Shown here one piece after another: positions 1 to 64,000 of a DNA stretch of 64,000 bases. Under the pieces are notes generated by a model. That model had not been told where the DNA came from. It did not search any database and saw nothing but the letters and a program-made list of their open reading frames with translations. A program made the translations under genes and the position numbers. This DNA is from an uncultured delta proteobacterium (GTDB taxonomy: Bacteria > Desulfobacterota > Desulfobacteria > Desulfobacterales > SG8-13): assembly GCA_963848135.1 (NCBI GenBank), contig CAWKCK010000002.1, positions 434,001 through 498,000 on the forward strand, in the 5' to 3' direction. Every line of letters starts with the position of its first letter. The first letter of the stretch is position 1.

Positions 1-5
1 GAAAA

Positions 6-209
6 ATGAGGAGATTTAAGGATAAATACGCAGCGGGTGGTCATCATTTGCATGAGCCGTTTACGATCCAAACGACACTCTATGAGTTGATCGAAACAGT
101 GATCGATGTCGTCGGACCGGACAGAAATCAAATAATCATGGCTGTATTACTTGACACGCTACGAAAAGGTCGTTCCAATGTAAAAGTATCCGGAACAATT
201 ACAAATTGA
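6..209 (+). CDS. small hypothetical protein (67 aa)
   Basis: Short ORF at the window edge with plausible amphipathic composition (TTLYELIETVIDVV); no recognisable family motif. Confidence 0.45.
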   Translation: MRRFKDKYAAGGHHLHEPFTIQTTLYELIETVIDVVGPDRNQIIMAVLLDTLRKGRSNVKVSGTITN

Positions 210-483
210 AATTGATACAGCTTCCTGTCTTGACCAGGTAGGATAAGGTCCTTATTATCTCTCCCCAGAGTACTTTAGCGCGTGCAACCATTACGTCGCT
301 GTAAAATTCAGAATTCAAAACCCCGACCATTATCCCCAAGCTTGTCCAATGGTATCTGATGATTGGTCATCAGTTTTGCCGCTAATCGGCTGCTGCCGCA
401 AACGATTCAGCGCTCATAACCTTAATTGCCGAACACTCCGCAGGCGGGTAGAGAAACGGGGATATGGAAAGGTAAAAACAAAT

Positions 484-509
484 AAACCCACTGTATGTAC
501 AGCAGGTTT
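484..509 (-). terminator. intrinsic terminator after tRNA-Leu
   Basis: Minus strand reads AAACCTGCTGTA-CA-TACAGTGGGTTT followed by ATTTGTTTTT, just downstream of the tRNA CCA end. Confidence 0.6.
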
Positions 510-521
510 GAGAAATATAGG

Positions 522-608
522 TGGTGCCGAAGGGGAGACTCGAACTCCCACCACCGTACGGTGACTAGACCCTGAACCTAGCGCGTCTACCAGTTCCGCC
601 ACTTCGGC
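522..608 (-). tRNA. tRNA-Leu(CAG)
   Basis: Reverse complement GCCGAAGTGGCGGAACTGGTAGACGCG-CTAGG TTCAGGG TCTAG-long variable arm-GGGAGTTCGAGTCTCCC-CTTCGGCACCA; anticodon CAG, encoded CCA. Confidence 0.97.
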
Positions 609-706
609 CTGAATCCTTAAAAAGATTGATTATTTATCAAGGTTGGAATAAGTATACCCATTTAAATTCTCTGTCAAGCGATAATTCAACCTGAGCTATA
701 CCTTGC

Positions 707-1659
707 ATGAAGATCATCAGAAGCCTGAAAGACGTCGACCAACCCTTTAAAAGTGCGGTTGTTACGATTGGAAATTTTGACGGGGTTCACCTGGGCCACC
801 AAGCTCTCATCCATGAAGTCATTGATAAAGCCGTGTCGATCTCCGGGACATCCATGGCAATGACTTTTGAACCGCACCCCATACGGGTGCTGAATGGTGG
901 CAACCACCCGCCCTTGATAACCATGCTTGATCAGAAAATTGAACTTATCGAGAGGATGGATCTGGATGTATTGGTTGTCATCCCCTTTACGCGTGAGTTT
1001 GCCGCCCTCAGTCCACGAGCTTTCGTGGAAGACATCCTCATCAGAAGACTCGGCATGGTCACAATTGTCGTCGGAAAAGATTACACGTTTGGCCGCAACC
1101 GTGAGGGTACTGTCGGGATGTTGAAAACATTTGCCGAATTGTTCGATTTCGAGCTCGTGCTCGCGGACTGGATCGGCGCACACAGGGCCCCCGAGGGGCG
1201 TATTAGCAGCACTAGGATCCGGGATTTGGTACTTGAAGGCAACGTTTTAGACGTTCAGCCTCTTCTTGGTCGCTACTACCAGGTCAGGGGGACCGTTTCA
1301 ACCGGCAGGGACAGGGGGGGAAACTTTTAGGATTCCCCACGGCCAACATCAATTTGCAGGATGAATTATGTCCCAAAACGGGTGTTTACGCAGTAACCGT
1401 CGAGTGCGGCCTTGAATTCTTCGATGGCGTTGCCAATATCGGCTACAGCCCGACATTCGACGATCACCTTTTTACCGTTGAGGTTCACATTCTTGATTTC
1501 AATCGCAATATCTACGGCCAGAATATGCGGGTGAATTTCATCCAAAGGATTCGAGATGAACTGAAATTTTCCAGCGTTTCAGACCTGGCGGAACAAATCA
1601 AAAGGGATGTCATTGAAGCACGCGAAATATTATCCCATACGGTGCACATCAAACGATGA
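707..1659 (+). CDS. ribF: bifunctional riboflavin kinase/FAD synthetase, split here by a 1-nt frameshift at 1314-1323
   Basis: TIGNFDGVHLGHQ, VVGKDYTFG and ISSTRIR motifs; GRDRGG continues as (K)LLGFPTANI...GVYAV...NIGYSPTF...VEVHILDF...IRDELKF in another frame after the G7-A3 run. Confidence 0.93.
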
Positions 1660-1684
1660 CCTTAAGCAGACAAAGCAAGGGCGG

Positions 1685-2752
1685 ATGAACAAAAATCTTG
1701 GTTTTTCTATGCTTATCGGAACAACGGTTTCTCTTATTGCCCTTTATTTCGCCTTCCGTAATATCCCATTCAACGATCTCTGGACCTATCTGCTGTCTAT
1801 CAACTACCTTTGGATCTTCCCGACCATTGCCGTTATTCTCATTGTATTCATCCTGAGGGCTGTCAGGTGGGGCTACATCCTTGCATCGGTACACCCTGTC
1901 GGATTTTGGCAGGCCTTCCACCCCCTGATGATCGGTTTCATGGTTAATTGCATACTTCCGGGCCGGGTGGGTGAAGTTGCAAGACCGATCGTATTAAATC
2001 GAAATAATAAGATGATACCGGTCTCGACCGGTCTGGCAACTGTGGTTGTTGAGCGTCTCTTCGATCTGGTCGTTTTATTGCTCCTGTTCATGATGACCAC
2101 CGCTTACGTCCGTATTGACCCTGAAATCAATATGAATTTTGGCAACTACCAACTTGACCAAGGCATTCTTAAAACAATTTCAAAGGGTCTGCTCCAACTC
2201 AGTGGTCTTTTGATGAGTGGCCTTTTGCTGGTCAGTTTCTCGAAAAGCCGACGACTTCTGATACGCGCCGTGCTGGCTGCGCCGGGACTTATTCCTCTTA
2301 TCAAAACGGACACTAAATCCAGAATAGCCGACAAGATTTGTACACCCGTTGTCGGAGCCATCGAGAACATCGCTTCCGGTATGGCCCTGATCAAGGCACC
2401 GAAGCGAGTCGTCGTCTGTTTTTTATATTCCTTGGCCGTTTGGTTTTTTAATGCGCTCTCATTTTACACATTTTCGATAGGCTGTCCGGAAATCAATTTA
2501 ACCTTTATCGAAATGACGGCCGTCATGGTGATTATCTGCATCGCCATCGCCCTTCCTTCCGTTCCCGGTTACTGGGGATTGTGGGAAGCGGGTGGCATAT
2601 TTGCCATGCTCCTGTTCGGCGTTACCGAAAAAGACGCTGCGGGATTTACCCTGGCCAATCACGGCATGCAAATCATACCGGTGGTGGTTATCGGTCTCGT
2701 TTCGGCCTGGATTTGCGGGGTGAATATCCGCCGCGTTTACCGTGAACAATAA
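1685..2752 (+). CDS. UPF0104 / lysylphosphatidylglycerol synthase TM-region (flippase-like) membrane protein
   Basis: LRAVRW, NCILPGRVGEVAR, TVVVERLFD and PSVPGYWGLWEAG motifs; many TM helices; start chosen at MNKNLG (track gives 1607). Confidence 0.85.
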   Translation: MNKNLGFSMLIGTTVSLIALYFAFRNIPFNDLWTYLLSINYLWIFPTIAVILIVFILRAVRWGYILASVHPVGFWQAFHPLMIGFMVNCILPGRVGEVARPIVLNRNNKMIPVSTGLATVVVERLFDLVVLLLLFMMTTAYVRIDPEINMNFGNYQLDQGILKTISKGLLQLSGLLMSGLLLVSFSKSRRLLIRAVLAAPGLIPLIKTDTKSRIADKICTPVVGAIENIASGMALIKAPKRVVVCFLYSLAVWFFNALSFYTFSIGCPEINLTFIEMTAVMVIICIAIALPSVPGYWGLWEAGGIFAMLLFGVTEKDAAGFTLANHGMQIIPVVVIGLVSAWICGVNIRRVYREQ

Positions 2753-2844
2753 CATGCCAGAATCTGAGATCCATCGATCGGCAATATTTCGGATCACAGT
2801 AAGGTTGCGGCTCTCAGATACAGTAGCCCTAACAAGGAACACGA

Positions 2845-3354
2845 ATGACGAAGCTTGACATATTGACATTTCCAAACAAATTCCTGCAGCAACCGACCAC
2901 ACCGGTGACAGACATCGACGAGCTGCTTCTCAACCTTATCGACGACATGGCTGAAACCATGTATGAAGCCCCCGGGGTCGGCCTCGCTGCCATCCAGATT
3001 GGTAGTGAAAAAAGTATCCTCGTGTATGATGAGTTGCCGGGCGAGATAAAGCGCCAGTTCGGGGTCATCATTAACCCACAAATCATCGAAACCGATGGTC
3101 AGGTCATATCTGAAAATGAGGGCTGCCTGAGCGTACCCGATTTTCGCTCTGACGTGAAGAGGGCCGAACGCATCCTGGTTGAAGGTGTCAATCGAGAGGG
3201 CAAACCGCTCCGCATCGAAGCCAATGGCTTTTTGGCCACTGTCCTGCAGCATGAAATCGACCATCTAAACGGGAGGCTGTTTATTGACCGCATCAGTACT
3301 CTCAAACGAGAATTGTATAAACGACGAATGAGAAAGTTGCTTCGCGAAAAATGA
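2845..3354 (+). CDS. def: peptide deformylase
   Basis: GVGLAAIQIG, EGCLSVP and QHEIDHLNG motifs. Confidence 0.97.
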   Translation: MTKLDILTFPNKFLQQPTTPVTDIDELLLNLIDDMAETMYEAPGVGLAAIQIGSEKSILVYDELPGEIKRQFGVIINPQIIETDGQVISENEGCLSVPDFRSDVKRAERILVEGVNREGKPLRIEANGFLATVLQHEIDHLNGRLFIDRISTLKRELYKRRMRKLLREK

Positions 3355-4292
3355 CAAAAGCATTCGACATTGTTTTTATGGGCACGCCGGCTTTTGCCGT
3401 ACCGTCCCTCGTAGCCCTGCACCACAGTCGGCACCATGTCATCCAGGTGGTCACCCAACCGGATCGCCCCAAAGGAAGGGGACGTAAGATCGTGCCGCCA
3501 CCCGTCAAGCTGACCGCACGAGACTTTGGTCTACCGGTGATTCAACCTGAAAAAATCAAGACAGATGTTCTAGTCGATTCCCTTTCAAAATTGGGTCCGG
3601 ATTTGCTTGTTGTGGCCGCCTACGGCCATATCTTACCGAAAACGGTTCTGGCGATTCCGACTGTTGGCTGCATTAATGTCCACGCTTCGGTGCTGCCTAA
3701 ATACCGCGGTGCAGCGCCAATTCAGTGGGCGATTATCAACGGCGAAAAGGAAACCGGTGTTACGACAATAATGATGGATGTGGGCATGGATACCGGAGAC
3801 ATCCTTTTAACAGCAAAGGAACCGATCCAGCCGTATGATACCTCTGCCACTTTGCATGACCGGTTAGCGACCTTAGGGGCCACCGTGTTGATTGACACCC
3901 TCAATCTATTGACGGATGGGCGCCTGAAATCAACACCACAGGATCACTCTCAAGCGACAGTCGCCCCGATGCTGAAAAAGGAAGACGGTCGCATCGACTG
4001 GAACATGCCGGCCGGTGCCATTGTAAACCGGATTCGCGGTATGACGCCCTGGCCGGGCGCTTATGCTTTTATTGAAAACAAACGGTTGAAAATATTCAGC
4101 GCCGAGACCGGAACGTCCCATTCGGACGATATTCCCGGCACGGTGGTGGCCGGATTTGCGGACGAACTCCGTGTGGCTACCGGAGACGGCACACTTTCGG
4201 TGCTGGAGGTTCAGGGTGAGTCCGGCAAGCGTTTGACGATCAAAGCGTTCCTGTTTGGCCATCCGATAACGCCCGGGACAGTGCTCGGCTAA
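3351..4292 (+). CDS. fmt: methionyl-tRNA formyltransferase
   Basis: FMGTPAFA, TQPDRPKGRG, NVHASVLPKYRGAAPIQ and MDTGD motifs; follows def. Confidence 0.97.
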   Translation: MTKAFDIVFMGTPAFAVPSLVALHHSRHHVIQVVTQPDRPKGRGRKIVPPPVKLTARDFGLPVIQPEKIKTDVLVDSLSKLGPDLLVVAAYGHILPKTVLAIPTVGCINVHASVLPKYRGAAPIQWAIINGEKETGVTTIMMDVGMDTGDILLTAKEPIQPYDTSATLHDRLATLGATVLIDTLNLLTDGRLKSTPQDHSQATVAPMLKKEDGRIDWNMPAGAIVNRIRGMTPWPGAYAFIENKRLKIFSAETGTSHSDDIPGTVVAGFADELRVATGDGTLSVLEVQGESGKRLTIKAFLFGHPITPGTVLG

Positions 4293-4308
4293 ATACTTAT
4301 TAATTCCT

Positions 4309-5712
4309 TTGATGCAAGAAAATATCGCACCGCCATCCAATTCAGCGATTTCAGTGAATCCATTAAAAGTGCGGATTGCAGCACTTAAGATTCTCAATAC
4401 TCTCGCGCGGTCCGATCAGACACTCGATACAGTGTTGGAGCGGTTTCGCCAGCAACACCCATTTGCCGATCAACGCGATCGCGCCTTGCTTCAAAATATC
4501 ATTTTCGGAGTGTTGCGATGGCGTGCTCACCTCGATTATATCATCGGATGTTTTTCGCGGACCCCTCTGAAAAAGATACAACCGGATATACTGAACGTTC
4601 TTCGGATCGGGACGTATCAGATCGTTTACCTCAATCGGATTCCCGCATCGGCAGCCGTCAATACTTCGGTGGAGTTGGCCAAACCCCTTGCGCCAAGCTG
4701 GGTGGTTCGCTTCGTCAATGCCGTAATGCGTAAGGTGGCCACCGGCTACAAAGATATTTCGTACCCGTCTGTCGCCAAAGATCAGGTAATGGCTCTGGCG
4801 GTCCGCAAATCCTTTCCACCGTGGCTCATACACCGCTGGGTGAAACGATTTGCTCCAGATGAAACCGTGCGTCTTTGTGACGCGCTCAACGCGATACCGC
4901 CGATTACTTTACGTGCAAACACACTTAAAACCGATCGAAATACATTGCTACAACTATTGAATGAACAAGGTGAATCGGCCCATTCCGCCACCAATACACC
5001 CGACGGTATCGTATTATACCATCCACGCAAGCCCTTTACGGAACTTGAAGCCCATCAGTCGGGTCTTTTTCAAGTGCAGGACGAAGCCGCCCAGCTCGTT
5101 TCCCTGCTCTTAAACCCGCAACCCGGTGAGCGTGTTTTGGACGCTTGTGCCGGTCGAGGTGGCAAAACCGGACATATGTCCCAACTAATGGATAACACAG
5201 GTGCAGTTATCGCAGTGGATATCAGCGTAGAAAAGCTGAAAACGCTTTCGACCGAAATGATGCGACTCGGGATAACAATCGTTTCGACTCGCGAAACCAA
5301 TCTTTTGGAAGACCTGCCGGGAGTTGACCTGGGTCTATTTGACCGCATACTCCTCGATGCCCCCTGCTCCGGTCTGGGGGTGCTGCGTAGAAATCCGGAT
5401 GCCAAATGGGTCGCTAGTAAAAATATGTTTGTTAGATACAGCCGGCGGCAGATGGCATTGATGGATAACGTTGCCCCGCTTGTCAAACCCGACGGTGTTC
5501 TGGTATATGCAGTCTGCAGTATCGAACCGGAGGAAGGCGAGGCGGTAATCGAATATTTCTTGGACCGCCACGAGGATTTTCGGTTGGAAAACCCGGCCGC
5601 TATCAACCCAGGCATTGACATGTCTTTGTTCAGCCATGACGGTATTCTCCGTACGTACCCGCATCGGCACAATATGGATGGATTCTTTGCCGCTCGTTTC
5701 AGACGAATATAA
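4309..5712 (+). CDS. rsmB: 16S rRNA m5C967 methyltransferase RsmB/Sun
   Basis: NusB-like N-terminus, VQDEAAQ, LDACAGRGGKT, LLDAPCSGLG, LVYAVCS, DGFFAA; def-fmt-sun synteny. Confidence 0.95.
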   Translation: MMQENIAPPSNSAISVNPLKVRIAALKILNTLARSDQTLDTVLERFRQQHPFADQRDRALLQNIIFGVLRWRAHLDYIIGCFSRTPLKKIQPDILNVLRIGTYQIVYLNRIPASAAVNTSVELAKPLAPSWVVRFVNAVMRKVATGYKDISYPSVAKDQVMALAVRKSFPPWLIHRWVKRFAPDETVRLCDALNAIPPITLRANTLKTDRNTLLQLLNEQGESAHSATNTPDGIVLYHPRKPFTELEAHQSGLFQVQDEAAQLVSLLLNPQPGERVLDACAGRGGKTGHMSQLMDNTGAVIAVDISVEKLKTLSTEMMRLGITIVSTRETNLLEDLPGVDLGLFDRILLDAPCSGLGVLRRNPDAKWVASKNMFVRYSRRQMALMDNVAPLVKPDGVLVYAVCSIEPEEGEAVIEYFLDRHEDFRLENPAAINPGIDMSLFSHDGILRTYPHRHNMDGFFAARFRRI

Positions 5713-6680
5713 TGCTCGCACGGATCATTAAAATATCGGTTTTTCTTGCCGCTTTTGTATTTGTTGCCGGCATAAGCACTTATTTCACACTATCTCTGAT
5801 TATTAAAAGTGAAGACACGGTGGTTGTACCTGACTTCATCGGTAAAGACGTGATTATCGTCCTCGAACAGCTCACCGACCTCGAACTCAATACCAAAGTC
5901 AAGGGTTCTGAGTACAGTATCGCGGTTCCGAAAAACCATGTGATTTTTCAGGAACCGAACGCCGGGACTGAAATCAAAAAGGGGCGCGACATAAAATTCG
6001 TTATCTCCAGGGGACCGCAGAAAATTATAATGCCGAACCTGTCCGGTTTATCTCTGCAACGGGCCCGACTGACACTGGAAGAACTCGATCTGTGCAGTGG
6101 TGTCCTGTCCCATGCTTCAGACATTGCTGTAGAAAGCGGTACGGTCATCGCCCAATCGCCGCTGTCCGGTACGACAGTCAACCGGGGATATTGCATCGAT
6201 CTGCTCGTGAGCCAAGGACCGCGACCTAAAAGTTATAAAATGCCGGATTTAATCGGCCTGCGATTGGATGACGCCTTGTTGACCATCGACAAGAGCCGCC
6301 TGGTCCATGGAGAAATTAAAGTCAAATACCGTCAAGACCGGCCGAAAAGCAGCATCGTAGATCAATTTCCAGCCGCCGGATCGCGAATTGTGGAAGGACA
6401 GGCCGTAAACCTGGTCGTCAACCGCAGAAAACCGGTCTCGGCATCCGGGGCTCAAGTCGCCTCACCGTCCAAATGGTTTTTTCGATACAGAATTGACAAA
6501 GGTTTTTTAAAACGCCATATACAGGTGCAGCTAAAAAAAGACGGGTTTTCGCAGGTTCTCTTCGACAACTTCGTCCACCCAGGCCGGGAGATCTGGTTGA
6601 TTATCCCGACAGATGAAGAGGCAATGCTTCTGGTATATGAGGATGAACAACTGATTCGCACTGAAGTCTATGAGAATTGA
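5712..6680 (+). CDS. membrane-anchored PASTA-domain protein (3 PASTA repeats, no kinase domain)
   Basis: N-terminal TM helix, then repeats starting VVPDFIG, IMPNLSG and KMPDLIG, each with VIxQxPxxG...LxVS. Confidence 0.88.
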   Translation: MLARIIKISVFLAAFVFVAGISTYFTLSLIIKSEDTVVVPDFIGKDVIIVLEQLTDLELNTKVKGSEYSIAVPKNHVIFQEPNAGTEIKKGRDIKFVISRGPQKIIMPNLSGLSLQRARLTLEELDLCSGVLSHASDIAVESGTVIAQSPLSGTTVNRGYCIDLLVSQGPRPKSYKMPDLIGLRLDDALLTIDKSRLVHGEIKVKYRQDRPKSSIVDQFPAAGSRIVEGQAVNLVVNRRKPVSASGAQVASPSKWFFRYRIDKGFLKRHIQVQLKKDGFSQVLFDNFVHPGREIWLIIPTDEEAMLLVYEDEQLIRTEVYEN

Positions 6681-6698
6681 TGAGAATTTGGAGCCACA

Positions 6699-7361
6699 AT
6701 GAAGAAATTAATAGCGCCATCGATCCTTTCAGCCGACTTTTCCCGATTGGGAGAGGAAGTTCAAGCCGTTGAACATGCCGGTGCTGATTGGATCCATGCC
6801 GATGTCATGGACGGACACTTTGTACCGAACATAACCTTCGGCTCCATGGTTGTGGCGGCCGTCAGGCAAACGACAACGTTGCCCATTGACGTACACCTAA
6901 TGATCGAACAGCCCGAGAAATACATACCGGACTTTATCAAGGCCGGTGCCAATTGGGTCTCGGTCCAAGTGGAAACCTGCGCGCATCTGAATCGAACGCT
7001 GCAGGTGATCAAAGAAGGCGGTGCAAAGGCCGGCGCTGTCTTGAATCCATCGACGCCTCTCTCGGCGGTTGACTGGGTGCTCGACGAACTGGATTATGTC
7101 CTGATAATGAGTGTCAATCCGGGTTTTGGAGGTCAGACGTTCATAGCCAACAGCCTTGAGAAAATACGCCAGCTGCGCCGATGGATAGACGACCGCGGTC
7201 TATCGATACGGATCGAGGTCGACGGCGGCGTGAACGCAGATACCATTGCTGATGTATCCGCTGCCGGCGCCGATGTGTTTGTCGCCGGTTCGGCGATCTT
7301 TGGGAAGAAGGATTATCGTCGGGAAATCAAGCGCTTCAAACAAATTCTTGGAGAAGCATAA
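6699..7361 (+). CDS. rpe: ribulose-phosphate 3-epimerase
   Basis: [50 protein letters not shown]. Confidence 0.97.
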
Positions 7362-7819
7362 TGGTCAGAACAGACCCCAATCCTCCCCTTGTTCTGGTTA
7401 TTAACGGACCCAACCTCAACATGCTCGGCCAGAGGGAACCGGATGTTTACGGCAAAGACACGTTGGCAGACATAGACCGCAAGCTGGTGCAGGAAGCCGA
7501 ACGTTTGAACCTCTCCTTGGAAACCTTTCAGTCCAACAGCGAAGGGACCATTGTCGATAAAATCCAGCAGGCCCCGGGGCATGCCGCGGGCCTTATCATC
7601 AATCCGGGTGCTTACACCCACACCAGCATCGCGATCCGGGATGCGCTGCTTTTGCTGGACATACCGATCGTTGAAATCCACCTATCCAATACCTATAAGC
7701 GCGAGGAGTTCCGCAAAGTATCCATGCTGGCGGACATCGTTACCGGCCGCATCGTCGGGTTCGGCGCCTTCGGTTATATCATGGCGCTTCAAGCAGTGGC
7801 CCAACGGCTTAAATCATAG
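7361..7819 (+). CDS. aroQ: type II 3-dehydroquinate dehydratase
   Basis: NGPNLNMLGQREPDVYG, QSNSEG, INPGAYTHTSIAIRDA, EIHLSN. Confidence 0.96.
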   Translation: MVRTDPNPPLVLVINGPNLNMLGQREPDVYGKDTLADIDRKLVQEAERLNLSLETFQSNSEGTIVDKIQQAPGHAAGLIINPGAYTHTSIAIRDALLLLDIPIVEIHLSNTYKREEFRKVSMLADIVTGRIVGFGAFGYIMALQAVAQRLKS

Positions 7820-7823
7820 CCTA

Positions 7824-7984
7824 AGTTCCCGGATAGAAAGCCCTTCTGCGCAATTTCGACGTTCAAACCCACCGAGAGCGGCCAAGTCGACGGAATCTCT
7901 TATGCGGCGCGCGAAAGTAGGCCTGCTCTCAATTCATTGATTTCCTTGAAATTACAGAAAAAGGAATATTTTTGGATCGGAAAC
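7824..7984. repeat. degenerate MITE/REP-like intergenic element
   Basis: Shares internal blocks (AAAGCCyTTyyGC..AT..CG.CGTT and CCTTGA-N9-GAAAA..TATTTTTG) with the 21999-22211 element; weak terminal inverted repeat. Confidence 0.45.
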
Positions 7985-8060
7985 CGATCAGCGCTCTTTA
8001 TAAAACCGCATAAATATAATGCCCCATCCTCGAACCCTTTTCTGCCAGCTTATCTAACGA

Positions 8061-8237
8061 ATGTCCATCCATAAACGGCCTTTTTTTACGCTGGTCGAAG
8101 TTCTCCGCAGGTTTCCAGCTGCGGCGTACTATAAGTACACCTTGCCGCAAACCTTTGTGCGACCTTGCCTATAGAAAAAAATTCTTATTTATGAATTGGA
8201 TTCTCAATTGTGTGATCACCCTTTCGTGGACGGACAC
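8061..8237. repeat. MITE/REP-like intergenic element
   Basis: Imperfect terminal inverted repeat ATGTCCATCCATAAA / TTTCGTGGACGGACAC; central GTAC-TATAA-GTAC; CCTTG...GAAAAAA..TTATTT block as in the neighbouring elements. Confidence 0.5.
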
Positions 8238-8288
8238 TATCTAGCGCGTTCCTGCATTCAATGGTAATTTGCATATCTTAGCGAATTT

Positions 8289-8305
8289 GAGTAATTTTTC
8301 TACTC
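8289..8305. promoter_or_regulatory. palindromic operator candidate GAGTA-N7-TACTC (copy 1)
   Basis: GAGTAATTTTTCTACTC lies immediately upstream of the galE -35 box; near-identical copy at 9425-9441. Confidence 0.6.
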
Positions 8306-8309
8306 GTTA

Positions 8310-8338
8310 TTGATTTGCGCAGAATGTTCGTATATAAT
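8310..8338 (+). promoter_or_regulatory. sigma70 promoter of galE
   Basis: TTGATT-17 nt-TATAAT, about 70 nt upstream of the galE ATG. Confidence 0.65.
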
Positions 8339-8405
8339 TGTTCATCATATGTATTACAAATCAAACATGTTTACTAATAAAATATAAGTTCTGAGGAGTT
8401 ACCGA

Positions 8406-9374
8406 ATGGACATACTGGTTACAGGTGGCGCTGGCTATATAGGATCTCACTGTTGCAAAGAGCTTCATCGACGGGGCTATACGCCTGTCACACTTGACAA
8501 TCTTGTTTACGGCCATCGCGCAAACGTCCGTTGGGGACCATTTTTCGAAGGCAGCATCGATGACCACAAAATACTTGATAAAATATTCAATCACCACAGA
8601 ATCAAGGCCGTATTACATTTTGCCGCTTTTGCTTATGTCGGCGAATCGGTTACCGACCCTAAGAAATATTATCAAAACAATCTAAAAGGAACCATTGGTC
8701 TGCTCGATGCATTGATCACACATGGGGTGAAACATGTAATTTTTTCATCCTCCTGCGCCACCTATGGAAGCCCCGACCAAGTGCCCATAGACGAAAGCCA
8801 CCCCCAGCACCCGATCAACCCCTACGGAAAGACCAAGTACATGGTGGAAGAAATCCTAAAAGATTACAGCCATGCCTACCCGTTTAGTTATATGAGCCTG
8901 AGATATTTCAACGCCGCCGGTGCCGATATGGACTCAGAAATCGGTGAAAATCACGATCCGGAAACGCATTTGATTCCCCTGGTTTTAGATGTTGCCAAAG
9001 GCCGTTCCAATAAAGTCAACGTCTTCGGCACTGATTACGATACTCAGGATGGATCCTGCATTCGTGATTATATCCATGTGACCGACCTGGCGGATGCCCA
9101 TGTTCTGGCTCTCGAAAGACTACTCGAGGGTCATCAGAGCGAGTTCATCAACCTTGGTACCGGCGAGGGGTATTCCGTCCTTCAGGTAATTGAAACGGCA
9201 AGCAAAGTAACCGGGATTGATATTTCATATGATGTGACGGATCGACGTCAGGGTGATCCTGCGGTTCTGATCGCATCGAACACTAAAGCGCTCGATGTTC
9301 TCGGATGGTCTCCCCGTTATCCTGGTATAGAAACCATCATTTCCTCAGCTTGGAAATGGCACCGTAGACTTTAA
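8406..9374 (+). CDS. galE: UDP-glucose 4-epimerase
   Basis: TGGAGYIGSH, HFAAFAYVGES, FSSSCATYG, YGKTK, LRYFNAAGA, DGSCIRDYIHV. Confidence 0.95.
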   Translation: MDILVTGGAGYIGSHCCKELHRRGYTPVTLDNLVYGHRANVRWGPFFEGSIDDHKILDKIFNHHRIKAVLHFAAFAYVGESVTDPKKYYQNNLKGTIGLLDALITHGVKHVIFSSSCATYGSPDQVPIDESHPQHPINPYGKTKYMVEEILKDYSHAYPFSYMSLRYFNAAGADMDSEIGENHDPETHLIPLVLDVAKGRSNKVNVFGTDYDTQDGSCIRDYIHVTDLADAHVLALERLLEGHQSEFINLGTGEGYSVLQVIETASKVTGIDISYDVTDRRQGDPAVLIASNTKALDVLGWSPRYPGIETIISSAWKWHRRL

Positions 9375-9424
9375 AGCAGTTGCCTATTATTGATTCATTA
9401 AATTAAGATCCATAGCCCTTCATT

Positions 9425-9441
9425 GTGTAGAATATCTACTC
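9425..9441. promoter_or_regulatory. palindromic operator candidate (copy 2)
   Basis: GTGTAGAATATCTACTC with the same 5-7-5 spacing, about 15 nt upstream of the wHTH regulator ATG. Confidence 0.55.
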
Positions 9442-9455
9442 GTTGATTTGTTTAT

Positions 9456-9998
9456 ATGGAAAATTTATTGTCAGGCCTGATTTCATCAAGAACCCGCATT
9501 AAATTACTGGTACGACTTTTTTTTAATCCGGCGACCAGGGCCTACCTTCGCGAGTTAGCCAAGGAGTTCGACGTTTCAAGCAATGCCGTCCGCGAGGAAC
9601 TCAATCAACTCAAGAAAACAAAGCTCCTCAAGACCGAGAAGTCGGGTCGCCAGATCCTATACATGGCCAACACCGAGCACTCTCTTTTTCCTGAACTCCG
9701 GTCAATGGTCAGCAAGGTGATGGGTATCGACCAGGTTATCGACAGCATCGTTCAGCGTTTAGGAAATATAGAAAAAGCTTATCTAATTGATGATTACGCT
9801 GAAGGCAAAGATACTGGTATCATCGATCTAGTTCTAATTGGTAAAATTGAACCCTACAATTTAAACGACTTGAAACAAAAAACTGAGAGGTACATCCAAC
9901 GAAAAATACGTACCCTAGTTTTAACAAGCAAAGAATATTTCCATATGGAACCAGAATTGAAAAAACACCCATTTTTATTACTTTGGAGTGGGGATTGA
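9456..9998 (+). CDS. ArsR-like winged-helix transcriptional regulator with degenerate nucleotidyltransferase-like C-terminal domain
   Basis: SSRTRIKLL...YLRELAKEFDVSSNAVREELNQL HTH; C-terminal DDYAEGKDTGIIDLVLIG resembles an NTase-fold motif. Confidence 0.85.
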   Translation: MENLLSGLISSRTRIKLLVRLFFNPATRAYLRELAKEFDVSSNAVREELNQLKKTKLLKTEKSGRQILYMANTEHSLFPELRSMVSKVMGIDQVIDSIVQRLGNIEKAYLIDDYAEGKDTGIIDLVLIGKIEPYNLNDLKQKTERYIQRKIRTLVLTSKEYFHMEPELKKHPFLLLWSGD

Positions 9999-10099
9999 GT
10001 CTCCTCCAACCAAAGTAATGTATGGATGCAATCAATTTGATTTTATGGATTTGTAATGCAATACAAAAATAGCCGTCATAGGCTTATATGGTTTAAAAA

Positions 10100-10951
10100 A
10101 TGAAACATTTAAATGTTAGTTTATACACCTCGGAATCATACCTTCGGCATCCTACACAGTTTATTATCAATATGTTTATGGATCTTTTGGCTTGCCGGGA
10201 GCTCGCTTGGCAGTTGGCTGTGCGAGATATTCGCGCCCAATACCGGCAAACGGCTCTGGGGCTGCTGTGGGCTTTTATCCTGCCTCTGACACATACTATA
10301 ACTTGGATATTCCTGAGCGGCTCGGGCATTGTAAAAGTCGCCGATACAGCATTGCCCTATCCGGTTTATGTATTTACTGGCACCATGCTTTGGGGCATCT
10401 TCATGGATGCCGTTAACGCTCCGCTGCAACAGACCATAGCCGCCAAATCAATGCTAGCCAAAATCAATTTCCCCCGTGAGGCCATAGTGGTATCCGGCAT
10501 ATACCAAACCCTGTTCAACGGAGCTATTAAGATCGTCTTACTAATGGGAACCTTGCTTTATCTTGGCATCTATCCAGAATGGTCTTTGACCTTGTTCCCA
10601 CTGAGCATCCTGGCCTTGATCCTTGCTGGTACGGCTATGGGACTATTGCTTACGCCAGTCGGGGTGCTTTACACCGACATCGGTAAGTCTTTGCCGTTAC
10701 TTATGCAATTTCTTATGTTCCTGACACCTGTAGTTTTCCCCATGCCGACTTCTGGCTGGGCTGCTACGCTATTCAAAATCAACCCCATGACTCCCCTGAT
10801 TCTGACAGCAAGGGACTGGTTGACAGGATTTTCTCCGGAATATCTCGGTCATTTTTTTCTGGTCAATATCTTGTTAATAGCTCTACTACTCGTTGTCTGG
10901 GTAGTGTATCGGGCTGCGATGCCTATTCTTATCGAGCGCATGAGTGCATAA
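10100..10951 (+). CDS. wzm: polysaccharide ABC exporter permease (Wzm/RfbA type)
   Basis: RDIRAQYRQTALGLLWAFILP, KINFPRE, MFLTPVVFP, INPMT; 6 TM helices. Confidence 0.92.
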   Translation: MKHLNVSLYTSESYLRHPTQFIINMFMDLLACRELAWQLAVRDIRAQYRQTALGLLWAFILPLTHTITWIFLSGSGIVKVADTALPYPVYVFTGTMLWGIFMDAVNAPLQQTIAAKSMLAKINFPREAIVVSGIYQTLFNGAIKIVLLMGTLLYLGIYPEWSLTLFPLSILALILAGTAMGLLLTPVGVLYTDIGKSLPLLMQFLMFLTPVVFPMPTSGWAATLFKINPMTPLILTARDWLTGFSPEYLGHFFLVNILLIALLLVVWVVYRAAMPILIERMSA

Positions 10952-10969
10952 CGATTAGCTGTAAATGGT

Positions 10970-12184
10970 ATGGGCGAAATTCTAGTAAAAGTCGACAACG
11001 TTTCCAAGAAATTCTGCCGGGATCTCAAGCGTTCCCTCTGGTATGGGATGAGGGATTTGGGCAGCGAACTTTTGTGCCGGTCGCATAACGGTGAAGGGCA
11101 GCTTCGTAAAGACGAATTCTGGGCGGTGAAGGATGTCAGCTTCGAGCTGAAACGTGGTGAGTGCCTGGGGTTGATTGGGCGCAATGGCGCTGGTAAAAGC
11201 ACCCTATTAAAAATGCTCAATGGGTTGATAAAACCTGACAAAGGACAAATATCAATCAGCGGTCGGGTAGGAGCTTTAATTGAATTGGGGGCGGGATTCA
11301 ATCCGATTCTCACTGGAAGGGAGAACATTTACGTCAACGGCGCAATACTGGGCCTGACGAGGGCAGAGATAAGCCAACAATTCGATGAGATTGTGGATTT
11401 CGCAGAACTTGGCGAATTTATCGATATGCCAGTTCAGAATTATAGTTCAGGGATGAAAGTTAGGCTTGGGTTCTCCGTGGCGGCGCAGTTAAATCCGGAT
11501 GTCCTGATTATCGACGAAGTTCTTGCGGTCGGCGATGTTGGTTTCAGGACAAAGTGTTCTGACAGGATTGGGAAAATTTCTAAAAACGCAGCCATAATAC
11601 TCGTCTCCCATTCTATGGCAGAAGTGGCAAGAGTTGCTTCAAGAACATTGTTAATGAAAAGTGGGAATGTCATTTTTAGTGGCTTTGATGTTGCCTCCGG
11701 AATCAGTATGTACTTTGGACAATTTGCAAACACTTCTGAAAAGGTTTCAGGTGGAAGGAAAACATGCAAACTCCACCAAGTAGTCCTCCGATCAAACGAT
11801 AAAACTATCAATGATGATATCCTTAAAATAAACCACGGAGATCCACTTGAAATAGAACTTGTCTATAGCTTAGATAAAAATATAAAGAGTTCACTGATAA
11901 ATGTTGGTTTTTTCGACAGAGCAAAAAGAAATGTAGCCCAGTGTTCTTCAATAAAAGCTGATTACAGAGTTGAAAACAACTCAGTTGTTATCAAAAGTAA
12001 AATAGCTATAGATAGAATTCCTTTTAATATGGGGAAGTACGACTTGTCTATCTTTTTTGTTGAAGACTTAGGTAAAAACAGGAGAGGTGAAGTTTTTCTT
12101 TTTGAGCTCGCTGCTGCTCAAATTGAAGTTTTCGATAAAACACCTGGCTTTTCTCCAGTTGAAGTTAAGGCTGAATGGTCATAG
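10970..12184 (+). CDS. wzt: polysaccharide ABC exporter ATPase with C-terminal Wzt_C-like domain
   Basis: FWAVKDVSF, GRNGAGKST (Walker A), YSSGMKVRL signature, IIDEVLAVGD, VSH; ~150 aa C-terminal extension. Confidence 0.92.
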   Translation: MGEILVKVDNVSKKFCRDLKRSLWYGMRDLGSELLCRSHNGEGQLRKDEFWAVKDVSFELKRGECLGLIGRNGAGKSTLLKMLNGLIKPDKGQISISGRVGALIELGAGFNPILTGRENIYVNGAILGLTRAEISQQFDEIVDFAELGEFIDMPVQNYSSGMKVRLGFSVAAQLNPDVLIIDEVLAVGDVGFRTKCSDRIGKISKNAAIILVSHSMAEVARVASRTLLMKSGNVIFSGFDVASGISMYFGQFANTSEKVSGGRKTCKLHQVVLRSNDKTINDDILKINHGDPLEIELVYSLDKNIKSSLINVGFFDRAKRNVAQCSSIKADYRVENNSVVIKSKIAIDRIPFNMGKYDLSIFFVEDLGKNRRGEVFLFELAAAQIEVFDKTPGFSPVEVKAEWS

Positions 12185-13053
12185 GAAAAGAAAAGAGTCT
12201 TTTTAGAATGAAAAGTATCATTATTATGGGGTCTGGTCGCAGTGGGACAAGCATGATCAGTGGAATACTGCATGACGCTGGTTATTTTATGGGTGACCTA
12301 TTGTATCCGGCGACATCCAGTAACCCTAAGGGCTATTTCGAAAGTTCTGAAATAAACGGTATCAATGAACAGATCCTTTCGAATTATGATTCTTCGAATC
12401 CAGGTTATTGTGAAAAATTTCTCAGGGGATCTTTTATAAATACCGCCAAATGGTACTGCCGTTTACCAAGATTATTTAGAAAATATCTATCGACGGACAT
12501 CTATAAACCGGGATATTTGCAAAGGTGGTTATCTTTCATCCCTGTTGATGTAGACATCGATTGTTGGAGTGCTGAAGTAAAAACCAGGATAGAATATGCT
12601 ACCGAACGAAAACCATTTGCATACAAGGACCCGCGTTTCAGTTACACTTTGCCGGTGTGGAAAAAATCCATTGGTGATGATGTGGTTTTTATTTGCATTT
12701 TCCGGGACCCCAGCGTTACTGTCAATAGTATCATTAGGGAATGCTCCACTGCATCTTATCTTCGCAATTTTCAGATCAATGAATCAGACGCATATGAGGT
12801 TTGGAATAATATATATTCGCACATCATCGATAAACACCTTGCTGACAGCAATAATTTTATATTCTGCCACTATGACCAAATTTATAATGGCTCGTCACTG
12901 CCGATACTTTCTAAAACCTTAAATGCCGATTTGAAACACGATTTTGTTTCAACTAAACTCAAACGCTCCCGGTCGAATTCGATGGCGCCTGAGCGTTCAA
13001 GAATAATATACAATAAACTTTGTGAACTTGCGTATTACAGATCTGGCAGCTGA
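12175..13053 (+). CDS. sulfotransferase-family protein
   Basis: IIMGSGRSGTSMI PAPS-binding-like loop, NPKGYFE, KDPRF, FRDP; alternative start at 12208. Confidence 0.8.
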   Translation: MVIGKEKSLFRMKSIIIMGSGRSGTSMISGILHDAGYFMGDLLYPATSSNPKGYFESSEINGINEQILSNYDSSNPGYCEKFLRGSFINTAKWYCRLPRLFRKYLSTDIYKPGYLQRWLSFIPVDVDIDCWSAEVKTRIEYATERKPFAYKDPRFSYTLPVWKKSIGDDVVFICIFRDPSVTVNSIIRECSTASYLRNFQINESDAYEVWNNIYSHIIDKHLADSNNFIFCHYDQIYNGSSLPILSKTLNADLKHDFVSTKLKRSRSNSMAPERSRIIYNKLCELAYYRSGS

Positions 13054-13090
13054 TTATTAGTTTTGTCATTATGTTTATTAGGAATCGATA

Positions 13091-15106
13091 ATGGGAAAAG
13101 TTCCTCTTAAAGATGGAATATCTGTCATTATTTGCTGTTACAATAGCGCCAATGTCATCACCCCGACAATCCTATCAATTTTCGATCAAAATATTTCCGG
13201 ATCTTTCGCAGCTGAAATCATCATTGTCGATAATGGCTGCACGGACAACACAATCCAAATCGTAGAAAAACTTTTATCGTCATCCATTTTGCCATATAAA
13301 ATTTTAAAGGAACCAACACCAGGATTAATTCATGCCCGTAAGAAAGGTGTTTATCATGCTGAATATGACATTACCCTATTTGTAGACGATGATAACCTCT
13401 TGACTCCCAATTGGTTTAATATTCTCCATGAGTGTTTTAAAAATAAAAAATCTGTTGGGGCAATAGGCGGATATGTTGTTCCGCTTATCCAGGGCTCCAA
13501 ACCTGATTGGTTCGATGACTATTGGGGGGTTTTTGCATGCGGGCCTCAAAATATTCCGTCGGGCATTGTTACAAAATCGCGAATGATGCTTGTCGGAGCT
13601 GGTTTGTCATTTCGGACCGAAATATTGAATAATATTTTTTCCTTATCAATACCACTATATTTGACGGGAAGGACCGGCAATGTTTTTTTAAGGGGTGAAG
13701 ACGCAGAACTCTGTCATCGATGTGTACTGCTTGGTTGGGATTTATGGTTCGAGACCGAGTTGCGTCTCAAACACATTATTAATTCGAAGCGGTTAAACTG
13801 GCAACACGTAATTGACGTAAGGAGGTCGGGAGGTGCAGCAGAAATTGTCCTTCATATGTATAAAAACCTAATCATAAACAAATATCCAATGAGTTACTCA
13901 ACCCGATCTGCAACACTTTGTCGTGATTGGAAAAAGCACTGGAAAAAAATCAAACATATAAACCTTATCGCTATAGAGGGAAGCAAAACTTCATTCCAGC
14001 ATGCGTATCTCACAGGAATGACAGAGGCCTTGAATACTTTAAGAAAGGAAGAATACGAAAAAATCAGAAAACAATTAATTCAACAGTTTGCTATTAAATA
14101 TCCACCAAATAAATATTACTCTAAGACAGAACCGCGGAGGGACTTAATTGTTACCATCGCTGATCAAAATTTCGTCAATCAGGCCAAACAGTTATTTGCC
14201 AGTGTCTATTTTAATGCCGGATGGGAAGGCGACTATATGTTACTGTCATCCGGAATTTCAGATCGAGTATTGAAATGGTTTACAGAAAGAGGCATTATCG
14301 TAAATAAAAGTGAGCCTCTTATGTTGGACAAAGCGTCCGCTCTTGGTGGTAGATGGCCCCCGGCCGTATTGAGCAAGATATGTCTGTTCCAGAAAGGATT
14401 TAAAAAATGGCGCACGGTTATATATTTAGACGCTGATATGATCGTTCGAGCGCCACTAGACGATCTTAAAATGGTAAAAAGTTTATCTGCCGTTCAGGGG
14501 TTATTCTCTCCGACGATGACAGATCGAATCAAAACACATAAACATGAAATATCCAATAAATTATATAAATCGTTGATAAAGAGATTTAGCTACTTTTCCC
14601 GAAGCTTCAACGGTGGCATAATGGCTTTTAATACTGATATAATAGAGGAAAACACCTTTAATGAAATTATTGACATGTTAATAGACTTTTCTGGTCCGCT
14701 CACCAAAAACGAAGAAGCGGTTCTGAATTTTTATTTTCATAAAAAATGGGAACTTCTCCCAACAGTCTACAACGTCTATGTCAACTCACTGAAAAAACCA
14801 GAAAATGCCAAGGGAATCGTTTTGCACTTTGTGCACTGGTTAGAAGAAGCGGCAGAGAAGCCATGGAACCCAGAAAGTTACTTTTATAACGAATGGAAAG
14901 ATAATTTGGCAAAAGCCGAACAAATAGATGTATCGAAAATTTCGGTTCCAGCAGCCGCTTGGAAAAAATCAAAGGTTATTAAAACATCATTTTTTCTTAG
15001 TCTCAACAATAAGCTATTTTATTTTTTCCACGCAAGACGCTACAGCTCAGGAGTAAGGCGTTTTTTTGCGAATATTAAAATGATGTTACCAAAAACCACA
15101 AAATGA
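13091..15106 (+). CDS. fused GT2 + GT8 glycosyltransferase
   Basis: N-terminal SVIICCYN, IVDNGCTD, FVDDD, GED (GT2); C-terminal VIYLDADM, FNGGIM, YNV, LHF, KPW (GT8). Confidence 0.85.
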   Translation: MGKVPLKDGISVIICCYNSANVITPTILSIFDQNISGSFAAEIIIVDNGCTDNTIQIVEKLLSSSILPYKILKEPTPGLIHARKKGVYHAEYDITLFVDDDNLLTPNWFNILHECFKNKKSVGAIGGYVVPLIQGSKPDWFDDYWGVFACGPQNIPSGIVTKSRMMLVGAGLSFRTEILNNIFSLSIPLYLTGRTGNVFLRGEDAELCHRCVLLGWDLWFETELRLKHIINSKRLNWQHVIDVRRSGGAAEIVLHMYKNLIINKYPMSYSTRSATLCRDWKKHWKKIKHINLIAIEGSKTSFQHAYLTGMTEALNTLRKEEYEKIRKQLIQQFAIKYPPNKYYSKTEPRRDLIVTIADQNFVNQAKQLFASVYFNAGWEGDYMLLSSGISDRVLKWFTERGIIVNKSEPLMLDKASALGGRWPPAVLSKICLFQKGFKKWRTVIYLDADMIVRAPLDDLKMVKSLSAVQGLFSPTMTDRIKTHKHEISNKLYKSLIKRFSYFSRSFNGGIMAFNTDIIEENTFNEIIDMLIDFSGPLTKNEEAVLNFYFHKKWELLPTVYNVYVNSLKKPENAKGIVLHFVHWLEEAAEKPWNPESYFYNEWKDNLAKAEQIDVSKISVPAAAWKKSKVIKTSFFLSLNNKLFYFFHARRYSSGVRRFFANIKMMLPKTTK

Positions 15107-15215
15107 CATCTATTCCAAGGGATCACATATTATCTGATTCTTTATCAAATCTAACTCAATAGACGGCGCACTAAGTTCTGATTTTTCCATTTCTGAACAC
15201 CTCAACAGTAAATTC

Positions 15216-16451
15216 ATGAAAGAGCCAAAAACAAACATTCCATCACCCTACCTGATTGAATCGGAATTCGGATACTTACCTGGAAGGGTATCAGTCATCA
15301 TTCCGACGTATAATTATGCTCATTTTTTAATCGATGCTGTTCAAAGTGCCCTTTCACAACCGGTTGCCGATTTAGAAGTCATTGTTGTCGATGACGGATC
15401 AACCGACGACACAGCTGTCGTTTTGAACCTATATAAAAATAGAATCAATTATATTCATCAAGATAATTGCGGGTTATCTGCCGCGCGAAATACCGGCATT
15501 GCAGCCAGCACCGGCGAATATATTCAATTCCTGGATGCAGATGATATTCTCGGAAAGAATGTTCTCGCCTATCAAAAACGTTTCTTAGATGCACATCCGG
15601 CCTTCGACATATCAGTCTGTCGGAACCGTTTTTTCGATAGAACACGGATGGATAAAATTCTATTCTCGCGTGAAAAATGGCCATTGTTTCGGGGGGCTCT
15701 CGATGTTCACCTTTGCCATTTTAACATTGCACCACCGCATGCGTTATTTTTAAGAAAAAAGGTTGTGAGTCACGTGGGCTATTTTGACAGTCATTTAAAA
15801 GCCTGCGAAGATTATGATTATTGGCTCAGGGCGGCTTGCCACGGTTTCATCCCCGTTTACAATCCTGAGGGTGCGGTTTTTTATCGGCGTCACCCCCGCA
15901 GCATGTCTGCAAATTTAGATAATCAATTTCGTTACGATGCCATCCTTCATCATAAATTGTCCGAACTTCTCGACCAGAACCCTGAATTTCCTTCTGGCAA
16001 AAGGGCCTTTGGCCTTTTAGCATTCGCAGCCGGGGCATTAACTACCGCCAGAAGGTTACGTGCACACCAATTGGGCACAGCCCTCGACCTTCTTGATTTG
16101 GCCCGTCGGCGCATTAAAGAGCTCAGACTCGTCTGCTGTAAAGAGCCACCCTCTAAATGGAATCCGTTGTCCCAGCTTTACTGCCTGAAAATAGAAAGTG
16201 AATTGAAACAACCCTGTTTCAGATACACTGATGTCGCTCAAATCATCTTGTCCGAGTTTCACAAGACATTACTGGCGATCAACGCTCCGGATTATAACAT
16301 AAAACGTCTGGCCGACATTTTTCTAAATGGAATATCTGGAACTGATATCGGAATAACAGAAAAAAAAGCCCTTCGAAGTAACTTTTATCGTTTGTTATTG
16401 AAATCGGCACTATCCTATAGACCAATAAAAAATCGATGGTGCTCAGCCTAA
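15216..16451 (+). CDS. GT2 family glycosyltransferase
   Basis: [41 protein letters not shown]. Confidence 0.9.
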   Translation: MKEPKTNIPSPYLIESEFGYLPGRVSVIIPTYNYAHFLIDAVQSALSQPVADLEVIVVDDGSTDDTAVVLNLYKNRINYIHQDNCGLSAARNTGIAASTGEYIQFLDADDILGKNVLAYQKRFLDAHPAFDISVCRNRFFDRTRMDKILFSREKWPLFRGALDVHLCHFNIAPPHALFLRKKVVSHVGYFDSHLKACEDYDYWLRAACHGFIPVYNPEGAVFYRRHPRSMSANLDNQFRYDAILHHKLSELLDQNPEFPSGKRAFGLLAFAAGALTTARRLRAHQLGTALDLLDLARRRIKELRLVCCKEPPSKWNPLSQLYCLKIESELKQPCFRYTDVAQIILSEFHKTLLAINAPDYNIKRLADIFLNGISGTDIGITEKKALRSNFYRLLLKSALSYRPIKNRWCSA

Positions 16452-16551
16452 TTGATAAGAACTTAAGCTGTTGCCTGCATCTTATATACGCTGCAACTGT
16501 TCATCCACCCTTTAATAGGGTTGACGAATGTGTAACGAAAAGGGGAAGTGA

Positions 16552-17904
16552 ATGCATATGAAAGAGAAAACCGTCATTCTCGGAGCCGGTATCACCGGTC
16601 TTTCCGCCGGTTTTGCCTCAGGCCTGCCGGTTTACGAGGCGGCCGAGGCTCCGGGGGGCATTTGCTCGTCTTATTACGTGCGCCCTGGTGAGAAGGAACG
16701 CCTGTTCGAAACACCGGCGGATGCAGATGCATACCGTTTCGAAATCGGAGGGGGACACTGGATTTTCGGCGGCGACCCCGGTGTGTTGCACTTCATCAAG
16801 CGTTTTACTGATCTAAAAGCGTATGAGCGCCGATCATCCGTCTTCTTCATTGATCAGAATCAGTTTGTCCCCTACCCGCTTCAAAATCATCTGCGATTCA
16901 TCGACCGAGAACGTGCGGCGCAGGCTATAAACGAGATGAACGGCGCTGGGATCGAATGTCGAACCATGAAGGAATGGCTGACCTATAGTTTCGGGCCGAC
17001 CCTATGCCAGATGTTTTTTTTCCCGTTCCATGATCTATACACGGCTGGCCTTTACGACCGAATCGCACCGCAGGACGCTTACAAATCGCCAGTTGATCTA
17101 AAGCAGGTTATCCAGGGAGCCTTGAGTGAAACAACGCCGGTTGGATATAATGCCATATTCGTGTATCCGACGGAAGGCCTGAACACTTTTGCCCAACGTT
17201 TGGCCGAGCACTGCGACATTCGGTACGGCAAACGGGCCGTACAAATTGACCTTCCAAAAAAGAGACTCGTTTTCGAGGATGGCGAACGGCTGGTATACGA
17301 TAAGCTGATATCCACCCTGCCGCTGAACAAGACCATTCAAATGACAGGTGTTCCATCGCCAGTCGAAAATGACCCATTTTCTTCGGTTCTGGTCCTTAAC
17401 ATCGGTGCGGTGCGCGGCGACCGTTGCCCGATTGACCACTGGCTCTACATTACGGAATCAAACGCCGGTTTTCACCGGGTAGGATTTTACAGTAACGTCG
17501 ATGCCTCTTTTCTTCCTATTTCGGATCGTAAAAACAGTAATCGGGTGAGCATTTATGTCGAAAGGGCATACCCCGGCGGTTGCAAACCGACGGCCGCTGA
17601 ATTGGACGCTTATACCAAGGCGGTCGTAAAAGAGCTTCAGCATTGGCGTTTCATCCGGGAGGTTGAGGTGGCCGACCCAACATGGATCGAAGTGGCCTAT
17701 ACCTGGTCCTGGCCGGAATCCAACTGGAAGCAGTGGACCCTGAGTGAATTGGAGAAACATGCAATTTATCAAGTCGGGCGCTATGGCCGCTGGTCTTTCA
17801 ACGGGATAGCGGCTTCCATCCGCGACGGATTGATCATCGGTTCAGCGCACAAATTTGGAAGTGCAGACCGTCCTCCACTGTCCAGAGGAACCTCCCGGTC
17901 ATGA
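16552..17904 (+). CDS. FAD-dependent oxidoreductase, UDP-galactopyranose mutase / HemY-like fold
   Basis: ILGAGITGLSAG dinucleotide-binding motif, GGICSS, GGGHWIF, VPYPLQN, LISTLPL, HRVGFYSN, GRYGRW. Confidence 0.75.
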   Translation: MHMKEKTVILGAGITGLSAGFASGLPVYEAAEAPGGICSSYYVRPGEKERLFETPADADAYRFEIGGGHWIFGGDPGVLHFIKRFTDLKAYERRSSVFFIDQNQFVPYPLQNHLRFIDRERAAQAINEMNGAGIECRTMKEWLTYSFGPTLCQMFFFPFHDLYTAGLYDRIAPQDAYKSPVDLKQVIQGALSETTPVGYNAIFVYPTEGLNTFAQRLAEHCDIRYGKRAVQIDLPKKRLVFEDGERLVYDKLISTLPLNKTIQMTGVPSPVENDPFSSVLVLNIGAVRGDRCPIDHWLYITESNAGFHRVGFYSNVDASFLPISDRKNSNRVSIYVERAYPGGCKPTAAELDAYTKAVVKELQHWRFIREVEVADPTWIEVAYTWSWPESNWKQWTLSELEKHAIYQVGRYGRWSFNGIAASIRDGLIIGSAHKFGSADRPPLSRGTSRS

Positions 17905-18863
17905 AACCAGACAAGGCCCCGGCGAGGCCGTCCGAACCCGTCCGGTTGTCTCCAAGCACCGTTGCGATAGTGGTAACCTACAATCGCAAACTTTTGCTGC
18001 AAAAATGCCTTCGGTCCCTTTTGGGACAGACACAGCCCTGTGACGTCGTCATCGTGGACAATGCATCGAGCGACGGAACACACGACATGCTGCACGCTTC
18101 CGGCATGCTTGACCATTCCCGGATTCACTACTTGCGCATTGACGAAAACAAAGGGGGCGCAGGAGGTTTTCAACGGGGACTGTCTTTCGCCATGTCGAAT
18201 AAATGGCAGTGGTTTTGGCTAATGGACGACGACGCCCTACCTGAAAAAGACGCCTTAGAAAATCTTTTCAAATATGCAACCAACCCCCAAAACGTCTATG
18301 GTTCAGTGGCTTTCGAGCAGAGCAATAACTGCGGGAAAACGAACCTGAGTTGGCCGGTGTTGCTTCTTCGAAATGGAGAACGAATCAACCAGATCGCAAA
18401 CCTGAGTGATGTCGAAGCTGTCGACTCGATTCCGTTTCTCGGATTCTTTCTGCACCGCGGCCTGATCGAGCGTATCGGTCTTCCAGACGGAGACTTTTTT
18501 ATCAACGCCGACGATCTGGAGTACTCATTGCGGGCCCAAAATGGCGGCGCGAAACTGCTGCTCGTCAAGGCGAGCAGAATCCAACATCCCATAGCCAAGA
18601 TTATTACCTTCCAATTTGGAAATTTCAGCTTGGTCTACAGGGTTCTGCCGACCTGGAAAATGTACTACGAGGTGCGCAATAAAATAACAATTGGTAAACG
18701 ATATTTCGGGTGGCAGTTGTGGACAAAAACCATTCCGGGACTGATCTTGAGAGCAGCACTCAGCCTCATTATCGAAAGTCACCGCCGCCAAGTGTTGATG
18801 ATGTATGGACTCGGAATAAGGGACGGCATCACCGGGAGATTGGGCAAACGGGTTATGCCGTAA
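17901..18863 (+). CDS. GT2 glycosyltransferase, GlfT1/rhamnosyltransferase-like
   Basis: VVTYNRK, VDNASSDGT, NKGGAGGF, WLMDDDA, FFINADDLEY, YYEVRN. Confidence 0.88.
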   Translation: MKPDKAPARPSEPVRLSPSTVAIVVTYNRKLLLQKCLRSLLGQTQPCDVVIVDNASSDGTHDMLHASGMLDHSRIHYLRIDENKGGAGGFQRGLSFAMSNKWQWFWLMDDDALPEKDALENLFKYATNPQNVYGSVAFEQSNNCGKTNLSWPVLLLRNGERINQIANLSDVEAVDSIPFLGFFLHRGLIERIGLPDGDFFINADDLEYSLRAQNGGAKLLLVKASRIQHPIAKIITFQFGNFSLVYRVLPTWKMYYEVRNKITIGKRYFGWQLWTKTIPGLILRAALSLIIESHRRQVLMMYGLGIRDGITGRLGKRVMP

Positions 18864-18873
18864 AAAAGACAGA

Positions 18874-19731
18874 CTATTGTTCAAAAACGCGTATCGTCAG
18901 TTTGCCCCTTATGCCGTCTCTCAGGCCCTCCAACCAAAGGCGGACGAATTCCATTTTGAGCGTTAGCACATAAAAACCCAAGGCTGCAACCAGGAGTATG
19001 ATCTGTTTGGGTGCCACGTGCCGATATCTCTTATAGAGTATCAGTGCGTTTCTTAACTTGTAATATGCCCACAGACGGTTGAGAAAAATCTTATAGACCT
19101 TGAACCCTTTAACCATGTTTTTATGGGGATGATACATGATGCTGTCGGTCACCATGGTTGTAAACTTACCGAGAGATTTTGCTCTTAGATTGTACTCCGT
19201 GTCATCTCCGTAAATAAAAAAATTTTTCTCCGGCAGACCGATCTCTTCGATGACGTTTCGATGCACGAGCAATCCGTTGAAGGGGATCGATTTTACCGCG
19301 TGGTTGCCCGTTCTCGCACTTACCTTCAATCCCCAAAGAACCGTCTTGCGGTCTTCAAGGCTCAATACAACCGGTGAATAAAAATTATCATTTTCTCCAA
19401 TGTTGTCTATCAATATCGATAAGCAGTCCTGGGTCGGAAGACAATCATCATCCATCATCCAGATCCAGTCAAAACCGGCGGAAAAGGCAAGCCGTACACC
19501 GAAATGGAACCCGCCGGCACCACCCCTATTCTCACCCAGGTTATGATAGGCAATACGGTCAACACTCCCGTATATATCGGCAACCATATCCGCGGTTCCG
19601 TCAACAGAGGCATTATCGATAACAACTATCCGATCAACCGGGCGGGTCTGTGATAACAGGGCATCGAGGCATTTTTGCAGAACCGCCTTGCGGTTGTATG
19701 TCACAACAACGGCACCAATACGCTCTTGCAT
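18874..19731 (-). CDS. GT2 glycosyltransferase, GlfT1/rhamnosyltransferase-like
   Basis: VVTYNRK, IDNASVDGT, NRGGAGGF, WMMDDDC, FFIYGDDTEY, YYKLRN. Confidence 0.88.
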   Translation of the reverse strand: MQERIGAVVVTYNRKAVLQKCLDALLSQTRPVDRIVVIDNASVDGTADMVADIYGSVDRIAYHNLGENRGGAGGFHFGVRLAFSAGFDWIWMMDDDCLPTQDCLSILIDNIGENDNFYSPVVLSLEDRKTVLWGLKVSARTGNHAVKSIPFNGLLVHRNVIEEIGLPEKNFFIYGDDTEYNLRAKSLGKFTTMVTDSIMYHPHKNMVKGFKVYKIFLNRLWAYYKLRNALILYKRYRHVAPKQIILLVAALGFYVLTLKMEFVRLWLEGLRDGIRGKLTIRVFEQ

Positions 19732-19852
19732 ACTGAGACTCTTACCTAAAATGTTATATTTTATTTAGAAAAAACTCGTCCCTGATAACGACACAGCGAG
19801 TGCTCGGCTGGCATAGGATCCAGATGCAATCGGTACATAAGAGGTGCATTTT

Positions 19853-20567
19853 TCATTTAAATAGATTGTATTTCAAAATACACCACAGGGCCCGAACGCC
19901 GTCGCGCCAGTTTATTTTCTTGCCTTCTTCGTAGGTCCGCCCGTAATAACTGATGGGGACCTCGTATATCCTGAGATTTTTTTTTGCGACCTTGGCCGTG
20001 ATCTCGGGTTCAAAACCGAATCTGTTCTCTTGTATCGCAATTCCTTCCAGTGCCTGCCGCGTAAATGCTTTGTAGCAAGTTTCCATATCCGTGAGATTAA
20101 TGTTGGTAAAAATATTTGAAAGCAACGTCAAAAAACGATTACCAACATAGTGCCAGAAATAAAGGACACGGTGTTCTCCATGGCCTGAAAGGCGCGACCC
20201 ATAAACGACATCGGCTTTTCCTGACAGAATCGGATTGAGCAGGATCGGAAATTCATTGGGGTCGTATTCCATATCCGCATCCTGCACGACGATGACATCC
20301 CCTGTGGCAGTCGAGAAGCCGGTTTGTAATGCTCTGCCTTTTCCGTAGTTTTGTTCATGAAAGCATATTTTTACAGCACTGTTTTTAGCGTCTTTCAGAA
20401 TTTGACGTGATCCGTCCGTTGATCCATCATCAACAACGATGATTTCTTTCCGAAAGGGCGCATAAGTGACGCGATCGATGATTTCACTTGATCGTACCCG
20501 CCTCATTATAGACAGGGATAACGACACTCAGTAAGAAGTCATCTTTAGGAAAGCCATTAGTTATCAT
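19853..20567 (-). pseudogene. DPM-synthase-like GT2 (polyprenol-phosphate glycosyltransferase) with an apparent +1 frameshift near 20488; possibly intact in vivo
   Basis: ATG at 20567 overlaps the upstream stop (ATGA) and reads [26 protein letters not shown]; removing one A continues SEIIDRV...[40 protein letters not shown]. Confidence 0.85.
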
Positions 20568-21910
20568 GATTGAACCTTATTGTTTCGCAAACGCTTAACT
20601 ATTATTGAAAGGGCCCAAACAGCACACATATAGAGTTCAGGGCGCAGCGGAATGGAGTATCTTGGCCAGGGAGCGAATATTGCACAAATAATTGTGAAGT
20701 ATATACAAACAACCAAAGGCATCAATGTTACGTTCATTAAATAACTTTCAATTTTCCGAGGCATCCTTATTCTTATTAGAACCATTGGTATGCTACAGAG
20801 TGTTAAAAATAATAATAGTGGATGCAAAAGCGCCATCACTTTTTTGACGCTCGCTAATATCCATGATTCCATGAATAGATCAGTTTTTACGGGGTTTATG
20901 TAAATATCACCAGTGCCCTGAATAATATTCCAATTCCATAGATAATAAGGTTTACCGATAAAATACCAGCCTATGTAACGTATTGGTTCATCTTTAACTC
21001 GAGACCAAAGGATTTTAGAAAAATTGGTGAAGGATGACCCGAAGACTGGTTGCAGAGGATCTTCACGATAAGGAATACCCCAATAGTTAGGGTTCTTATA
21101 TATAAATCCCGGATAGGCGCCATGGCTCATTGTTACCACCGCCCGATCACTCCCTTTGGGCATTCCTGCTGGAACGTTGTAATACCCCCTCAACCACCAA
21201 CTGATTGGAAAAGTAAAATATAGAGCTAAAAAAACAATGATGAACTTTGTTTTTCTTTTACCAGGAAGCTTAACTATTGAGAAATATCCAATCCACCAAA
21301 GTGCGAGGATAAAGATGAACGGGAGGAAAAGGGCTGTTTCATTTGTCAGGAAGGCACATCCGAATAAAACTGCTGAAATTCCGGCCAACGATACAGATAG
21401 ATTTCTCAATGCCAATTGAAAAAGAAAAATCGCAAATAGGAGCAAAAAAGAAAAGAGTATCTCCGTCAACAAACAAGTGGAGGTGGTGATCAAATGGGGA
21501 CTGATCGCAACCAATAATGCTGCCGAAATGGCAGCCGGAATGGTCAAGAAGAAAATTCCGGTGAAAAAAGTCAAGGGCACCAACGCAGCACTTAAAAGAG
21601 CCTGGGTGTAGACCACCCATTTCAAATAGCTCGATTCGCCGCCAATTTTCATGGCTATGGCTATAAGCAATGGGTAACCTGGTGATCTAAAAGAATCAGG
21701 AATAGGCGATAAATTATTGTCCTGTTGGGAAAAAGTTTGATAGCGTGCCAAATTTCGCCCATAGTTTACGTACTGTTCCGCATCTTTTGCTATGTGAATG
21801 TCGTTTGCCGTTTTTTGAAGATATTGAAATCGCAGCAACACTGCTACTAAAAATACAGAACAGAGTATTAAAACTGTAGACGATGTAATGCGGCGATTGA
21901 ATCCCAACAT
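20564..21910 (-). CDS. GT-C fold membrane glycosyltransferase (ArnT/PMT-like)
   Basis: TM1 followed by DAEQY loop, DSFRSPGYP, LLTEILF, APWPRYSIPL; multi-TM. Confidence 0.8.
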   Translation of the reverse strand: MLGFNRRITSSTVLILCSVFLVAVLLRFQYLQKTANDIHIAKDAEQYVNYGRNLARYQTFSQQDNNLSPIPDSFRSPGYPLLIAIAMKIGGESSYLKWVVYTQALLSAALVPLTFFTGIFFLTIPAAISAALLVAISPHLITTSTCLLTEILFSFLLLFAIFLFQLALRNLSVSLAGISAVLFGCAFLTNETALFLPFIFILALWWIGYFSIVKLPGKRKTKFIIVFLALYFTFPISWWLRGYYNVPAGMPKGSDRAVVTMSHGAYPGFIYKNPNYWGIPYREDPLQPVFGSSFTNFSKILWSRVKDEPIRYIGWYFIGKPYYLWNWNIIQGTGDIYINPVKTDLFMESWILASVKKVMALLHPLLLFLTLCSIPMVLIRIRMPRKIESYLMNVTLMPLVVCIYFTIICAIFAPWPRYSIPLRPELYMCAVWALSIIVKRLRNNKVQS

Positions 21911-21998
21911 ATCTTTTCAACCTATAAATATAGAGGACAAGAAATCCGTGAACACTGCGTGTCGGTCTTTCTTGTCTATATCACTGACGAACCATTAC

Positions 21999-22211
21999 TA
22001 GAAGGCATCTCAAAAAAGCCTTTTCGCCCGATCTGCCAGAGGCGGACAAGTATTGGCGTTGAGCCCTTGGCTAAAGTCCTCGACGTGCTTGAGTATGTCT
22101 GCGGGTTGTGACCCACATGCTGTGTTGGATCGGATGGGAAATCCCGCACAGCTGGGATTCTCGATCTCGCCTTGATCTCAACCGAAAATCCTAATTTTGA
22201 GACATCTTCTA
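21999..22211. mobile_element. MITE-like element with terminal inverted repeats
   Basis: TAGAAGGCATCTCAAAA ... TTTTGAGACATCTTCTA termini; internal hairpins such as GGGAAATCCCGCACAGCTGGGATTCTC; no transposase. Confidence 0.65.
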
Positions 22212-22249
22212 ATTGAAAGTAATGGTAAAAATACAATTACGTTTGCTAT

Positions 22250-23482
22250 TTATTTGCGTCGATTCATTTTACCTTTGATCATTTTTTTATATTCTTTAGC
22301 ATATTGTTTGGCGACGATTTCCCAATCAAATCTGTTTTCGACAGCCCGTCGTCCGTTTTTTCCCAATAATATACGTAAATCTGCATCATCAAATAAACGA
22401 ACGACGGCATTTACAATCTGCCGGGGGCTTCTCTGAGGTACAATGAGTGCAGATCTTTCATTTTTTATGATATCCTGCATAGCAGGCAGATCTGTCGCAA
22501 CAACCGCACATTCACAACCCAATGCCTCGACGAGCACGAGGCCAAAGCCTTCCCTATCTCCCCCGGCCGCTACAACCGATGGGAATACCGCCACATCGGA
22601 TGTTTGATATAGTCCAGGGAGGGATTCATTCGGAACGGCACCTAAAAATTGGATGCAATCGGCCACTCCGATATTCTCAGCCAGTATTTTTAGGGCACAT
22701 AGCTCTTGCCCGTCTCCGGCGACACGCAAAATGGCGTCGGGATGCTTTGCAAGTATCTCTGGCATGGCCTCGATCAGAAAGCGCAAACCTTTTTTTTCAA
22801 CCACACGTCCCACGAATAAAATCGCTTTGGTTTCACTTCGTTTGCGGGGCGGTGCGAATCTTTTCTTCAAGTCGACACCCATTGGTAGGACTTGAACCTT
22901 CTCCAACCCCACGCCTAAAGATTGGAGATCTTTCCGCATCACACGGCTGACAGTCGTTATCGCGTCTGTTTTTTCCAGAACGCGCCGCTTTACCCACATC
23001 ATCGCTTTGCTGCTTAGCCCGTAAAGATCTCCGCCGTGTGAGGTACACAATATTGGCAGGATGGTCGAGTGCATTCGGTTCGCGAGAACCGCGCAGGCAC
23101 CCTGGGGTATTATCCAGTGGGCATGGATAAGATCAAATCGGAAGCGTCGAAGCAGTTTCAGAATTGCCAGGGTTTGAAACAAAAGGAAAAAAGGTATAAG
23201 TGCATATCGGCACTGGTTCTTCTTGAGATTTGCCAGAATACCACCCTGGTAGGCAAGGCTTTCCCATTGCGGAAGAAAGTAATGGTATCGGGTAACCCGC
23301 ATGCCGTCGAAGGTCGTTTCGGAATCGGCACCCGCCGCATGGGGGGCCAGAATATGGATCTTGAAGTGTTCAGCCAACCGGCGACACAATTCCAGCACAA
23401 AAGGCGGTTCGGTGTCCCCTCTCCAGCGTGGAAAAGTCGATGTAAGCACCAGTATTCTTGAAGATGCCGAAGATGTTTTCAA
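22250..23482 (-). CDS. GT4 family glycosyltransferase
   Basis: LTSTFPRW, HAHWIIPQG, SHGGD, FVGRVVEKKG, EGFGLVLVEAL (EX7E). Confidence 0.92.
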   Translation of the reverse strand: MKTSSASSRILVLTSTFPRWRGDTEPPFVLELCRRLAEHFKIHILAPHAAGADSETTFDGMRVTRYHYFLPQWESLAYQGGILANLKKNQCRYALIPFFLLFQTLAILKLLRRFRFDLIHAHWIIPQGACAVLANRMHSTILPILCTSHGGDLYGLSSKAMMWVKRRVLEKTDAITTVSRVMRKDLQSLGVGLEKVQVLPMGVDLKKRFAPPRKRSETKAILFVGRVVEKKGLRFLIEAMPEILAKHPDAILRVAGDGQELCALKILAENIGVADCIQFLGAVPNESLPGLYQTSDVAVFPSVVAAGGDREGFGLVLVEALGCECAVVATDLPAMQDIIKNERSALIVPQRSPRQIVNAVVRLFDDADLRILLGKNGRRAVENRFDWEIVAKQYAKEYKKMIKGKMNRRK

Positions 23483-24402
23483 TTTTTGTGCTCTCGCTCG
23501 TTCGTATCTTCAATGTCTGCTTTTTTTTTAACGATCCGGGGCGTGGCTCGTCTCTCGTATCGCATCTGGCATACCTGCTCCGAAATAAGGCTCATCATGA
23601 ATATGATGACCGATGTCACAAAGAACAACGCGCTCATATTTGTAAATCTTCCTTCCGTGATGAAAGTGTATATGTAGCGCATCATTCCCAGGATGAACAT
23701 TATGAAGCTTACCGGAAGAAATACCCGCATTGGAGAGTACATGGTTGCGATCCGCGTGATGATCATGAAAAATCGGACCCCGTCCTTAAAGAACCTGATG
23801 TGACTCTTTCCCTGCAACCGTTTTTTGGTTTTTATGGGCAAATACTTGACACTGTTTCCGTTTCGGAGAACCCCAAGCGTGATTGTCGTCGGATATGAAT
23901 ACGTATTTGGTAAAAGATATAGAAAGTTGCGGGCAATGTCGGCTTTTACAGCGCGAAAACCGGAGGTCAGATCTTTAACCGAAAATTTGGTCACATAAGA
24001 TGCAAACCAATTGTATACTTTATTGCCAAGGGCGCGGCCGAGAGAGGCCTGACCGCTGCCTGACCGGGCGCCGACGACCATATCGTAATCGGGGAAATAG
24101 GCGAGCATGGCATCGATGTCCGCAGGGTCGTGTTGGCCGTCTCCGTCCATAAAAACCAGCACCTCACCTGTTGCCGTCCGGATTCCGCTTTTTATAGCGG
24201 CGCCGTTACCGATATTGTAAGGATGATTGAAAACAACGGCACCGGAATCTTCTGCAATTTCGGCCGTGTTGTCTTCCGATCCATCATTGATGACAATAAT
24301 CTCAGCTTCAGTGAAATAGCTTCGAATCTTTTTGACGACTTCGGCGATGGTGTGTTCTTCATTATAGGCCGGAATTATTACAGATACTTTAATAGGTTTC
24401 AT
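23479..24402 (-). CDS. DPM-synthase-like GT2 with two C-terminal TM helices
   Basis: VIIPAYNEE, INDGSED, NIGNGAA, MDGDGQH, MVVGAR, DLTSGFRA; hydrophobic C-terminus. Confidence 0.9.
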   Translation of the reverse strand: MKPIKVSVIIPAYNEEHTIAEVVKKIRSYFTEAEIIVINDGSEDNTAEIAEDSGAVVFNHPYNIGNGAAIKSGIRTATGEVLVFMDGDGQHDPADIDAMLAYFPDYDMVVGARSGSGQASLGRALGNKVYNWFASYVTKFSVKDLTSGFRAVKADIARNFLYLLPNTYSYPTTITLGVLRNGNSVKYLPIKTKKRLQGKSHIRFFKDGVRFFMIITRIATMYSPMRVFLPVSFIMFILGMMRYIYTFITEGRFTNMSALFFVTSVIIFMMSLISEQVCQMRYERRATPRIVKKKADIEDTNEREHKN

Positions 24403-24461
24403 CTATTCTCGTTCCTTGCTGGAATCCAGTGTGGGTATTACTGCCTTAAGTTGTCGCCGCT

Positions 24462-27400
24462 TCAGCTTCCATTGGTTCGGGACTTTTTGAGAGACTGATA
24501 ATACTTAAGCGCCGATTGGTACTTGAGGTTGCCAGGATCCAATTGATTCGCTGTTTTCATGACGGCCACGGCATCGTCAAACATGGAGAGGCGTGCGTAA
24601 AAGCTGGCCAAAACAGACAGGCCATTGGGCTCCAGGGGCGCCAAGTCGACTATTTTTTTTTGTAAACGCAGGCAGGTCTCCAGTGTGTCCTTGCTGATTG
24701 TCTCTTTGGTCATGAGCCTATAGGTGATCCAATCCTGGCAAAATCGCACATAGCGCAACTTTATGACCCTGTTGCCCGGGTGAGAGATCAACAGTTTATC
24801 CAAGATCCGCAGCCCTTGGTTTACATCTTCCTGGGCAAAGGCCGTTTCAATCATTTTCATTATGGAAAGGTTTTCATTGATATCAACATCTGCTCCGTTT
24901 TCAGACCACCACTCCTTCCAGGTCTTATAATCATAACGGATTTCTCCCGGAAAGTCCGTACCACAAAAAAACGCCAGGTCTTTAATAAGGTCTTGATCAT
25001 AGTGCTCACCCGTGTCGATAGAGGGAAATTTCAGCGTTTCGATCAATACCGGCAATCCTTCTTTCCTTCCGTTGAAGGCCAGGGACATGGAAGCTGCGCG
25101 CACGACATATACATCCGGATCGTTCAACGCATCTATCAGCGCTTGAATCCCTTCCGCTTCGGGGCGGATATAGCGCATCCCTATAGCCGCATCACGGCGA
25201 ACGATCGAATCCGAACTGCCGATCCATTTCAACAGTGCGCCATGTGCATATTGCTCTGTGAGAGCATCATCTATGTCATCTCGAAATAAAATCTCCTGAA
25301 ACGCATTGGAGGCCTCACGCTTGCATCTTTGTGACGTTTCGTTGGTATACGTATCGTCCAAAATTCTGAGGTGGTCCCTGTTACCTATTCTGCCCAGCGT
25401 CCAGATAATTTGGGCACGAACTTCAGGGACAGGATCATTTAAGGCATTGACTATGGCCGGTCCGGCAAATTTGAGGTCCCACCACCCCAATGTCCGGGCC
25501 GCATAAATTCTGACCGCAGGATCACAGGCATTGATGAGTTCTACAAAATGATGGGCCCGGCTGCGGGACATCTGCTTGCGAAGGATGAAACTACTGAGAC
25601 TTTCAATAAGAAAATGGTTTGTCTCTCTTTCCCTCGATGTCTGCAGCGTGTCAATTAGGTCGTCTATAATATCCGGATTTGCGCGCATCAGGTGACCAAC
25701 GGATGCAAAACGCTGAAAATTGTCGGATCGATTCAGCTCAATGATTTCCTTTTTCAGAGAGGGGGATGTTTTCGGTTCCCCTATACACGTTGTCGGCAAG
25801 GACTGGTCGTCTATCACCTGGAATTTCACATCGCTTTTTATCGGATTTTTATCGCTGTGATAGTCGATATCGTAAAACAACCCATGAGCCAAATCGATAT
25901 GGTAGGAATTGTTTTCCCGATCCAACGGGTAATAGTCGTCATTACCGCCGAGGTCTAAAAGCAAAGCGTGGCTCCAATTGTGCGGATCAGCCGGCGGGAT
26001 AACGGCTGCACAGCTGGCGCTTCGATCTCCGCGCCGCGCAAAATAACGATCATCGCCATCGTAGTCCAAAAGAAAACCCAATCCTTTAGGTCTCGATGCG
26101 GAGGCATAGGAAGCATATGCTAAACCGGCTTCAATTTTGCCCATGGATTTCGAATCTTCATTGTCGGCTATCAAACGGTTTTGATCTGCCGGCCATTCGT
26201 TATTTAACAACTGAGGCCCATAGAGATCATTGCCCTTGTAATCTACCAACATGCCGACGGATCGGTCCGCTCCCACGCCGCCGCTATCGTTTTTGGCGAT
26301 ATACGTGTCGTTACCCTCTCTATCAATCAGAATTCCGCTCGCAAGGTGAACGGCGAATCCCATTCCGTTTCCGTCCTCAGGAATGTATCGGTCATTGCCA
26401 GCATCATCCACGAGTGCACCGACCGACATGAAATATCCGGCGCCCATACAGTTGCCTTTCAGGCAATGATAGGTGTCATTACCAGCGCCGTCGGTTAGAA
26501 ACCCGACACCACCATAAATCGAAAAGCTCCTGCGCCAGTCCGGCGAGCGGACCGATAGGCCAACACCTTGAGCGTGGGCCCAATCGTCCGCCTTCAACCG
26601 GCCTTGATGGGAATCGTCTCCTCCGGCTGTGTATTCATCGTCGCCGCTGAGGTCGCACAATCCACCGAACCCCATGGTTGAACCGGCTCCCTGGCCCAAA
26701 CCGCCGATGATGTAACGGTCGTTACCGTTCAAATCGACAAGTAATCCCATTCCAAACAGGCCGAATCCTTGCCCCATCAATCCCATTTGGTATGTGTCGT
26801 TTCCTTCCCCATCAGAGAGTATACCGAAACCGAACATACCGCACCCCTGCGACATCTCACCGGCGATATAGCGATCGTCGCCGGAAAGATCGCTCTGTAT
26901 ATGGATACCTGCAATTCCGGCCCCCTGAGCGAAACGTCCCGCGGCGGCAGCGTATTGATCATTTCCGGCAGCATCTATGATGACTGACACACGGTTTTGG
27001 GCGGTCAACCCGGTTCTGCCTCCACTGAAGTAGCTGTCGTTGCCTCCAAGGTCGATAAGCAGGGCCGCCGACCCTGTGTATGAATCGTCACCCTGTCCGA
27101 GTATCACAATATTTCCTATCGGGGACGGCAGGTTCAAAACCGTACCGGTGTGTTCTTTCCTATCGCCGGAAAATAACGGGGTAGCGTTTTTAGCGTTGAC
27201 AACCAGGTTTAGGTATCTTGAAAATTCGTCGATTTCCGAGCAAAGAGACAGCAAAGCAAAAATGAGCTTGGGGTATTGTATCCGGCGAGCCATTGAGACG
27301 ATTTCAACCTGTTCGTGGGTCGGCGCCGTCAGAAAATTAAAGTTTAGTCCGTCTGGATAGAAGTATTTCTCAGGATGTTCTCTAAGACGTGACACCTCCT

Positions 27401-28049
27401 CCGGTGACAGGTCGGAAAAAGCCTCATCGACGGTCTCGGCAACCTTTACAACGGTTTGGAGCAATATTCCGAGTCGTAAATCGAACTGTTGATTGAATCC
27501 GGCATTTTGTATTTCCTGAAGTCGTTCTGTTAGGGCAGTGTGGTTATAATTTTGGCACAACTGGCGATACACGCCTTCAACTCCGAGAGCACGATCAAAC
27601 CGATATCCAACCTGCGGGGGGCTTTCGCCATACCCGTCGATAATTTTCAAGGATTCTAGTGCCAACGCCAGCAGACTGTCTTCCGCACTTTTCTTTAATA
27701 CCTGCGAACTCTCGTCTGCCCAAGACTTCAACGTGAACGGAGAACTGGCAACATGATCGACAACGGCAAGCCGTGCCAACATGATGTAGCCTTCCTCATG
27801 ATAAAGCGGTCGCACCAGATCTTTGACAGCCAATCCCAGGATATCCATGGCCTCCGTCAGGGGTTCGGCCACTTGTCTATCTTGCGTCAGTATCTTAGTA
27901 GCGGGTTGCGATCGCTCGAATAAGTATGCCTGCGGTTCCTCGCCCATCGACAGTTTATCAATTTTTTCATCATTTTGTCGCCCATCACTGCATGACGCAT
28001 GAATAGCAAAAAAACTCAGGCTAATGAGTACCAGATATTTCTTCATCAT
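24462..28049 (-). CDS. large secreted (probable lipo)protein with DxxGxDxY Gly-rich repeats, HEAT repeats and C-terminal TPR
   Basis: Signal peptide ending HAS-C; 12 copies of [LI]xDxxG[ND]DxY; HEAT-like ALNDPVPEVRAQIIWTLG and ALNDPDVYVVRAAS; terminal TPR-like helix pair. Confidence 0.8.
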   Translation of the reverse strand: MMKKYLVLISLSFFAIHASCSDGRQNDEKIDKLSMGEEPQAYLFERSQPATKILTQDRQVAEPLTEAMDILGLAVKDLVRPLYHEEGYIMLARLAVVDHVASSPFTLKSWADESSQVLKKSAEDSLLALALESLKIIDGYGESPPQVGYRFDRALGVEGVYRQLCQNYNHTALTERLQEIQNAGFNQQFDLRLGILLQTVVKVAETVDEAFSDLSPEEVSRLREHPEKYFYPDGLNFNFLTAPTHEQVEIVSMARRIQYPKLIFALLSLCSEIDEFSRYLNLVVNAKNATPLFSGDRKEHTGTVLNLPSPIGNIVILGQGDDSYTGSAALLIDLGGNDSYFSGGRTGLTAQNRVSVIIDAAGNDQYAAAAGRFAQGAGIAGIHIQSDLSGDDRYIAGEMSQGCGMFGFGILSDGEGNDTYQMGLMGQGFGLFGMGLLVDLNGNDRYIIGGLGQGAGSTMGFGGLCDLSGDDEYTAGGDDSHQGRLKADDWAHAQGVGLSVRSPDWRRSFSIYGGVGFLTDGAGNDTYHCLKGNCMGAGYFMSVGALVDDAGNDRYIPEDGNGMGFAVHLASGILIDREGNDTYIAKNDSGGVGADRSVGMLVDYKGNDLYGPQLLNNEWPADQNRLIADNEDSKSMGKIEAGLAYASYASASRPKGLGFLLDYDGDDRYFARRGDRSASCAAVIPPADPHNWSHALLLDLGGNDDYYPLDRENNSYHIDLAHGLFYDIDYHSDKNPIKSDVKFQVIDDQSLPTTCIGEPKTSPSLKKEIIELNRSDNFQRFASVGHLMRANPDIIDDLIDTLQTSRERETNHFLIESLSSFILRKQMSRSRAHHFVELINACDPAVRIYAARTLGWWDLKFAGPAIVNALNDPVPEVRAQIIWTLGRIGNRDHLRILDDTYTNETSQRCKREASNAFQEILFRDDIDDALTEQYAHGALLKWIGSSDSIVRRDAAIGMRYIRPEAEGIQALIDALNDPDVYVVRAASMSLAFNGRKEGLPVLIETLKFPSIDTGEHYDQDLIKDLAFFCGTDFPGEIRYDYKTWKEWWSENGADVDINENLSIMKMIETAFAQEDVNQGLRILDKLLISHPGNRVIKLRYVRFCQDWITYRLMTKETISKDTLETCLRLQKKIVDLAPLEPNGLSVLASFYARLSMFDDAVAVMKTANQLDPGNLKYQSALKYYQSLKKSRTNGS

Positions 28050-28089
28050 TATTAACGACTTTGGATAAAATCCTACTAAATTATGACCG

Positions 28090-30009
28090 TTATCGCAATT
28101 TCTGGTAGCGGATTTTTTTGTGATTCACGGTCACGATTGCACACAGTTTATCATCGGTAAATTCTGGAGACAAATGACGCGAAGCGTTGTCAATGCCGAT
28201 ATGTTTTATTTTAATATGTCGCTCGGGGGTTGGATTTACCAGCGCCCATAGTGGATATTCGAACTCCGGGCTTTGGAGCCTGATACCAATGGCCTCACAT
28301 CCGTCCTTTCTAATCCGTTCTGCCAGAACGAACATCGGCTTTTTCAGATGTTCGAATGTACCGTTGAAGTAAATCTCATCACGATCCAGGGATAGAATCG
28401 ACTGGGTCGGGAAAAAAGCCGATTGACTGCCAGGGATCGTAATAATGGGATGTTTGATCGAAAACAAACTATAAAAAATACCGGTGGCAATAAGCATCAC
28501 GGCTATCACCGATCTCAGGCGATGAGATGCCCGGGCGAGCAATGCTCCTGCAACCGGCGAACATATGACCATGACCGGTAAACACAAGCGATTGCCCCAT
28601 ACCTGCCATTTGATCAAAAGGCTGTAAATAAGGAATCCGAATATGCCACCCAGGGCGACCACCAACATATAACTGGCTTTTTTCTCTGTTTTGGATAAAA
28701 AGCCACTGATTAGCCCTAGGATTGCCACCCCAAGGATAACAAAATGCACAGGGCTTCCGGCAAAGTCTTCATCCGGTAGGAGGTATACCCATTCGTTGTC
28801 CGGCAAAACCTTGTTGCCCTCGAATGTTAAAGCCGGATCGTTGATATCCACGTCAAGAATATCGCTGTGAACAACCCTCACCAGCTTCCAATACATTGGA
28901 AAGGGCAGGTTTAGACCGATATTTTTCATCGTATTCGAAACCAGAGATTTCGGACCGATATGGGTATTGCGCGTTCCAGCATCGGGTCCAAGGACATTTC
29001 CGAATGTCTGGTAATTGCGCCAATAACTGGGAGTTGACAGACTCAACGACACCATGGCCAAACAGGCAAAAAGAACAATAACCGCGAGTGCGCCCTTAAT
29101 GCCATTACTGCCAACGGCAATTCGGAATACCCTGAAAAACAGGTAGGCAATGAATGGAAACAGAAAAAAATACGCCGTCGGTTTGGTAGCAATGGCCAGT
29201 CCTGCAGCGATCGCAACCCAGAGAATATCGTACATGCTGAGTCGCTCTTTTCTGAATATGAAATAGAGGCTGCATATGATCCAGAAAGCCACCGTCAGGT
29301 CATTTTGAGTGGTAGTGGACTGCATGACAGCCATTGGAATCGTACCGCAAAAAAGGGCTGAAGCGATCTGGCCTCTCCTCCCTTCCGTGATAACCCTTGA
29401 GACAAGTGATACGCCGACAATGCAACCGAAAAAAGACAGCCATTGTACTAAATTGACGAATCTATCGTTACCAGAAAGAATATGAAATTGAGCCACCTGA
29501 TATTCGGCACCCGCGGGCAGCGATAATTGCCTCACATCTATCGTGGTATAGTGATCGACGGAAGCATTCTGGATCCAGTGCATAACCCGAGACATGTGGT
29601 AGCTCATCGAGTCGAGGTTGTTCGGTGGTGCAATCAAGGCAACTGCCAAATTAATGCTGAGTACGGCGATAAGTGCGGCCAACGATAGTTTGTCAAATGT
29701 ATCGAGATCCTTCACTCTGCGGAGCAGTTTTTTCTTGAAAAATTCGACGCCGAGAGACTGACCTCCCTTCCGCAGTTGAATGATAAAATATCCACCGGCA
29801 AACAATGTCGCCGTGCTCCACACCACCATCAACGGCCAATAAGCAAGCAGTTTATAAGCACTGAGAACCTCTGCAGAGACCAATACCAGTAATCCATTCA
29901 CCAAAGCGGACTTCAGGAAAGCCTGCCTGGCGCCGGCCTCGGTTCCGTCTTTGAGGTAAAAACCCACGAAGATCGATAAAAAAGTCGTGAATACCAATAT
30001 TACTGCCAT
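28090..30009 (-). CDS. GT-C fold membrane glycosyltransferase (ArnT-like)
   Basis: PPNNLDSMSYHMSRVMHWIQN, QSTTTQNDL, GLAIATKPT, KWQVWGNRL; start at MAVILV (track gives 30084). Confidence 0.8.
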   Translation of the reverse strand: MAVILVFTTFLSIFVGFYLKDGTEAGARQAFLKSALVNGLLVLVSAEVLSAYKLLAYWPLMVVWSTATLFAGGYFIIQLRKGGQSLGVEFFKKKLLRRVKDLDTFDKLSLAALIAVLSINLAVALIAPPNNLDSMSYHMSRVMHWIQNASVDHYTTIDVRQLSLPAGAEYQVAQFHILSGNDRFVNLVQWLSFFGCIVGVSLVSRVITEGRRGQIASALFCGTIPMAVMQSTTTQNDLTVAFWIICSLYFIFRKERLSMYDILWVAIAAGLAIATKPTAYFFLFPFIAYLFFRVFRIAVGSNGIKGALAVIVLFACLAMVSLSLSTPSYWRNYQTFGNVLGPDAGTRNTHIGPKSLVSNTMKNIGLNLPFPMYWKLVRVVHSDILDVDINDPALTFEGNKVLPDNEWVYLLPDEDFAGSPVHFVILGVAILGLISGFLSKTEKKASYMLVVALGGIFGFLIYSLLIKWQVWGNRLCLPVMVICSPVAGALLARASHRLRSVIAVMLIATGIFYSLFSIKHPIITIPGSQSAFFPTQSILSLDRDEIYFNGTFEHLKKPMFVLAERIRKDGCEAIGIRLQSPEFEYPLWALVNPTPERHIKIKHIGIDNASRHLSPEFTDDKLCAIVTVNHKKIRYQKLR

Positions 30010-31377
30010 GATTCGGCTTTTTTCACCCTTGTTATCGGTTGTTTGAAGCGACTGCCGAGCCAACACAAAATCCACATGGCGCAAATATACAATTGTGGCC
30101 GTAAAGGGACACTATACCGCGGCCAAGGGGCAAAGACACTGTAAAGCAATGTATAATAAAGGCAAGTCACTAACATTAGCAGCGGGATTTGAACAACAAT
30201 CCGATCCTGTGCCTTACCCGCCTGAATCGCAACAAGCGCGAAAAAACACCCTGCGCAAAGCAATAAGATCCAAACATGCAGTGTCTTCATGGTCTGCCTT
30301 GTCAATTCGATTAATGGCGCCTTCCGGTACAGAGACGTTTTCAATGGGTAGACGTATATATCCCCCTGCCCCTGCAAGATATCCCAACTCCAAAGGACGT
30401 AGGGTTTTTGAAAAAAGTACCACCGGATATAGCGAAGTGGATCTTCCCTGAATCTTTCTATGAATATCTCTGAAAAGCTTTTGAGTGATTCACCGAATTG
30501 CGGCTGCCGGGAATCCTCCAGAGTAAGGATAGTACTTATATGCCGGGTCCTTATGTATAAACCCTGGATATGCACCATGACTCAATGTTTGAATTGCCCT
30601 GTCGGCAGCACGTGGAGCATCCGAAGGTATCACCATGATATTGCGCAGATTCCAGCTTAATGGAAATAACAGAAACACGGACAAGAATAGGACTAACTTT
30701 AAAACCAAGTTTCGGCTGACCGTTGAACCAATCGACTTCTGATAATTAACAAGTGTTATCAGGGCCAATATAAGAGGAAGGATCAATACGGTCTCGTTTG
30801 TTAAAAACGCATAACCGAAAAGGCCTCCGGCGGTTGCAAAAAATACATACCGATTCCTCTCGAGAGCGACGATATAACAAAGAATTGCAGAAAGCAGAAC
30901 AAAACTGAACAGTGTCTCGGATAGAATGTATCCTGACATGGCGACAAGATGCGGGCATATGGCGACCAGGCCGGCAGCAGTCAAAGCACCCCAGCCCGGC
31001 AGACATCGGGCTGCCAGCAAATAGGTCAGTAGTATAATGGTGCTGCCAATCAAAACCTGGACATAAAGAATGATTGGAATAAATTTGGTGCCGTTGGTCA
31101 GACGCATCGATAAAGCAATGATCAATGGATAACCTGGCGAACGGAAAGAATCCGGGATTGGATTCGAGGATGGGAAATCAATAGAGAAAGTATTATGCTC
31201 AGCCAAATTGTATCCGTACTTGACATATTGGCGTGAGTCGGCATGGATCGGAAAATTTTTGATATCGTATTCGTTCAACAATACCTTGACGTATTCGACC
31301 CTGATCATCAAGGCTCCGATTACAATCAGGCTCAATAGCAGAGGTTTTCCGTATGTTTTGAGATGTGCTGAATTCAT
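30000..31377 (-). pseudogene. GT-C glycosyltransferase, paralogue of 20564-21910, split by an apparent +1 frameshift near 30523
   Basis: ORFs 30490-31377 and 30000-30578 join at YYPY/LEDSRQPQFG and align end to end with the intact paralogue (DSFRSPGYP, SHGAYPGFI, GDIYV, APWPRYSVPLRP). Confidence 0.82.
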
Positions 31378-31461
31378 GAACTTGTAAACAATACCGTCTG
31401 GATATTATTTTCTATTTGATTAAATACACGCCGGTCAAATCTCTCAGTCAGTAGGCGTCTG

Positions 31462-33270
31462 CTAGCGCTCTTCTGATTGCGGCCTTATTGGACGCGTCTG
31501 ATCATGTTGTCCCTTCTTTTCAAGCAACGATTGCGCGAGTTTCAGGTACTGACGGGTCTGCTCGTCTTCCGGCTGGATACGCAGCGCCTCGTTCAGGTGT
31601 TCGATGGCCGTGATCATGTCTGCTTTAAGGACCAGCGCGGCCCCCAAATTCTTATGCGCCTTGGCATACTCTGGTCGAATTCTGATGGCGGCTTTATAAT
31701 GATCGACGGCCTGGCCCAATTTCCCCTGACGGACGTATATGTTCCCTAAATTATTGTGGGCCTGAAAATCCTTAGGATCCAGCTTTAAAACCGTTCGGTA
31801 ATGAACAACGGCCTCACCCGGTTGTCCCTGGGAGACCAAAACTTTCGCCAAATTGTATTGGACGTCTGTCTGCTCGGGGTTTATGCGCAGGGATGTCTTG
31901 TAGTGTTGGATGGCTTCCAACGGTTTATCACGCTGCTCATAGGCATATCCGAGGGCATAATGGGAAAGAAAATTATTACGGGTTACCTCAACGGCGTGGG
32001 TGAAAAGCGTAATACTGTTTTCCCAGAAACGAACCTGATTATAGCTTAGTGCGGCAAAAACAAGAACGATTCCCGACCCTGCGGTTGCCAACCATTTTGT
32101 ATCAAGACCAGAGCGTTTGAAGAAATCCACTATTCCCCAGGATATGGCAACGAAGAGCCCTATATAGGGGATGTAGACGAAACGATCCGCAACCGCCGGC
32201 CACAATCCAGCTTGAACGATCCCGATCGCCGGCACCAGCGTCCCCAAATACCAGAACCATCCAAAAAACAAGTAGGGTCTCTTGTCAAAGGATCGTACCA
32301 CCATCACGGTGATACTGACCAGCAACACAAAGGCACCGGTTGATTGCCACAAAGGCAATTTGACCGGAAATGGATAAAAGCAGGTCAAGTTAATCGGCAG
32401 AAGCAGTTTGATGATATAAACGATATAGGAGACCAGAGCATTGGCAATTCGCAGGTTCCAGTCCACAGCAGACGATGTGACCACATCGCCGTAACGGTGT
32501 AATGAAAACATCGCTACCAACACGGAACCAGCGGAGATAACCAAAAGTGGTATTTTTTCTAAAATCAGGCGGCGGCCGGCAAGAATATGAGTGATGATTC
32601 CTTTGTGCCTATCGATCTGTATTCTTTTTAGTGGCCAAAAATCGATCAACAATAATACGAAAGGCAGGGTCACAAGCATCGGTTTGGCCATCAATCCCAA
32701 TGTGTAGATAACAACGGTGGAGATGTATCTTATGACACCCGGACGCTCCGTGTAGCGGATGTAAACCACCAGAGTCAACATCCACATCATGGTACTAAGC
32801 ACGTTTTTACGCGCGGCGACCCATGCGACCGACTCGACATTCATGGGGTGAATGGCAAAAAGTGCGGCAACGAATGCACTTCGCCACATTTGACCGGTAC
32901 AGCGGTTCAAAATGCTGAAAAGCAATAAAACATTGATGACGTGAATAACGGTGTTGACGATGAGATGGGCCCCAGCATTAAACCCGAAGAGTTGAATATC
33001 GAGCAAGTGTGACAGCCATGTTACTGGATGCCAATATGTCTTGTCTTTATCCGTAAAACTAAAGGCCCATTGCGTGCTTTCGGCTGAGAATCCATTTCGA
33101 ATAAACGGATTCTCACTGACGTAGGTTCGATCATCATAAACGACAAACTCGTGTGATCGCACCTGGAAATATACCGTAAAGGTCAGCACAATCAGAAAAA
33201 GACTGACGAAGATCTCAAACCGGCGTTTGTTATTCCTATGGGTGTTCAAACCGCTTGTGATCATAACCAT
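31462..33270 (-). CDS. TMTC-like GT-C glycosyltransferase with C-terminal TPRs
   Basis: FVVYDDRTYVSENP, YWHPVTWLSH, LFAIHPMNVESVAWVAARK, AKPM, ADRFVYIP, W..SITLF, then about 4 TPRs. Confidence 0.85.
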   Translation of the reverse strand: MVMITSGLNTHRNNKRRFEIFVSLFLIVLTFTVYFQVRSHEFVVYDDRTYVSENPFIRNGFSAESTQWAFSFTDKDKTYWHPVTWLSHLLDIQLFGFNAGAHLIVNTVIHVINVLLLFSILNRCTGQMWRSAFVAALFAIHPMNVESVAWVAARKNVLSTMMWMLTLVVYIRYTERPGVIRYISTVVIYTLGLMAKPMLVTLPFVLLLIDFWPLKRIQIDRHKGIITHILAGRRLILEKIPLLVISAGSVLVAMFSLHRYGDVVTSSAVDWNLRIANALVSYIVYIIKLLLPINLTCFYPFPVKLPLWQSTGAFVLLVSITVMVVRSFDKRPYLFFGWFWYLGTLVPAIGIVQAGLWPAVADRFVYIPYIGLFVAISWGIVDFFKRSGLDTKWLATAGSGIVLVFAALSYNQVRFWENSITLFTHAVEVTRNNFLSHYALGYAYEQRDKPLEAIQHYKTSLRINPEQTDVQYNLAKVLVSQGQPGEAVVHYRTVLKLDPKDFQAHNNLGNIYVRQGKLGQAVDHYKAAIRIRPEYAKAHKNLGAALVLKADMITAIEHLNEALRIQPEDEQTRQYLKLAQSLLEKKGQHDQTRPIRPQSEER

Positions 33271-33368
33271 TCATACTGTTTTCTTAGAAAGAATGATTGT
33301 TATCCCCTCAGCAGGGAAAGCCAAAAAAAGTAAGGACAGGTGGAACGGACCGATGCCCTTTTGGATAC

Positions 33369-35711
33369 CTATCGCGTGATCAGTTCATGGAAATATTCAG
33401 TCCGGCGGATATTCGCCAGGTTGGCATCTTTTCGCAAAGAATCCCAATCATCGTATCCCCTGGACACAGCAATTTTTAGCCAGGCCAGAGACAATTCGAC
33501 CTTGTTTTGCCGGGCATAAATACTGGCAATAGTGTAAGGGGCATCCGGATCATACGGCTTTATCGATAATAGCGCCTTGAGAGTATCGATCGCATCCTGG
33601 TAGCGCCCCATTACGGCCAAAGTGGTGGCCAGATATTTTCGCGCCTCGATGTGGTCATGTTTATAAAATACGGCCTGGCGATAATATTCGGCAGCCTCTT
33701 CTGTATGACCCGATTGTTGAACGATTTTCCCCATATCGATAAGAAGCTGCGGATCTGTTGGGTTTTCGAGCAGTTGGGCCTGTATGCTCCTCTTTCGACT
33801 CTCTAACGCTTGCCATTGTTCATTGGCTCTCTGTATGCCTTTATGGGCAACCGGATCATCCGGCAGTTTCCTCAGCACCTTGCTAAAAAGCGTCTGTGCT
33901 TCCTTGAAACGACCTTTCCGAAGCAGTGCCAGTCCGAGGTTATTGCTAGCTTCCGTGTTTTCAGGATCATACCTCAAAGCAGTCAGATATTGATCAATGG
34001 CCTCACCGGATCGGCCCTTGTGCCGTAATGCAGCGCCGAGATTGTTGTGTGCTTCAGGATAATCGGGTTTTAAGCGGATGGCCTCCTCAAGATGGGCTAT
34101 CGCTGCTGTAGCCTCACCTCTTTTTATAAGGACCACGCCGATACCGTTGTGGGCAGCTGCGAGATTGGGATCGAAACGAAGGGCTTCCTGAAACTGAAAC
34201 AGAGCCACTTGAGTCCGGCCACGACTAAGGAAAAGATTTCCCAGATTGTAGCGCGCTTTGGAATGACCGGCATCGAGCGCAAGGACTTTCTCATATTGAA
34301 CGACAGCCTCTGCGTATCGCCCCTCATCTTCCAATGCACACCCCAAATTGTAGTGCGCTACGACATTGTTAAAGGTCACCGCCGAGGCTCTTTCGAAAAG
34401 TGTGCGTGTGTTTTTCCAATATGCCACTTGACCGCGGGTCAAAAAAAGTAGCAATAAAAGAACGGCAACGGTTGCCGGAACTAAATATACCCGCTTAATT
34501 CGCTGCTTAACCGCATGCTGTAAGCCCCATACAAGGGCGATATAAACACCGATTTGTGGAATGTAGGCGAATCGGTCTGCCTTTGCCGGCCATAGGCCGG
34601 CTTGCACAATACCACTCACCGGAACAAGGGTTCCCAGAAACCAGAGCCATCCGACGATCAGATACGGCGACACTCGCACTGACCGGAGAAATGCCCAAGT
34701 TATCGTTATCAACAGTAGTAAGGCGCCAATAACTTGCCAGGAAGGCAGCGCCACCGGGAAAGGATAGAATACAGCCAGATCCCGGGGCCAAAAGATATTG
34801 CCCAGGTAACGAACGTAAGAGACCAGGGCGTTTTCGATCCGGATCGCTAATGAGACCTTTAGCACCGATATCGGACCATCCTTAAGAGCTAACATTGACA
34901 GACATATAAGCACCGCTGAAAGCATCAACAGGGGTATCTTTTCTGAAACGAGCCAAAGACTATCTTTCCAAAATTTTAAACGAACCCTGCGTGTGGGTGA
35001 AGATTGACCCGTATCGCTGTTTTGAAATATGGTTATCCGTTTCAAGGGCCATAAGTCGAGAAGAAGAAGAGCAAACGGCAGGGTCGCCAGCATTGGCTTT
35101 GTCAGCAGTCCAAAGAAAAAGACGAGCAGTAATATCGAGTAACGCAGAAACGTTTTATTGGCGATATAATACAGATAGGCGCAGAGTACCAACATCCAGA
35201 AAAAAGTGCTTAATACATTTTTACGTGCCGCAACCCAGGCGACGGATTCGACATTCAGCGGATGGAGCGCGAAGATGAATGCGACCAGTGCGCTGCGCCA
35301 AATGGCACCGGTCGCCATGCGCAAGAAAAGAAAAATCAAAATGGCATTGCCCGCATGTAGCAGCGTATTCATCATGAGGTGCCTGCCGGGATTCAATCCA
35401 AACAATTGCACGTCAAGCATATGGGCAATCCAGGTAAGCGGGTGCCAGTATGTTTTTTCTTTACTGTCGAAACTGAATGCCCAGCGAATGTTTTCGGCAG
35501 ACAGACCCGTATTCACATTTTTGTTTTCGGTTACGTAATAATTATCGTCAAAAGATGTGAATTCATGTGTTCGGACCTGCCAGTATCCGGTAAATATAAC
35601 GATCACCAGCAGCAGGCCAATGAGCCATTCTATTCTTATAACGAAATCCGTCCATGACCGGGGCCGATATCGCGATGCAGCCGTTGCAACGACGTGTTCG
35701 ATTTCAGACAT
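33369..35711 (-). CDS. TMTC-like GT-C glycosyltransferase with C-terminal TPRs
   Basis: FTSFDDNYYVTEN, YWHPLTW, FALHPLNVESVAWVAARK, TKPM, ADRFAYIP, then about 8 TPRs (AHYNLG, AHNNLG). Confidence 0.85.
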   Translation of the reverse strand: MSEIEHVVATAASRYRPRSWTDFVIRIEWLIGLLLVIVIFTGYWQVRTHEFTSFDDNYYVTENKNVNTGLSAENIRWAFSFDSKEKTYWHPLTWIAHMLDVQLFGLNPGRHLMMNTLLHAGNAILIFLFLRMATGAIWRSALVAFIFALHPLNVESVAWVAARKNVLSTFFWMLVLCAYLYYIANKTFLRYSILLLVFFFGLLTKPMLATLPFALLLLDLWPLKRITIFQNSDTGQSSPTRRVRLKFWKDSLWLVSEKIPLLMLSAVLICLSMLALKDGPISVLKVSLAIRIENALVSYVRYLGNIFWPRDLAVFYPFPVALPSWQVIGALLLLITITWAFLRSVRVSPYLIVGWLWFLGTLVPVSGIVQAGLWPAKADRFAYIPQIGVYIALVWGLQHAVKQRIKRVYLVPATVAVLLLLLFLTRGQVAYWKNTRTLFERASAVTFNNVVAHYNLGCALEDEGRYAEAVVQYEKVLALDAGHSKARYNLGNLFLSRGRTQVALFQFQEALRFDPNLAAAHNGIGVVLIKRGEATAAIAHLEEAIRLKPDYPEAHNNLGAALRHKGRSGEAIDQYLTALRYDPENTEASNNLGLALLRKGRFKEAQTLFSKVLRKLPDDPVAHKGIQRANEQWQALESRKRSIQAQLLENPTDPQLLIDMGKIVQQSGHTEEAAEYYRQAVFYKHDHIEARKYLATTLAVMGRYQDAIDTLKALLSIKPYDPDAPYTIASIYARQNKVELSLAWLKIAVSRGYDDWDSLRKDANLANIRRTEYFHELITR

Positions 35712-38382
35712 CCGGTTCCTCTTCCGGTAAATAATCTATATGGGCTTCCGATTTTTCCGGTATCATTTCCATTTTAGGCGAATAGACTTCGATTTCATCA
35801 ATGGCCAAATAGCAATTGCTGGAGGCCTGCAACATGACATAGCGTGCCACCTGTGGTGGATTGACATCCAGCCTCAGCGGCCGTGAACGGTCAGATTCAG
35901 TGATGATCCCCGCCGCTTGCCAACGGTCGCCATCAGTTGACAGCATGATCTTCAATGGGCGGATGTTGGTGGGATACTTTTTTAAAAAACCGAGTCTCTC
36001 GCTTTCGTAAATATGAATCTCTCCAATTTTTTCAGGATGGTACAAATCGACAAACCACCAGGGTTGCTTCTTCTTGGCGGTTACAAAGCCGTCGCCGGGA
36101 TCGCGTTTACCATCAATGGCCTGCCCACTGGTGAAGAGATACGGATAGTGAGAATATATGGTCGCAATCATGTGGCTTTCTTTACCATACGCCAAATTTT
36201 GGCGATCACCGGCCGGTTTTGTCTCCCAGAAATACTCTGTTGCGAGATTATCTCCATTGTATAGGCTGTGATTCCAGAGATAAAAACAGCCTGCACACAT
36301 TAACAGGCCGATAACCAGCGTCAGGTAGTGCCAAGAACGATGGTATCGAGAAACGCAAAAAACGATAAGCAGGACCATCATGGTAGAAAAAAAGATAACC
36401 ACACCCCAGAAAGTGGCCGGGCTGTGATATTGGAACTCCACACGACTGTTGCCTTTCGGGACAACGACAGCCATGCTGGCACCATTGGCACGGTGGTGAA
36501 TTGCCTCGCGATCATTGACATAGACGTGCCATTTTTTATTGAAAGGATATGACAATCCGAATAAACACGTCTGAGACGATTCAATATCGAAAACCAAGCG
36601 GTTGAATGAACTGAAAGTCAATTTTACCGAGCCGCGTATCGGTTTTTCGAGATGGTTCGCTGGTAAGGTCACATCGACGGCTTCGACAATCACCATGTCT
36701 GGCGTACGCCCCTTCTTCATGAGGTCATACGCGTCATCATTGTCGATAGCTTTTGCCCACCGACTGTAGAGCTTTCCAAGATAGGGTTCGAGATACGCGT
36801 TTTCGACCTGTTTTAAGACAACAGCCGAGGCCATGCCATACCCGGTGGCATTTCGATAGGTCAGTTTTTCCTGTTTATGCCGCAGCATTTTTTCGAAGCT
36901 GGGCGTTTCCACTGCTCTCTTGATCCAGGTACCAGATTGCAGTAATAAAGTAACCTGAAAACAAAGAAGCGCGCAAAAACCAACGGCCGTGGCGAAAGCA
37001 TACCGCTTGATAATAGGTTTCAAAACGAACCAAAGCAGCAAAACGACCCCGGCCAGCGTTATGACGGTCTCTACCCAAAGAGGAACGCTTCTGACACTAT
37101 GTGCACTGAATGCTGCAATATCAGCGGTAATTGTCGCCGGATGATAAACCCACACACCAATGAGAATTACGGCCAAAAGTGACATTGCCGATAGGCTTGG
37201 CGTTGCGGGGAGGCGTTTGCCGATCGTTATTTTCCCGGAGACATCTGATGCCAACCAACCCATTATCAGCATGAGGTAAAATGGCGCGATCATCAGTATC
37301 CGTCCGGCAATCCGGAAGCTGGAGGCGAACGGTAGGTATTTCCAGGTCAGGAAATGAATCGGTAGTCTGTCTCCCAGACTGTGTAGCAACAGAAAAATGA
37401 CAAGACCCCAGGCCACCCAAATAACGGTCGGGATACGAACGCGCACAAGCCGTAGTAGTGGAATGATAATGGCCGGAAGAAACAGGATGGCACTTCCGAA
37501 AGCGCTGTGGAAGTCAGAACGCAGAGGGAATACAAAATTGTTAATCGTACCGGCAACGGTATCCCTGTAATCATCCGCCCATGCGTAGCCCTGTATGACC
37601 CGGCGTGCATTCGTGGTTAAAAACTCATAGTGAAACGAAAGAATGTATGGGGCAGACAGCAGCACGCCGGCAATGAGGCAGCAAAAAATGCGACCGTAAA
37701 TTTTCCACACAGGGCCTTCCGTTACCGGTCCTACACCGGTAAAAATACCGACATAGTACGGTGCCATCAGTGCGAAAAGCCCTGCGCCAAGCAGGCCATA
37801 GTACATCATTTGGGGATGCCCGCTGCAGACCAGCCAGTACGTGGCTCCAATGGTTGCCAGCCGGTAGGTCCACTTGCCCGGATATCGGATTTGAAGACCA
37901 ATAAACGAGCACAGAAAAATGAAGCCGGTCCAACTCTCCAGCGCTGCGCCATAGCGGAAGAGGTCAAGCATCCTCATATTGTAGACGGTAATAAACGAGA
38001 GCACAAAGGCAATGGCGCTCTCCAGTTTTAGGCTGCGGAGGAAATAAAAGAGTGCGAAATGACATCCGCCCAGAGACAGTAGACGCAACAAGGTGTTAAG
38101 CTCCAGAGCCTTTCCATCCCAATACCCTGGAAGGGCAGCCGCCAGATGGGATATGGGATGGAATATCTGTCCGAGAGTTAACGCCGCAAAGGAGTGCCCC
38201 CCGGCAAAGCCGGGAATATAAAGCGGGAAAACACCCATCTTCAGCGAAAACATCAATTCCATCTGCTGCTGGATGTGAAAAACGGCATAGTCGTTACCGA
38301 GTGTCAGCCCGGAAAAAAAAGGAACCAGCCAGTGTAAAACCAGAAACGGAAGCAGAAGAATCAGGGGCACCCAAAAAATCAC
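35704..38382 (-). CDS. YfhO-like GT-C membrane protein with C-terminal discoidin/F5-8-type-C-like domain
   Basis: GHPQ motif, FRIAGR, periplasmic W.V.VN...VVVPKG...VEFQY segment; C-terminal NLAYGK...AIDG...PWWFVDL...ARYV...LAIDEIEVY. Confidence 0.72.
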   Translation of the reverse strand: MIFWVPLILLLPFLVLHWLVPFFSGLTLGNDYAVFHIQQQMELMFSLKMGVFPLYIPGFAGGHSFAALTLGQIFHPISHLAAALPGYWDGKALELNTLLRLLSLGGCHFALFYFLRSLKLESAIAFVLSFITVYNMRMLDLFRYGAALESWTGFIFLCSFIGLQIRYPGKWTYRLATIGATYWLVCSGHPQMMYYGLLGAGLFALMAPYYVGIFTGVGPVTEGPVWKIYGRIFCCLIAGVLLSAPYILSFHYEFLTTNARRVIQGYAWADDYRDTVAGTINNFVFPLRSDFHSAFGSAILFLPAIIIPLLRLVRVRIPTVIWVAWGLVIFLLLHSLGDRLPIHFLTWKYLPFASSFRIAGRILMIAPFYLMLIMGWLASDVSGKITIGKRLPATPSLSAMSLLAVILIGVWVYHPATITADIAAFSAHSVRSVPLWVETVITLAGVVLLLWFVLKPIIKRYAFATAVGFCALLCFQVTLLLQSGTWIKRAVETPSFEKMLRHKQEKLTYRNATGYGMASAVVLKQVENAYLEPYLGKLYSRWAKAIDNDDAYDLMKKGRTPDMVIVEAVDVTLPANHLEKPIRGSVKLTFSSFNRLVFDIESSQTCLFGLSYPFNKKWHVYVNDREAIHHRANGASMAVVVPKGNSRVEFQYHSPATFWGVVIFFSTMMVLLIVFCVSRYHRSWHYLTLVIGLLMCAGCFYLWNHSLYNGDNLATEYFWETKPAGDRQNLAYGKESHMIATIYSHYPYLFTSGQAIDGKRDPGDGFVTAKKKQPWWFVDLYHPEKIGEIHIYESERLGFLKKYPTNIRPLKIMLSTDGDRWQAAGIITESDRSRPLRLDVNPPQVARYVMLQASSNCYLAIDEIEVYSPKMEMIPEKSEAHIDYLPEEEPDV

Positions 38383-39422
38383 GGTTTGGCCCCCCTCCGG
38401 TGGTTGGATTGCGCTTTTCTGGTCGACAGGATCCGCTGCGACAAACGGACTTCGCGTAGGTCACCGCCACATGCCTTAACGACATCATTATCCAGGTTCC
38501 GGGCGTCATTCAGCCAGTACAGCGGGGAATCCTGGCCTTGGACAAAGATCCGCCCGACATACGATCCTATAATGGCGATGCTGAAAAGGATTAGGCCGGT
38601 AAAAAAGAACATAAGGACAATGATTGACGTCCAGCCGGGTACGGTGACTTTAAATATGAAATGATCGATTAACGAAGTCACCAGGTGAGCCAGGCTGATG
38701 AGCCAAAAAAGGATTGATAAATAAGTGATGAACCGAATCGGTGCCGCCGAATATCCCAATGCCCCATCGAGAGCCAGGTTTATCATTTTGAAAAAGGAAT
38801 ACTTGGATTGACCTGCGAAACGGGCGTCGCTTTGGTAGGGAATGGCGCATTGTTGAAAACCCATGTTTACAAATAGTCCGCGCAAAAAACGGTGCGGCAT
38901 CCGGAACCCCTTCAATGCTTCTAAAACCGCTCTTGTGAATGCGCGATAGTCCCCACTGTCTTCAATGATGCGGAGGTCAGAAAAATGCCGCATGAAAAAG
39001 TAAAAAAACCTGGCGGTCAGGCGTTTGAACCAGGATTCGCCCGTCCGTATCTGTCGTTGAGCGTGAACGACGTCGAAACCGTTTTCGATCTTATTGATCA
39101 TATCGGCTATTAATTCAGGGGGATGCTGCAGATCGGCGTCAATCGTGACAATCACGTCTCCAACAGCGAAATCCATACCGGCCGTCAAAGCAATCTGGTG
39201 GCCACAGTTCCGGGCCAGGTGCAACACTTTTACCCGCCGGTCGCCTTCTGCGATAGTATTCAAAATGGTGGCGGTTCCGTCTAAACTTCCATCATCGACA
39301 TAGATGAATTCGAACTGATACGGCAACATTGTTTCGGCCAGATCAACCATCCGCTGATCCAGTGCCGCGATGGATTCAGCCTCGTTGTAACAAGGTATGA
39401 CGATGGAAATGAGTTCACTCAT
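38379..39422 (-). CDS. GtrB/ArnC-like undecaprenyl-phosphate glycosyltransferase (GT2 + 2 TM)
   Basis: ISIVIPCYNE, VDDGSLD, RNCGHQIALTAG, IDADLQHPP, SGDYR, RFLRGL, RFAGQSKY, PGWTS, IGSYVGRI; start at MSELIS (track gives 39524). Confidence 0.9.
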   Translation of the reverse strand: MSELISIVIPCYNEAESIAALDQRMVDLAETMLPYQFEFIYVDDGSLDGTATILNTIAEGDRRVKVLHLARNCGHQIALTAGMDFAVGDVIVTIDADLQHPPELIADMINKIENGFDVVHAQRQIRTGESWFKRLTARFFYFFMRHFSDLRIIEDSGDYRAFTRAVLEALKGFRMPHRFLRGLFVNMGFQQCAIPYQSDARFAGQSKYSFFKMINLALDGALGYSAAPIRFITYLSILFWLISLAHLVTSLIDHFIFKVTVPGWTSIIVLMFFFTGLILFSIAIIGSYVGRIFVQGQDSPLYWLNDARNLDNDVVKACGGDLREVRLSQRILSTRKAQSNHRRGAKP

Positions 39423-39578
39423 TACAGATCCAGTAGTATACTTCTCGATCTTTGAATTTTCTTTTTTCAATGGCGTGTTTCTCTTAGTCCCGCTTGCGGC
39501 CAATTCCAGTTCTCTGCACCGCAATCTCCGGGTAGACTTTACTGTAAACTGTGGGATTTCAGTCCAGCGTGAATGCGT

Positions 39579-40370
39579 TCACTCTATGGGTGTTCGAACT
39601 AGTCTGATCGTCGCGAACATCGCCAATTTCGGCATAAACGGCATGAATTGATCTTCGATTTCACGCCAGAGCCTAAAGAATTTACCCGGCCAAAGGCTCC
39701 GAAAAGATACACCACCGGAGATCAGGTAGCTGAATGGAGAGTGCAATTGCAAATCTTCCACCGACCATTCAGGGAAAGCGCTATTAAACCGGTCACGGTC
39801 ACGCTCGAAGAGGATCCAAGGTAGCGCTTGGTTGGATCCCGACATCGGTCCCCCTTTTTGTACCCGCCAATTGCTTGCTTCCGGATCGAAGGGTTCCCGG
39901 TGAAATCGACGGTAAATCCATCGTGACCAACGGGTATTCCATGGTTCGATCATGATGATCCTACCCCTGTATTGGATGCATCGGGACGCTTCTTGGAAAA
40001 ACGCCCTCACTCGTGGCAAATGATGGAGTACATCTACCATAACGATGGCTTTCAGGGTTTGGTCTTTAAAGGGCAGGTTGGCGGCATCGAGCACCGCATC
40101 TAAATTCGCTGCCTTCAGGATATCTGTTCTGCATACCGACGGATTAACCTCGTGCATAAAGCCGCCACCGGAGCCGATTTCCACGATGGTACCGGGACTG
40201 TCAGGTGGAATGGCCTGCAGGATGGATCGATACCATTCGCCGTATAGCTGTTTTAAAAATTTTTTATTCTGAATCAAACGGGCGTGACGCCGAATTGTTT
40301 CCGGAGCATCGATATCGACATCGCGCACATCGGGATGTAAGAGTATGTTCTTTAATCTCTGTTGTCCCAT
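39579..40370 (-). CDS. class I SAM-dependent methyltransferase
   Basis: VEIGSGGG (motif I), DAANLPF, DVLHH, IIMIEP. Confidence 0.85.
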   Translation of the reverse strand: MGQQRLKNILLHPDVRDVDIDAPETIRRHARLIQNKKFLKQLYGEWYRSILQAIPPDSPGTIVEIGSGGGFMHEVNPSVCRTDILKAANLDAVLDAANLPFKDQTLKAIVMVDVLHHLPRVRAFFQEASRCIQYRGRIIMIEPWNTRWSRWIYRRFHREPFDPEASNWRVQKGGPMSGSNQALPWILFERDRDRFNSAFPEWSVEDLQLHSPFSYLISGGVSFRSLWPGKFFRLWREIEDQFMPFMPKLAMFATIRLVRTPIE

Positions 40371-40373
40371 GAG

Positions 40374-41891
40374 TTAAATGAACTTTATCCGTCGAGCGGC
40401 GAACAGTACCATACGGAGTAAAACCCATCCATGGCGCCAGCGGTTGATGTTGGTGCTGCCATACTCTCGCGCCCGGTAACGAATGGGCATCTCGGCAATT
40501 TTTAAATTGAGCTTGGCCGCACCGAAGAGGAGATCGAAATCACCAAATGGATCGAAATTCCCAAAATAGTGTCGATTGGCTTTTATCTGCTCGTAGTGGC
40601 TGCGCCACAAAACCTTGGTGCCGCACAAGGTATCTTTAACCGGCTGTCCCAAGAGCCATGAAAATGCCAGACTGAAAAACTTGTTCCCCATAATGTTGAA
40701 TAGCCGCATCGACTGGTTTTCTAAGGGATATACCAGACGAACCCCATTAACAAATTCGCCCCTGCCGTCCACGATGGCTTCGTAGAAACGGGGAAGATCT
40801 TCAGGCGGTACCGTCATATCGGCATCCAAAATCATGAGAACATCGCTGCGGGCCTTATCGAACCCCAACCGCACGGCATCGCCCTTTCCTTCCCCGGTCT
40901 GGTGGAAAAGCTGGCATTTTTTTTCTGGCCGAGCTGCGATGGCGTTTTGGAGGGTTTCATAGGTCTGATCCGTGGAGTGTCCTTCCACGAATATGAGCTC
41001 AGTTTCACAACCCATTTCTGGGATTCGCTCAAAAATTTTCTCTATGTTACCGGCTTCGTTCCGGGTGGGAATGATCACCGACACCCGTGGGGGTTTATCG
41101 AGCCTCGGCGGATTCTTTCTTTTTACCAATCTGGCAATGGTGAAATTTGTCAGCGTAAGCCATTTGAATGGGACGAACTGTGATAGATATCGATTGGAAA
41201 ACCTGGCCACTAAGGGAACATTCAGAGGCGAAATGATCTGAGCCTGGCGCCGAATAACCTCGAAGCCGGTTAAGTGCAGTAAATTGGACACATCGTGCGG
41301 AGACAACCAGTTTTGCACCAGCATTTCAGCGCCTAATCCCAGCCTCTTGACCACTGCCAGCGGTGCACGCCACAGATTGTTGTAATAATTGATGATGATA
41401 CGGGTACCCGGATGGCAGAATTGTTTGATATTTTCGAGGACGTTCTGCAGATCCCAAAGATCGTTGACAAGATCTGAGAGGATTATAACATCAAAGCGCT
41501 GCCGGATAATGGCATTATGGACATCGGATATGACAAAACATAAGTCAGGATAATTTTTTCGGGCAACAGCGATCATCTCCTCAGAAAAATCAATCCCAAC
41601 ACCGAACGAGGGTTTGAGGGCGGCCAGCAAATGGCCATGCCCACAACCGAGTTCGAGCACCTGCAGTCCTTCCGTCACTAAAAAACGATAGTATTTTTGA
41701 AGCAGCGAGTGATAAAATGCACCTATCCTTTTGGGATTATCTTTGTACGGCGAAACACGATTCCAATGCGCGATACGGTCTCTGCGGTAACGATCCGCAG
41801 CCGGATCGGTGAGCGGCGTCATCTTATTTTCCAACGCGACAGCATCAGTTCTCTCATCGGTCACCGCAAATTCGACCGTCTCTACATTCAC
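40374..41891 (-). CDS. fused class I methyltransferase + DPM-like GT2
   Basis: VLELGCGHG/GIDFS in the N-terminal half; VSVIIPTRNE, FVEGHSTD, GKGDAV, ILDAD, DTLCGTK in the C-terminal half. Confidence 0.88.
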   Translation of the reverse strand: MNVETVEFAVTDERTDAVALENKMTPLTDPAADRYRRDRIAHWNRVSPYKDNPKRIGAFYHSLLQKYYRFLVTEGLQVLELGCGHGHLLAALKPSFGVGIDFSEEMIAVARKNYPDLCFVISDVHNAIIRQRFDVIILSDLVNDLWDLQNVLENIKQFCHPGTRIIINYYNNLWRAPLAVVKRLGLGAEMLVQNWLSPHDVSNLLHLTGFEVIRRQAQIISPLNVPLVARFSNRYLSQFVPFKWLTLTNFTIARLVKRKNPPRLDKPPRVSVIIPTRNEAGNIEKIFERIPEMGCETELIFVEGHSTDQTYETLQNAIAARPEKKCQLFHQTGEGKGDAVRLGFDKARSDVLMILDADMTVPPEDLPRFYEAIVDGRGEFVNGVRLVYPLENQSMRLFNIMGNKFFSLAFSWLLGQPVKDTLCGTKVLWRSHYEQIKANRHYFGNFDPFGDFDLLFGAAKLNLKIAEMPIRYRAREYGSTNINRWRHGWVLLRMVLFAARRIKFI

Positions 41892-42018
41892 GAAAGCATA
41901 CCTCTGGGAAAAGGATCATAGACAGGGCAGGATAAACCGTTGATTAACCGTAACCACCTAAAGTTTAACAAAATTTAGCCCTAATGTCCAGGACGTAGAA
42001 AACACGTTTCATAATTTA

Positions 42019-42034
42019 AGCAATGATCGTGCCG
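42019..42034 (-). promoter_or_regulatory. sigma54 (-24/-12) promoter candidate for the downstream glycosylation genes
   Basis: Minus strand CGGCACG-ATCA-TTGCT matches TGGCACG-N4-TTGCW with correct spacing, about 130 nt upstream of 41891. Confidence 0.65.
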
Positions 42035-42317
42035 TATGTATTTTCCGGGCCTGATCGCTCCCAGATCCTGCGATAGAAACTAATAACGCGCTCGAAGAAG
42101 CCGGGTCCGGCCGTATAACCGTCATACTATTGGCACTCGCATCAAGTATTCCGTGGGCTTTTTGACTTCAGAAAAGGCTTTGTTACGCAGATCCCAGGCC
42201 AGTATTCCCCATATGCTGAAACTGGATATGAAATATGCAGGCTGGCACTGTCACTTGTTTCCGTGTAATCGGAAGACCGAGAACACGTTAGCGGGAGGCG
42301 AGCAGAAACGGTGGATT

Positions 42318-44051
42318 TCAATACGCAAGATCATTCAAGACAAAGAGTGCGTAGAGCTGATTTTGCTTGAGCAGTACCATGTCATGTGTGAAAAAATCAG
42401 CCGCTACTTTCCGCTCCCGCTCGTCCAGCGAACCCGCCCATTGTTTCAACAGGCCAAGGTGGACGATGACATGGGTATAACCTTTGTTATGGAAGGACTT
42501 CAGGACACTTTCCGATGTTGACGCCAGAATAATGGATCGGGTAAGTTTCTTTTCACCGAAAATCAATTTCCTATCGCAGTAATACCGACGGTTTCCCAAA
42601 AAAAGACCGAGAATTTTATCAGTCTCTTTGAGATTCTGATTCGCGTATTTCACCACGGGATATTCAGGTCTGAATTTCGCAATATATTCATCGCGTCCCA
42701 ATCGCCCACTGATGTAGCTGAAAGGATCGACTTTCCTGACCAGTTGTATCAAATAATCGGTATTCATCCCGAAAAGAAGCACTGCTGCCAAAATCATCGC
42801 CATTGAACCGGCCAACACAGTTTTTGAACGCTTTTGTGCCCGAATGAGCACCACCAAATTTTTAACACCAAAACACGACAATATGATCAGGGCCGGTATA
42901 ACCGGGGCAATGTATCGTATGCGAATACTTGTTCGGAAAAACGAGAACAGCAGAAATAGGATGACAAAAAATAAAAGCATGTTTCGTTCTAAATGGTCGT
43001 AGGACTGTAATTTTGGTTTTGGAAAGAACGCCATAAATGGCAGGAGCAAAAGGAATGGGTTGAGTTTTCCGTCAAAGTATTGCGGAGTGTCATCCTGACC
43101 CTGAAAGAAGATTCGAATCGGAACGAGGGCGATTTGTCCCCAAGATTCACCGTAAATAATTCGACGTACCGCCAGGTGGTTCCAGTCTTGGGTGCGTTTT
43201 TCGATTTCTGTCTGAATTTCAGACGGTTCCCCATCAACCGGATGGGCTGAAGCCGATGAGAAAACACTATTGTAAAGGGGAAATATAGGGTTGCCTGTCC
43301 AGAGAGTGTTTCGGAGCATCCAGGGCGAGAAGATCGCCAGGGCAATAATCGCATATCCAACGGCGAGCCCGACAGCTTTACCCTGGCGGACAGATTGACC
43401 GCCCCCGGATCGAAGGTAGATGTAGGGAACAAAAATCGTTAAAATAAAAAACGTTACCAGACCATTGTACTTTGTACCGAGGGCCAGTCCGCAATAAACG
43501 GCAGAAAAGATGAAATATTTGTACTTGCGTTTATCTTGTCCCCATTTAAAGAGGGCGAGCAAGGCTGCGGTTGAGAAAAAAACCAACCCAAGATCGACAT
43601 ATATGGTTATCGACAACTTGATAATAACGGGCAGAGACAGAAAAAATAGGACCCCGAACAGGGCATAGACCGAACCAAAGCGTTTTTTTACATAACCATA
43701 AATGATACCTGCCGTAAGGAGTCCAAAAAGGAAATGTATGAGTTTCGGGATAATATCGTTACCGAAATAAAGGGGGACCATGTAAAGCAAATCGAGGTTC
43801 ATGGGAAAATAAGAAAACGGAATGTATGGCAGTTCGACCATGCCACCGTGCTGAAGGTAAATTTTAGGGACAGCGAGGTGATGGGTCAGCGCATCCCGAC
43901 TCACCGGTGGAACCCATGACAGCAGGATAACCGCAAGTATTAAGACACAAATACACATTAGAAAAATAACACTGATTAAACTCTCGACCTTTTTGGGGGA
44001 ATTCTTAGTTTCTGCGTTTATCATCGTTTCCTTTGGCGGTTGCTGTCTCAC
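42318..44051 (-). CDS. GT-C fold membrane glycosyltransferase (ArnT/PMT-like)
   Basis: PPVSRDALTHHLAVPK, YVDLG, GLALGTKY, PWMLRN...GNPIFP, IRYIAP. Confidence 0.82.
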   Translation of the reverse strand: MRQQPPKETMINAETKNSPKKVESLISVIFLMCICVLILAVILLSWVPPVSRDALTHHLAVPKIYLQHGGMVELPYIPFSYFPMNLDLLYMVPLYFGNDIIPKLIHFLFGLLTAGIIYGYVKKRFGSVYALFGVLFFLSLPVIIKLSITIYVDLGLVFFSTAALLALFKWGQDKRKYKYFIFSAVYCGLALGTKYNGLVTFFILTIFVPYIYLRSGGGQSVRQGKAVGLAVGYAIIALAIFSPWMLRNTLWTGNPIFPLYNSVFSSASAHPVDGEPSEIQTEIEKRTQDWNHLAVRRIIYGESWGQIALVPIRIFFQGQDDTPQYFDGKLNPFLLLLPFMAFFPKPKLQSYDHLERNMLLFFVILFLLFSFFRTSIRIRYIAPVIPALIILSCFGVKNLVVLIRAQKRSKTVLAGSMAMILAAVLLFGMNTDYLIQLVRKVDPFSYISGRLGRDEYIAKFRPEYPVVKYANQNLKETDKILGLFLGNRRYYCDRKLIFGEKKLTRSIILASTSESVLKSFHNKGYTHVIVHLGLLKQWAGSLDERERKVAADFFTHDMVLLKQNQLYALFVLNDLAY

Positions 44052-44094
44052 CGGTCGATATAGAAGACTTGATTGTTATATCATTCAAGCGCGA

Positions 44095-45276
44095 TTAATC
44101 GGCAACATGTAGCAATATTTCCGGTGGGATTTGACCACTGTATAGCTTACCGTCGATCAGAAAAGCCGGCGTACCGGATACACCCAACTTCAGACCGTCT
44201 ATAATATCACGATGTAACTTTTTGCTGAAATCATTTCGGTGGAGCGCGCGAGTCAATGCTTCATAGTCAAGCCCGATTTCGTCGGCCAATACTTGCAGAT
44301 CAATCCGATCGGTAAATCGGGCATTGGCGAACAGGTAATCGTTTGTTTGCCAGAATTTTCCTTGCGTGGCTGCATAAATGGTTAGAATGGCCAGTGCGCC
44401 GGCACCCTTATGATTTTGACTTTTTACAATCGGGTTGACGGTGTGGTCCATAGGGAAATGACGATGGATGACTTTTATCTTTCCGGGATAGCGAGTCATT
44501 ATTTTCCGGAGATAATAGTTCATCTTACTGCACTGGAAACAGAGATAATCCGAAAACTCGGTGATAACCACCTTCCCGTTTTCAGCGCCGATCCAAGGAT
44601 GGCCGTCTGATGTCAATCCACTGGGTTGATCTGCCGACAAAAGTGCAGTTTTTAAATTCCAGTAGGATGGGAATAAGGACCAGAGGAGAAGAACCCCAGC
44701 CAAAAAAGAGATGAATACGAATTGGGCTGTTTTTCGCCATGTCCAAATATATCGGAGGTCATGCCCAATACTATTGTGTAAGGGCTCGTGAGCGAAGCGC
44801 TTCCTGATCAACCAGCAATAGTACAGTAATAAAAAATTAATCGCATAAACCAGAACACACATAATACAGTAACTATCAATATAGACATGGGAAATGACGG
44901 CAAGAATGATGCTAGAAATACTGTATACCAGTGCCACTATAAATATGACGCCCCATACTCTTTTTTTCTGCGCCGACGCTCTACCGGCAAACAGTAGCAG
45001 GAGAAGTAAAAAAATGTACCCGATCACTCCCCATACCGGAACGGGCATCCCCATAAAAATGGCATACGGGCTTTGTGAAACGGTATCGCAATTTATTGCT
45101 CTTGATATTGCGCAGAAGCTTTCGTAGCCAATATCATTATATATTCGATAATGTGAGACTGAAAGATAGGCGGAATCGGCTAACCCGATAAACGCCAAAG
45201 ATACAACTGTCCAGAAATAAACACCATATGCCAAAGGCTTTATCACGGCATTTCTGTCTGTAACAATAAGTGCCAT
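44095..45276 (-). CDS. VKOR-DsbA(thioredoxin) fusion, disulfide-bond formation
   Basis: VKOR loop Cys pair FCAISRAINC and TM CxxC YCIMC; thioredoxin domain EFSDYLCFQC, HRHFPM, GVSGTP (cis-Pro loop). Confidence 0.9.
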   Translation of the reverse strand: MALIVTDRNAVIKPLAYGVYFWTVVSLAFIGLADSAYLSVSHYRIYNDIGYESFCAISRAINCDTVSQSPYAIFMGMPVPVWGVIGYIFLLLLLLFAGRASAQKKRVWGVIFIVALVYSISSIILAVISHVYIDSYCIMCVLVYAINFLLLYYCWLIRKRFAHEPLHNSIGHDLRYIWTWRKTAQFVFISFLAGVLLLWSLFPSYWNLKTALLSADQPSGLTSDGHPWIGAENGKVVITEFSDYLCFQCSKMNYYLRKIMTRYPGKIKVIHRHFPMDHTVNPIVKSQNHKGAGALAILTIYAATQGKFWQTNDYLFANARFTDRIDLQVLADEIGLDYEALTRALHRNDFSKKLHRDIIDGLKLGVSGTPAFLIDGKLYSGQIPPEILLHVAD

Positions 45277-45309
45277 TTCGATACGATGTTTCCTTTCAAT
45301 CGATCGATA

Positions 45310-47388
45310 TCATTGATCTGTCGTTCCTGTTGTGGATAGACGGATATATTTTGCCATTTCACTGGTGATAGTTTGTTCTAATTTGCGATAATCATTCTTG
45401 TTATTAAGTGTTTCCTTGGAAATATCACCTAAGGATAATAAAATGGCTTCAACAGATGCGGATTGAATAAGATACCGAAGTAATGTCTCCACTTCTTCAG
45501 AGTCTTGCATCCGGAGATTGACGTCGATCAATCGTAAGTAAGTCAATATGTTTTCCGGCGCGAGGTTAAGTCCTATCTTGAATAGTTTCTCGGCCCTGCG
45601 GTTTGCGCTTATAGCCATCAGGGCGATACCGGCGTTCACATAACCGGCGGATTGACTGGGGTTGGCAAGGATTGCATCACGAAAAGCGATCAATGCACGT
45701 TCAGGATTATATTTATAGAGATGAATCGTTCCTTTTAGATTCAGATAATCGTTATTCCGCGGGTATCGCCGAAGGAGTATGTCAACATGACTTAAGGCGT
45801 TGTCCCACTTTTTTTGCTTCCGGAGGGTATCAGCCAAGCGATAACGGAAATACACTTTATGAGGGGCAATTGCATGGGCTTTCTCGAAATAAATCTCAGC
45901 ATCTTTGTATCGTCCTTGCCGAAAGTAGATATTGGCGATATTGCCATAAAGCTCGGCGCGATGGGAGCGCCGGTGCATTTTGAGATTTTCGGATCTTTGA
46001 TAGAGTTCCAGGGCCTTGTCCAGATGGCCATTTTTTTCATACAGAGCCATCGCCAGGTTATGAAGTGTCCGCTGAAGACGTGGCGCTTTGCGATAGGCAT
46101 CTGACCATAGGGAGACCTCGGTCTGCCAATCGCGGTTACGCTGATAAGTCCCAAAGCCGAACCCGATAATCAGCAAGATGATAAAACCAGACACGATCAG
46201 ATAATCGATTCTCCGGCGTTTGTATTCACGATCGAGCAGCCATTTCGCCCCGATGGCAACCGGAACAAAAAGAAACATGGAGGGAAGATAGTTGCGGTGT
46301 TCAAAAACCAACTCAAGAGGTAGAATTGTCGATTCAATAAGGTGATTTAGAAAGAAGAATAAGATGGCAAAACTGAGCATCGGGCGCTTCTTAATTTGAG
46401 CCAGAGCATAGAAAATCAATACTGCGATGACAACCATTGCCGGTATGGTCGTCCACGGATGCCACAATGACGTAGACACCTGGATGTCATGGTCAATCGA
46501 TAAACGTGCGGAAAGAGGAAAAAATATCTGTGTCAGGTAGAAAACAAGCACCCGCGGCTGGGTCAGTATACGTTCCATCGGCGTAAAATAGCGATCGCCA
46601 TACCCGGAAAATACCGACATGGCATCGCCATTAAGATAAAGAGCGCCGCCGATCCCTGCAACCACAACAAATCCGATAATACCGGCTGTCAGAAACCGCT
46701 TGCGGGTTTTAGTTTCATCCATATTATTGAAAAAGATAAACTCCACGAGGACAAGTATCAGTGGCAGCATCGCGGCGTTCTCTTTCGATGCCATTCCCAG
46801 CAACCACAAAACCATGGTAAACGAAGAGAAAAACAGAAAATTGCTGCGTTTGACTGTCGATCGTGCCTTAAGATAGCAATAGATACCGGCAATGCAAAAA
46901 AATCCCGCCAACACAGTCATACGCTGAACGATGTAAGTCACCGCCTGGACCTGAATCGGATTGGCGGCCCAAAGTACCGCGGCTAAAAGGGAAATAAAAT
47001 AGGTGGATCCCGTGTATTTCTTCATTAACGCCGGGGTCTCAAGTAAACATCTTGTCGATAGGAAAATCAGAAACGCCGTCAAGACGTGAAGCAGGATATT
47101 AACAAAGTGGTAACCGGTGACGATATTTTGACCGATGTACCAGTTAAGGGCAAAAGTCAGGAAAGATACCGGGCGCCAGTAAGAAGTTCTCTCCGGATGC
47201 TGCGTCGATTGAATCAATAGCGTAGGCGTGAGTTGGGCAATCTGTACCTTCGGATTGTTGACGATACTGAAATAGTCGTCAAGGTGCCAGGAGGCATTCA
47301 GGCTATTGCTATAAATGGTCAGCGTGAGGAAGAAGAGAAGGATTAAAGGAAACAGCAAGACTCTTGATGTCGAGTTTACATGACTCAT
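45310..47388 (-). CDS. TMTC-like GT-C glycosyltransferase with C-terminal TPRs
   Basis: WHLDDYFSIVNNP, YWRPVSFLTFALN, WAANPIQVQAVTYIVQR, SKENA, LSIDH, FEHRNYLPS, RNRDWQTEVSLW, then TPRs. Confidence 0.87.
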   Translation of the reverse strand: MSHVNSTSRVLLFPLILLFFLTLTIYSNSLNASWHLDDYFSIVNNPKVQIAQLTPTLLIQSTQHPERTSYWRPVSFLTFALNWYIGQNIVTGYHFVNILLHVLTAFLIFLSTRCLLETPALMKKYTGSTYFISLLAAVLWAANPIQVQAVTYIVQRMTVLAGFFCIAGIYCYLKARSTVKRSNFLFFSSFTMVLWLLGMASKENAAMLPLILVLVEFIFFNNMDETKTRKRFLTAGIIGFVVVAGIGGALYLNGDAMSVFSGYGDRYFTPMERILTQPRVLVFYLTQIFFPLSARLSIDHDIQVSTSLWHPWTTIPAMVVIAVLIFYALAQIKKRPMLSFAILFFFLNHLIESTILPLELVFEHRNYLPSMFLFVPVAIGAKWLLDREYKRRRIDYLIVSGFIILLIIGFGFGTYQRNRDWQTEVSLWSDAYRKAPRLQRTLHNLAMALYEKNGHLDKALELYQRSENLKMHRRSHRAELYGNIANIYFRQGRYKDAEIYFEKAHAIAPHKVYFRYRLADTLRKQKKWDNALSHVDILLRRYPRNNDYLNLKGTIHLYKYNPERALIAFRDAILANPSQSAGYVNAGIALMAISANRRAEKLFKIGLNLAPENILTYLRLIDVNLRMQDSEEVETLLRYLIQSASVEAILLSLGDISKETLNNKNDYRKLEQTITSEMAKYIRLSTTGTTDQ

Positions 47389-47418
47389 TTGCGGTTAACG
47401 TTTTCTGTTATATCATCG

Positions 47419-49495
47419 TTATAATTGACTAATTTTAAGCCGAATATTGGATTGTATGTCGCCGATCGGGATATTGAGATGTCGGTTTTGAGCAACGAGA
47501 TGTCTCAAATATGCCAGGGCGTGGGACGAGCCGACCCGCTCGATAAAACGATCCAGGTGTCGCCCTGCCGCTGTTTCTTCACCGACAATCATTCGGTTTT
47601 TTGCCAGCAAAAGATGCACCAACGGTTCAGTCGGACGGGCGGCTTCAGCCATGGTCATAAAATTATAACCCTGCTTCAAACTGCCTTGCATCGTCATTGC
47701 GGCACCGATGCCCAGCAGGTTTTGCCAATCTGCCGAATCCAGTTTAAGGCACGCTTGAAAATATTTTAAGGCTTCCTCCGGTTTGCCCTCATACAACAAA
47801 ATTATGCCTTTCAGTCTGAGCACATCTTCTTGCGGCGGTTTCTGGGAAATTATGTTCGCCAACGTTACTGAAGCGTCCTGCCATTTCCCGAGTCTTGTCT
47901 GGGTCAGACTGAGACGATAATAAATGCGATCATACCGGGGATAGGTTTCCAAAGCCATTTTAAAATACTTTTCAGCCTCGGGATAATTACCCCGTGTAAA
48001 ATGGATACTGGCAATGTTGTTCAAACTGCGGGTTTTTTCGTACACGTTCTGGCCGTTGAGATTGAGACCGCGATGGTAAAGATCAAGCGCCTCATCGTAA
48101 AACCCGTGTTTCTCGTAATATTGAAACGCCAGCTCGTGATGCGCCCGAATCGAACCGGGAGCCTTACGAAGAGTATCCTCCCAAAGGGATTTCTCATTGG
48201 CCCACGCCTTATTCCTGATGTATGTCCCTGTTCCCAAGCTGATTATGGCAAGAATAATGGCAGCCACGAGAAAACGTCGCATAGGCGGACTGCTGACTCG
48301 ATAATTCTCGAGGATTTTTTTGAATCCAAAGGACAACGGCATGAAAATAAAAAGCGAAGGGAGATAATTTCGGTGCTCATAGACCAATTCCAACCCGATA
48401 ACGGATGATTCTATTATATGGTTGATAAAAAAGAAGAGGATCGCGAAGCTCAACAGCGGTCTGCGCCCCATCCAGTAAAACCCGAAAACAATGAGGGCCA
48501 GTATCATTCCGATGCTCGGCAGGGTTGTCCAGGGATGAAAAATGGAAGTTGATACCAAAATATCATGATATATGGAAAGCCGGTCCGGTACAGGATAGAA
48601 AATCTGCGAGAGATACAACATCAGAACACGGGCCTCTGTGAGCAACCTTTCGATGGGGGTGAAGGTTCGAAAGGGATACCCCCTGAAAAAGCTGAACGGG
48701 TTGCCGAAAAGGTAAGTCCCCAGCAGGAGGACAAGGAGTCCTCCGGCGGCAAGGCACAGACCGAAATGCAACCTTTACACGCTTGTCACGTAAATCCCGG
48801 AAAAAGATGAACTCGACCAGCAGGAGAATCAACGGTAGCAAGGCCGCATTTTCTTTGCTGAATAGGGCGCATATGTAACTCATTGCGCACAAAATGAATA
48901 GCGCCAGGCGTGCGCCGAAATTAGGTTTTAACCTTGCCGTAAGGTACAGGTAGACAGCCAGCAAGTAAAACATCGCCGCCATCGATGCCATCCGCTGGAC
49001 AATGTAGGTCACCGCCTGGGTATGGATGGGATTGACAGACCAAAGGGCTGCGGTCAGCACCGCCGTCATAAAAGCATGGCTGCGCGATACTCCTTTCATT
49101 GCCGGTGTTTTCATCACGGCCAGAACGGTAGCAAACAGCAAAAGCGTCGTCAGAACATGAACGGTGATGTTGACGAGGTGGTAACCGAGAACATCGGTAC
49201 GGTGCACGAAGGCATTGAGGGCAAAGGATAAATAAGCCAGAGAACGGTAAGGTTTACGCTTGCCTTCCGGTGATGCGAAAAACGTCTGCCAGAGGGTACC
49301 GGGCTTCAGATCATTGATGAGCACCCGAGGGTTGCTTTGAATATTGGCATAGTCATCCAGGTGCCAGGATGACTGCAGGGTGTTGCTGTAGATAATGGCG
49401 ACCCATAAAACCAAAAGGAAAATGACAAGGCTGTACCCGGAAATTTTGTCGAATTTCTTATTGGTTTGGCACCCAGGCTGTGGCAGGCGGTTCAT
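47419..49495 (-). pseudogene. TMTC-like GT-C glycosyltransferase with TPRs, split by an apparent +1 frameshift at 48764-48766; possibly intact in vivo
   Basis: WHLDDYANIQSNP, YRSLAYLSFALN, NPIHTQAVTYIVQR, SKENA; deleting one T gives VKVAFGLCLAAGG and continues to YEHRNYLPS, RNKAWANEKSLW and TPRs. Confidence 0.85.
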
Positions 49496-49609
49496 ACATC
49501 CATTGGTTGGTATTTATTGATGACCAGGTAACGTCCTTTTCAAGCTAACTGCACTGAATAATACCATTTTTAGCCTAAAATTACCATCAGTCTGTTATGT
49601 TTTGATCCA

Positions 49610-49647
49610 AACAGAAAAGGGGAGTTGAATCCCTCCCCTTTTCTGTT
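49610..49647 (-). terminator. intrinsic terminator downstream of pilA (symmetric, potentially bidirectional)
   Basis: AACAGAAAAGGGGAG-N8-CTCCCCTTTTCTGTT perfect 15-bp inverted repeat, about 30 nt after the pilA stop. Confidence 0.8.
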
Positions 49648-49674
49648 GGTTGTATTATGTCAGTTTACGAAATA

Positions 49675-50073
49675 TTAGTTGAGCCAGTACCCCTGCGAAC
49701 CACCCATGGTCTTGTAGAACTGGGTGCTGCGCGGGCAGCGATTGGAATCATCGTCGACAAAGATCTGGGTCAAGCCGGGCGTGTCCTCATCGATTGAAAT
49801 GCTGGTGGGCAAATTGTTGGTCGACAGCTGTTCGGTACTTCTTAGTTCATCCACAGTCGGCGTCGTGGTGTGGTCCGGCTCGGAGAAGTATGACGCCAGG
49901 GCCGCGGCGACACTCTGGGCATCCTGTTCACCGTAGCTGCAGAAGGCCTTGTCGCGGTAGGCGATGAAGTTAGGAATCGCGATGGCGGCCAGAATACCGA
50001 TGATAGCAATAACGATCATAAGTTCGATCAGGGTAAAACCTTTTTGATTGTTGCCTCTCAATTTCTGTAGCAT
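49675..50073 (-). CDS. pilA: type IVa major pilin
   Basis: Prepilin leader [34 protein letters not shown] with E5 and P22; strong SD AAGGAGGT; sigma54 promoter; adjacent PilR-like regulator. Confidence 0.92.
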
Positions 50074-50221
50074 GTTGTGACCTCCTTTTGGGAATGTAAT
50101 TTACTATATCAATGACAATGAAAGTAAATGAATTTTGGGTTTAATCTTGCGACTGTTTCCTTTGCCACCTCCTTCTGAATCTGTTTATTGGTTGTCATCA
50201 ATCATGTTTGCTGGTTCATCC

Positions 50222-50237
50222 TGCAATGCGCATGCCA
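50222..50237 (-). promoter_or_regulatory. sigma54 (-24/-12) promoter of pilA
   Basis: Minus strand TGGCATG-CGCA-TTGCA; AT-rich IHF-like tract (AAACAATAAGTTA) just upstream. Confidence 0.8.
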
Positions 50238-50363
50238 CACTGGCGACAGCACTTCACGATTTTTTAACTTATTGTTTTTATTGTTTTTATATCGACTTCC
50301 CAAAAAACGTGCACTCATGACAGGCCAAAACCCGTTGCCGCGAACCGAATTTTGTTAATGGCT

Positions 50364-50378
50364 TGACAAATATTGTCA
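50364..50378. promoter_or_regulatory. candidate upstream activator (PilR) binding site
   Basis: Inverted repeat TGACAA-ATA-TTGTCA about 130 bp upstream of the sigma54 box, with additional TGTC/GACA half-sites nearby. Confidence 0.55.
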
Positions 50379-50629
50379 GGAAAATGTCGAATCGACGAGT
50401 TATGTGGTCGGCGAGCCTATCACCCTGGTTCGATTCAGATCGAAATACTGAACTTTGAAAAATTGTCTAGGAGATGATAACTTTTGAGGATGTCAAAACA
50501 CATTCCGTTATGCGACCGTGATTCACCAACCACGAATACCATCCGTCTGTACCTCGGAATTTATTTTTAAAAACGGAAGGAGTAAAGGGATACGATGTTA
50601 AGGATTTCGAAAATTGGAAGAGCCTACGC

Positions 50630-52030
50630 TTAGTCGGAATTTGTCCCCAGTTTGTCCAGACGGTAGCGCATCGATCGGAAACTGATCCCGAGCAGATCAG
50701 AGGCCTTGTTCTTGTTTCCGTTAGCAACTTCAAGCGCTTTGAGAAGATAGGCGCGTTCGATTTCTTCCAGGATGTTGTCCAGAGAGACGCCCTGAGATAC
50801 CTCATCAAGATCGAAGCGCCTGTCCCTGACACCCTCGATCCAACGGCGCTTGTGGATGGAAAGTGCCAGGCTGTCCGGCAACAGGATGTTGGTGGTCGAT
50901 AGCGCCACACTGCGTTCAAGAAGGTTTTCCAATTCACGAATATTGCCTGGGAAATCGTACTTGTTGAGCATATCGATGGCGTATGAGGATATTTTAGAAA
51001 TTTTCTTACCCATTTCCCGGGAATATTTATCGAGAAAGTGCTGCGCCAGGGCCCGCAAGTCGCCCTTCCGGTCTCTCAACGGGGGCATCTTGATTTCAAT
51101 AACATTCAAGCGATAGAAGAGGTCTTCCCTGAAATTCCCTTCGATGACCTCTTTTTCCACCTGCTTGTTTGTCGCAGCAATGATTCGGATATCAACCGAC
51201 AACTCTTCACTGCCGCCCACCGGCTTGAAGGTTCGTTCCTGGATGGCCCTCAGAAGTTTGACCTGGATCGGCATACTGAGTTCACCGATTTCATCCAGAA
51301 ATATCGTACCTTTGTCAGCCACCTCGAAGAGGCCCTTTTTGTCGTAAGTGGCACCGGTAAATGAGCCTTTCTTGTGACCGAAAAGCTCGCTCTCCATTAA
51401 GGTTTCCGGTATCCCGCCGCAATTTATAACCACAAACGGTTTGTCGCTGCGATCACTCTCCTGGTGGATGGCCCGGGCGATTAATTCCTTTCCGGTTCCG
51501 CTTTCACCGGTTATGAGAACATTGGTGCGTGTCGGTGCCACCTGGCGGATCATTTTATATATATGAAGCATGGCCGGGCTGTTGCCGACAATTATATCAA
51601 AATGAAGATTCTTCTTGAGCTCGCCTTCGATAATTTCTTTCTCGTGTTCAATCGTCTTCAGATCGAGCGCTTTGGCGATGGTTTGCTTCAGCTCTTCGTT
51701 GTCAAAGGGTTTGGGCACATAATCATAAGCGCCCATGTTCATGGCTTCAACCGCTGTTTCTGTGGTCGCGAATGCTGAGATCATTATAACGGTGGTGTCC
51801 GGATGTTTTGCCTTCGACGCTTTCAAGACATCCAGGCCGGTCATGTCTCCCAGCTTGATGTCGCAAAGCAGCAGGTCGTAGTCATTCTTGTCGAGCGTAG
51901 AAATGGCTTTGCGACCACTCTCTGCAAGGGATACCCTGTAGCCTTCCCGGGAAAGCAGGAACTCGAGCAACTCGCGCATGCTCAGTTCGTCATCTACAAC
52001 CAGAATATGCGGTTGAGTATTGGGTGTCAT
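50630..52030 (-). CDS. pilR: sigma54-dependent response regulator (REC-AAA+-Fis HTH), PilR-like
   Basis: LVVDDE receiver, GESGTGKE, ESELFGHKKGSFTGA (GAFTGA variant), FLDEIGE, DLFYRLNV, PGNIREL, GISFRSMRYRL HTH; directly upstream of pilA. Confidence 0.88.
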   Translation of the reverse strand: MTPNTQPHILVVDDELSMRELLEFLLSREGYRVSLAESGRKAISTLDKNDYDLLLCDIKLGDMTGLDVLKASKAKHPDTTVIMISAFATTETAVEAMNMGAYDYVPKPFDNEELKQTIAKALDLKTIEHEKEIIEGELKKNLHFDIIVGNSPAMLHIYKMIRQVAPTRTNVLITGESGTGKELIARAIHQESDRSDKPFVVINCGGIPETLMESELFGHKKGSFTGATYDKKGLFEVADKGTIFLDEIGELSMPIQVKLLRAIQERTFKPVGGSEELSVDIRIIAATNKQVEKEVIEGNFREDLFYRLNVIEIKMPPLRDRKGDLRALAQHFLDKYSREMGKKISKISSYAIDMLNKYDFPGNIRELENLLERSVALSTTNILLPDSLALSIHKRRWIEGVRDRRFDLDEVSQGVSLDNILEEIERAYLLKALEVANGNKNKASDLLGISFRSMRYRLDKLGTNSD

Positions 52031-52475
52031 GATTTCAACACTTACCTTTTCTTGAGTTTAATGTCAGAGACTATCGATTGTCCAGCCGCTTACTTTTACT
52101 CTCCGAATCTTTCACCAAATGAGGGTTTTCACGCCATCTTCCACCAACCACGAGACCCCCACAACACCGTCACTATAAATTTCTCGGCTGTGGAGCCGGG
52201 GTGAAATTCCCGAAATAGCGTTTTTCCCGTCATGCATCGCGAGCCGCAGCCGGTGCCAACGACTCAACAGTAAAACATATCGAATCGAACTCAATTAACC
52301 TATTAATTATACCGTATTTTCGGAAATGTTTCCAGAAGATCTTGCGGCAGGATACCGTGCAGGGTGGATCCGGTTTGGTTCTTCAGATTATACGGCCTGG
52401 GAGGGGAAAAATAATCGCGTCATAATCTCGCCGGATGCATGTTCTCATTCCCGTCAGTTTAGATCGAGATATTAA

Positions 52476-52640
52476 CAGGGTGTTGAAAAACGTCATGAGC
52501 GCCGGCAAGACAAGGCATAATCCGACGAAAAAGCGGAGTTTATGTGTGATAAATGAGCATTTTCGCTGAAGCGGGGGTAGGGTTCCGCGGTTCAGCCATT
52601 AACGCCGTATTGTCAAGCGCAATCGTTTTTCAACAGCCTG
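52476..52640. mobile_element. MITE-like non-autonomous element (165 bp)
   Basis: Terminal inverted repeats CAGGGTGTTGAAAAACG / CGTTTTTCAACAGCCTG flanked by TTAA and TTAG; no ORF. Confidence 0.7.
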
Positions 52641-52696
52641 TTAGATGACCTTCGGTAAAGTCGGAGAAATAGGTTGGAACCGTTCAAAGCGTCCTT

Positions 52697-53338
52697 TTAC
52701 CTTAGCAAATTTCCAAGCCGGTTCCATCGGACCGAAAAATCATCGCTGTCCCAAGACCAGTAAATCATAAATGCCTTGCCGCTGACGACTTTCAAATCGA
52801 CGAATCCCCAAAAGCGGCTGTCGAAACTCTGATCACGGTTGTCACCCATGACAAACAGAGAGTTATTGGGTACGGTAATCGGTCCGAAATTGTCCCTGGC
52901 TTGAATTCCTGCCGGATAGACCGTCGGGTCCGTTTTTATGGTATAGCCCTCTTCTATTGGTTGTCCGTTGACGAATATGGTTTTATTACGACCTTCAACC
53001 ATATCGCCGGCAATCCCGACGACCCGTTTGATAAAATCCTTTTCGGGCTCGACGGGGAATTTAAAGACAACGATATCACCACGATCCGGTTTTCCGATCG
53101 GAAGGATCACCTTTTGAAGGTACGGCAATTTCACGCCGTAGATGAACTTGTTGACCAGAATATGGTCACCGATCAGCAAGGTATCTTTCATCGAACCGGA
53201 GGGTATTTTAAATGCCTGCACCACGAAAGTCCGGATGAACAATGCCAGCAGTATCGCAACCAGTATCGCTTCGACATTCTCACGCAGACGGCTTTTTTCT
53301 CTCGGTACAGTTCTATTATCGTGCACAGCGTCGGGCAT
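52697..53338 (-). CDS. lepB: signal peptidase I
   Basis: IPSGSMKDTLLIGDHILVNK, RGDIVVF, DFIKRVVG, MGDNRDQSFDSRFWG. Confidence 0.96.
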   Translation of the reverse strand: MPDAVHDNRTVPREKSRLRENVEAILVAILLALFIRTFVVQAFKIPSGSMKDTLLIGDHILVNKFIYGVKLPYLQKVILPIGKPDRGDIVVFKFPVEPEKDFIKRVVGIAGDMVEGRNKTIFVNGQPIEEGYTIKTDPTVYPAGIQARDNFGPITVPNNSLFVMGDNRDQSFDSRFWGFVDLKVVSGKAFMIYWSWDSDDFSVRWNRLGNLLR

Positions 53339-53386
53339 CAGGGTTTCTTTTCCTTTCTATAAAATATGCATTTTCGGAACCCACCT

Positions 53387-53860
53387 TCACAACGGATAGG
53401 TTTGGATCAGTGAAAAAATAAGCCTTAGCAGGATATTGCCGATAACGCCGGCGACCACGTCATCCATGACAACACCGGTGCCGCCTTTCAGGCTTCGCTC
53501 AATAGCACGAATAGGATACGGCTTGGTGATATCGAGAATGCGAAAAATGATAAAACCGGATACGACCGTTATTCCGTCAAATGGCAGACCGGCCATGGTC
53601 ACCATCATTCCAGCAATCTCATCAATAACGATGCTGCCCGGATCTTTTTTGTCCAGTATTTTTTCAGCCGCGTCTGCCAAAAATATGGCACCGCCGATAA
53701 AGGTAACGATAATACCTGACTGCGCCCACCATGGCAAATGGGAAAGCACAAATACCGGCAACAACGCTATCAGCGAGCCAAAGGTTCCAGGCGCAATCGG
53801 TATTCTGCCGATAAAGCCGCCGGTGGCAAGAAACAGCACCGCCATTTGACGAAATTTCAT
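53387..53860 (-). CDS. pgpA: phosphatidylglycerophosphatase A
   Basis: APGTFGS, KDPGSIVIDEIAG, FRILDITKPYPI, GVVMDDVVAG. Confidence 0.95.
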   Translation of the reverse strand: MKFRQMAVLFLATGGFIGRIPIAPGTFGSLIALLPVFVLSHLPWWAQSGIIVTFIGGAIFLADAAEKILDKKDPGSIVIDEIAGMMVTMAGLPFDGITVVSGFIIFRILDITKPYPIRAIERSLKGGTGVVMDDVVAGVIGNILLRLIFSLIQTYPL

Positions 53861-54031
53861 GGACGGGGTCTAACCCCAGGATCGGTTTTTGTCAAGATCC
53901 AAGGTACGTTAGATCCGTTTCGATACGCCGCTGCTATCCGCTTGGCCGTGTCTTCATTTATATTTTATTGAAAAATATTAATGAAGTCTGAAGGATAGAG
54001 TGCATCGTAGCCGTGAACTCAATGCTATTCG

Positions 54032-55195
54032 CTACTTTTGGCCGGCCTCGTTTACAATGGTTTCGTAAACGGTTCTGATGGGAAGGTTTAATTTCAGCGC
54101 GATTTCTCGACAAACGTCATATTCGGGGACAATCCGCGCGGCGCCATCAGGCGTTCTGATCCGTTTTACCAATACCTCTCCGAAAGACGTGTCAACTTGG
54201 ATCTGTTCTCGCTCCAGGAGCTGTCGTTGCATCTCATGATATCGGACACCGGCAGTCGTCGTCTCAGATAACAGACGGGCAACAATCGCATCCTTTGTAT
54301 CTCGGCGGCATAAAACCCGCACCATCGTTCCCGGACGGTTTTTTTTCATATATACCGGAATCCAAAAGACATCGAGGGCCCCATCCTCGAAAAGCCGGTC
54401 CATCAAATAGCCGAAAATTTCCGGATTCATATCGTCGATATTCGTTTCAACGACCATCAGGATGTCATCTCCTTTTGGGTCCAGAGTACCGGTTATAACC
54501 CTCAGAACATTAGGGATCTCTTTAAGGTCGGCCTGCCCGGCACCGTAACCGATTCTATCCACCCGCATGGCCGGGAAGGGCCCAAACGCATCGGCCATTT
54601 CGGTTAAAATGGCGGCGCCCGTGGGGGTCACCAATTCTTGCGCGATGTCGTTCCCATAGATGGGCACACCTTTCAGAAGTTCCAGCGTCGCCGGAGCCGG
54701 TACCGGCAGCGTTCCATGCTGGGACCTCACCATTCCAGTACCGGTTGGAACTTTGGAGGCCATGACGTGTCGTATGCCAAGGTAATCAAAACCTAAAACC
54801 GCCCCGATAATATCAACCAGAGCATCCAAACCACCCACCTCATGGAAGTGAACCTCTTCCACCGGTTGTCTGTGAATGCCGGCCTCAGCGATTGCCAGTC
54901 GCGCAAAAATTGCCAGGCTTTTTTTTTTAACCGCAGGTGACAGCCGACTGGTTTCTATCAATCTCCGGATGTCCGCGTAATTCCTCGCAAAACTGTCTTC
55001 TTTGATAATCACTCGAACGCGACATGCCGCAATCCCATGCCGCATAGTCGAGTCCACCTTTAATTCAAATCCTTCCAGTGGTACTTTGCGGGCCAGGTTT
55101 TCCTGTAACCATTGGGGCGGCAAACCGAGATCGATCAATGCACCCAGGGTCATGTCTCCGCTGATACCGGAAAAGCAATCGAGATATGCCAACAT
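54032..55195 (-). CDS. larC: nickel pincer cofactor biosynthesis protein LarC
   Basis: YLDCFSGISGDMTLGAL, VHFHEVG, HGTLPVPAPAT, ELVTPTGAA, ETNIDD, MKKNRPG, PEYD. Confidence 0.93.
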   Translation of the reverse strand: MLAYLDCFSGISGDMTLGALIDLGLPPQWLQENLARKVPLEGFELKVDSTMRHGIAACRVRVIIKEDSFARNYADIRRLIETSRLSPAVKKKSLAIFARLAIAEAGIHRQPVEEVHFHEVGGLDALVDIIGAVLGFDYLGIRHVMASKVPTGTGMVRSQHGTLPVPAPATLELLKGVPIYGNDIAQELVTPTGAAILTEMADAFGPFPAMRVDRIGYGAGQADLKEIPNVLRVITGTLDPKGDDILMVVETNIDDMNPEIFGYLMDRLFEDGALDVFWIPVYMKKNRPGTMVRVLCRRDTKDAIVARLLSETTTAGVRYHEMQRQLLEREQIQVDTSFGEVLVKRIRTPDGAARIVPEYDVCREIALKLNLPIRTVYETIVNEAGQK

Positions 55196-55342
55196 TGACC
55201 TGTTGTCTCCTTTGTAATGTGCGGGATAATTTAATGACGTCCTTGATCTCGTTAAGCCGCGTCAACCACTTTACCGAATATTAACAAACGATGGCCAATT
55301 GCCTGTTGGGGTCGGATCTATATTGCAGCAAATCGCTCGCCA

Positions 55343-56482
55343 TCAGGTGTGTGCCTGCAGGCGAATGATCTCAATTAGCAACGCAGCCGCCTTTACCATT
55401 TCATCCAGTCGCACGGATTCGTTGACAGTGTGGACATTTTCCATACCTGTCCCCAGCACGCCGGTGATAATTCCCTTTTCGAAGAATATGTTGGCATCGG
55501 ATCCCCCGCCGGTGGATTTACTTTTCATGGTGCGACCCAGATTGGCGGCCGCGCGACCGGCAAGTGCCACGATGTGATGATCCTCGGGTATGCGAGTGCC
55601 CGCATAATCTTTTTCAACCGTTACCTCCAACCAGGGCAATCCATCATCTTCGCTCTCGAAACGACCGTTAGCCACGATATTTTCGAAGGATGCCACGATT
55701 TCTTCGGTGGTAGATTGCAGTTTGTTGAGATCGTGGCTCCGGACTTCTCCATGGACCTCAACCGTATCGGGAACAATATTTACCGCGCTGCCGCCGGCTA
55801 TTATCCCGATATTGCAAGTTGTTTCGCGATCAATGCGTCCCAGAGACAAGTTCGCAATCGCCCGTGCCGCCAGTTCAATGGCATTGATGCCCTTTTCAGG
55901 GGCAGACCCGGCATGGGCCGATTTTCCGTGAATGATAAATTTCAATCGGTTGGCAGCCGGCGCACGAACCACAATACCATCGGTGTCCGTGGCGTCCAGT
56001 ACATAGCCATAGGATGCACTCAGGAAGCCACTATCGAGGTGCTTGGCTCCCAACAGACCGATTTCCTCGCATACCGTAAAGACCAGTTCCAGCGCACCAT
56101 GCGGAACGCTGTTTTCTTCAAGCACATGTAAAACTTCCAGCAAAACGGCTATGGCACTCTTGTCATCGGCCCCGAGAACCGTGGTTCCGTCGCTGGTGAA
56201 CACGCCGTCCTTCAATATGGCCGTCACCCCTTTTCCCGGTTGCACCGTATCGAGGTGCGCGCTTAACAACAACGGCGCAGCCGGCGTATTCCCCGGCAAT
56301 CTGGCAAGAAGGTTCCCCGAATCACCACCGATTTGTTTGTCGGCATCATCGATTCTAGTTTCGGCACCCATAGATTCAAGCATCTCGACAAGCGTGAGCG
56401 CCAGACGGCCTTCCTCTTTGGACACACTGTCGATGACTACCAGGCGTTGAAATGTTTGGGCGAGCCGGTTGTGATCGATCAC
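55343..56482 (-). CDS. M20 family peptidase T-like metallopeptidase
   Basis: SAHLDTV, LGADDK, EEIGLLG, GKSAHAG, GGGSDAN, HTVNE. Confidence 0.9.
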   Translation of the reverse strand: MIDHNRLAQTFQRLVVIDSVSKEEGRLALTLVEMLESMGAETRIDDADKQIGGDSGNLLARLPGNTPAAPLLLSAHLDTVQPGKGVTAILKDGVFTSDGTTVLGADDKSAIAVLLEVLHVLEENSVPHGALELVFTVCEEIGLLGAKHLDSGFLSASYGYVLDATDTDGIVVRAPAANRLKFIIHGKSAHAGSAPEKGINAIELAARAIANLSLGRIDRETTCNIGIIAGGSAVNIVPDTVEVHGEVRSHDLNKLQSTTEEIVASFENIVANGRFESEDDGLPWLEVTVEKDYAGTRIPEDHHIVALAGRAAANLGRTMKSKSTGGGSDANIFFEKGIITGVLGTGMENVHTVNESVRLDEMVKAAALLIEIIRLQAHT

Positions 56483-56534
56483 GGGACCCTCCTATCCATC
56501 GTTAACAACCACAGCTGATTTCCCGACAAAGTGG

Positions 56535-56562
56535 TTGACAAAACGCACGGCCTCTATATTAT
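56535..56562 (+). promoter_or_regulatory. sigma70 promoter of selC
   Basis: TTGACA-16 nt-TATTAT ending 11 nt before the tRNA 5' end. Confidence 0.7.
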
Positions 56563-56573
56563 TAGGGCTCCAC

Positions 56574-56671
56574 GGAAGTGCGCAGCTCACTGGTGGGGCT
56601 CCCGGGCTTCAAACCCGGTGTGGGGCGCTAAAACCGTCCCGGGTGGGTTCGATTCCCATGCACTTCCGCCA
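56574..56671 (+). tRNA. selC: tRNA-Sec(TCA)
   Basis: 8-bp acceptor GGAAGTGC/GCACTTCC-GCCA, anticodon loop CTTCAAA, long variable arm, 5-bp T stem GTGGG-TTCGATT-CCCAT; 98 nt. Confidence 0.95.
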
Positions 56672-57147
56672 TTTTATTATTTATTTCAGACAGTTAAATT
56701 CCAACACCCCTACTCTATTACAGCCAAAACCTGACCTATATTATTAACAAGTAAAGCATCCTTCTGACTAAACTGTTACAATATCTTGCAAGCTCAAATT
56801 CACTCTTTTTAGCCTCTTTATGTTTTTCACACTTTCGAACCATTCCAGGTTCCAGACCGATAATATCAATACAGTTGCCTTTGGTCCAGAAGTGTTGACA
56901 CCAGTGATTTTTTTCCTATTATTCTCTGCACTGATTTAAAACTCGAAGCGTTGTTCAGCGCTTGATCACCTTACATATCCTGCGATAGACACTTTCTGCC
57001 GAACTATCGCAAGCAGGGCCCGTTGGTGCACTTGCACGTTAACTTAAATGATATATTCAATATGGCATTCGTATTAAATTTGGATATTTTTCTTTTTAAA
57101 AACGTATTGTGTCCATAAAAAAACTGCCTCAATAGCAAAGGAACATT

Positions 57148-58494
57148 ATGAAGGATGGACGCAAAGAGAGTAATATTAGGAAAGTTTATTCTATTCTAAA
57201 GCAACCATTATCTATTTTATTGCCTATAAAAATAAATAAAAAAAACCATTTGTTCATAATTATCTTCATTTTATTAAATTGTTTGATTCTTTATAATATA
57301 ATTCTTTTGTCAAACGATATTATTAATGGAGACTTTACGGCCAAAAATCTATTTCCCTCACCTCGCTATGAATTTATGAGAGTTCCTGAGAACCCTCTCA
57401 CGCTAAAAGTTAAAGCTGAAAACAGATTAGCAGCTGACTTTGCCCAAATATATTTCCCATCCCAAAAGTTTTCTTCTTTAACCCAGGCCTATACGAGAGA
57501 GAGCCTTGACCCATGGCAAAGGCCATCAAGATACGCGCCACTCATACATGCCATCTGTTCGATGAGTATTTGCAAATTGAATTACGGTTATGCAAGTTTT
57601 CTCCACATAACGATCCAACTGTTTATGTTCTATCTATCTTTTATATATGCTTTTAAAATTTTACATTTAGAAAGATACATATTTTATAGTATTTTACTTG
57701 TGAATTTTTGTCTTTTTTTAACGCCTGCTGGCCTTTCATGGTTTGAGCGCGGCCAATTTTCTCTCTATGTTTCCATAAGTTATTTATGGTTAATGTTGGG
57801 AATTATAAATAGAAGTAAACTCTATATATTCTTATCAGCACTATTTGCTTATGTGAAATTGACATCCCTTCCATTAATCTTCGTGGTTTTTTTCATATGG
57901 ATGCTTAATTCAAAAAACCTTAAAGAATTAAAGCAGAGTATATTTACAGCATTAGTTTTCTTGTTAACCATTGCACTTTTATTCTTACTCTATCCAGAAC
58001 TTGGTGTTGACTTTATTTCTGGTATTTTTGAACAGGAGCTAGGTTATAATCCCGGCGGGATTAGCCTATCGAATCTACTCCCAAAATATCTTGTAAAAGC
58101 ACTACCGATTATTTTGATAATTCTGGGCTATTCGCATATTAAAAGGTACAAGAATGACTTTATCTTTCTTGTCCCATATTTAACTGGTTGTGCCATCATC
58201 CTTATAACCTATCCAACATTGGCATACGATTACAGTGTGCCTTGTTTGTTTTGCTTCATCCCATTAGTAATTTATTGGTCTAAACAAACATTAATCCACG
58301 ATAATTTTGCTATTCATATGATCAAGTATTTTTTCCCTTTTTTTATAATTGCTGCTTCTTTTTCAAAATTTTTCATCATGTTTTTTTATTCACAGTCAAT
58401 CATTACCATATTTTACATATTGTCATCATTAGTTTTCTTTGTTTTACCTGTGTTACCCAAAATGCACAGAATTAAAATAAAAGACATTCAATGA
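57148..58494 (+). CDS. AT-rich multi-TM protein, GT87/DUF2029-like GT-C glycosyltransferase
   Basis: ADFAQIY, RYAPL, FERGQFS, AYVKL, AYDYS motifs resemble GT87 (DF..Y, YPP, GQ, K, HDY); visibly lower GC than flanks. Confidence 0.65.
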   Translation: MKDGRKESNIRKVYSILKQPLSILLPIKINKKNHLFIIIFILLNCLILYNIILLSNDIINGDFTAKNLFPSPRYEFMRVPENPLTLKVKAENRLAADFAQIYFPSQKFSSLTQAYTRESLDPWQRPSRYAPLIHAICSMSICKLNYGYASFLHITIQLFMFYLSFIYAFKILHLERYIFYSILLVNFCLFLTPAGLSWFERGQFSLYVSISYLWLMLGIINRSKLYIFLSALFAYVKLTSLPLIFVVFFIWMLNSKNLKELKQSIFTALVFLLTIALLFLLYPELGVDFISGIFEQELGYNPGGISLSNLLPKYLVKALPIILIILGYSHIKRYKNDFIFLVPYLTGCAIILITYPTLAYDYSVPCLFCFIPLVIYWSKQTLIHDNFAIHMIKYFFPFFIIAASFSKFFIMFFYSQSIITIFYILSSLVFFVLPVLPKMHRIKIKDIQ

Positions 58495-58634
58495 TAACCT
58501 ATTGATACCGAGATTTGCTATAGGGGTGGGTAAAGACGATCAAGCATTCAATGGTGGCTGCATGTTGGGCAGCTGTAGGAATCATCGATAGGGAATCGGT
58601 GAGCAAAAAAGCCGTGAAACATTATCCCCAATTT

Positions 58635-58916
58635 TTAACCATACTCGTCAGAGAAGGGTTGAAAGGAAAGTTCAATGGCAAATGATGTCATAATCGTCAC
58701 AACCATCATAAATTGTTCGATTTTAATTCTTTCTGCCAATGGCAAAGTTTTTAGCCAATAACCCGCAATGACTGCAAATGAAGGCATCAGGAACAGCCAT
58801 ATTCTCTCAGTCTCCAAATAAAAAAGACCGGAAAAACTAAATATTAATATGGTTAAGAAAAAACTTGAAGCATAGTTGCGCATTACAACGTTTCTTGTAT
58901 GCTTTAACTCTTTCAT
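58635..58916 (-). pseudogene. C-terminal remnant of a membrane (GT-C-like) protein
   Basis: Hydrophobic fragment with LETERIWLFLMP; the frame continues upstream through an in-frame TAG (LPNFTAAILSL*AMK) and runs into the feoB end. Confidence 0.45.
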
Positions 58917-58984
58917 TGCCTATAACGATAAAATTGCAGCTGTAAAATTGGGCAGTATAAAAAACGCCGCAATGCGCGGATGGA

Positions 58985-61168
58985 TTAGCTGAAACCGATC
59001 AAGCGTCCGACCTGATATACGCTAAAGGATGCCAGCCATGCCAGTGAGGTACTGTAGAATATACTAAAGAGCATCCACTTAACAGACCCCGTTTCGCGTC
59101 GTATGGCGGTTACCGTGGCAAGACATGGCAGGTACAAAAGCACGAAAATCATCATCGAAAGGGCAGAGAGGGGTGTCATTCCGGAAGCCCTGAGTGCCGT
59201 TCGCAACCCTTCCGCTTGCTTATCCTCATCGGCAGCATAGAGCACGCCCAGGGTGCTGACGACGATTTCCTTGGCCACGAAACCGGTCACCAGGGACACC
59301 CCCCCACGCCAGTCGATTCCTATCGGTGCGAACAGCGGGGCTATGGCCTTACCGATCCGCCCCATAAAAGAGTGTTCCATCTTTTCCGCTTGACGGGTCC
59401 GTTTCAGTTCCGTAATCGCGGCCTTTTTGCGCGCTTTCAGCAACCGTTTGTCGGTTTCGGCAGCATTTTGGATCTCGGCATCATATCCTGCGCCGATGCG
59501 TGCCAATTCCCCTTCGTAATCCTTTGAATAAGTAACATCGCGAGGAAACGCCGAAAGACACCAGATAACCACCGATCCGACCAGAATGATGCCGCCCATT
59601 TTTTTCAAGAAAATTTTGGAGCGATCCCACATGTGAATCAGCAGGCTCCTTAACATCGGTGCTCTGTAAGGTGGGAGTTCCATGACAAAAGGTGCATCTG
59701 CTCCTTTCAAGAGGGTTGATCTGAACAAACGGCCGGTTATCATCGAGAGGCCGATGCCGAGCAGGTAGACAGCAAAAATGACGTTGCCGGCCCGCGCACC
59801 GAAAAAAGTGCCAGCCAGAGCAATGTAAACCGGGAGTTTGGCCGAACAGGACATGAAAGGCGTAATTAAAATGGTCAGGATGCGATCTTTTTCACTCTCG
59901 AGGGTTCGGGTGGCCATAATGGCCGGTACGTTGCAGCCGAAGCCCATCAACATCGGTATAAAAGATTTCCCATGCAATCCGATCAGATGCATGATTTTAT
60001 CCATCAGAAAGGCTGAGCGTGCCATGTAACCGGTATCTTCGAACAGGGCGATACAGAAAAAAAGGATGAGGATATTGGGCAGAAAAACGATGACACTACC
60101 GACCCCCGCCACAATACCTTCCAATACGAGATCCTTAAAAAGGCCATCGGGCAGATAGTCCGCAAGAATGGCCGATGTTCCGCTGACGACACGATCGATC
60201 CCGCTCATCGGATAATCGCCCAGCGTAAAGGTCAGTTGGAACATGGCCCAGATAAAAAAAACGAATATCGGGAAACCGATAAACCGGTTGGTCAACACCA
60301 GGTCGATATTTCGCGACATGTCGACACGCTGACGGGTGGTACTGACGAGGACCTCCTTGACGATACCGGCAATGAACCCATAGCGTTCGTCTGTCATCAC
60401 AATTTCCGGTTCATCATCGAAACGGTCCCGCAGAAGCTCTCTCAAGGTCTGGGTGTGTTGGAGGATATCCGCCTTGAAGTGGCCGGCTTTTTCATCAATC
60501 CTCTCTTTAACGATCTTGTCATCTTCGAGGAGCTTTATAGCGGTCCATCGGAAATTATAAGGAAATCCATGGCCGACCCTAGCGTCTATAAGGTGCTCAA
60601 GTTCGGTAATCGCTTCTTCGATATCCTTGCTGTATTTCACCCTTCGTTTCGGGCCCCTGGGGATGTCCGCTTCTGCCAATTCGATCGCCATTTTGAGCAG
60701 CGTGTCAATACCCTCGTTTTTGTTACCGATGGTAAAAGCCACGGGGACATTCAGCAGCTCGGACAACTTGAGGGCATCTATTTTATTGCCCCTGGCACGG
60801 GCCAAGTCAGCCATATTAAGGGCATAGAGGACTTTGCAATCGAGTTCTCTGATCTGGGTGGCAAGATAGAGGCTGCGTTCGAGATTGGAGGCATCGATGA
60901 TATCGATGACGACATCGGGTGTCTCATCGAGAATATAGTTGCGGGCGACGATTTCTTCGATGGAAAAAGGCGTGAGGCTGTAAGTTCCGGGCAAGTCGAT
61001 TATTTTTAATTGGTAGCCGTGTTTGAGGACTGTCCCCTCTTTTTTTTCCACGGTCACACCGGGCCAATTGCCGACTTTCTGCCTTGTTCCGGTCATTCTG
61101 TTGAATATCGTCGTTTTACCGGAATTCGGGTTACCAGCCAGTGCGATCGTCAGGCGCTTTGAATTCAT
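58985..61168 (-). CDS. feoB: ferrous iron transporter FeoB
   Basis: GNPNSGKT, VGNWPGVTVE, DLPG, NMAD G-motifs; GFGCNVP, PFMSCSAKLP, FVMELPPY, LYLPC. Confidence 0.97.
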   Translation of the reverse strand: MNSKRLTIALAGNPNSGKTTIFNRMTGTRQKVGNWPGVTVEKKEGTVLKHGYQLKIIDLPGTYSLTPFSIEEIVARNYILDETPDVVIDIIDASNLERSLYLATQIRELDCKVLYALNMADLARARGNKIDALKLSELLNVPVAFTIGNKNEGIDTLLKMAIELAEADIPRGPKRRVKYSKDIEEAITELEHLIDARVGHGFPYNFRWTAIKLLEDDKIVKERIDEKAGHFKADILQHTQTLRELLRDRFDDEPEIVMTDERYGFIAGIVKEVLVSTTRQRVDMSRNIDLVLTNRFIGFPIFVFFIWAMFQLTFTLGDYPMSGIDRVVSGTSAILADYLPDGLFKDLVLEGIVAGVGSVIVFLPNILILFFCIALFEDTGYMARSAFLMDKIMHLIGLHGKSFIPMLMGFGCNVPAIMATRTLESEKDRILTILITPFMSCSAKLPVYIALAGTFFGARAGNVIFAVYLLGIGLSMITGRLFRSTLLKGADAPFVMELPPYRAPMLRSLLIHMWDRSKIFLKKMGGIILVGSVVIWCLSAFPRDVTYSKDYEGELARIGAGYDAEIQNAAETDKRLLKARKKAAITELKRTRQAEKMEHSFMGRIGKAIAPLFAPIGIDWRGGVSLVTGFVAKEIVVSTLGVLYAADEDKQAEGLRTALRASGMTPLSALSMMIFVLLYLPCLATVTAIRRETGSVKWMLFSIFYSTSLAWLASFSVYQVGRLIGFS

Positions 61169-61179
61169 GCAGAAAAAAC

Positions 61180-61407
61180 CTACCTTACATTGTCAACCGT
61201 AATGTTTCCGGCTTCCTCAACCCGCAGAGACATGTGGTATCCCTTGACGATGAGTTCCAGCGGATCCTTTAAGGGTGCATATTTTTCGACGATCACCTCG
61301 GTGCCCTTTATAAGCCCCATTTCATGCAGTCTGCGTCTCAAGGCACGATTCCCGCCGATGTGGTTGATTGTTGCCGTTTGCCCTTCTTTGACTTCACTCA
61401 AAAGCAT
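61180..61407 (-). CDS. feoA: ferrous iron transport protein FeoA
   Basis: LRRRLHEMGL..GT.V...APLKDPLE...LSLR; directly upstream of feoB. Confidence 0.95.
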   Translation of the reverse strand: MLLSEVKEGQTATINHIGGNRALRRRLHEMGLIKGTEVIVEKYAPLKDPLELIVKGYHMSLRVEEAGNITVDNVR

Positions 61408-61472
61408 TCCGCCACCTTGTCAAAAAATTTGCAATGTTATCGGAACGTATCCCGTAGCTCAGGATTATACCG

Positions 61473-61511
61473 AAAAAAATTTGCGACGGGCGAGAGTGTC
61501 GCCTGTCGCAA
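61473..61511 (-). terminator. intrinsic terminator upstream of feoA
   Basis: Minus strand TTGCGACAGGCGA-CACTC-TCGCCCGTCGCAA-ATTTTTTT. Confidence 0.7.
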
Positions 61512-61557
61512 TCAGACCCGTACACTTCCGGTCGGCTGTCAGAAACATAAGCAGTTG

Positions 61558-61586
61558 AATTTAATGATATATGAAAGCGATGTCAA
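61558..61586 (-). promoter_or_regulatory. sigma70 promoter candidate for the feoAB leader
   Basis: Minus strand TTGACA-17 nt-TAAATT. Confidence 0.6.
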
Positions 61587-61661
61587 CAAACGTTCGTCGA
61601 TCTATGGGTGGCGCTTGGCAAACCACCGCTACGCGCTCGAAAGGATACTGGCACCATAATA

Positions 61662-62528
61662 TCAACCCCAAAAAATGATAAATACCGTTCCGATGAGCAT
61701 GAATACCGCCCCTGCCAGACGCACCCCGATGTTATGTTCCTTGAAGATAACTGCACCGAAAATGACGCCGAAGAGGATGCTGAGCCGTTTTATGGCGATC
61801 ATGTATGCGGCTTTGGTTAAGAAAATGGCATACCCGTGACAAACCGCATGCACAAAGAGAAGTGTACCCGCGACCAGGCCTTTGCCCGGTTGAACAGTGT
61901 AAGTCTGGAGGTGGATTCTGCGCATAGCCAGAAGGGCAAGCAAAATCGTCAGATTGAATGCAACAAAAAAGGAAATTGTAAAATATAGCGGTGAAGAATG
62001 CAATATGCCCTGTTTGCCAACAACAGCGGCAAAACTAAAAATAAAGGCGACGATCATCATCAGCCAGGAACCTTTTTCCTTGAAAACGGCCGTTAATGGA
62101 TCCAGAAAGCTTGGTCGGGCAGGATCGAGATTGAGAATGTAGCCGCCGACACAGGTGGTAAGGATACCGATAATACCCCACCGATTGGGAATTTCTCCCA
62201 GGATCACAGACCCGGTTACGATCATGAACACTGGCGTAAACGCCAGATATGGCACGGTCAGTGATAGGGGTGAAATCCTTATGGCCTGCATATAAAGCAG
62301 GAAACTGACGGCATTGAGTGGCAGGCTGATCAAAAGTGACCACCAGTAGACGGCATCGAGAACCGGACGAGGTGCGAGATAAAGGCCGATGATGAACATG
62401 GGCAGGCTGTATAGCGCCGGATAGGCCACCATGTCATAGGGACTAAGGTGGGCAAAATATTTTTTTACCCATACGTCCTGGGTAGCGACCGTCAAAGCCG
62501 TTAGAAGCGATAGGATAAGCCATAGCAT
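61662..62528 (-). CDS. EamA/DMT family transporter
   Basis: Two 5-TM repeats, SPLSLTVPYLAFTPVF, LGEIP, KRLSILFGV, FKE; start at MLWLIL (track gives 62579). Confidence 0.88.
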   Translation of the reverse strand: MLWLILSLLTALTVATQDVWVKKYFAHLSPYDMVAYPALYSLPMFIIGLYLAPRPVLDAVYWWSLLISLPLNAVSFLLYMQAIRISPLSLTVPYLAFTPVFMIVTGSVILGEIPNRWGIIGILTTCVGGYILNLDPARPSFLDPLTAVFKEKGSWLMMIVAFIFSFAAVVGKQGILHSSPLYFTISFFVAFNLTILLALLAMRRIHLQTYTVQPGKGLVAGTLLFVHAVCHGYAIFLTKAAYMIAIKRLSILFGVIFGAVIFKEHNIGVRLAGAVFMLIGTVFIIFWG

Positions 62529-62593
62529 CGGGAAGCCTGAGTGATGGCGATTCATTCGGAACTTTTTCGCGGCATTCACGGTTTCGTTCCGCG

Positions 62594-63982
62594 TTATAAT
62601 TTCTCCAGCTTGACCACCACTTCGATATGATAGGTGTGAGGAAACATGTCCACTGGTTGAACGTTTTCGACGCGATAGTATTCTTTCATCAGGTCGAGAT
62701 CTCTGGCAAGGGTGGCCGGATTACAGGAGACGTAGACGATCCTAACCGGCGCCATATCGAGCACCTGTCGCAAAACATGCTTGTGCATCCCGACCCGGGG
62801 TGGATCGATGACGATCACATCTACCGGTGTTGTGATTTGATGAAGCTCCTCGGCAATGTCGCCCTGAATAAATCGACAATTTGATATTCGATTTCGACGG
62901 CAGTTTTCAATAGCGTCGGACACCGCGCTATCTACAATTTCGATACCGATCACTTCTCTGGCATCTGGCGATAGGCAGATGGCAATGGTTCCGGTTCCGC
63001 TGTAAAGATCGACCACCCGTTCACTTCCCGTTAAGCCGGCAAATGATCGCACAGTTGCGTACAAACGCTCGGCCCCGGCGGTATTGGTCTGAAAAAAACT
63101 GTTGGCGGAAATGTGGAATTCGTACGTACCGATGCGGTCCCTGATAAAACGATCCCCGGCCAGCAAAAACTCGCTTTCACCCAGAGTTATGGCCGCCTTG
63201 CGGGCGGTGACGTTGTTGACCACCGCGACGATATTCGGGTGGGCGGTCATCAGCTGGGTGGCAAGGGGCAGAAGTGTCTGCCGTTTTTCGGTGGCCGTAA
63301 CAATATTCACCATCCATTGGTCCGCAGCCAGCGAATGGCGCAACATCAGGAATCGCCAGAAACCGAGATGGCTTTTCAGCCCATAAACCGGTTCACTGGA
63401 GGCTCTGACAAATTCCCTGACATGCTCGAGGATGGCATTTCCCAAATTCGGTTGAAGAAGGCACGCCCGGGTGTCGAGCACTTTGAAAAAGGTCCCGGGG
63501 ACATGCAGCCCAAGAGCCATCCCGACCTCGACATCCGGTTTGCCCAATTCCTCGGGCATCAACCAGCGCCGGTCGGAAAAAGTAAACTCCATCTTGTTAC
63601 GGTAGTGGAAGGTGCAATCCGAGGCGATCGTTTCCCGGACGTCAACGTCCCCGAGATGGCCGATTCGAGCCAAAGTTTCAGCCACTTGCCGTTGTTTGTA
63701 TTCGAGCTGTTTATCGTAGCGGAGAAATTGCCACTTACATCCACCACACGTGCCGCTATACGGACAGGGCGGCGTTATCCGGTAGGGTGATGACCGCAGC
63801 AATTCCATAAGGATGGCTTCGGCGTAATTTTTACGCTTTCGAACAATCCGGATGCGCACCTGATCCATAGGTGCGACCTGGTCGACAAACACCGCCATAT
63901 CCTCCACACGCAGCAGGCCACGACCACCGTAAGCCAGATCCGCGATTTCCCCCTCGATAACTTGTCCTTTTTTAATTCCCAC
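62594..63982 (-). CDS. rlmD: 23S rRNA m5U1939 methyltransferase RlmD (TRAM domain)
   Basis: TRAM N-terminus, CPYSGTCGGC Fe-S motif, YRNK, SFFQTN, DLYSGTG, DPPRVG, YVSCNPATLARD, DMFPHTYHIE. Confidence 0.93.
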   Translation of the reverse strand: MGIKKGQVIEGEIADLAYGGRGLLRVEDMAVFVDQVAPMDQVRIRIVRKRKNYAEAILMELLRSSPYRITPPCPYSGTCGGCKWQFLRYDKQLEYKQRQVAETLARIGHLGDVDVRETIASDCTFHYRNKMEFTFSDRRWLMPEELGKPDVEVGMALGLHVPGTFFKVLDTRACLLQPNLGNAILEHVREFVRASSEPVYGLKSHLGFWRFLMLRHSLAADQWMVNIVTATEKRQTLLPLATQLMTAHPNIVAVVNNVTARKAAITLGESEFLLAGDRFIRDRIGTYEFHISANSFFQTNTAGAERLYATVRSFAGLTGSERVVDLYSGTGTIAICLSPDAREVIGIEIVDSAVSDAIENCRRNRISNCRFIQGDIAEELHQITTPVDVIVIDPPRVGMHKHVLRQVLDMAPVRIVYVSCNPATLARDLDLMKEYYRVENVQPVDMFPHTYHIEVVVKLEKL

Positions 63983-64000
63983 AATGTCCTCTCCCGGTCC

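Follow-up and report, generated by a model that had tools for sequence, protein, structure and literature searches.

Does the long run of sugar-transfer genes that follows the type IVa pilin gene pilA in this DNA serve to mature the pilin, or does part of it act elsewhere? The locus was studied in the window, which is the whole 64-kb stretch analysed here. ORF listing and Pfam/NCBIfam scans gave 22 genes between pilR (50630-52030) and position 18874, every one of them on the minus strand, in agreement with the co-orientation claimed by an earlier sequence-only reading. Besides the pilin they encode nine GT-C enzymes, five GT2s (four of them DPM1/GtrB-like), a GT4, methyltransferases, a 1195-aa lipoprotein and a fusion of VKOR with DsbA. 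The inventory proposed in that reading was also recovered, with GT-C candidates beginning at 49495, 47388, 44051, 38382, 35711, 33270, 31377, 30009 (30084/30009) and 21910, DPM/GtrB-like GT2s at 41891, 39524/39422, 24402 and 20567 (Pfam/NCBIfam), and the methyltransferases, the GT4 and the disulfide-forming fusion at 39579-40370, 22250-23482 and 44095-45276 (Pfam). The lipoprotein (24462-28049) and the fifth GT2 (18874-19731) were absent from it. Most intergenic gaps are shorter than 100 nt or the genes overlap; larger gaps of 179 nt (3' of pilA), 426 nt (41892-42317) and 339 nt (21911-22249) were found, and the last two may be borders of separate transcription units.

The pilA-proximal genes

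The features at the pilA end are the following.

50630..52030, minus strand: pilR-type sigma-54-dependent response regulator (Pfam Response_reg, Sigma54_activat, E 3.3e-73, and HTH_8)
50222..50237, minus strand: sigma-54 promoter-like site TGGCATGCGCATTGCA on the coding strand, situated between pilR and pilA some 150 nt 5' of the pilA start
49675..50073, minus strand: pilA, encoding the 132-aa precursor of the major type IVa pilin (PilA_Myxo E 2.5e-16, N_methyl E 7.5e-12)
49610..49647, minus strand: hairpin with a 15-bp stem directly 3' of the pilA stop codon, the strongest in a scan of 38000-52700
47419..49495, minus strand: copy A of the TfpW-like GT-C with TPR, interrupted near 48745 by a 1-nt frameshift (ORFs 48563-49495 and 47419-48771)
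45310..47388, minus strand: TfpW-like GT-C with TPR, copy B, 692 aa, intact (TPR Pfam matches at residues 430-690)
44095..45276, minus strand: VKOR-DsbA fusion, 393 aa (Pfam VKOR E 1.8e-26, Thioredoxin_4, DSBA)
42318..44051, minus strand: PMT-like GT-C, 577 aa, without TPR (Pfam PMT_2 47.7 bits and PMT 37.1 bits, both above cut-offs)

Apart from the promoter-like site nothing in the window matches TGGCAY-N5-TTGCW exactly, with 0.24 matches expected by chance, and pilR orthologues 72-89% identical sit 5' of pilA in relatives. The hairpin is likely a terminator or attenuator. PilA carries a class III signal (KGFTLIE) and a Ser/Thr/Pro-rich loop, whose position is that of the glycosylation loop described for other type IV pilins in PMC7203116. 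Its Cys45 and Cys113 are a pair that is invariant in 22/22 aligned pilins. The fusion that could act on this pair has the motifs CIMC in its VKOR part and CFQC in its DsbA part, and is the second VKOR of the genome, another gene being located elsewhere.

The two halves of copy A are 41% identical to copy B, in which they correspond to residues 15-232 and 251-649, and the TM part of both copies gave no match in the Pfam scan. In copy B some 11 TM helices precede a C-terminal TPR domain, and the DD motif is invariant (H35, D37 and D38 among 42 homologues). Its AF2 model (pLDDT 87) resembles GT-C folds over residues ~3-475 with Z values of 12-16, among them 16.1 for AglB, 15.5 for ALG12, 15.2 for STT3, 15.1 for ArnT and 14.4 for Pmt1/2.

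Conservation of the neighbourhood in relatives

Linkage of these GT-Cs to pilA in relatives, singled out beforehand as a point on which the sequence-only reading could fail, came out conserved. From at least 617 Desulfobacterota relatives (the named-genome set) 76 TfpW-like loci were kept, and 59 were evaluable after leaving out 5 without a whole ORF and 12 with less than 700 bp upstream. A pilin gene was found within 4 kb of the homologue of the first GT-C in 50 of the 59, in such a way that PilA was directly upstream in 37, another pilin-like gene was directly upstream in 2, and a pilin was elsewhere within 4 kb in 11; the other 9 had none. VKOR-DsbA was present in 27 of the 33 loci whose sequence extends far enough downstream. 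Of 151 genomes sampled from the order, 86 had a TfpW-like gene and 143 a PilA-like gene. Starting from the pilin, a TfpW-like gene was detected within 1 kb for at least 21 of the 50 best matches, among the matches listed, and for at least 30 of the 150 listed matches, being downstream on the same strand in 27 of these 30. The linkage of the TfpW-like GT-C to pilA is not due to chance.

Twenty-two pilA loci were further chosen by hand. VKOR-DsbA was present in 21 of them, a TfpW-like gene lay directly 3' of pilA in 18, and orthologues of the PMT-like GT-C 42318-44051, 40-53% identical, were found in 15, no other GT-C partner of pilA/VKOR-DsbA being as well conserved in relatives. The core that recurs is pilR-pilA-[GT-C/TPR]-VKOR/DsbA-PMT-like GT-C-DPM-like GT2, and in genome G031 GT2/GT-C genes lie on both sides of pilA. 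VKOR-DsbA is missing from the G034 island, whose pilin nevertheless has two Cys. Among same-genus genomes the GT-C occurs in 3/15 and the island is missing from most; G001 retains pilR, but no pilA or island follows it. With nine GT-Cs, against 0-4 elsewhere, the island of the window is the largest version seen.

We favour, with a probability of around 0.55, a pilin maturation island that forms a disulfide and adds O-linked sugars taken from polyprenyl-phosphate sugars, here in an expanded composite version with nine GT-Cs.

The distal genes and other readings of the locus

Beyond the 426-nt gap the locus continues with these genes.

40374..41891, minus strand: SAM methyltransferase fused to a DPM1/AglJ-like GT2, 505 aa, without TM (Pfam Methyltransf_31/25/23 and Glycos_transf_2; NCBIfam AglJ E 5.8e-31)
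39579..40370, minus strand: SAM methyltransferase, 263 aa (Pfam Methyltransf_11/23)
38379..39524, minus strand: polyprenyl-phosphate glycosyltransferase of the GtrB/ArnC/PgfS kind, TM helices at the C-terminus (NCBIfam PgfS E 2e-73, ArnC-type E 8e-46; the two scores are under equivalog cut-offs)
35704..38382, minus strand: YfhO-like GT-C of 892 aa that ends in an F5/8 type C (discoidin) domain (Pfam F5_F8_type_C; YfhO 33.8 bits, matched in the C-terminal part alone)
33369..35711, minus strand: 780-aa GT-C with TPR of the second family; the first loop contains FDD (TPR matches)
31462..33270, minus strand: 602-aa GT-C with TPR of the second family; the first loop contains YDD (Pfam PMT_2 30.2 bits, TPR)
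30000..31377, minus strand: short GT-C of the PMT_2 type, interrupted near 30521 by a 1-nt frameshift (ORFs 30490-31377 and 30000-30578)
28090..30084, minus strand: PMT_2-type GT-C, 664 aa from TTG 30084 or 639 aa from 30009 (Pfam PMT_2 37.6 bits)
24462..28049, minus strand: predicted lipoprotein, 1195 aa (Pfam HEAT_2)
23479..24402, minus strand: DPM1/AglJ/GtrB-like GT2, 307 aa, two C-terminal TM segments (NCBIfam AglJ E 8.2e-39, PpgS E 1.3e-26)
22250..23482, minus strand: GT4 (GT-B) glycosyltransferase, 410 aa (Pfam Glycos_transf_1, Glyco_transf_4)
20564..21910, minus strand: short PMT_2-type GT-C, intact, 448 aa, DAEQY motif in the first loop (Pfam PMT_2 21.9 bits, under cut-off)
19853..20567, minus strand: DPM1/AglJ-like GT2 without TM, broken by a 1-nt frameshift near 20490 (NCBIfam AglJ E 5.4e-33)
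18874..19731, minus strand: GlfT1/rhamnosyltransferase-type GT2, 285 aa (NCBIfam GlfT1 E 3.9e-31, far under cut-off)

The best NCBIfam matches of the island GT2s are polyprenyl-phosphate sugar synthases. The GtrB-like gene 38379-39524 has hydrophobic segments at residues 260-319 and probably starts at 39422; its stop overlaps by 4 nt the start of the YfhO-like gene. The start of the broken GT2 at 20567 was upheld, its 5' end (MITNG...) being in a different frame from ORF 19853-20527. Four TPR-bearing GT-Cs of two families are present at this one locus, the second-family protein 33369-35711 sharing 44% identity with 31462-33270 and 21% with copy B. Among the PMT_2-type enzymes, 28090-30084 is 23% identical to 42318-44051, and 20564-21910 is 40% identical to 30490-31377, which scores 44.2 bits with PMT_2; in 20564-21910, ORF 30490-31377 corresponds to residues 14-281 and ORF 30000-30578 to residues 283-443. 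The lipoprotein is composed of an N-terminal helical domain, a Ca-type beta-helix (312-730) and HEAT and TPR repeats. About 14 G-x-D-x-Y turns with invariant G/D/Y columns make up the beta-helix, and the AF2 model (pLDDT 85.6) superposes in residues 312-730 on the Ca-dependent beta-helical antifreeze protein 3p4g (Z 17.0, rmsd 3.0, 265 aligned). For this protein a natural fusion to GT-C/TPR is known.

The distal end adjoins a convergent ABC-transporter polysaccharide cluster (8406-18863), which encodes an epimerase, an ABC-2 permease and ATPase, GT2/GT8, and a flavin oxidoreductase. The membership in the island of the neighbouring GT2 18874-19731 is uncertain.

The sequence-only reading had proposed one stepwise periplasmic glycosylation line for the pilin and perhaps other exported proteins. 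In its favour, TfpW-like GT-C/TPR, PMT-like GT-C, the 33270/35711 family, VKOR-DsbA and DPM-like GT2s recur by PilA across many Desulfobacterota families; against it, neither the YfhO-like/GtrB-like pair nor an orthologue of 28090-30084 was found in the other pilA islands examined. The three frameshifted genes and the convergent cluster at the distal end were also counted against a single unit.

A tentative alternative, less probable than the maturation island, is that pilin maturation is confined to the proximal core (pilA to 42318, plus one DPM-like GT2), and that the distal modules (41891-18874) decorate another periplasmic acceptor. This would be the polysaccharide of the adjacent ABC-transporter cluster, LPS or another envelope glycoconjugate, in systems resembling GtrABC or YfhO/CsbB. 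The 426-nt gap, with a one-mismatch sigma-54-like site at 42019-42034, and the 339-nt gap are consistent with such a division, as are the GlfT1-like last GT2 beside the polysaccharide cluster, the discoidin-type sugar-binding domain of the YfhO-like protein and the rarity of its gene (4/151 genomes of the order), which in G028 lies with two GT-C/TPR genes on an 8-kb contig where no pilin was seen. However, sigma-54-like sites with 2 mismatches occur at chance level (56 found, 60 expected), and the MT-GT2 fusion, the methyltransferase, GT-C/TPR family II, the HEAT/beta-helix protein, the DPM-like GT2s DPM(a) and DPM(b) and the GT4 recur inside the pilA islands of G005, G018, G037, G098, G123 and L117. 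Methyltransferase 39579-40370 co-occurs with the MT-GT2 fusion in G018, G037 and L117, orthologues of 31462-33270 adjoin pilA in G016, G031, G034, G098 and G123, orthologues of 23479-24402 (58-76% identical) are found in many pilA islands, and the GT4 is syntenic in G005 and G098.

A general system of periplasmic protein O-glycosylation, in which the TPR-bearing GT-Cs would select many exported proteins as TMTC/PMT do in the ER, appears improbable to us. The pilin would be its most abundant client, which would explain the linkage to pilA. Several relatives have up to 7 TfpW-like copies per genome, which together with the 9/59 loci without a nearby pilin indicates that the family is not pilin-exclusive; some paralogues adjoin other, different pilin-like genes (L037-L040), and the four TPR-bearing GT-Cs of the window also fit such a system. 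By contrast, the tight, oriented adjacency to pilA (37/59) is typical of dedicated modifiers, and the absence of the island from most same-genus genomes would be unexpected for a housekeeping function.

With 3/22 genes frameshifted, some of the line may have lost its function, unless the frameshifts are indel errors of the assembly. That the pilA-linked genes are relics pseudogenising in this strain and contributing little is very improbable. In favour of it, none of the three sites (two GT-Cs, one GT2) is in a long homopolymer, about 19 flanking genes have full-length Pfam matches, a metagenome contig ~94% identical has one base fewer at 30521 and is in frame there, and a same-genus orthologue of 19853-20567 (G005, 88% identical) is continuous across the site. 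Against it, each broken GT-C has an intact paralogue within the locus, the other 19 genes are intact with lengths as in orthologues, 3/22 against 0/~19 is no significant excess, and assembly errors may be the cause.

Proposed maturation and known systems

In the scheme that we infer for the pilin maturation island, PilR and sigma-54 would drive transcription of pilA, and the strong hairpin would pass only some of it into the modifying genes. The prepilin would be held in the inner membrane by its N-terminal helix, and the locus-encoded VKOR-DsbA would form the Cys45-Cys113 disulfide. The DPM1/GtrB-like GT2s would load monosaccharides onto polyprenyl phosphate at the cytoplasmic face, a putative flippase would flip them (GtrA-type proteins gave 0 matches in the genome, 98.65% complete), and periplasmic GT-Cs would move the sugars to Ser/Thr of the pilin alpha-beta loop and head. 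The TfpW-like GT-C/TPR and the PMT-like GT-C would act first; further GT-Cs, the GT4 and methyltransferases would add or vary sugars, and all nine GT-Cs may act stepwise on the pilin.

In actinobacterial Pmt/Ppm1 and eukaryotic PMT (GT39) systems of protein O-mannosylation, a GT2 makes the polyprenyl-phosphate sugar and a GT-C moves a single sugar to protein Ser/Thr across the membrane. The enzyme 42318-44051 matches both PMT profiles, but lacks a MIR domain and is linked to one client gene, pilA. TfpO/PilO and PglL are Wzy_C-domain O-oligosaccharyltransferases that glycosylate pilin en bloc from Und-PP-oligosaccharide; as proposed here, the major pilin is modified, and in P. aeruginosa group I the gene is beside pilA. 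No Wzy_C domain was detected by Pfam in the 22 island proteins, the six Wzy_C genes of the genome being elsewhere. The GtrB/CsbB-like GT2 38379-39524, which has PgfS as its best NCBIfam match and is translationally coupled to the YfhO-like GT-C, recalls YfhO/CsbB, GtrABC and S. mutans Pgf, although the YfhO-like protein has an extra discoidin domain and GtrA was not found. Known YfhO systems glycosylate teichoic acids, which are not known from diderms. The eukaryotic TMTC1-4 are O-mannosyltransferases of cadherins. They are described as 11-TM GT-Cs with lumenal TPR, an acidic DD after TM1 and ArnT as the nearest solved fold (PMC7801869), and copy B likewise has a GT-C domain followed by a periplasmic TPR domain, with DD after TM1. 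Membership in the TMTC family was ruled out by the DUF1736 criterion, since all TMTCs match this loop at E < 1e-30 (PMC7801869) and the TfpW-like protein gave no Pfam match even at E <= 10.

The comparison with TfpW made in the sequence-only reading fits on every architectural feature that could be tested. TfpW of P. aeruginosa/paraeruginosa group IV is described as a GT-C pilin arabinosyltransferase encoded directly downstream of pilA (bioRxiv 10.1101/2020.04.19.049825). The likeness, of architecture and not of sequence alignment, covers a pilA-adjacent gene, ~650-700 aa, ~11 TM, a first periplasmic loop with a DD motif, a sizeable C-terminal TPR domain in the periplasm, a lipid-linked donor and a model resembling ArnT. 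In contrast, the island lacks D-Araf genes (DprE1/DprE2/DPPR synthase), its donors would come from DPM1/GtrB-type GT2s, it has up to nine GT-Cs instead of one, it adds VKOR-DsbA and the beta-helix/HEAT lipoprotein, and its host, a bacterium of the sulfate-reducer type, belongs to the Desulfobacterota.

The claim that no characterised locus has this form stands for function but not for layout, as Geelhoed et al. 2023 (PMC10580974, Fig. 4) had already depicted for Ca. Electrothrix a cluster in which pilA is accompanied by at least one TPR protein, a 'phospholipid carrier-dependent glycosyltransferase' and a methyltransferase, the window island being several times larger. In its passages on this cluster, that paper takes TPR proteins as protein-protein interaction modules, not GT-C enzymes, and proposes no pilin glycosylation or disulfide role; the cable-bacteria cluster was presented without a functional reading. 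PilA followed by TfpW-like genes was found in the cable-bacteria loci L108 and L114 (Electrothrix) and L100 and L130 (Electronema). The pilA neighbourhood common to many relatives suggests that the pilus protein is oxidised and sugar-coated during its exit from the cell.

Gene content and transcription signals of the pilA island

The genome from which the window comes comprises 6.03 Mb in 18 contigs, and in the ORF listing of the window every real gene between 52030 and 18874 lies on the minus strand. The closest homologues of the window's proteins belong to records named as Desulfobacterales/Desulfobacteraceae. Genes were assigned by Pfam and NCBIfam scans, all-against-all BLAST and a hydropathy script. 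The sequence-only reading had counted nine GT-C enzymes and four GT2s of the lipid-phosphate-sugar type, and this tally was confirmed; the start that it gave for one of these GT2s, 20567, is also right, and the frame changes about 26 codons downstream of it.

Genes of the pilA island, in the order pilR to distal end (window coordinates)
50630-52030, minus, pilR
49675-50073, minus, pilA
47419-49495, minus, GT-C/TPR copy A
45310-47388, minus, GT-C/TPR copy B
44095-45276, minus, VKOR-DsbA
42318-44051, minus, PMT-like GT-C
40374-41891, minus, methyltransferase-GT2 fusion
39579-40370, minus, methyltransferase
38379-39524, minus, GtrB/PgfS-like GT2
35704-38382, minus, YfhO-like GT-C with discoidin domain
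33369-35711, minus, GT-C/TPR, second family, member one
31462-33270, minus, GT-C/TPR, second family, member two
30000-31377, minus, short PMT_2 GT-C
28090-30084, minus, PMT_2 GT-C
24462-28049, minus, 1195-aa lipoprotein
23479-24402, minus, DPM/AglJ-like GT2 with two TM segments
22250-23482, minus, GT4
20564-21910, minus, second short PMT_2 GT-C
19853-20567, minus, DPM/AglJ-like GT2
18874-19731, minus, GlfT1/rhamnosyltransferase-like GT2

TGGCAY-N5-TTGCW is matched exactly only once in the 64 kb (0.24 expected by chance), in the pilR-pilA spacer (50222-50237, coding strand), and a good Shine-Dalgarno sequence stands ahead of pilA. The strongest hairpin of the region (49610-49647, 15 pairs) follows the pilA stop. 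From there on the genes mostly overlap or are less than 100 nt apart, with larger gaps at 41892-42317 and 21911-22249. The first of these gaps (426 nt, upstream of the methyltransferase-GT2 fusion) holds a sigma-54-like site with one mismatch, CGGCACGATCATTGCT (42019-42034, minus strand), which keeps the GG-N10-GC spacing. A second PilR/sigma-54 promoter may lie here, although the site is only a lead, because such near-matches are as frequent in the window as expected by chance.

The TfpW-like enzyme and the other glycosyltransferases

TfpW, a protein of 646 aa, has a cytoplasmic N-terminus, 11 TM helices and a large periplasmic TPR domain, and its first loop carries a DDx motif; its gene lies just after pilA, and ArnT is its best template (bioRxiv 10.1101/2020.04.19.049825). 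The same placement is found here, with the GT-C gene starting at 49495 directly downstream of pilA, on the same strand and after a gap of 179 nt. The predicted architecture is also that of TfpW: the AlphaFold model of the intact copy B (692 aa; pLDDT 87.2) places about 11 long helices ahead of residue 420 and TPRs after them, and Pfam TPR matches span residues 430-690. For residues 1-436 no Pfam match was obtained at E ≤ 10, except for a chance match to ETRAMP. The DDx motif has its counterpart in WHLDDY, just after TM1, and all 42 copy B homologues compared keep W34, H35, D37 and D38, together with a set of charged loop residues. Y284-x6-P291 is nearly invariant (consensus YLSQIFYPxPxRLS), in such a way that the published TfpW motif Y-X6-P-F-X7-P is matched in its first half only. 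The predicted features of copy B are thus those published for TfpW, a likeness of architecture and position with a half-matched proline motif.

The copy B model was compared with 48,161 solved chains in a wide VIA-align search, and among membrane proteins only GT-C enzymes matched residues ~3-475. The best were AglB (3waj; Z 16.1, 318 aligned, rmsd 4.4), ALG12 (Z 15.5), STT3 (Z 15.2), ArnT (5f15; Z 15.1, 313 aligned, rmsd 4.6), Pmt1/2 (Z 14.4, 332 aligned), Pmt4 (Z 13.8), PglB (Z 13.1) and AftA (Z 12.5); with helical models a Z of ~13 can arise by chance, and the weight of this model-based GT-C assignment is carried by the consistency of the matches. The TPR part matched OGT and the pilus-biogenesis lipoproteins PilW (Z 15.5) and PilF (Z 13.6), which is generic for TPRs. 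Only TPR proteins were returned by a profile search of solved structures and by Foldseek with the whole model. A complex prediction for the TfpW-like enzyme with the mature pilin (alignments A1 and A2, pilin residues 13-132), run without controls, scored 0.00 against a mark of 0.32 and speaks neither for nor against an interaction.

Other comparisons were set aside. Copy B resembles the TMTC enzymes in joining an 11-TM GT-C domain to a C-terminal TPR domain; these are recognised by a DUF1736 loop between TM7 and TM8 (PMC7801869), and DUF1736 is absent from copy B in Pfam at E ≤ 10, so membership of TMTC (GT105) was rejected. The cyanobacterial pilin-modifying Ogt was discarded as a relative because it is a soluble GT41 enzyme (PMC9306852). 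Pfam and NCBIfam searches for a D-Araf donor pathway (DPPR synthase, DprE1, DprE2) found no such gene in the locus and no cluster. A lone DprE1-like FAD oxidase lies about 170 kb from the window, at 6870-8357 of L160, a locus cut from the same contig (G000:C2); it reaches 215 bits against an NCBIfam cut-off of 500, and its neighbours are a histone-deacetylase-family gene and a GNAT gene. As it has no SDR/DprE2 or UbiA partner, it lends no support to an arabinofuranose donor pathway.

On inspection of the sequences, the first TM helix is followed in all nine GT-Cs by an acidic motif (WHLDDY, FDD/YDD, SRDAL, NLDS, DSRQY/DAEQY or GNDY), which may be catalytic. The PMT-like GT-C (42318-44051) matches Pfam PMT with 37.1 bits (cut-off 22.7) and PMT_2 with 47.7 bits (cut-off 26.1); no MIR domain was found in it by Pfam, whereas eukaryotic PMTs carry one in a large lumenal loop. 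The YfhO match of the YfhO-like GT-C (33.8 bits, cut-off 28.5) covers only positions 757-834 of the 835 in the profile. For the GT2s starting at 41891, 39524, 24402 and 20567, the best NCBIfam matches were AglJ, PgfS, ArnC-type, PpgS and Dol-P-hexose transferase, with E from 1e-31 to 2e-73 and all below the equivalog cut-offs. Hydrophobic C-terminal segments were detected in those at 39524 and 24402, not in those at 41891 and 20527; a C-terminal membrane anchor is typical of the GtrB/ArnC subtype, and soluble enzymes of the DPM1/Ppm1 type also exist.

pilA neighbourhoods in relatives

The linkage of these GT-Cs to pilA, proposed from the single window, holds in relatives, both in a sample of the order and in a separate sample of named genomes. 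Among 151 genomes sampled from the order, 86 have a member of the copy B family (E ≤ 1e-40) and 143 a PilA-like gene. Coordinates were compared for 150 matches of each family, with 17 and 194 further matches, respectively, outside the comparison. Among these matches, a GT-C of the copy B family lies within 1 kb of 21 of the 50 best pilin matches and of 30 of all 150, and in 27 of these 30 it is downstream on the same strand. The second, independent sample came from an alignment-based scan of named species-representative genomes, in which 76 loci were kept from at least 617 relatives; leaving out those without a whole ORF (5) or with less than 700 bp upstream (12), 59 remained. PilA is directly upstream of the TfpW-like gene in 37 of the 59 and another pilin-like gene in 2; a pilin gene is found elsewhere within 4 kb in 11, and none was found within the 4 kb searched in 9. 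VKOR-DsbA follows the TfpW-like gene in 27 of the 33 PilA-upstream loci that have enough downstream DNA. The carriers include Desulfobacula, Desulfosarcina, Desulfonema magnum, Desulfamplus magnetovallimortis, Desulfosudis oleivorans, Desulfofustis glycolicus DSM 9705, Desulfobulbus, Ca. Electrothrix, Ca. Electronema, Smithella, Syntrophales, Syntrophorhabdaceae and Desulfatiglandales.

Gene content around pilA was also charted, over stretches of 20 kb, for 22 loci, which are not a random sample because they were hand-picked from the best matches. VKOR-DsbA is present in 21 (the exception is in G034), a GT-C/TPR gene directly after pilA in 18, a PMT-like GT-C in 15, and DPM-like GT2s in most. 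Two genomes (G016 and G036) lack the GT-C/TPR gene, yet keep pilA, VKOR-DsbA and the PMT-like GT-C, and G166 has pilA and VKOR-DsbA only. Distal genes of the window also occur, in shuffled order, inside the pilA islands of other genomes: the methyltransferase-GT2 fusion, the methyltransferase, the second GT-C/TPR family, the big lipoprotein, two of the DPM-like GT2s (a and b) and the GT4. The islands of relatives hold 0-4 GT-Cs, against nine in the window. The YfhO-like gene is found in 4 of the 151 genomes, and neither it, nor its GtrB-like partner, nor the GT-C starting at 30084 was seen in the other pilA islands examined.

Within the genus the island is accessory. Among 15 other genomes of the genus, three have the GT-C/TPR gene and five a close pilR. 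One genome of the genus (locus L161, G001:C7:79000-98999) keeps a pilR 89% identical, but neither pilA nor any other gene of the island was found in the 17 kb that follow, which argues for gain or loss of the pilA island as a block. Distant TfpW-like paralogues, 33-36% identical, were found in four other loci (L037-L040, from G030:C1, G035:C28, G024:C10 and G020:C11) beside another class of pilin-like genes, with the N-terminus GFTLIEIIAVLVIMGILAAVAVPKF... and another sigma-54 regulator adjoining. TfpW-like enzymes may act in several systems with pilins or pseudopilins.

Pilin, candidate partner proteins and the proposed role of the island

Cys45 and Cys113 (precursor numbering), the latter within a conserved RCP motif, are present in all 22 aligned PilA homologues, and the long helix of PilA is followed by a Ser/Thr/Pro-rich loop. 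At this loop position the pilins of Thermus, Neisseria and Pa5196 are glycosylated (PMC7203116; bioRxiv 10.1101/2020.04.19.049825). The VKOR-DsbA protein matches Pfam VKOR (93.3 bits), Thioredoxin_4 (64.8 bits) and DSBA (55.2 bits), with the motifs CIMC in its VKOR part and CFQC in its DsbA part. A second VKOR-family gene lies on another contig (L063, G000:C17:552782-553177, in a 425-aa open frame) and is probably the housekeeping periplasmic oxidase, so the island enzyme can be a private copy.

The 1195-aa predicted lipoprotein (24462-28049) has about 14 invariant G-x-D-x-Y turns and belongs to a family of at least 862 members. In its model (pLDDT 85.6), residues 312-730 form a beta-helix that matches the Ca-dependent antifreeze/adhesin beta-helix 3p4g (Z 17.0, rmsd 3.0, 265 aligned, 22% identity), and HEAT and TPR repeats come after it. 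A look-up in the ESM Atlas returned generic HEAT/TPR clusters only, at 0.81-0.82, below a useful score. In a single metagenomic record (P0163, 1755 aa), a GT-C/TPR protein of the second family, 51% identical to 31462-33270, is fused to such a lipoprotein, a hint that the two work together.

The analysis shows which genes are present, their motifs and modelled folds, their conserved neighbourhood, and sites that resemble a promoter and a hairpin; beyond this, we infer the most likely path from the firing of pilA to the addition of sugars. PilR and sigma-54 would fire pilA, read-through past the hairpin giving lower levels of the modifiers, and VKOR-DsbA would form the disulfide of the pilin. 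The GT2s would make up to four polyprenyl-phosphate monosaccharides, one of them perhaps methylated by the fused or adjacent methyltransferases. A putative flippase would move the lipid-linked sugars across the membrane; no member of the GtrA family was found in the genome, the same gap as for TfpW. The TPR-bearing GT-Cs would then bind the membrane-anchored pilin and start O-glycosylation, and the PMT-like and other GT-Cs would add further sugars or serve alternative sites.

A bolder reading, to which we give a probability of roughly 30%, is that Desulfobacterota including cable bacteria possess a conserved "periplasmic ER" dedicated to the pilin. Its private VKOR-DsbA would fold the pilin, a variable set of up to nine GT-Cs would build complex, partly methylated O-glycans sugar by sugar from several polyprenyl-phosphate monosaccharides, and the TPR domains and the Ca-beta-helix/HEAT lipoprotein would hold the substrate. 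The content of the island would diversify quickly, like the pilin accessory genes of Pseudomonas, perhaps under phage pressure.

Beyond the distal end of the island, a convergent ABC-transporter-type polysaccharide cluster (8406-18863, plus strand) encodes an NAD epimerase/dehydratase, an ABC-2 permease and ATPase, a GT2+GT8 fusion, a GT2, a flavin amine-oxidoreductase-like protein, possibly of the galactopyranose-mutase type, and another GT2. Its end and the GlfT1-like GT2 (18874-19731) are 11 nt apart, and this GT2 may be part of the cluster. This cluster keeps alive, especially for that last GT2, the possible but doubtful alternative of a composite locus whose distal half serves an acceptor other than pilin. 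A system for the O-glycosylation of proteins in general, of which pilin would be the main client, we consider unlikely.

Three island genes are broken. The halves of copy A, split near 48745, align in order to copy B (41% identity); those of the short GT-C starting at 31377, split near 30521, correspond in alignment to residues 14-281 and 283-443 of the paralogous GT-C 20564-21910; and the GT2 starting at 20567 shifts frame near 20490, a site across which the orthologue of the same genus is continuous. None of the three sites has a long homopolymer, and the shifts may be either real or assembly errors. Contigs of four sediment metagenomes were compared, with patchy cover of the stretch and the site near 20490 outside it; within this patchy cover no indel was recorded near 48745. 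A ~94% identical contig from a marine sediment (X3) has one base fewer exactly at 30521, so the short GT-C is in frame in that relative. In a near-identical sediment metagenome (X1), a contig begins only three bases away from the frameshift, at 30524. As judged from these contigs, the site at ~30521-30524 may be polymorphic in natural populations. A decaying island is very improbable: 3 of 22 genes are broken in it against 0 of about 19 flanking genes, all with full-length domain matches, a difference that is not significant.

GT-C enzymes that glycosylate pilin with lipid-linked monosaccharides as donors are known from a single Pseudomonas lineage, in which such an enzyme, TfpW, is encoded beside pilA. 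For Ca. Electrothrix, a cluster of pilA, TPR proteins, a methyltransferase and a phospholipid-carrier-dependent glycosyltransferase was drawn in 2023; there the TPR proteins are read as interaction modules with no function proposed, and cable bacteria are reported to have PilA as their most abundant protein (PMC10580974). Literature outside subscription journals yielded no paper linking VKOR/DsbA to pilA neighbourhoods and no proposal of GT-C pilin glycosylation in Desulfobacterota. New here are the recognition of the TPR proteins of the pilA cluster as probable TfpW-type GT-C enzymes and the coupling of pilA to VKOR-DsbA and to a pair of PMT-like GT-C and DPM-like GT2, conserved across Desulfobacterota; the expansion to nine GT-Cs is exceptional. 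The beta-helix/HEAT lipoprotein is a new candidate partner, hinted at by the single fusion record. Cultured carriers of the core island exist, and the hypothesis is therefore directly testable.

The TfpW-like logic would be a conserved neighbourhood in Desulfobacterales, Desulfobulbales (including cable bacteria), Syntrophales and others, joined by a private disulfide oxidase. It offers a candidate function for thousands of proteins (at least 3561 homologues) whose sole annotation is "tetratricopeptide repeat protein", as well as for the beta-helix/HEAT lipoprotein family, and a bacterial model of TMTC-like protein glycosylation by TPR-guided GT-Cs. It would also bear on what phages, surfaces and partners encounter on the pili of these sediment bacteria.

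Follow-up and report, generated by a model that had tools for sequence, protein, structure and literature searches.

Do the two genes that follow the pilin gene pilA in an uncultured delta proteobacterium of the Desulfobacterota encode enzymes, and is the pilin what they modify? In the 64,000-nucleotide stretch of DNA analysed here (the window), pilA (49675-50073, minus strand) codes for a type IV prepilin of 132 aa (PF07963 at 7.5e-12). On this strand it is followed by gene 1 at a distance of 179 bp, and then by gene 2. An earlier note on this DNA had read the two genes as bacterial homologues of the animal TMTC O-mannosyltransferases, commonly annotated only as TPR proteins, with the pilin as their obvious substrate. 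The remark on annotation holds, as public sources label these proteins almost only 'TPR repeat protein', with TPR, PilF or TadD-like names also in use.

Reading frames and motifs

Gene 2 (45310-47388, minus strand) is intact and encodes 692 aa, made up of a GT-C domain with 11 transmembrane (TM) segments (residues 1-420) and a predicted periplasmic TPR domain (residues ~424-690). Gene 1 consists of two open reading frames (ORFs) in different frames, as seen in the ORF list and the junction DNA. Its N-terminal fragment (48563-49495, minus strand) covers TM1-TM6 with DD, YRS, NPIHTQAV and SKE, and its C-terminal fragment (47419-48771, minus strand), in the +1 frame, covers TM7-TM11 with LSIYH, EHRNYLPS and RNKAW, followed by TPR repeats. 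The +1 frameshift falls within ~48760-48774, with a TAA at 48775-48777 in the second frame, and the part of the N-terminal ORF 3′ of ~48770 is out-of-frame read-through. The two fragments align with gene 2 at residues 15-232 and 251-649, respectively, at ~41% identity. The tandem arrangement directly after pilA, as described before, stands, but 47419-49495 holds no continuous ORF.

When the frameshift was checked in public reads, parts of the stretch were found in 12 sediment-type runs, none with half or more of the sampled words, and the four runs examined gave no contig across 48763-48916; no RNA run was among those listed with parts of the stretch. We consider it probable that gene 1 is a pseudogene or an assembly error, and that gene 2 is the working copy. 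A second GT-C gene in the window is split as well, at 30003-31404, and such breaks are not confined to gene 1. Inspection of the DNA revealed no long homopolymer at either break.

Every motif listed in the earlier note is present in the translations of both genes, in the order given there. Gene 2 carries SWHLDDY, YWRP, NPIQVQAVTYIVQR, SKEN, LSIDH, EHRNYLPS and RNRDWQTEVSLW, and gene 1 carries SWHLDDY, YRS, NPIHTQAVTYIVQR, SKEN, LSIYH, EHRNYLPS and RNKAWANEKSLW, with TPR repeats detected by Pfam downstream of the motifs in both proteins. Across an alignment of 133 relatives, D37, D38, R72, K202, H364, R365, N366 and Y367 were invariant. The motif series is not a product of chance.

Fold and topology of the membrane domain

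Because profile and fold searches with the full-length protein were swamped by TPR matches, the TM domain was folded and searched alone. The AlphaFold2 models of gene 2 have a pLDDT of 94.7 at full length and 93.8 for the TM domain, and give 11 TM segments, after which the TPR helices start at residue 424. When the TM-domain model was compared with 48161 chains by VIA-align, the best 20 matches comprised only GT-C enzymes and the GT-C-like subunit PIGU (Z of 9.8-19.6, 273-354 residues aligned), led by AglB (19.6), Pmt1-Pmt2 (19.1), ArnT (19.0), STT3 (18.6) and Pmt4 (18.5), and the next fold after this group had a Z of 4.8. The Foldseek matches through rank 35 were likewise all GT-C enzymes or GT-C-like proteins. 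In sequence searches, the Pfam models PMT, PMT_2 and DUF1736, NCBIfam and PDB sequences gave no match to the TM domain.

In the gene 2 model, the predicted cytoplasmic turns and adjoining helix ends contain KK, KR, KTRKR, KKR and KRRR, while D37/D38 lie 6-7 residues past TM1. Since these basic residues mark the opposite loops, we infer that the N-terminus is cytoplasmic, that the DD pair lies in the first periplasmic loop, and that the C-terminal TPR superhelix is periplasmic. The earlier note would have been refuted by the lack of a GT-C fold or by a DD loop predicted to be cytoplasmic, and the model shows neither. Like PMT/POMT and ArnT (GT-C class A), gene 2 has an acidic pair in loop 1 and would follow the logic of a lipid-phosphate-sugar donor; unlike them, it lacks a MIR domain, has 11 TM segments where they have 12-13, and is not matched by the Pfam models PMT and PMT_2. 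The models support the assignment of genes 1 and 2 as GT-C enzymes of TMTC-type architecture, with 11 TM segments and a predicted extracytoplasmic TPR domain.

The two proteins could instead have no enzymatic activity and serve the pilin as TPR chaperones anchored in the membrane or as factors in its assembly, as their TPR, PilF or TadD-like annotations would suggest and as, in the accessible part of a study on cable bacteria, TPR proteins beside pilA are read solely as protein-protein interaction factors (PMC10580974). The loss of an acidic residue known from TMTCs (the RxD acid, below) also fits this reading. However, the invariant positions (DD, R72, K202, HRNY) lie in GT-C loops, with none in the TPR part, and the full GT-C fold is retained with high model confidence, so that we regard a purely structural role as very improbable.

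Relation to TMTC

PF08409 (TMTC_DUF1736), which covers the loop that joins TM7 to TM8, matches neither gene 1 nor gene 2 even at E<=10, so the profile check suggested with the earlier note came out negative. Bacterial proteins of the same phylum pass the PF08409 cut-off at 29.4-41.7 bits, and BLASTP aligns one of them with residues 12-431 of gene 2 (1e-28, 29% identity). When the gene 2 family was aligned by hhalign with the PF08409-bearing bacterial proteins, the probability was 100% (E of 1.5e-82, 581 columns). Judged by comparing sequences, the TMTC kinship of gene 2 therefore holds via bacterial intermediates carrying PF08409; two motif residues are lost. TMTC also appears among the language-model neighbours of gene 2, at rank 25 with a score of 0.91, which is a lead only.

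Animal TMTC1-4 (CAZy GT105) are ER protein O-mannosyltransferases for cadherins, and the motifs published for them are M1 DD, M2 SHKSYRP, M3 RxD, M4 KE(T/Q), DW and M7 ERxxY (PMC7801869). Compared by these published motifs, gene 2 shares with TMTC1-4 the 11 TM segments with an extracytoplasmic TPR domain, DD in loop 1, YRP, K-E in loop 3 and an E-R-x-x-Y-type motif in loop 5. Among the 133 sequences, DD is kept, R and P of YRP are present in 133/133 and 129/133, and K and E in 133/133 and 118/133. On the other hand, the acid of RxD (D/E) is found in 0/133, S-H-K is not conserved, DW is H-D, ERxxY is E-H-R-N-Y, and HPIHTE is mostly NPIQTQ, in addition to the lack of a PF08409 match.

The lost RxD acid is equivalent to ArnT D158, an acceptor contact, and its absence together with the altered HPIHTE suggests that the chemistry of the acceptor site may differ. 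The H-K-S of SHKSYRP is modelled to touch mannose in TMTCs (PMC7801869). With neither the RxD acid nor these mannose-contact residues conserved, transfer of O-mannose is not implied, and mannose as the sugar is left without support.

Likeness to TfpW

The closest known system, likened by its description of build and position, is TfpW, the pilin D-arabinofuranosyl transferase of P. aeruginosa group IV (Pa5196/PA7), whose loss abolishes pilin glycosylation. [quoted passage not shown] Its essential DDx motif is periplasmic in its topology study, and its model was built on ArnT. Its Y-x6-P motif is represented here by Y284-x6-P291, with Y in 126/133 and P in 133/133 sequences.

In contrast to TfpW, Pfam scans of the pilA cluster here revealed no D-Araf donor genes, and the sole ALO/DprE1-type domain of the genome is in an ORF elsewhere on the contig, ~185 kb from the cluster. 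The cluster instead encodes a lipid-sugar synthase of GtrB-like, hexose type, alongside a VKOR-DsbA fusion and a second GT-C. With odds somewhat better than even, we place genes 1 and 2 within the TMTC/PMT/ArnT group, as a bacterial branch that has diverged and is built like Pseudomonas TfpW. The earlier note overlooked TfpW, a bacterial enzyme with this design and in this position for which pilin glycosyltransferase activity has already been shown by experiment. Because the principle has already been shown by TfpW, this is no new kind of system.

Other pilin O-oligosaccharyltransferases, TfpO/PilO and PglL, are of Wzy_C type, and differ from genes 1 and 2 in fold and family. Like tfpW, tfpO lies downstream of pilA in P. 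aeruginosa, and its product modifies the cognate pilin at Ser; TfpO/PilO and PglL differ in transferring preassembled undecaprenol-linked O-antigen units, by the account in the same preprint (bioRxiv 10.1101/2020.04.19.049825).

Linkage to the pilin gene

Synteny was examined from both sides. Centred on the enzyme, the best 76 loci were taken, of which 67 with an upstream flank of at least 700 bp were assessable. A pilin gene is beside the enzyme in 55/67: in 35 it lies on the same strand and <1 kb upstream, in 8 at 1-3.2 kb, and in 12 convergent within 1.2 kb, leaving 12 with none near. The background of the pilin motif in far flanks is 17 matches in 282 kb. For the reverse view, a query with the pilin head domain alone across the phylum matched 3/301 genomes, too insensitive a search, and was replaced by a class-level pilin profile, whose 40 best matches in 40 genomes of the class were used. 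Four had too little flank, and the enzyme is beside pilA in 29 of the 36 assessable pilin loci. In its own genome, the family of genes 1 and 2 is confined to the pilA cluster.

Because this synteny is conserved, the pilin is the most likely acceptor of genes 1 and 2, to which the earlier 'obvious substrate' is to be softened. The target could be another periplasmic or surface protein, or a polysaccharide or lipid of the adjacent glycan locus, with the position by pilA reflecting co-regulation or a shared envelope island. The window offers such acceptors, as described below, and the wider family has 46868 representative proteins at E<=0.001, which cannot all be pilin-specific. Yet the pairing with the pilin in both surveys spans many genera, whereas other glycan genes vary, and we consider a different target quite unlikely.

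PilA belongs to a family of two-cysteine pilins (C45/C113 in prepilin numbering, C33-C101 in mature numbering). Among 39 linked pilins, C45, C113, P114 and W130 are invariant, and no Ser/Thr position is. A Ser/Thr-rich stretch, HTTTPT, lies directly past the long N-terminal helix of PilA; this candidate loop shows no clear difference between pilins with and without the enzyme, with only 7 loci in the latter group. Co-folding of gene 2 with the mature pilin scored 0.00 in two runs, which speaks neither way.

Neighbouring genes and the initiating transferase

Two genes downstream of gene 2 are conserved partners of the cassette. A VKOR-DsbA fusion (44095-45276, minus strand; Pfam VKOR and Thioredoxin_4/DSBA), a self-contained disulfide-forming enzyme, is present in 38/76 related loci, mostly directly after the GT-C/TPR gene. 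A second GT-C of PMT_2/ArnT type without TPR (42318-44051, minus strand, 577 aa; PF13231 at 2.6e-12, PF02366 at 3.2e-9) has counterparts in 35/76. Of the 7 pilin loci without the TPR enzyme, 4 retain both genes next to pilA, among them the locus from the only other same-family genome in the sample.

The absence of the TPR enzyme from 7/36 loci means that it is dispensable for the pilin family, and that the role of main transferase could fall to the PMT_2 enzyme. The PMT_2-type GT-C would then start the pilin glycan, and the TPR enzymes, as variable accessories, would only extend it or add at extra sites. Loci carry between 0 and 3 copies of the TPR enzyme, a variation that fits such a role, as does the report that TfpW both polymerises and transfers (bioRxiv 10.1101/2020.04.19.049825). 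Against this, the TPR enzyme in most loci immediately follows pilA and precedes the PMT_2 gene, and a TPR domain suits protein recognition; nothing in the sequence separates an initiating from an extending activity. We hold this division of labour to be unlikely.

The same gene array contains a GtrB-like GT2 gene (38379-39524, minus strand), whose product is a candidate polyprenyl-phosphate-hexose synthase (phmmer against PDB: GtrB sll0501, 5ekp, 2.1e-72; ArnC, 3.9e-40; Dol-P-Man synthase, 6.9e-19). Five more GT-C-type genes, of which three are PMT_2, one is YfhO-like and another is a weak TM+TPR paralogue, belong to this tightly packed minus-strand array, which runs from pilA through 28090 and has GT2 and methyltransferase genes as well; minus-strand GT genes go on to 18874. 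A large polysaccharide locus with an ABC-2 transporter and many GT2/GT4 genes occupies 8-24 kb of the window and would supply acceptors other than the pilin; at 10-19 kb, the opposite strand carries a Wzm/Wzt-type ABC transporter and more GT2 genes.

Upstream of pilA, a pilR-like gene for a sigma-54 response regulator (50630-52030, minus strand; Pfam Response_reg, Sigma54_activat and HTH_8) has homologues in 34/76 related loci. Between it and pilA, ~150 bp upstream of the latter, is a sigma-54-type -24/-12 element, TGGCATGCGCATTGC (50223-50237, minus strand), with 1 mismatch. It is one of 3 matches at 1 mismatch among 55 listed at <=2 mismatches, and since 55 is the chance expectation, only position and orientation favour this site. 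Between pilA and gene 1, a palindromic hairpin with a 15-bp stem (49610-49647) is terminator-like by consensus scan only.

A possible course of pilin glycosylation

In a reading with moderately good prospects, the products of genes 1 and 2 are GT-C glycosyltransferases of the inner membrane that have the TfpW build and act on prepilin or pilin, with gene 2 in service. At the cytoplasmic face, the GtrB-like GT2 would charge polyprenyl phosphate with a sugar, and the lipid-linked sugar would be flipped to the periplasmic face. There, before assembly, the GT-C domain would pass the sugar on to Ser/Thr of the prepilin or pilin, still anchored in the membrane, probably in the HTTTPT loop, while the TPR domain would grip the pilin head. 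The VKOR-DsbA fusion would form the C33-C101 disulfide, and the PMT_2-type GT-C would attach sugars or lengthen them, at those sites or elsewhere.

Discussion

In cable bacteria, pilA is accompanied by two genes for sugar-modifying enzymes and at least one TPR-protein gene in nearly all Electrothrix clades, and PilA is highly expressed (Geelhoed et al. 2023, PMC10580974). Among our loci, those of Electrothrix and Electronema (L031, L039, L045 and L057) carry the cassette found here. In a literature search with most subscription journals outside its reach, we found no functional study of bacterial TMTC-like GT-C/TPR proteins and no report of glycosylated PilA in cable bacteria.

The 'EHRNY/QRM' clade is represented by at least 616 stretches in species-representative genomes. 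We give about an even chance to the broader view that this clade is a large bacterial branch of TMTC relatives, with the acceptor-site acid and the HPIHTE histidines replaced, serving as a dedicated pilin O-glycosyltransferase that co-evolved with disulfide-stapled pilins and a private VKOR-DsbA across Desulfobacterota, cable bacteria included. If true, a bacterial TMTC-like enzyme would for the first time have a function assigned to it, and in these electroactive and syntrophic bacteria the pilins would be glycoproteins. The pairing with one pilin family offers a concrete, testable acceptor, and the cassette ties the enzymes of animal cadherin O-mannosylation to a relative in bacteria that shares their design. 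It also has a bearing on what PilA is in cable bacteria and in the sulfate reducers that carry the same cassette.

Gene order at the pilA locus

A pilR-like sigma-54 regulator gene (50630–52030, minus strand) precedes pilA, the type IV prepilin gene (49675–50073, minus strand; PF07963). A spacer of 179 bp, which contains a hairpin with a 15-bp stem, leads from pilA to a pair of paralogous genes of ~41% mutual identity, gene 1 (47419–49495) and gene 2 (45310–47388, minus strand). No pilS-type kinase gene lies alongside pilR (52030–52697), the next gene upstream being that of signal peptidase I (52697–53338).

The earlier note described two genes after pilA resembling the TMTC O-mannosyltransferases of animals. 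Gene 2 is an intact ORF of 692 aa; a frameshift in gene 1 had gone unnoticed. The N-terminal part of gene 1, to residue ~244, reads in the frame of 48563–49495, and the remainder in the +1 frame (47419–48771). Because this C-terminal part reads in the +1 frame with a TAA at 48775–48777, the frame switch was placed at ~48760–48774. The break is either decay or an assembly error, and the site is outside the contigs of the four public runs examined. A GT-C (PMT_2) gene at 30003–31404 (minus strand) is likewise split, near 30520, when compared with an intact 445-aa homologue from a related locus (L052), whose residues 38–280 match 31257–30523 and residues 282–432 match 30518–30066 in two frames.

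Fold and membrane topology

All the motifs listed in the earlier note are present, in its order, in the translations of both genes. Pfam and NCBIfam reported TPR repeats alone, confined to the C-terminal third of the two proteins, with no match at E ≤ 10 in the first 430 residues, and sequence searches of the PDB returned no matches. The family is very large: 46868 representative proteins match at E ≤ 0.001, and 6506 still do so at E ≤ 1e-30. Its members were expected to be annotated only as TPR proteins, and where named they mostly are TPR, TadD or PilF (many are nameless), although two JGI records among 120 listed read ‘protein O-mannosyl-transferase’.

AlphaFold2 modeled the full-length protein with pLDDT 94.7 (133-row alignment) and the TM domain with pLDDT 93.8 (108-row alignment). 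When the TM-domain model was compared with 48161 chains, the best 20 matches were all GT-C enzymes or GT-C-like PIGU at Z 9.8–19.6, including AglB, Pmt1-Pmt2, ArnT, STT3, Pmt4, ALG12, PglB and AftA; scores below them fall to Z 4.8, and Foldseek was concordant. The model helices give 11 membrane spans, with TPR helices beginning at residue 424. Basic clusters sit on loops of the predicted cytoplasmic side, and together with the helix layout they predict a periplasmic location for the opposite-side DD loop, as had been proposed, and for the TPR domain.

Relation to TMTC

The check suggested in the earlier note, a search with the TMTC profile PF08409 (TMTC_DUF1736), gave no match at gene 1 or gene 2 in the profile search of the genome. 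Among 201 genomes sampled from the phylum, 6 encode TM-plus-TPR proteins that score above the cut-off of the same profile. The TM domain of gene 2 aligns end-to-end with one of these (BLASTP 1e-28, 29% identity, residues 12–431), and profile–profile comparison of the window family with the PF08409-positive family gives a probability of 100% and E 1.5e-82. The consensus of these intermediates (FDD, YRP, HPIHTEAV, SKE, ERxLYLPS, RNxDW) is the motif set that the earlier note gave for animal TMTCs; a TMTC paper lists DD, SHKSYRP, RxD, KE(T/Q), DW and ERxxY (PMC7801869). Despite the failure of the direct HMM, kinship with TMTC holds through bacterial intermediates, the eukaryotic enzymes being compared by their published motifs. 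A language-model search also ranked a DUF1736 cluster from chordates 25th (score 0.91), a lead only.

In the window clade, DD, R72, K202 and HRNY are present in 133/133 sequences, and the RxD acid is missing from all 133. NPIQTQ mostly replaces HPIHTE, H-D replaces DW, and the H-K-S residues modeled to touch mannose are lost. The clade is therefore a distinct, divergent TMTC-related branch for which mannose is not inferable, and the O-mannose proposed in the earlier note was an overreach.

Pairing with pilin

Within the 6.03-Mb genome the enzyme family occurs in this cluster only, plus one weak paralogue (33369–35711, 780 aa, TM+TPR). Of the related loci in species-representative genomes, the best 76 were examined, and the upstream flank could be assessed in 67. 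A prepilin gene of the same orientation lies <1 kb upstream in 35 of these, 1–3.2 kb off in 8 (often behind a tandem copy) and convergently within 1.2 kb in 12; no prepilin gene is nearby in 12. The background is 17 prepilin motifs per 282 kb of far flank. Most of the linked pilins form a single family, marked by two invariant cysteines and by a conserved Y-F-x-x-P with a Ser/Thr-rich stretch after it. In the converse count, made from the best 40 matches to this pilin family in 40 genomes of the class, the enzyme adjoined pilA in 29 of 36 assessable loci, the two counts overlapping in some genomes and related genomes not being independent. From this gene neighborhood pilin is the likely acceptor of the GT-C/TPR enzymes, as had been supposed.

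At eight loci of Syntrophales-type and other genomes, including Desulfonema magnum at L070 (L037, L047, L068–L070, L073, L074, L076), the enzyme is convergent with a different, cysteine-free pilin (FTLIEIIAVL...), so the pairing is not restricted to one pilin family.

The enzyme is missing from 7 of the 36 pilin loci, 4 of which retain the VKOR-DsbA and PMT_2 genes. Among the seven is the sole other same-family genome sampled (G443, locus L119), where pilR (87% identical) and pilA (61%) are directly followed by the VKOR-DsbA and PMT_2 genes. The pilin there reads EPENMRVPT, versus EPDHTTTPT in the window. The TPR enzyme is thus a variable accessory of the cassette, with a copy number of 0 to 3.

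Partner genes and neighboring glycan genes

The VKOR-DsbA fusion (44095–45276, minus strand) occurs in 38 of the 76 loci and the PMT_2-type GT-C (42318–44051) in 35, so both travel with the cassette. Cultured or named carriers of the cassette include Desulfofustis glycolicus DSM 9705 (L033) and Desulfosudis oleivorans (L024, a MAG record). The pilin family beside which the fusion is conserved has just two invariant cysteines, C33 (N-terminal helix region) and C101 (mature numbering), an arrangement suggestive of a dedicated oxidase that forms an unusual disulfide between helix and sheet.

Farther along, the array contains a methyltransferase-GT2 fusion, a separate methyltransferase, a GT2 matching the polyprenyl-phosphate glucosyltransferase GtrB (2.1e-72), a YfhO-like protein and additional PMT_2 genes with or without TPR. 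This gene content fits periplasmic lipid-phosphate-sugar chemistry. The YfhO-like membrane protein (35704–38382, minus strand; 892 aa) has a C-terminal F5/8 type C (discoidin) domain and no homologue in the 76 related loci. A second near-consensus sigma-54 −24/−12 match (42020–42034, minus strand; one mismatch), in the gap ahead of the methyltransferase-GT2 gene (start 41891), may well have arisen by chance.

Acceptors other than pilin are possible, since the window also holds a polysaccharide locus (8406–24402) with an epimerase, a Wzm/Wzt-like ABC-2 permease and ATPase, a GT2-GT8 fusion, several GT2 and one GT4. The gene at 24462–28049 (minus strand) encodes a 1195-aa protein in which HEAT repeats are the sole Pfam match; L001, L007 and L029 have homologues of 41–42% identity close to the cassette.

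Comparison with known systems

Judged by its published description, TfpW of P. aeruginosa Pa5196/PA7 comes closest among known systems. As described (bioRxiv 10.1101/2020.04.19.049825), the 646-aa TfpW is encoded immediately 3′ of pilA; its N-terminus is cytoplasmic, 11 TM helices are predicted, and a TPR domain lies in the periplasm. The DDx motif is essential, with a periplasmic location supported by a topology study, and without TfpW the pilin is no longer glycosylated with D-arabinofuranose. By that description, the window enzymes are alike in design and position but differ in donor and partner genes. Pilin glycosylation by an enzyme of this design and position is therefore not new, and here the earlier note overreached; it was right about the fold (as modeled), the family (as a distant branch) and the likely acceptor. 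In cable bacteria, pilA is accompanied by sugar-modifying and TPR genes, the TPR proteins being taken as interaction factors (Geelhoed et al. 2023, PMC10580974). By analogy, the window system would be a variant of the TfpW-type principle of pilin glycosylation, coupled to its own disulfide oxidase and to a further GT-C.
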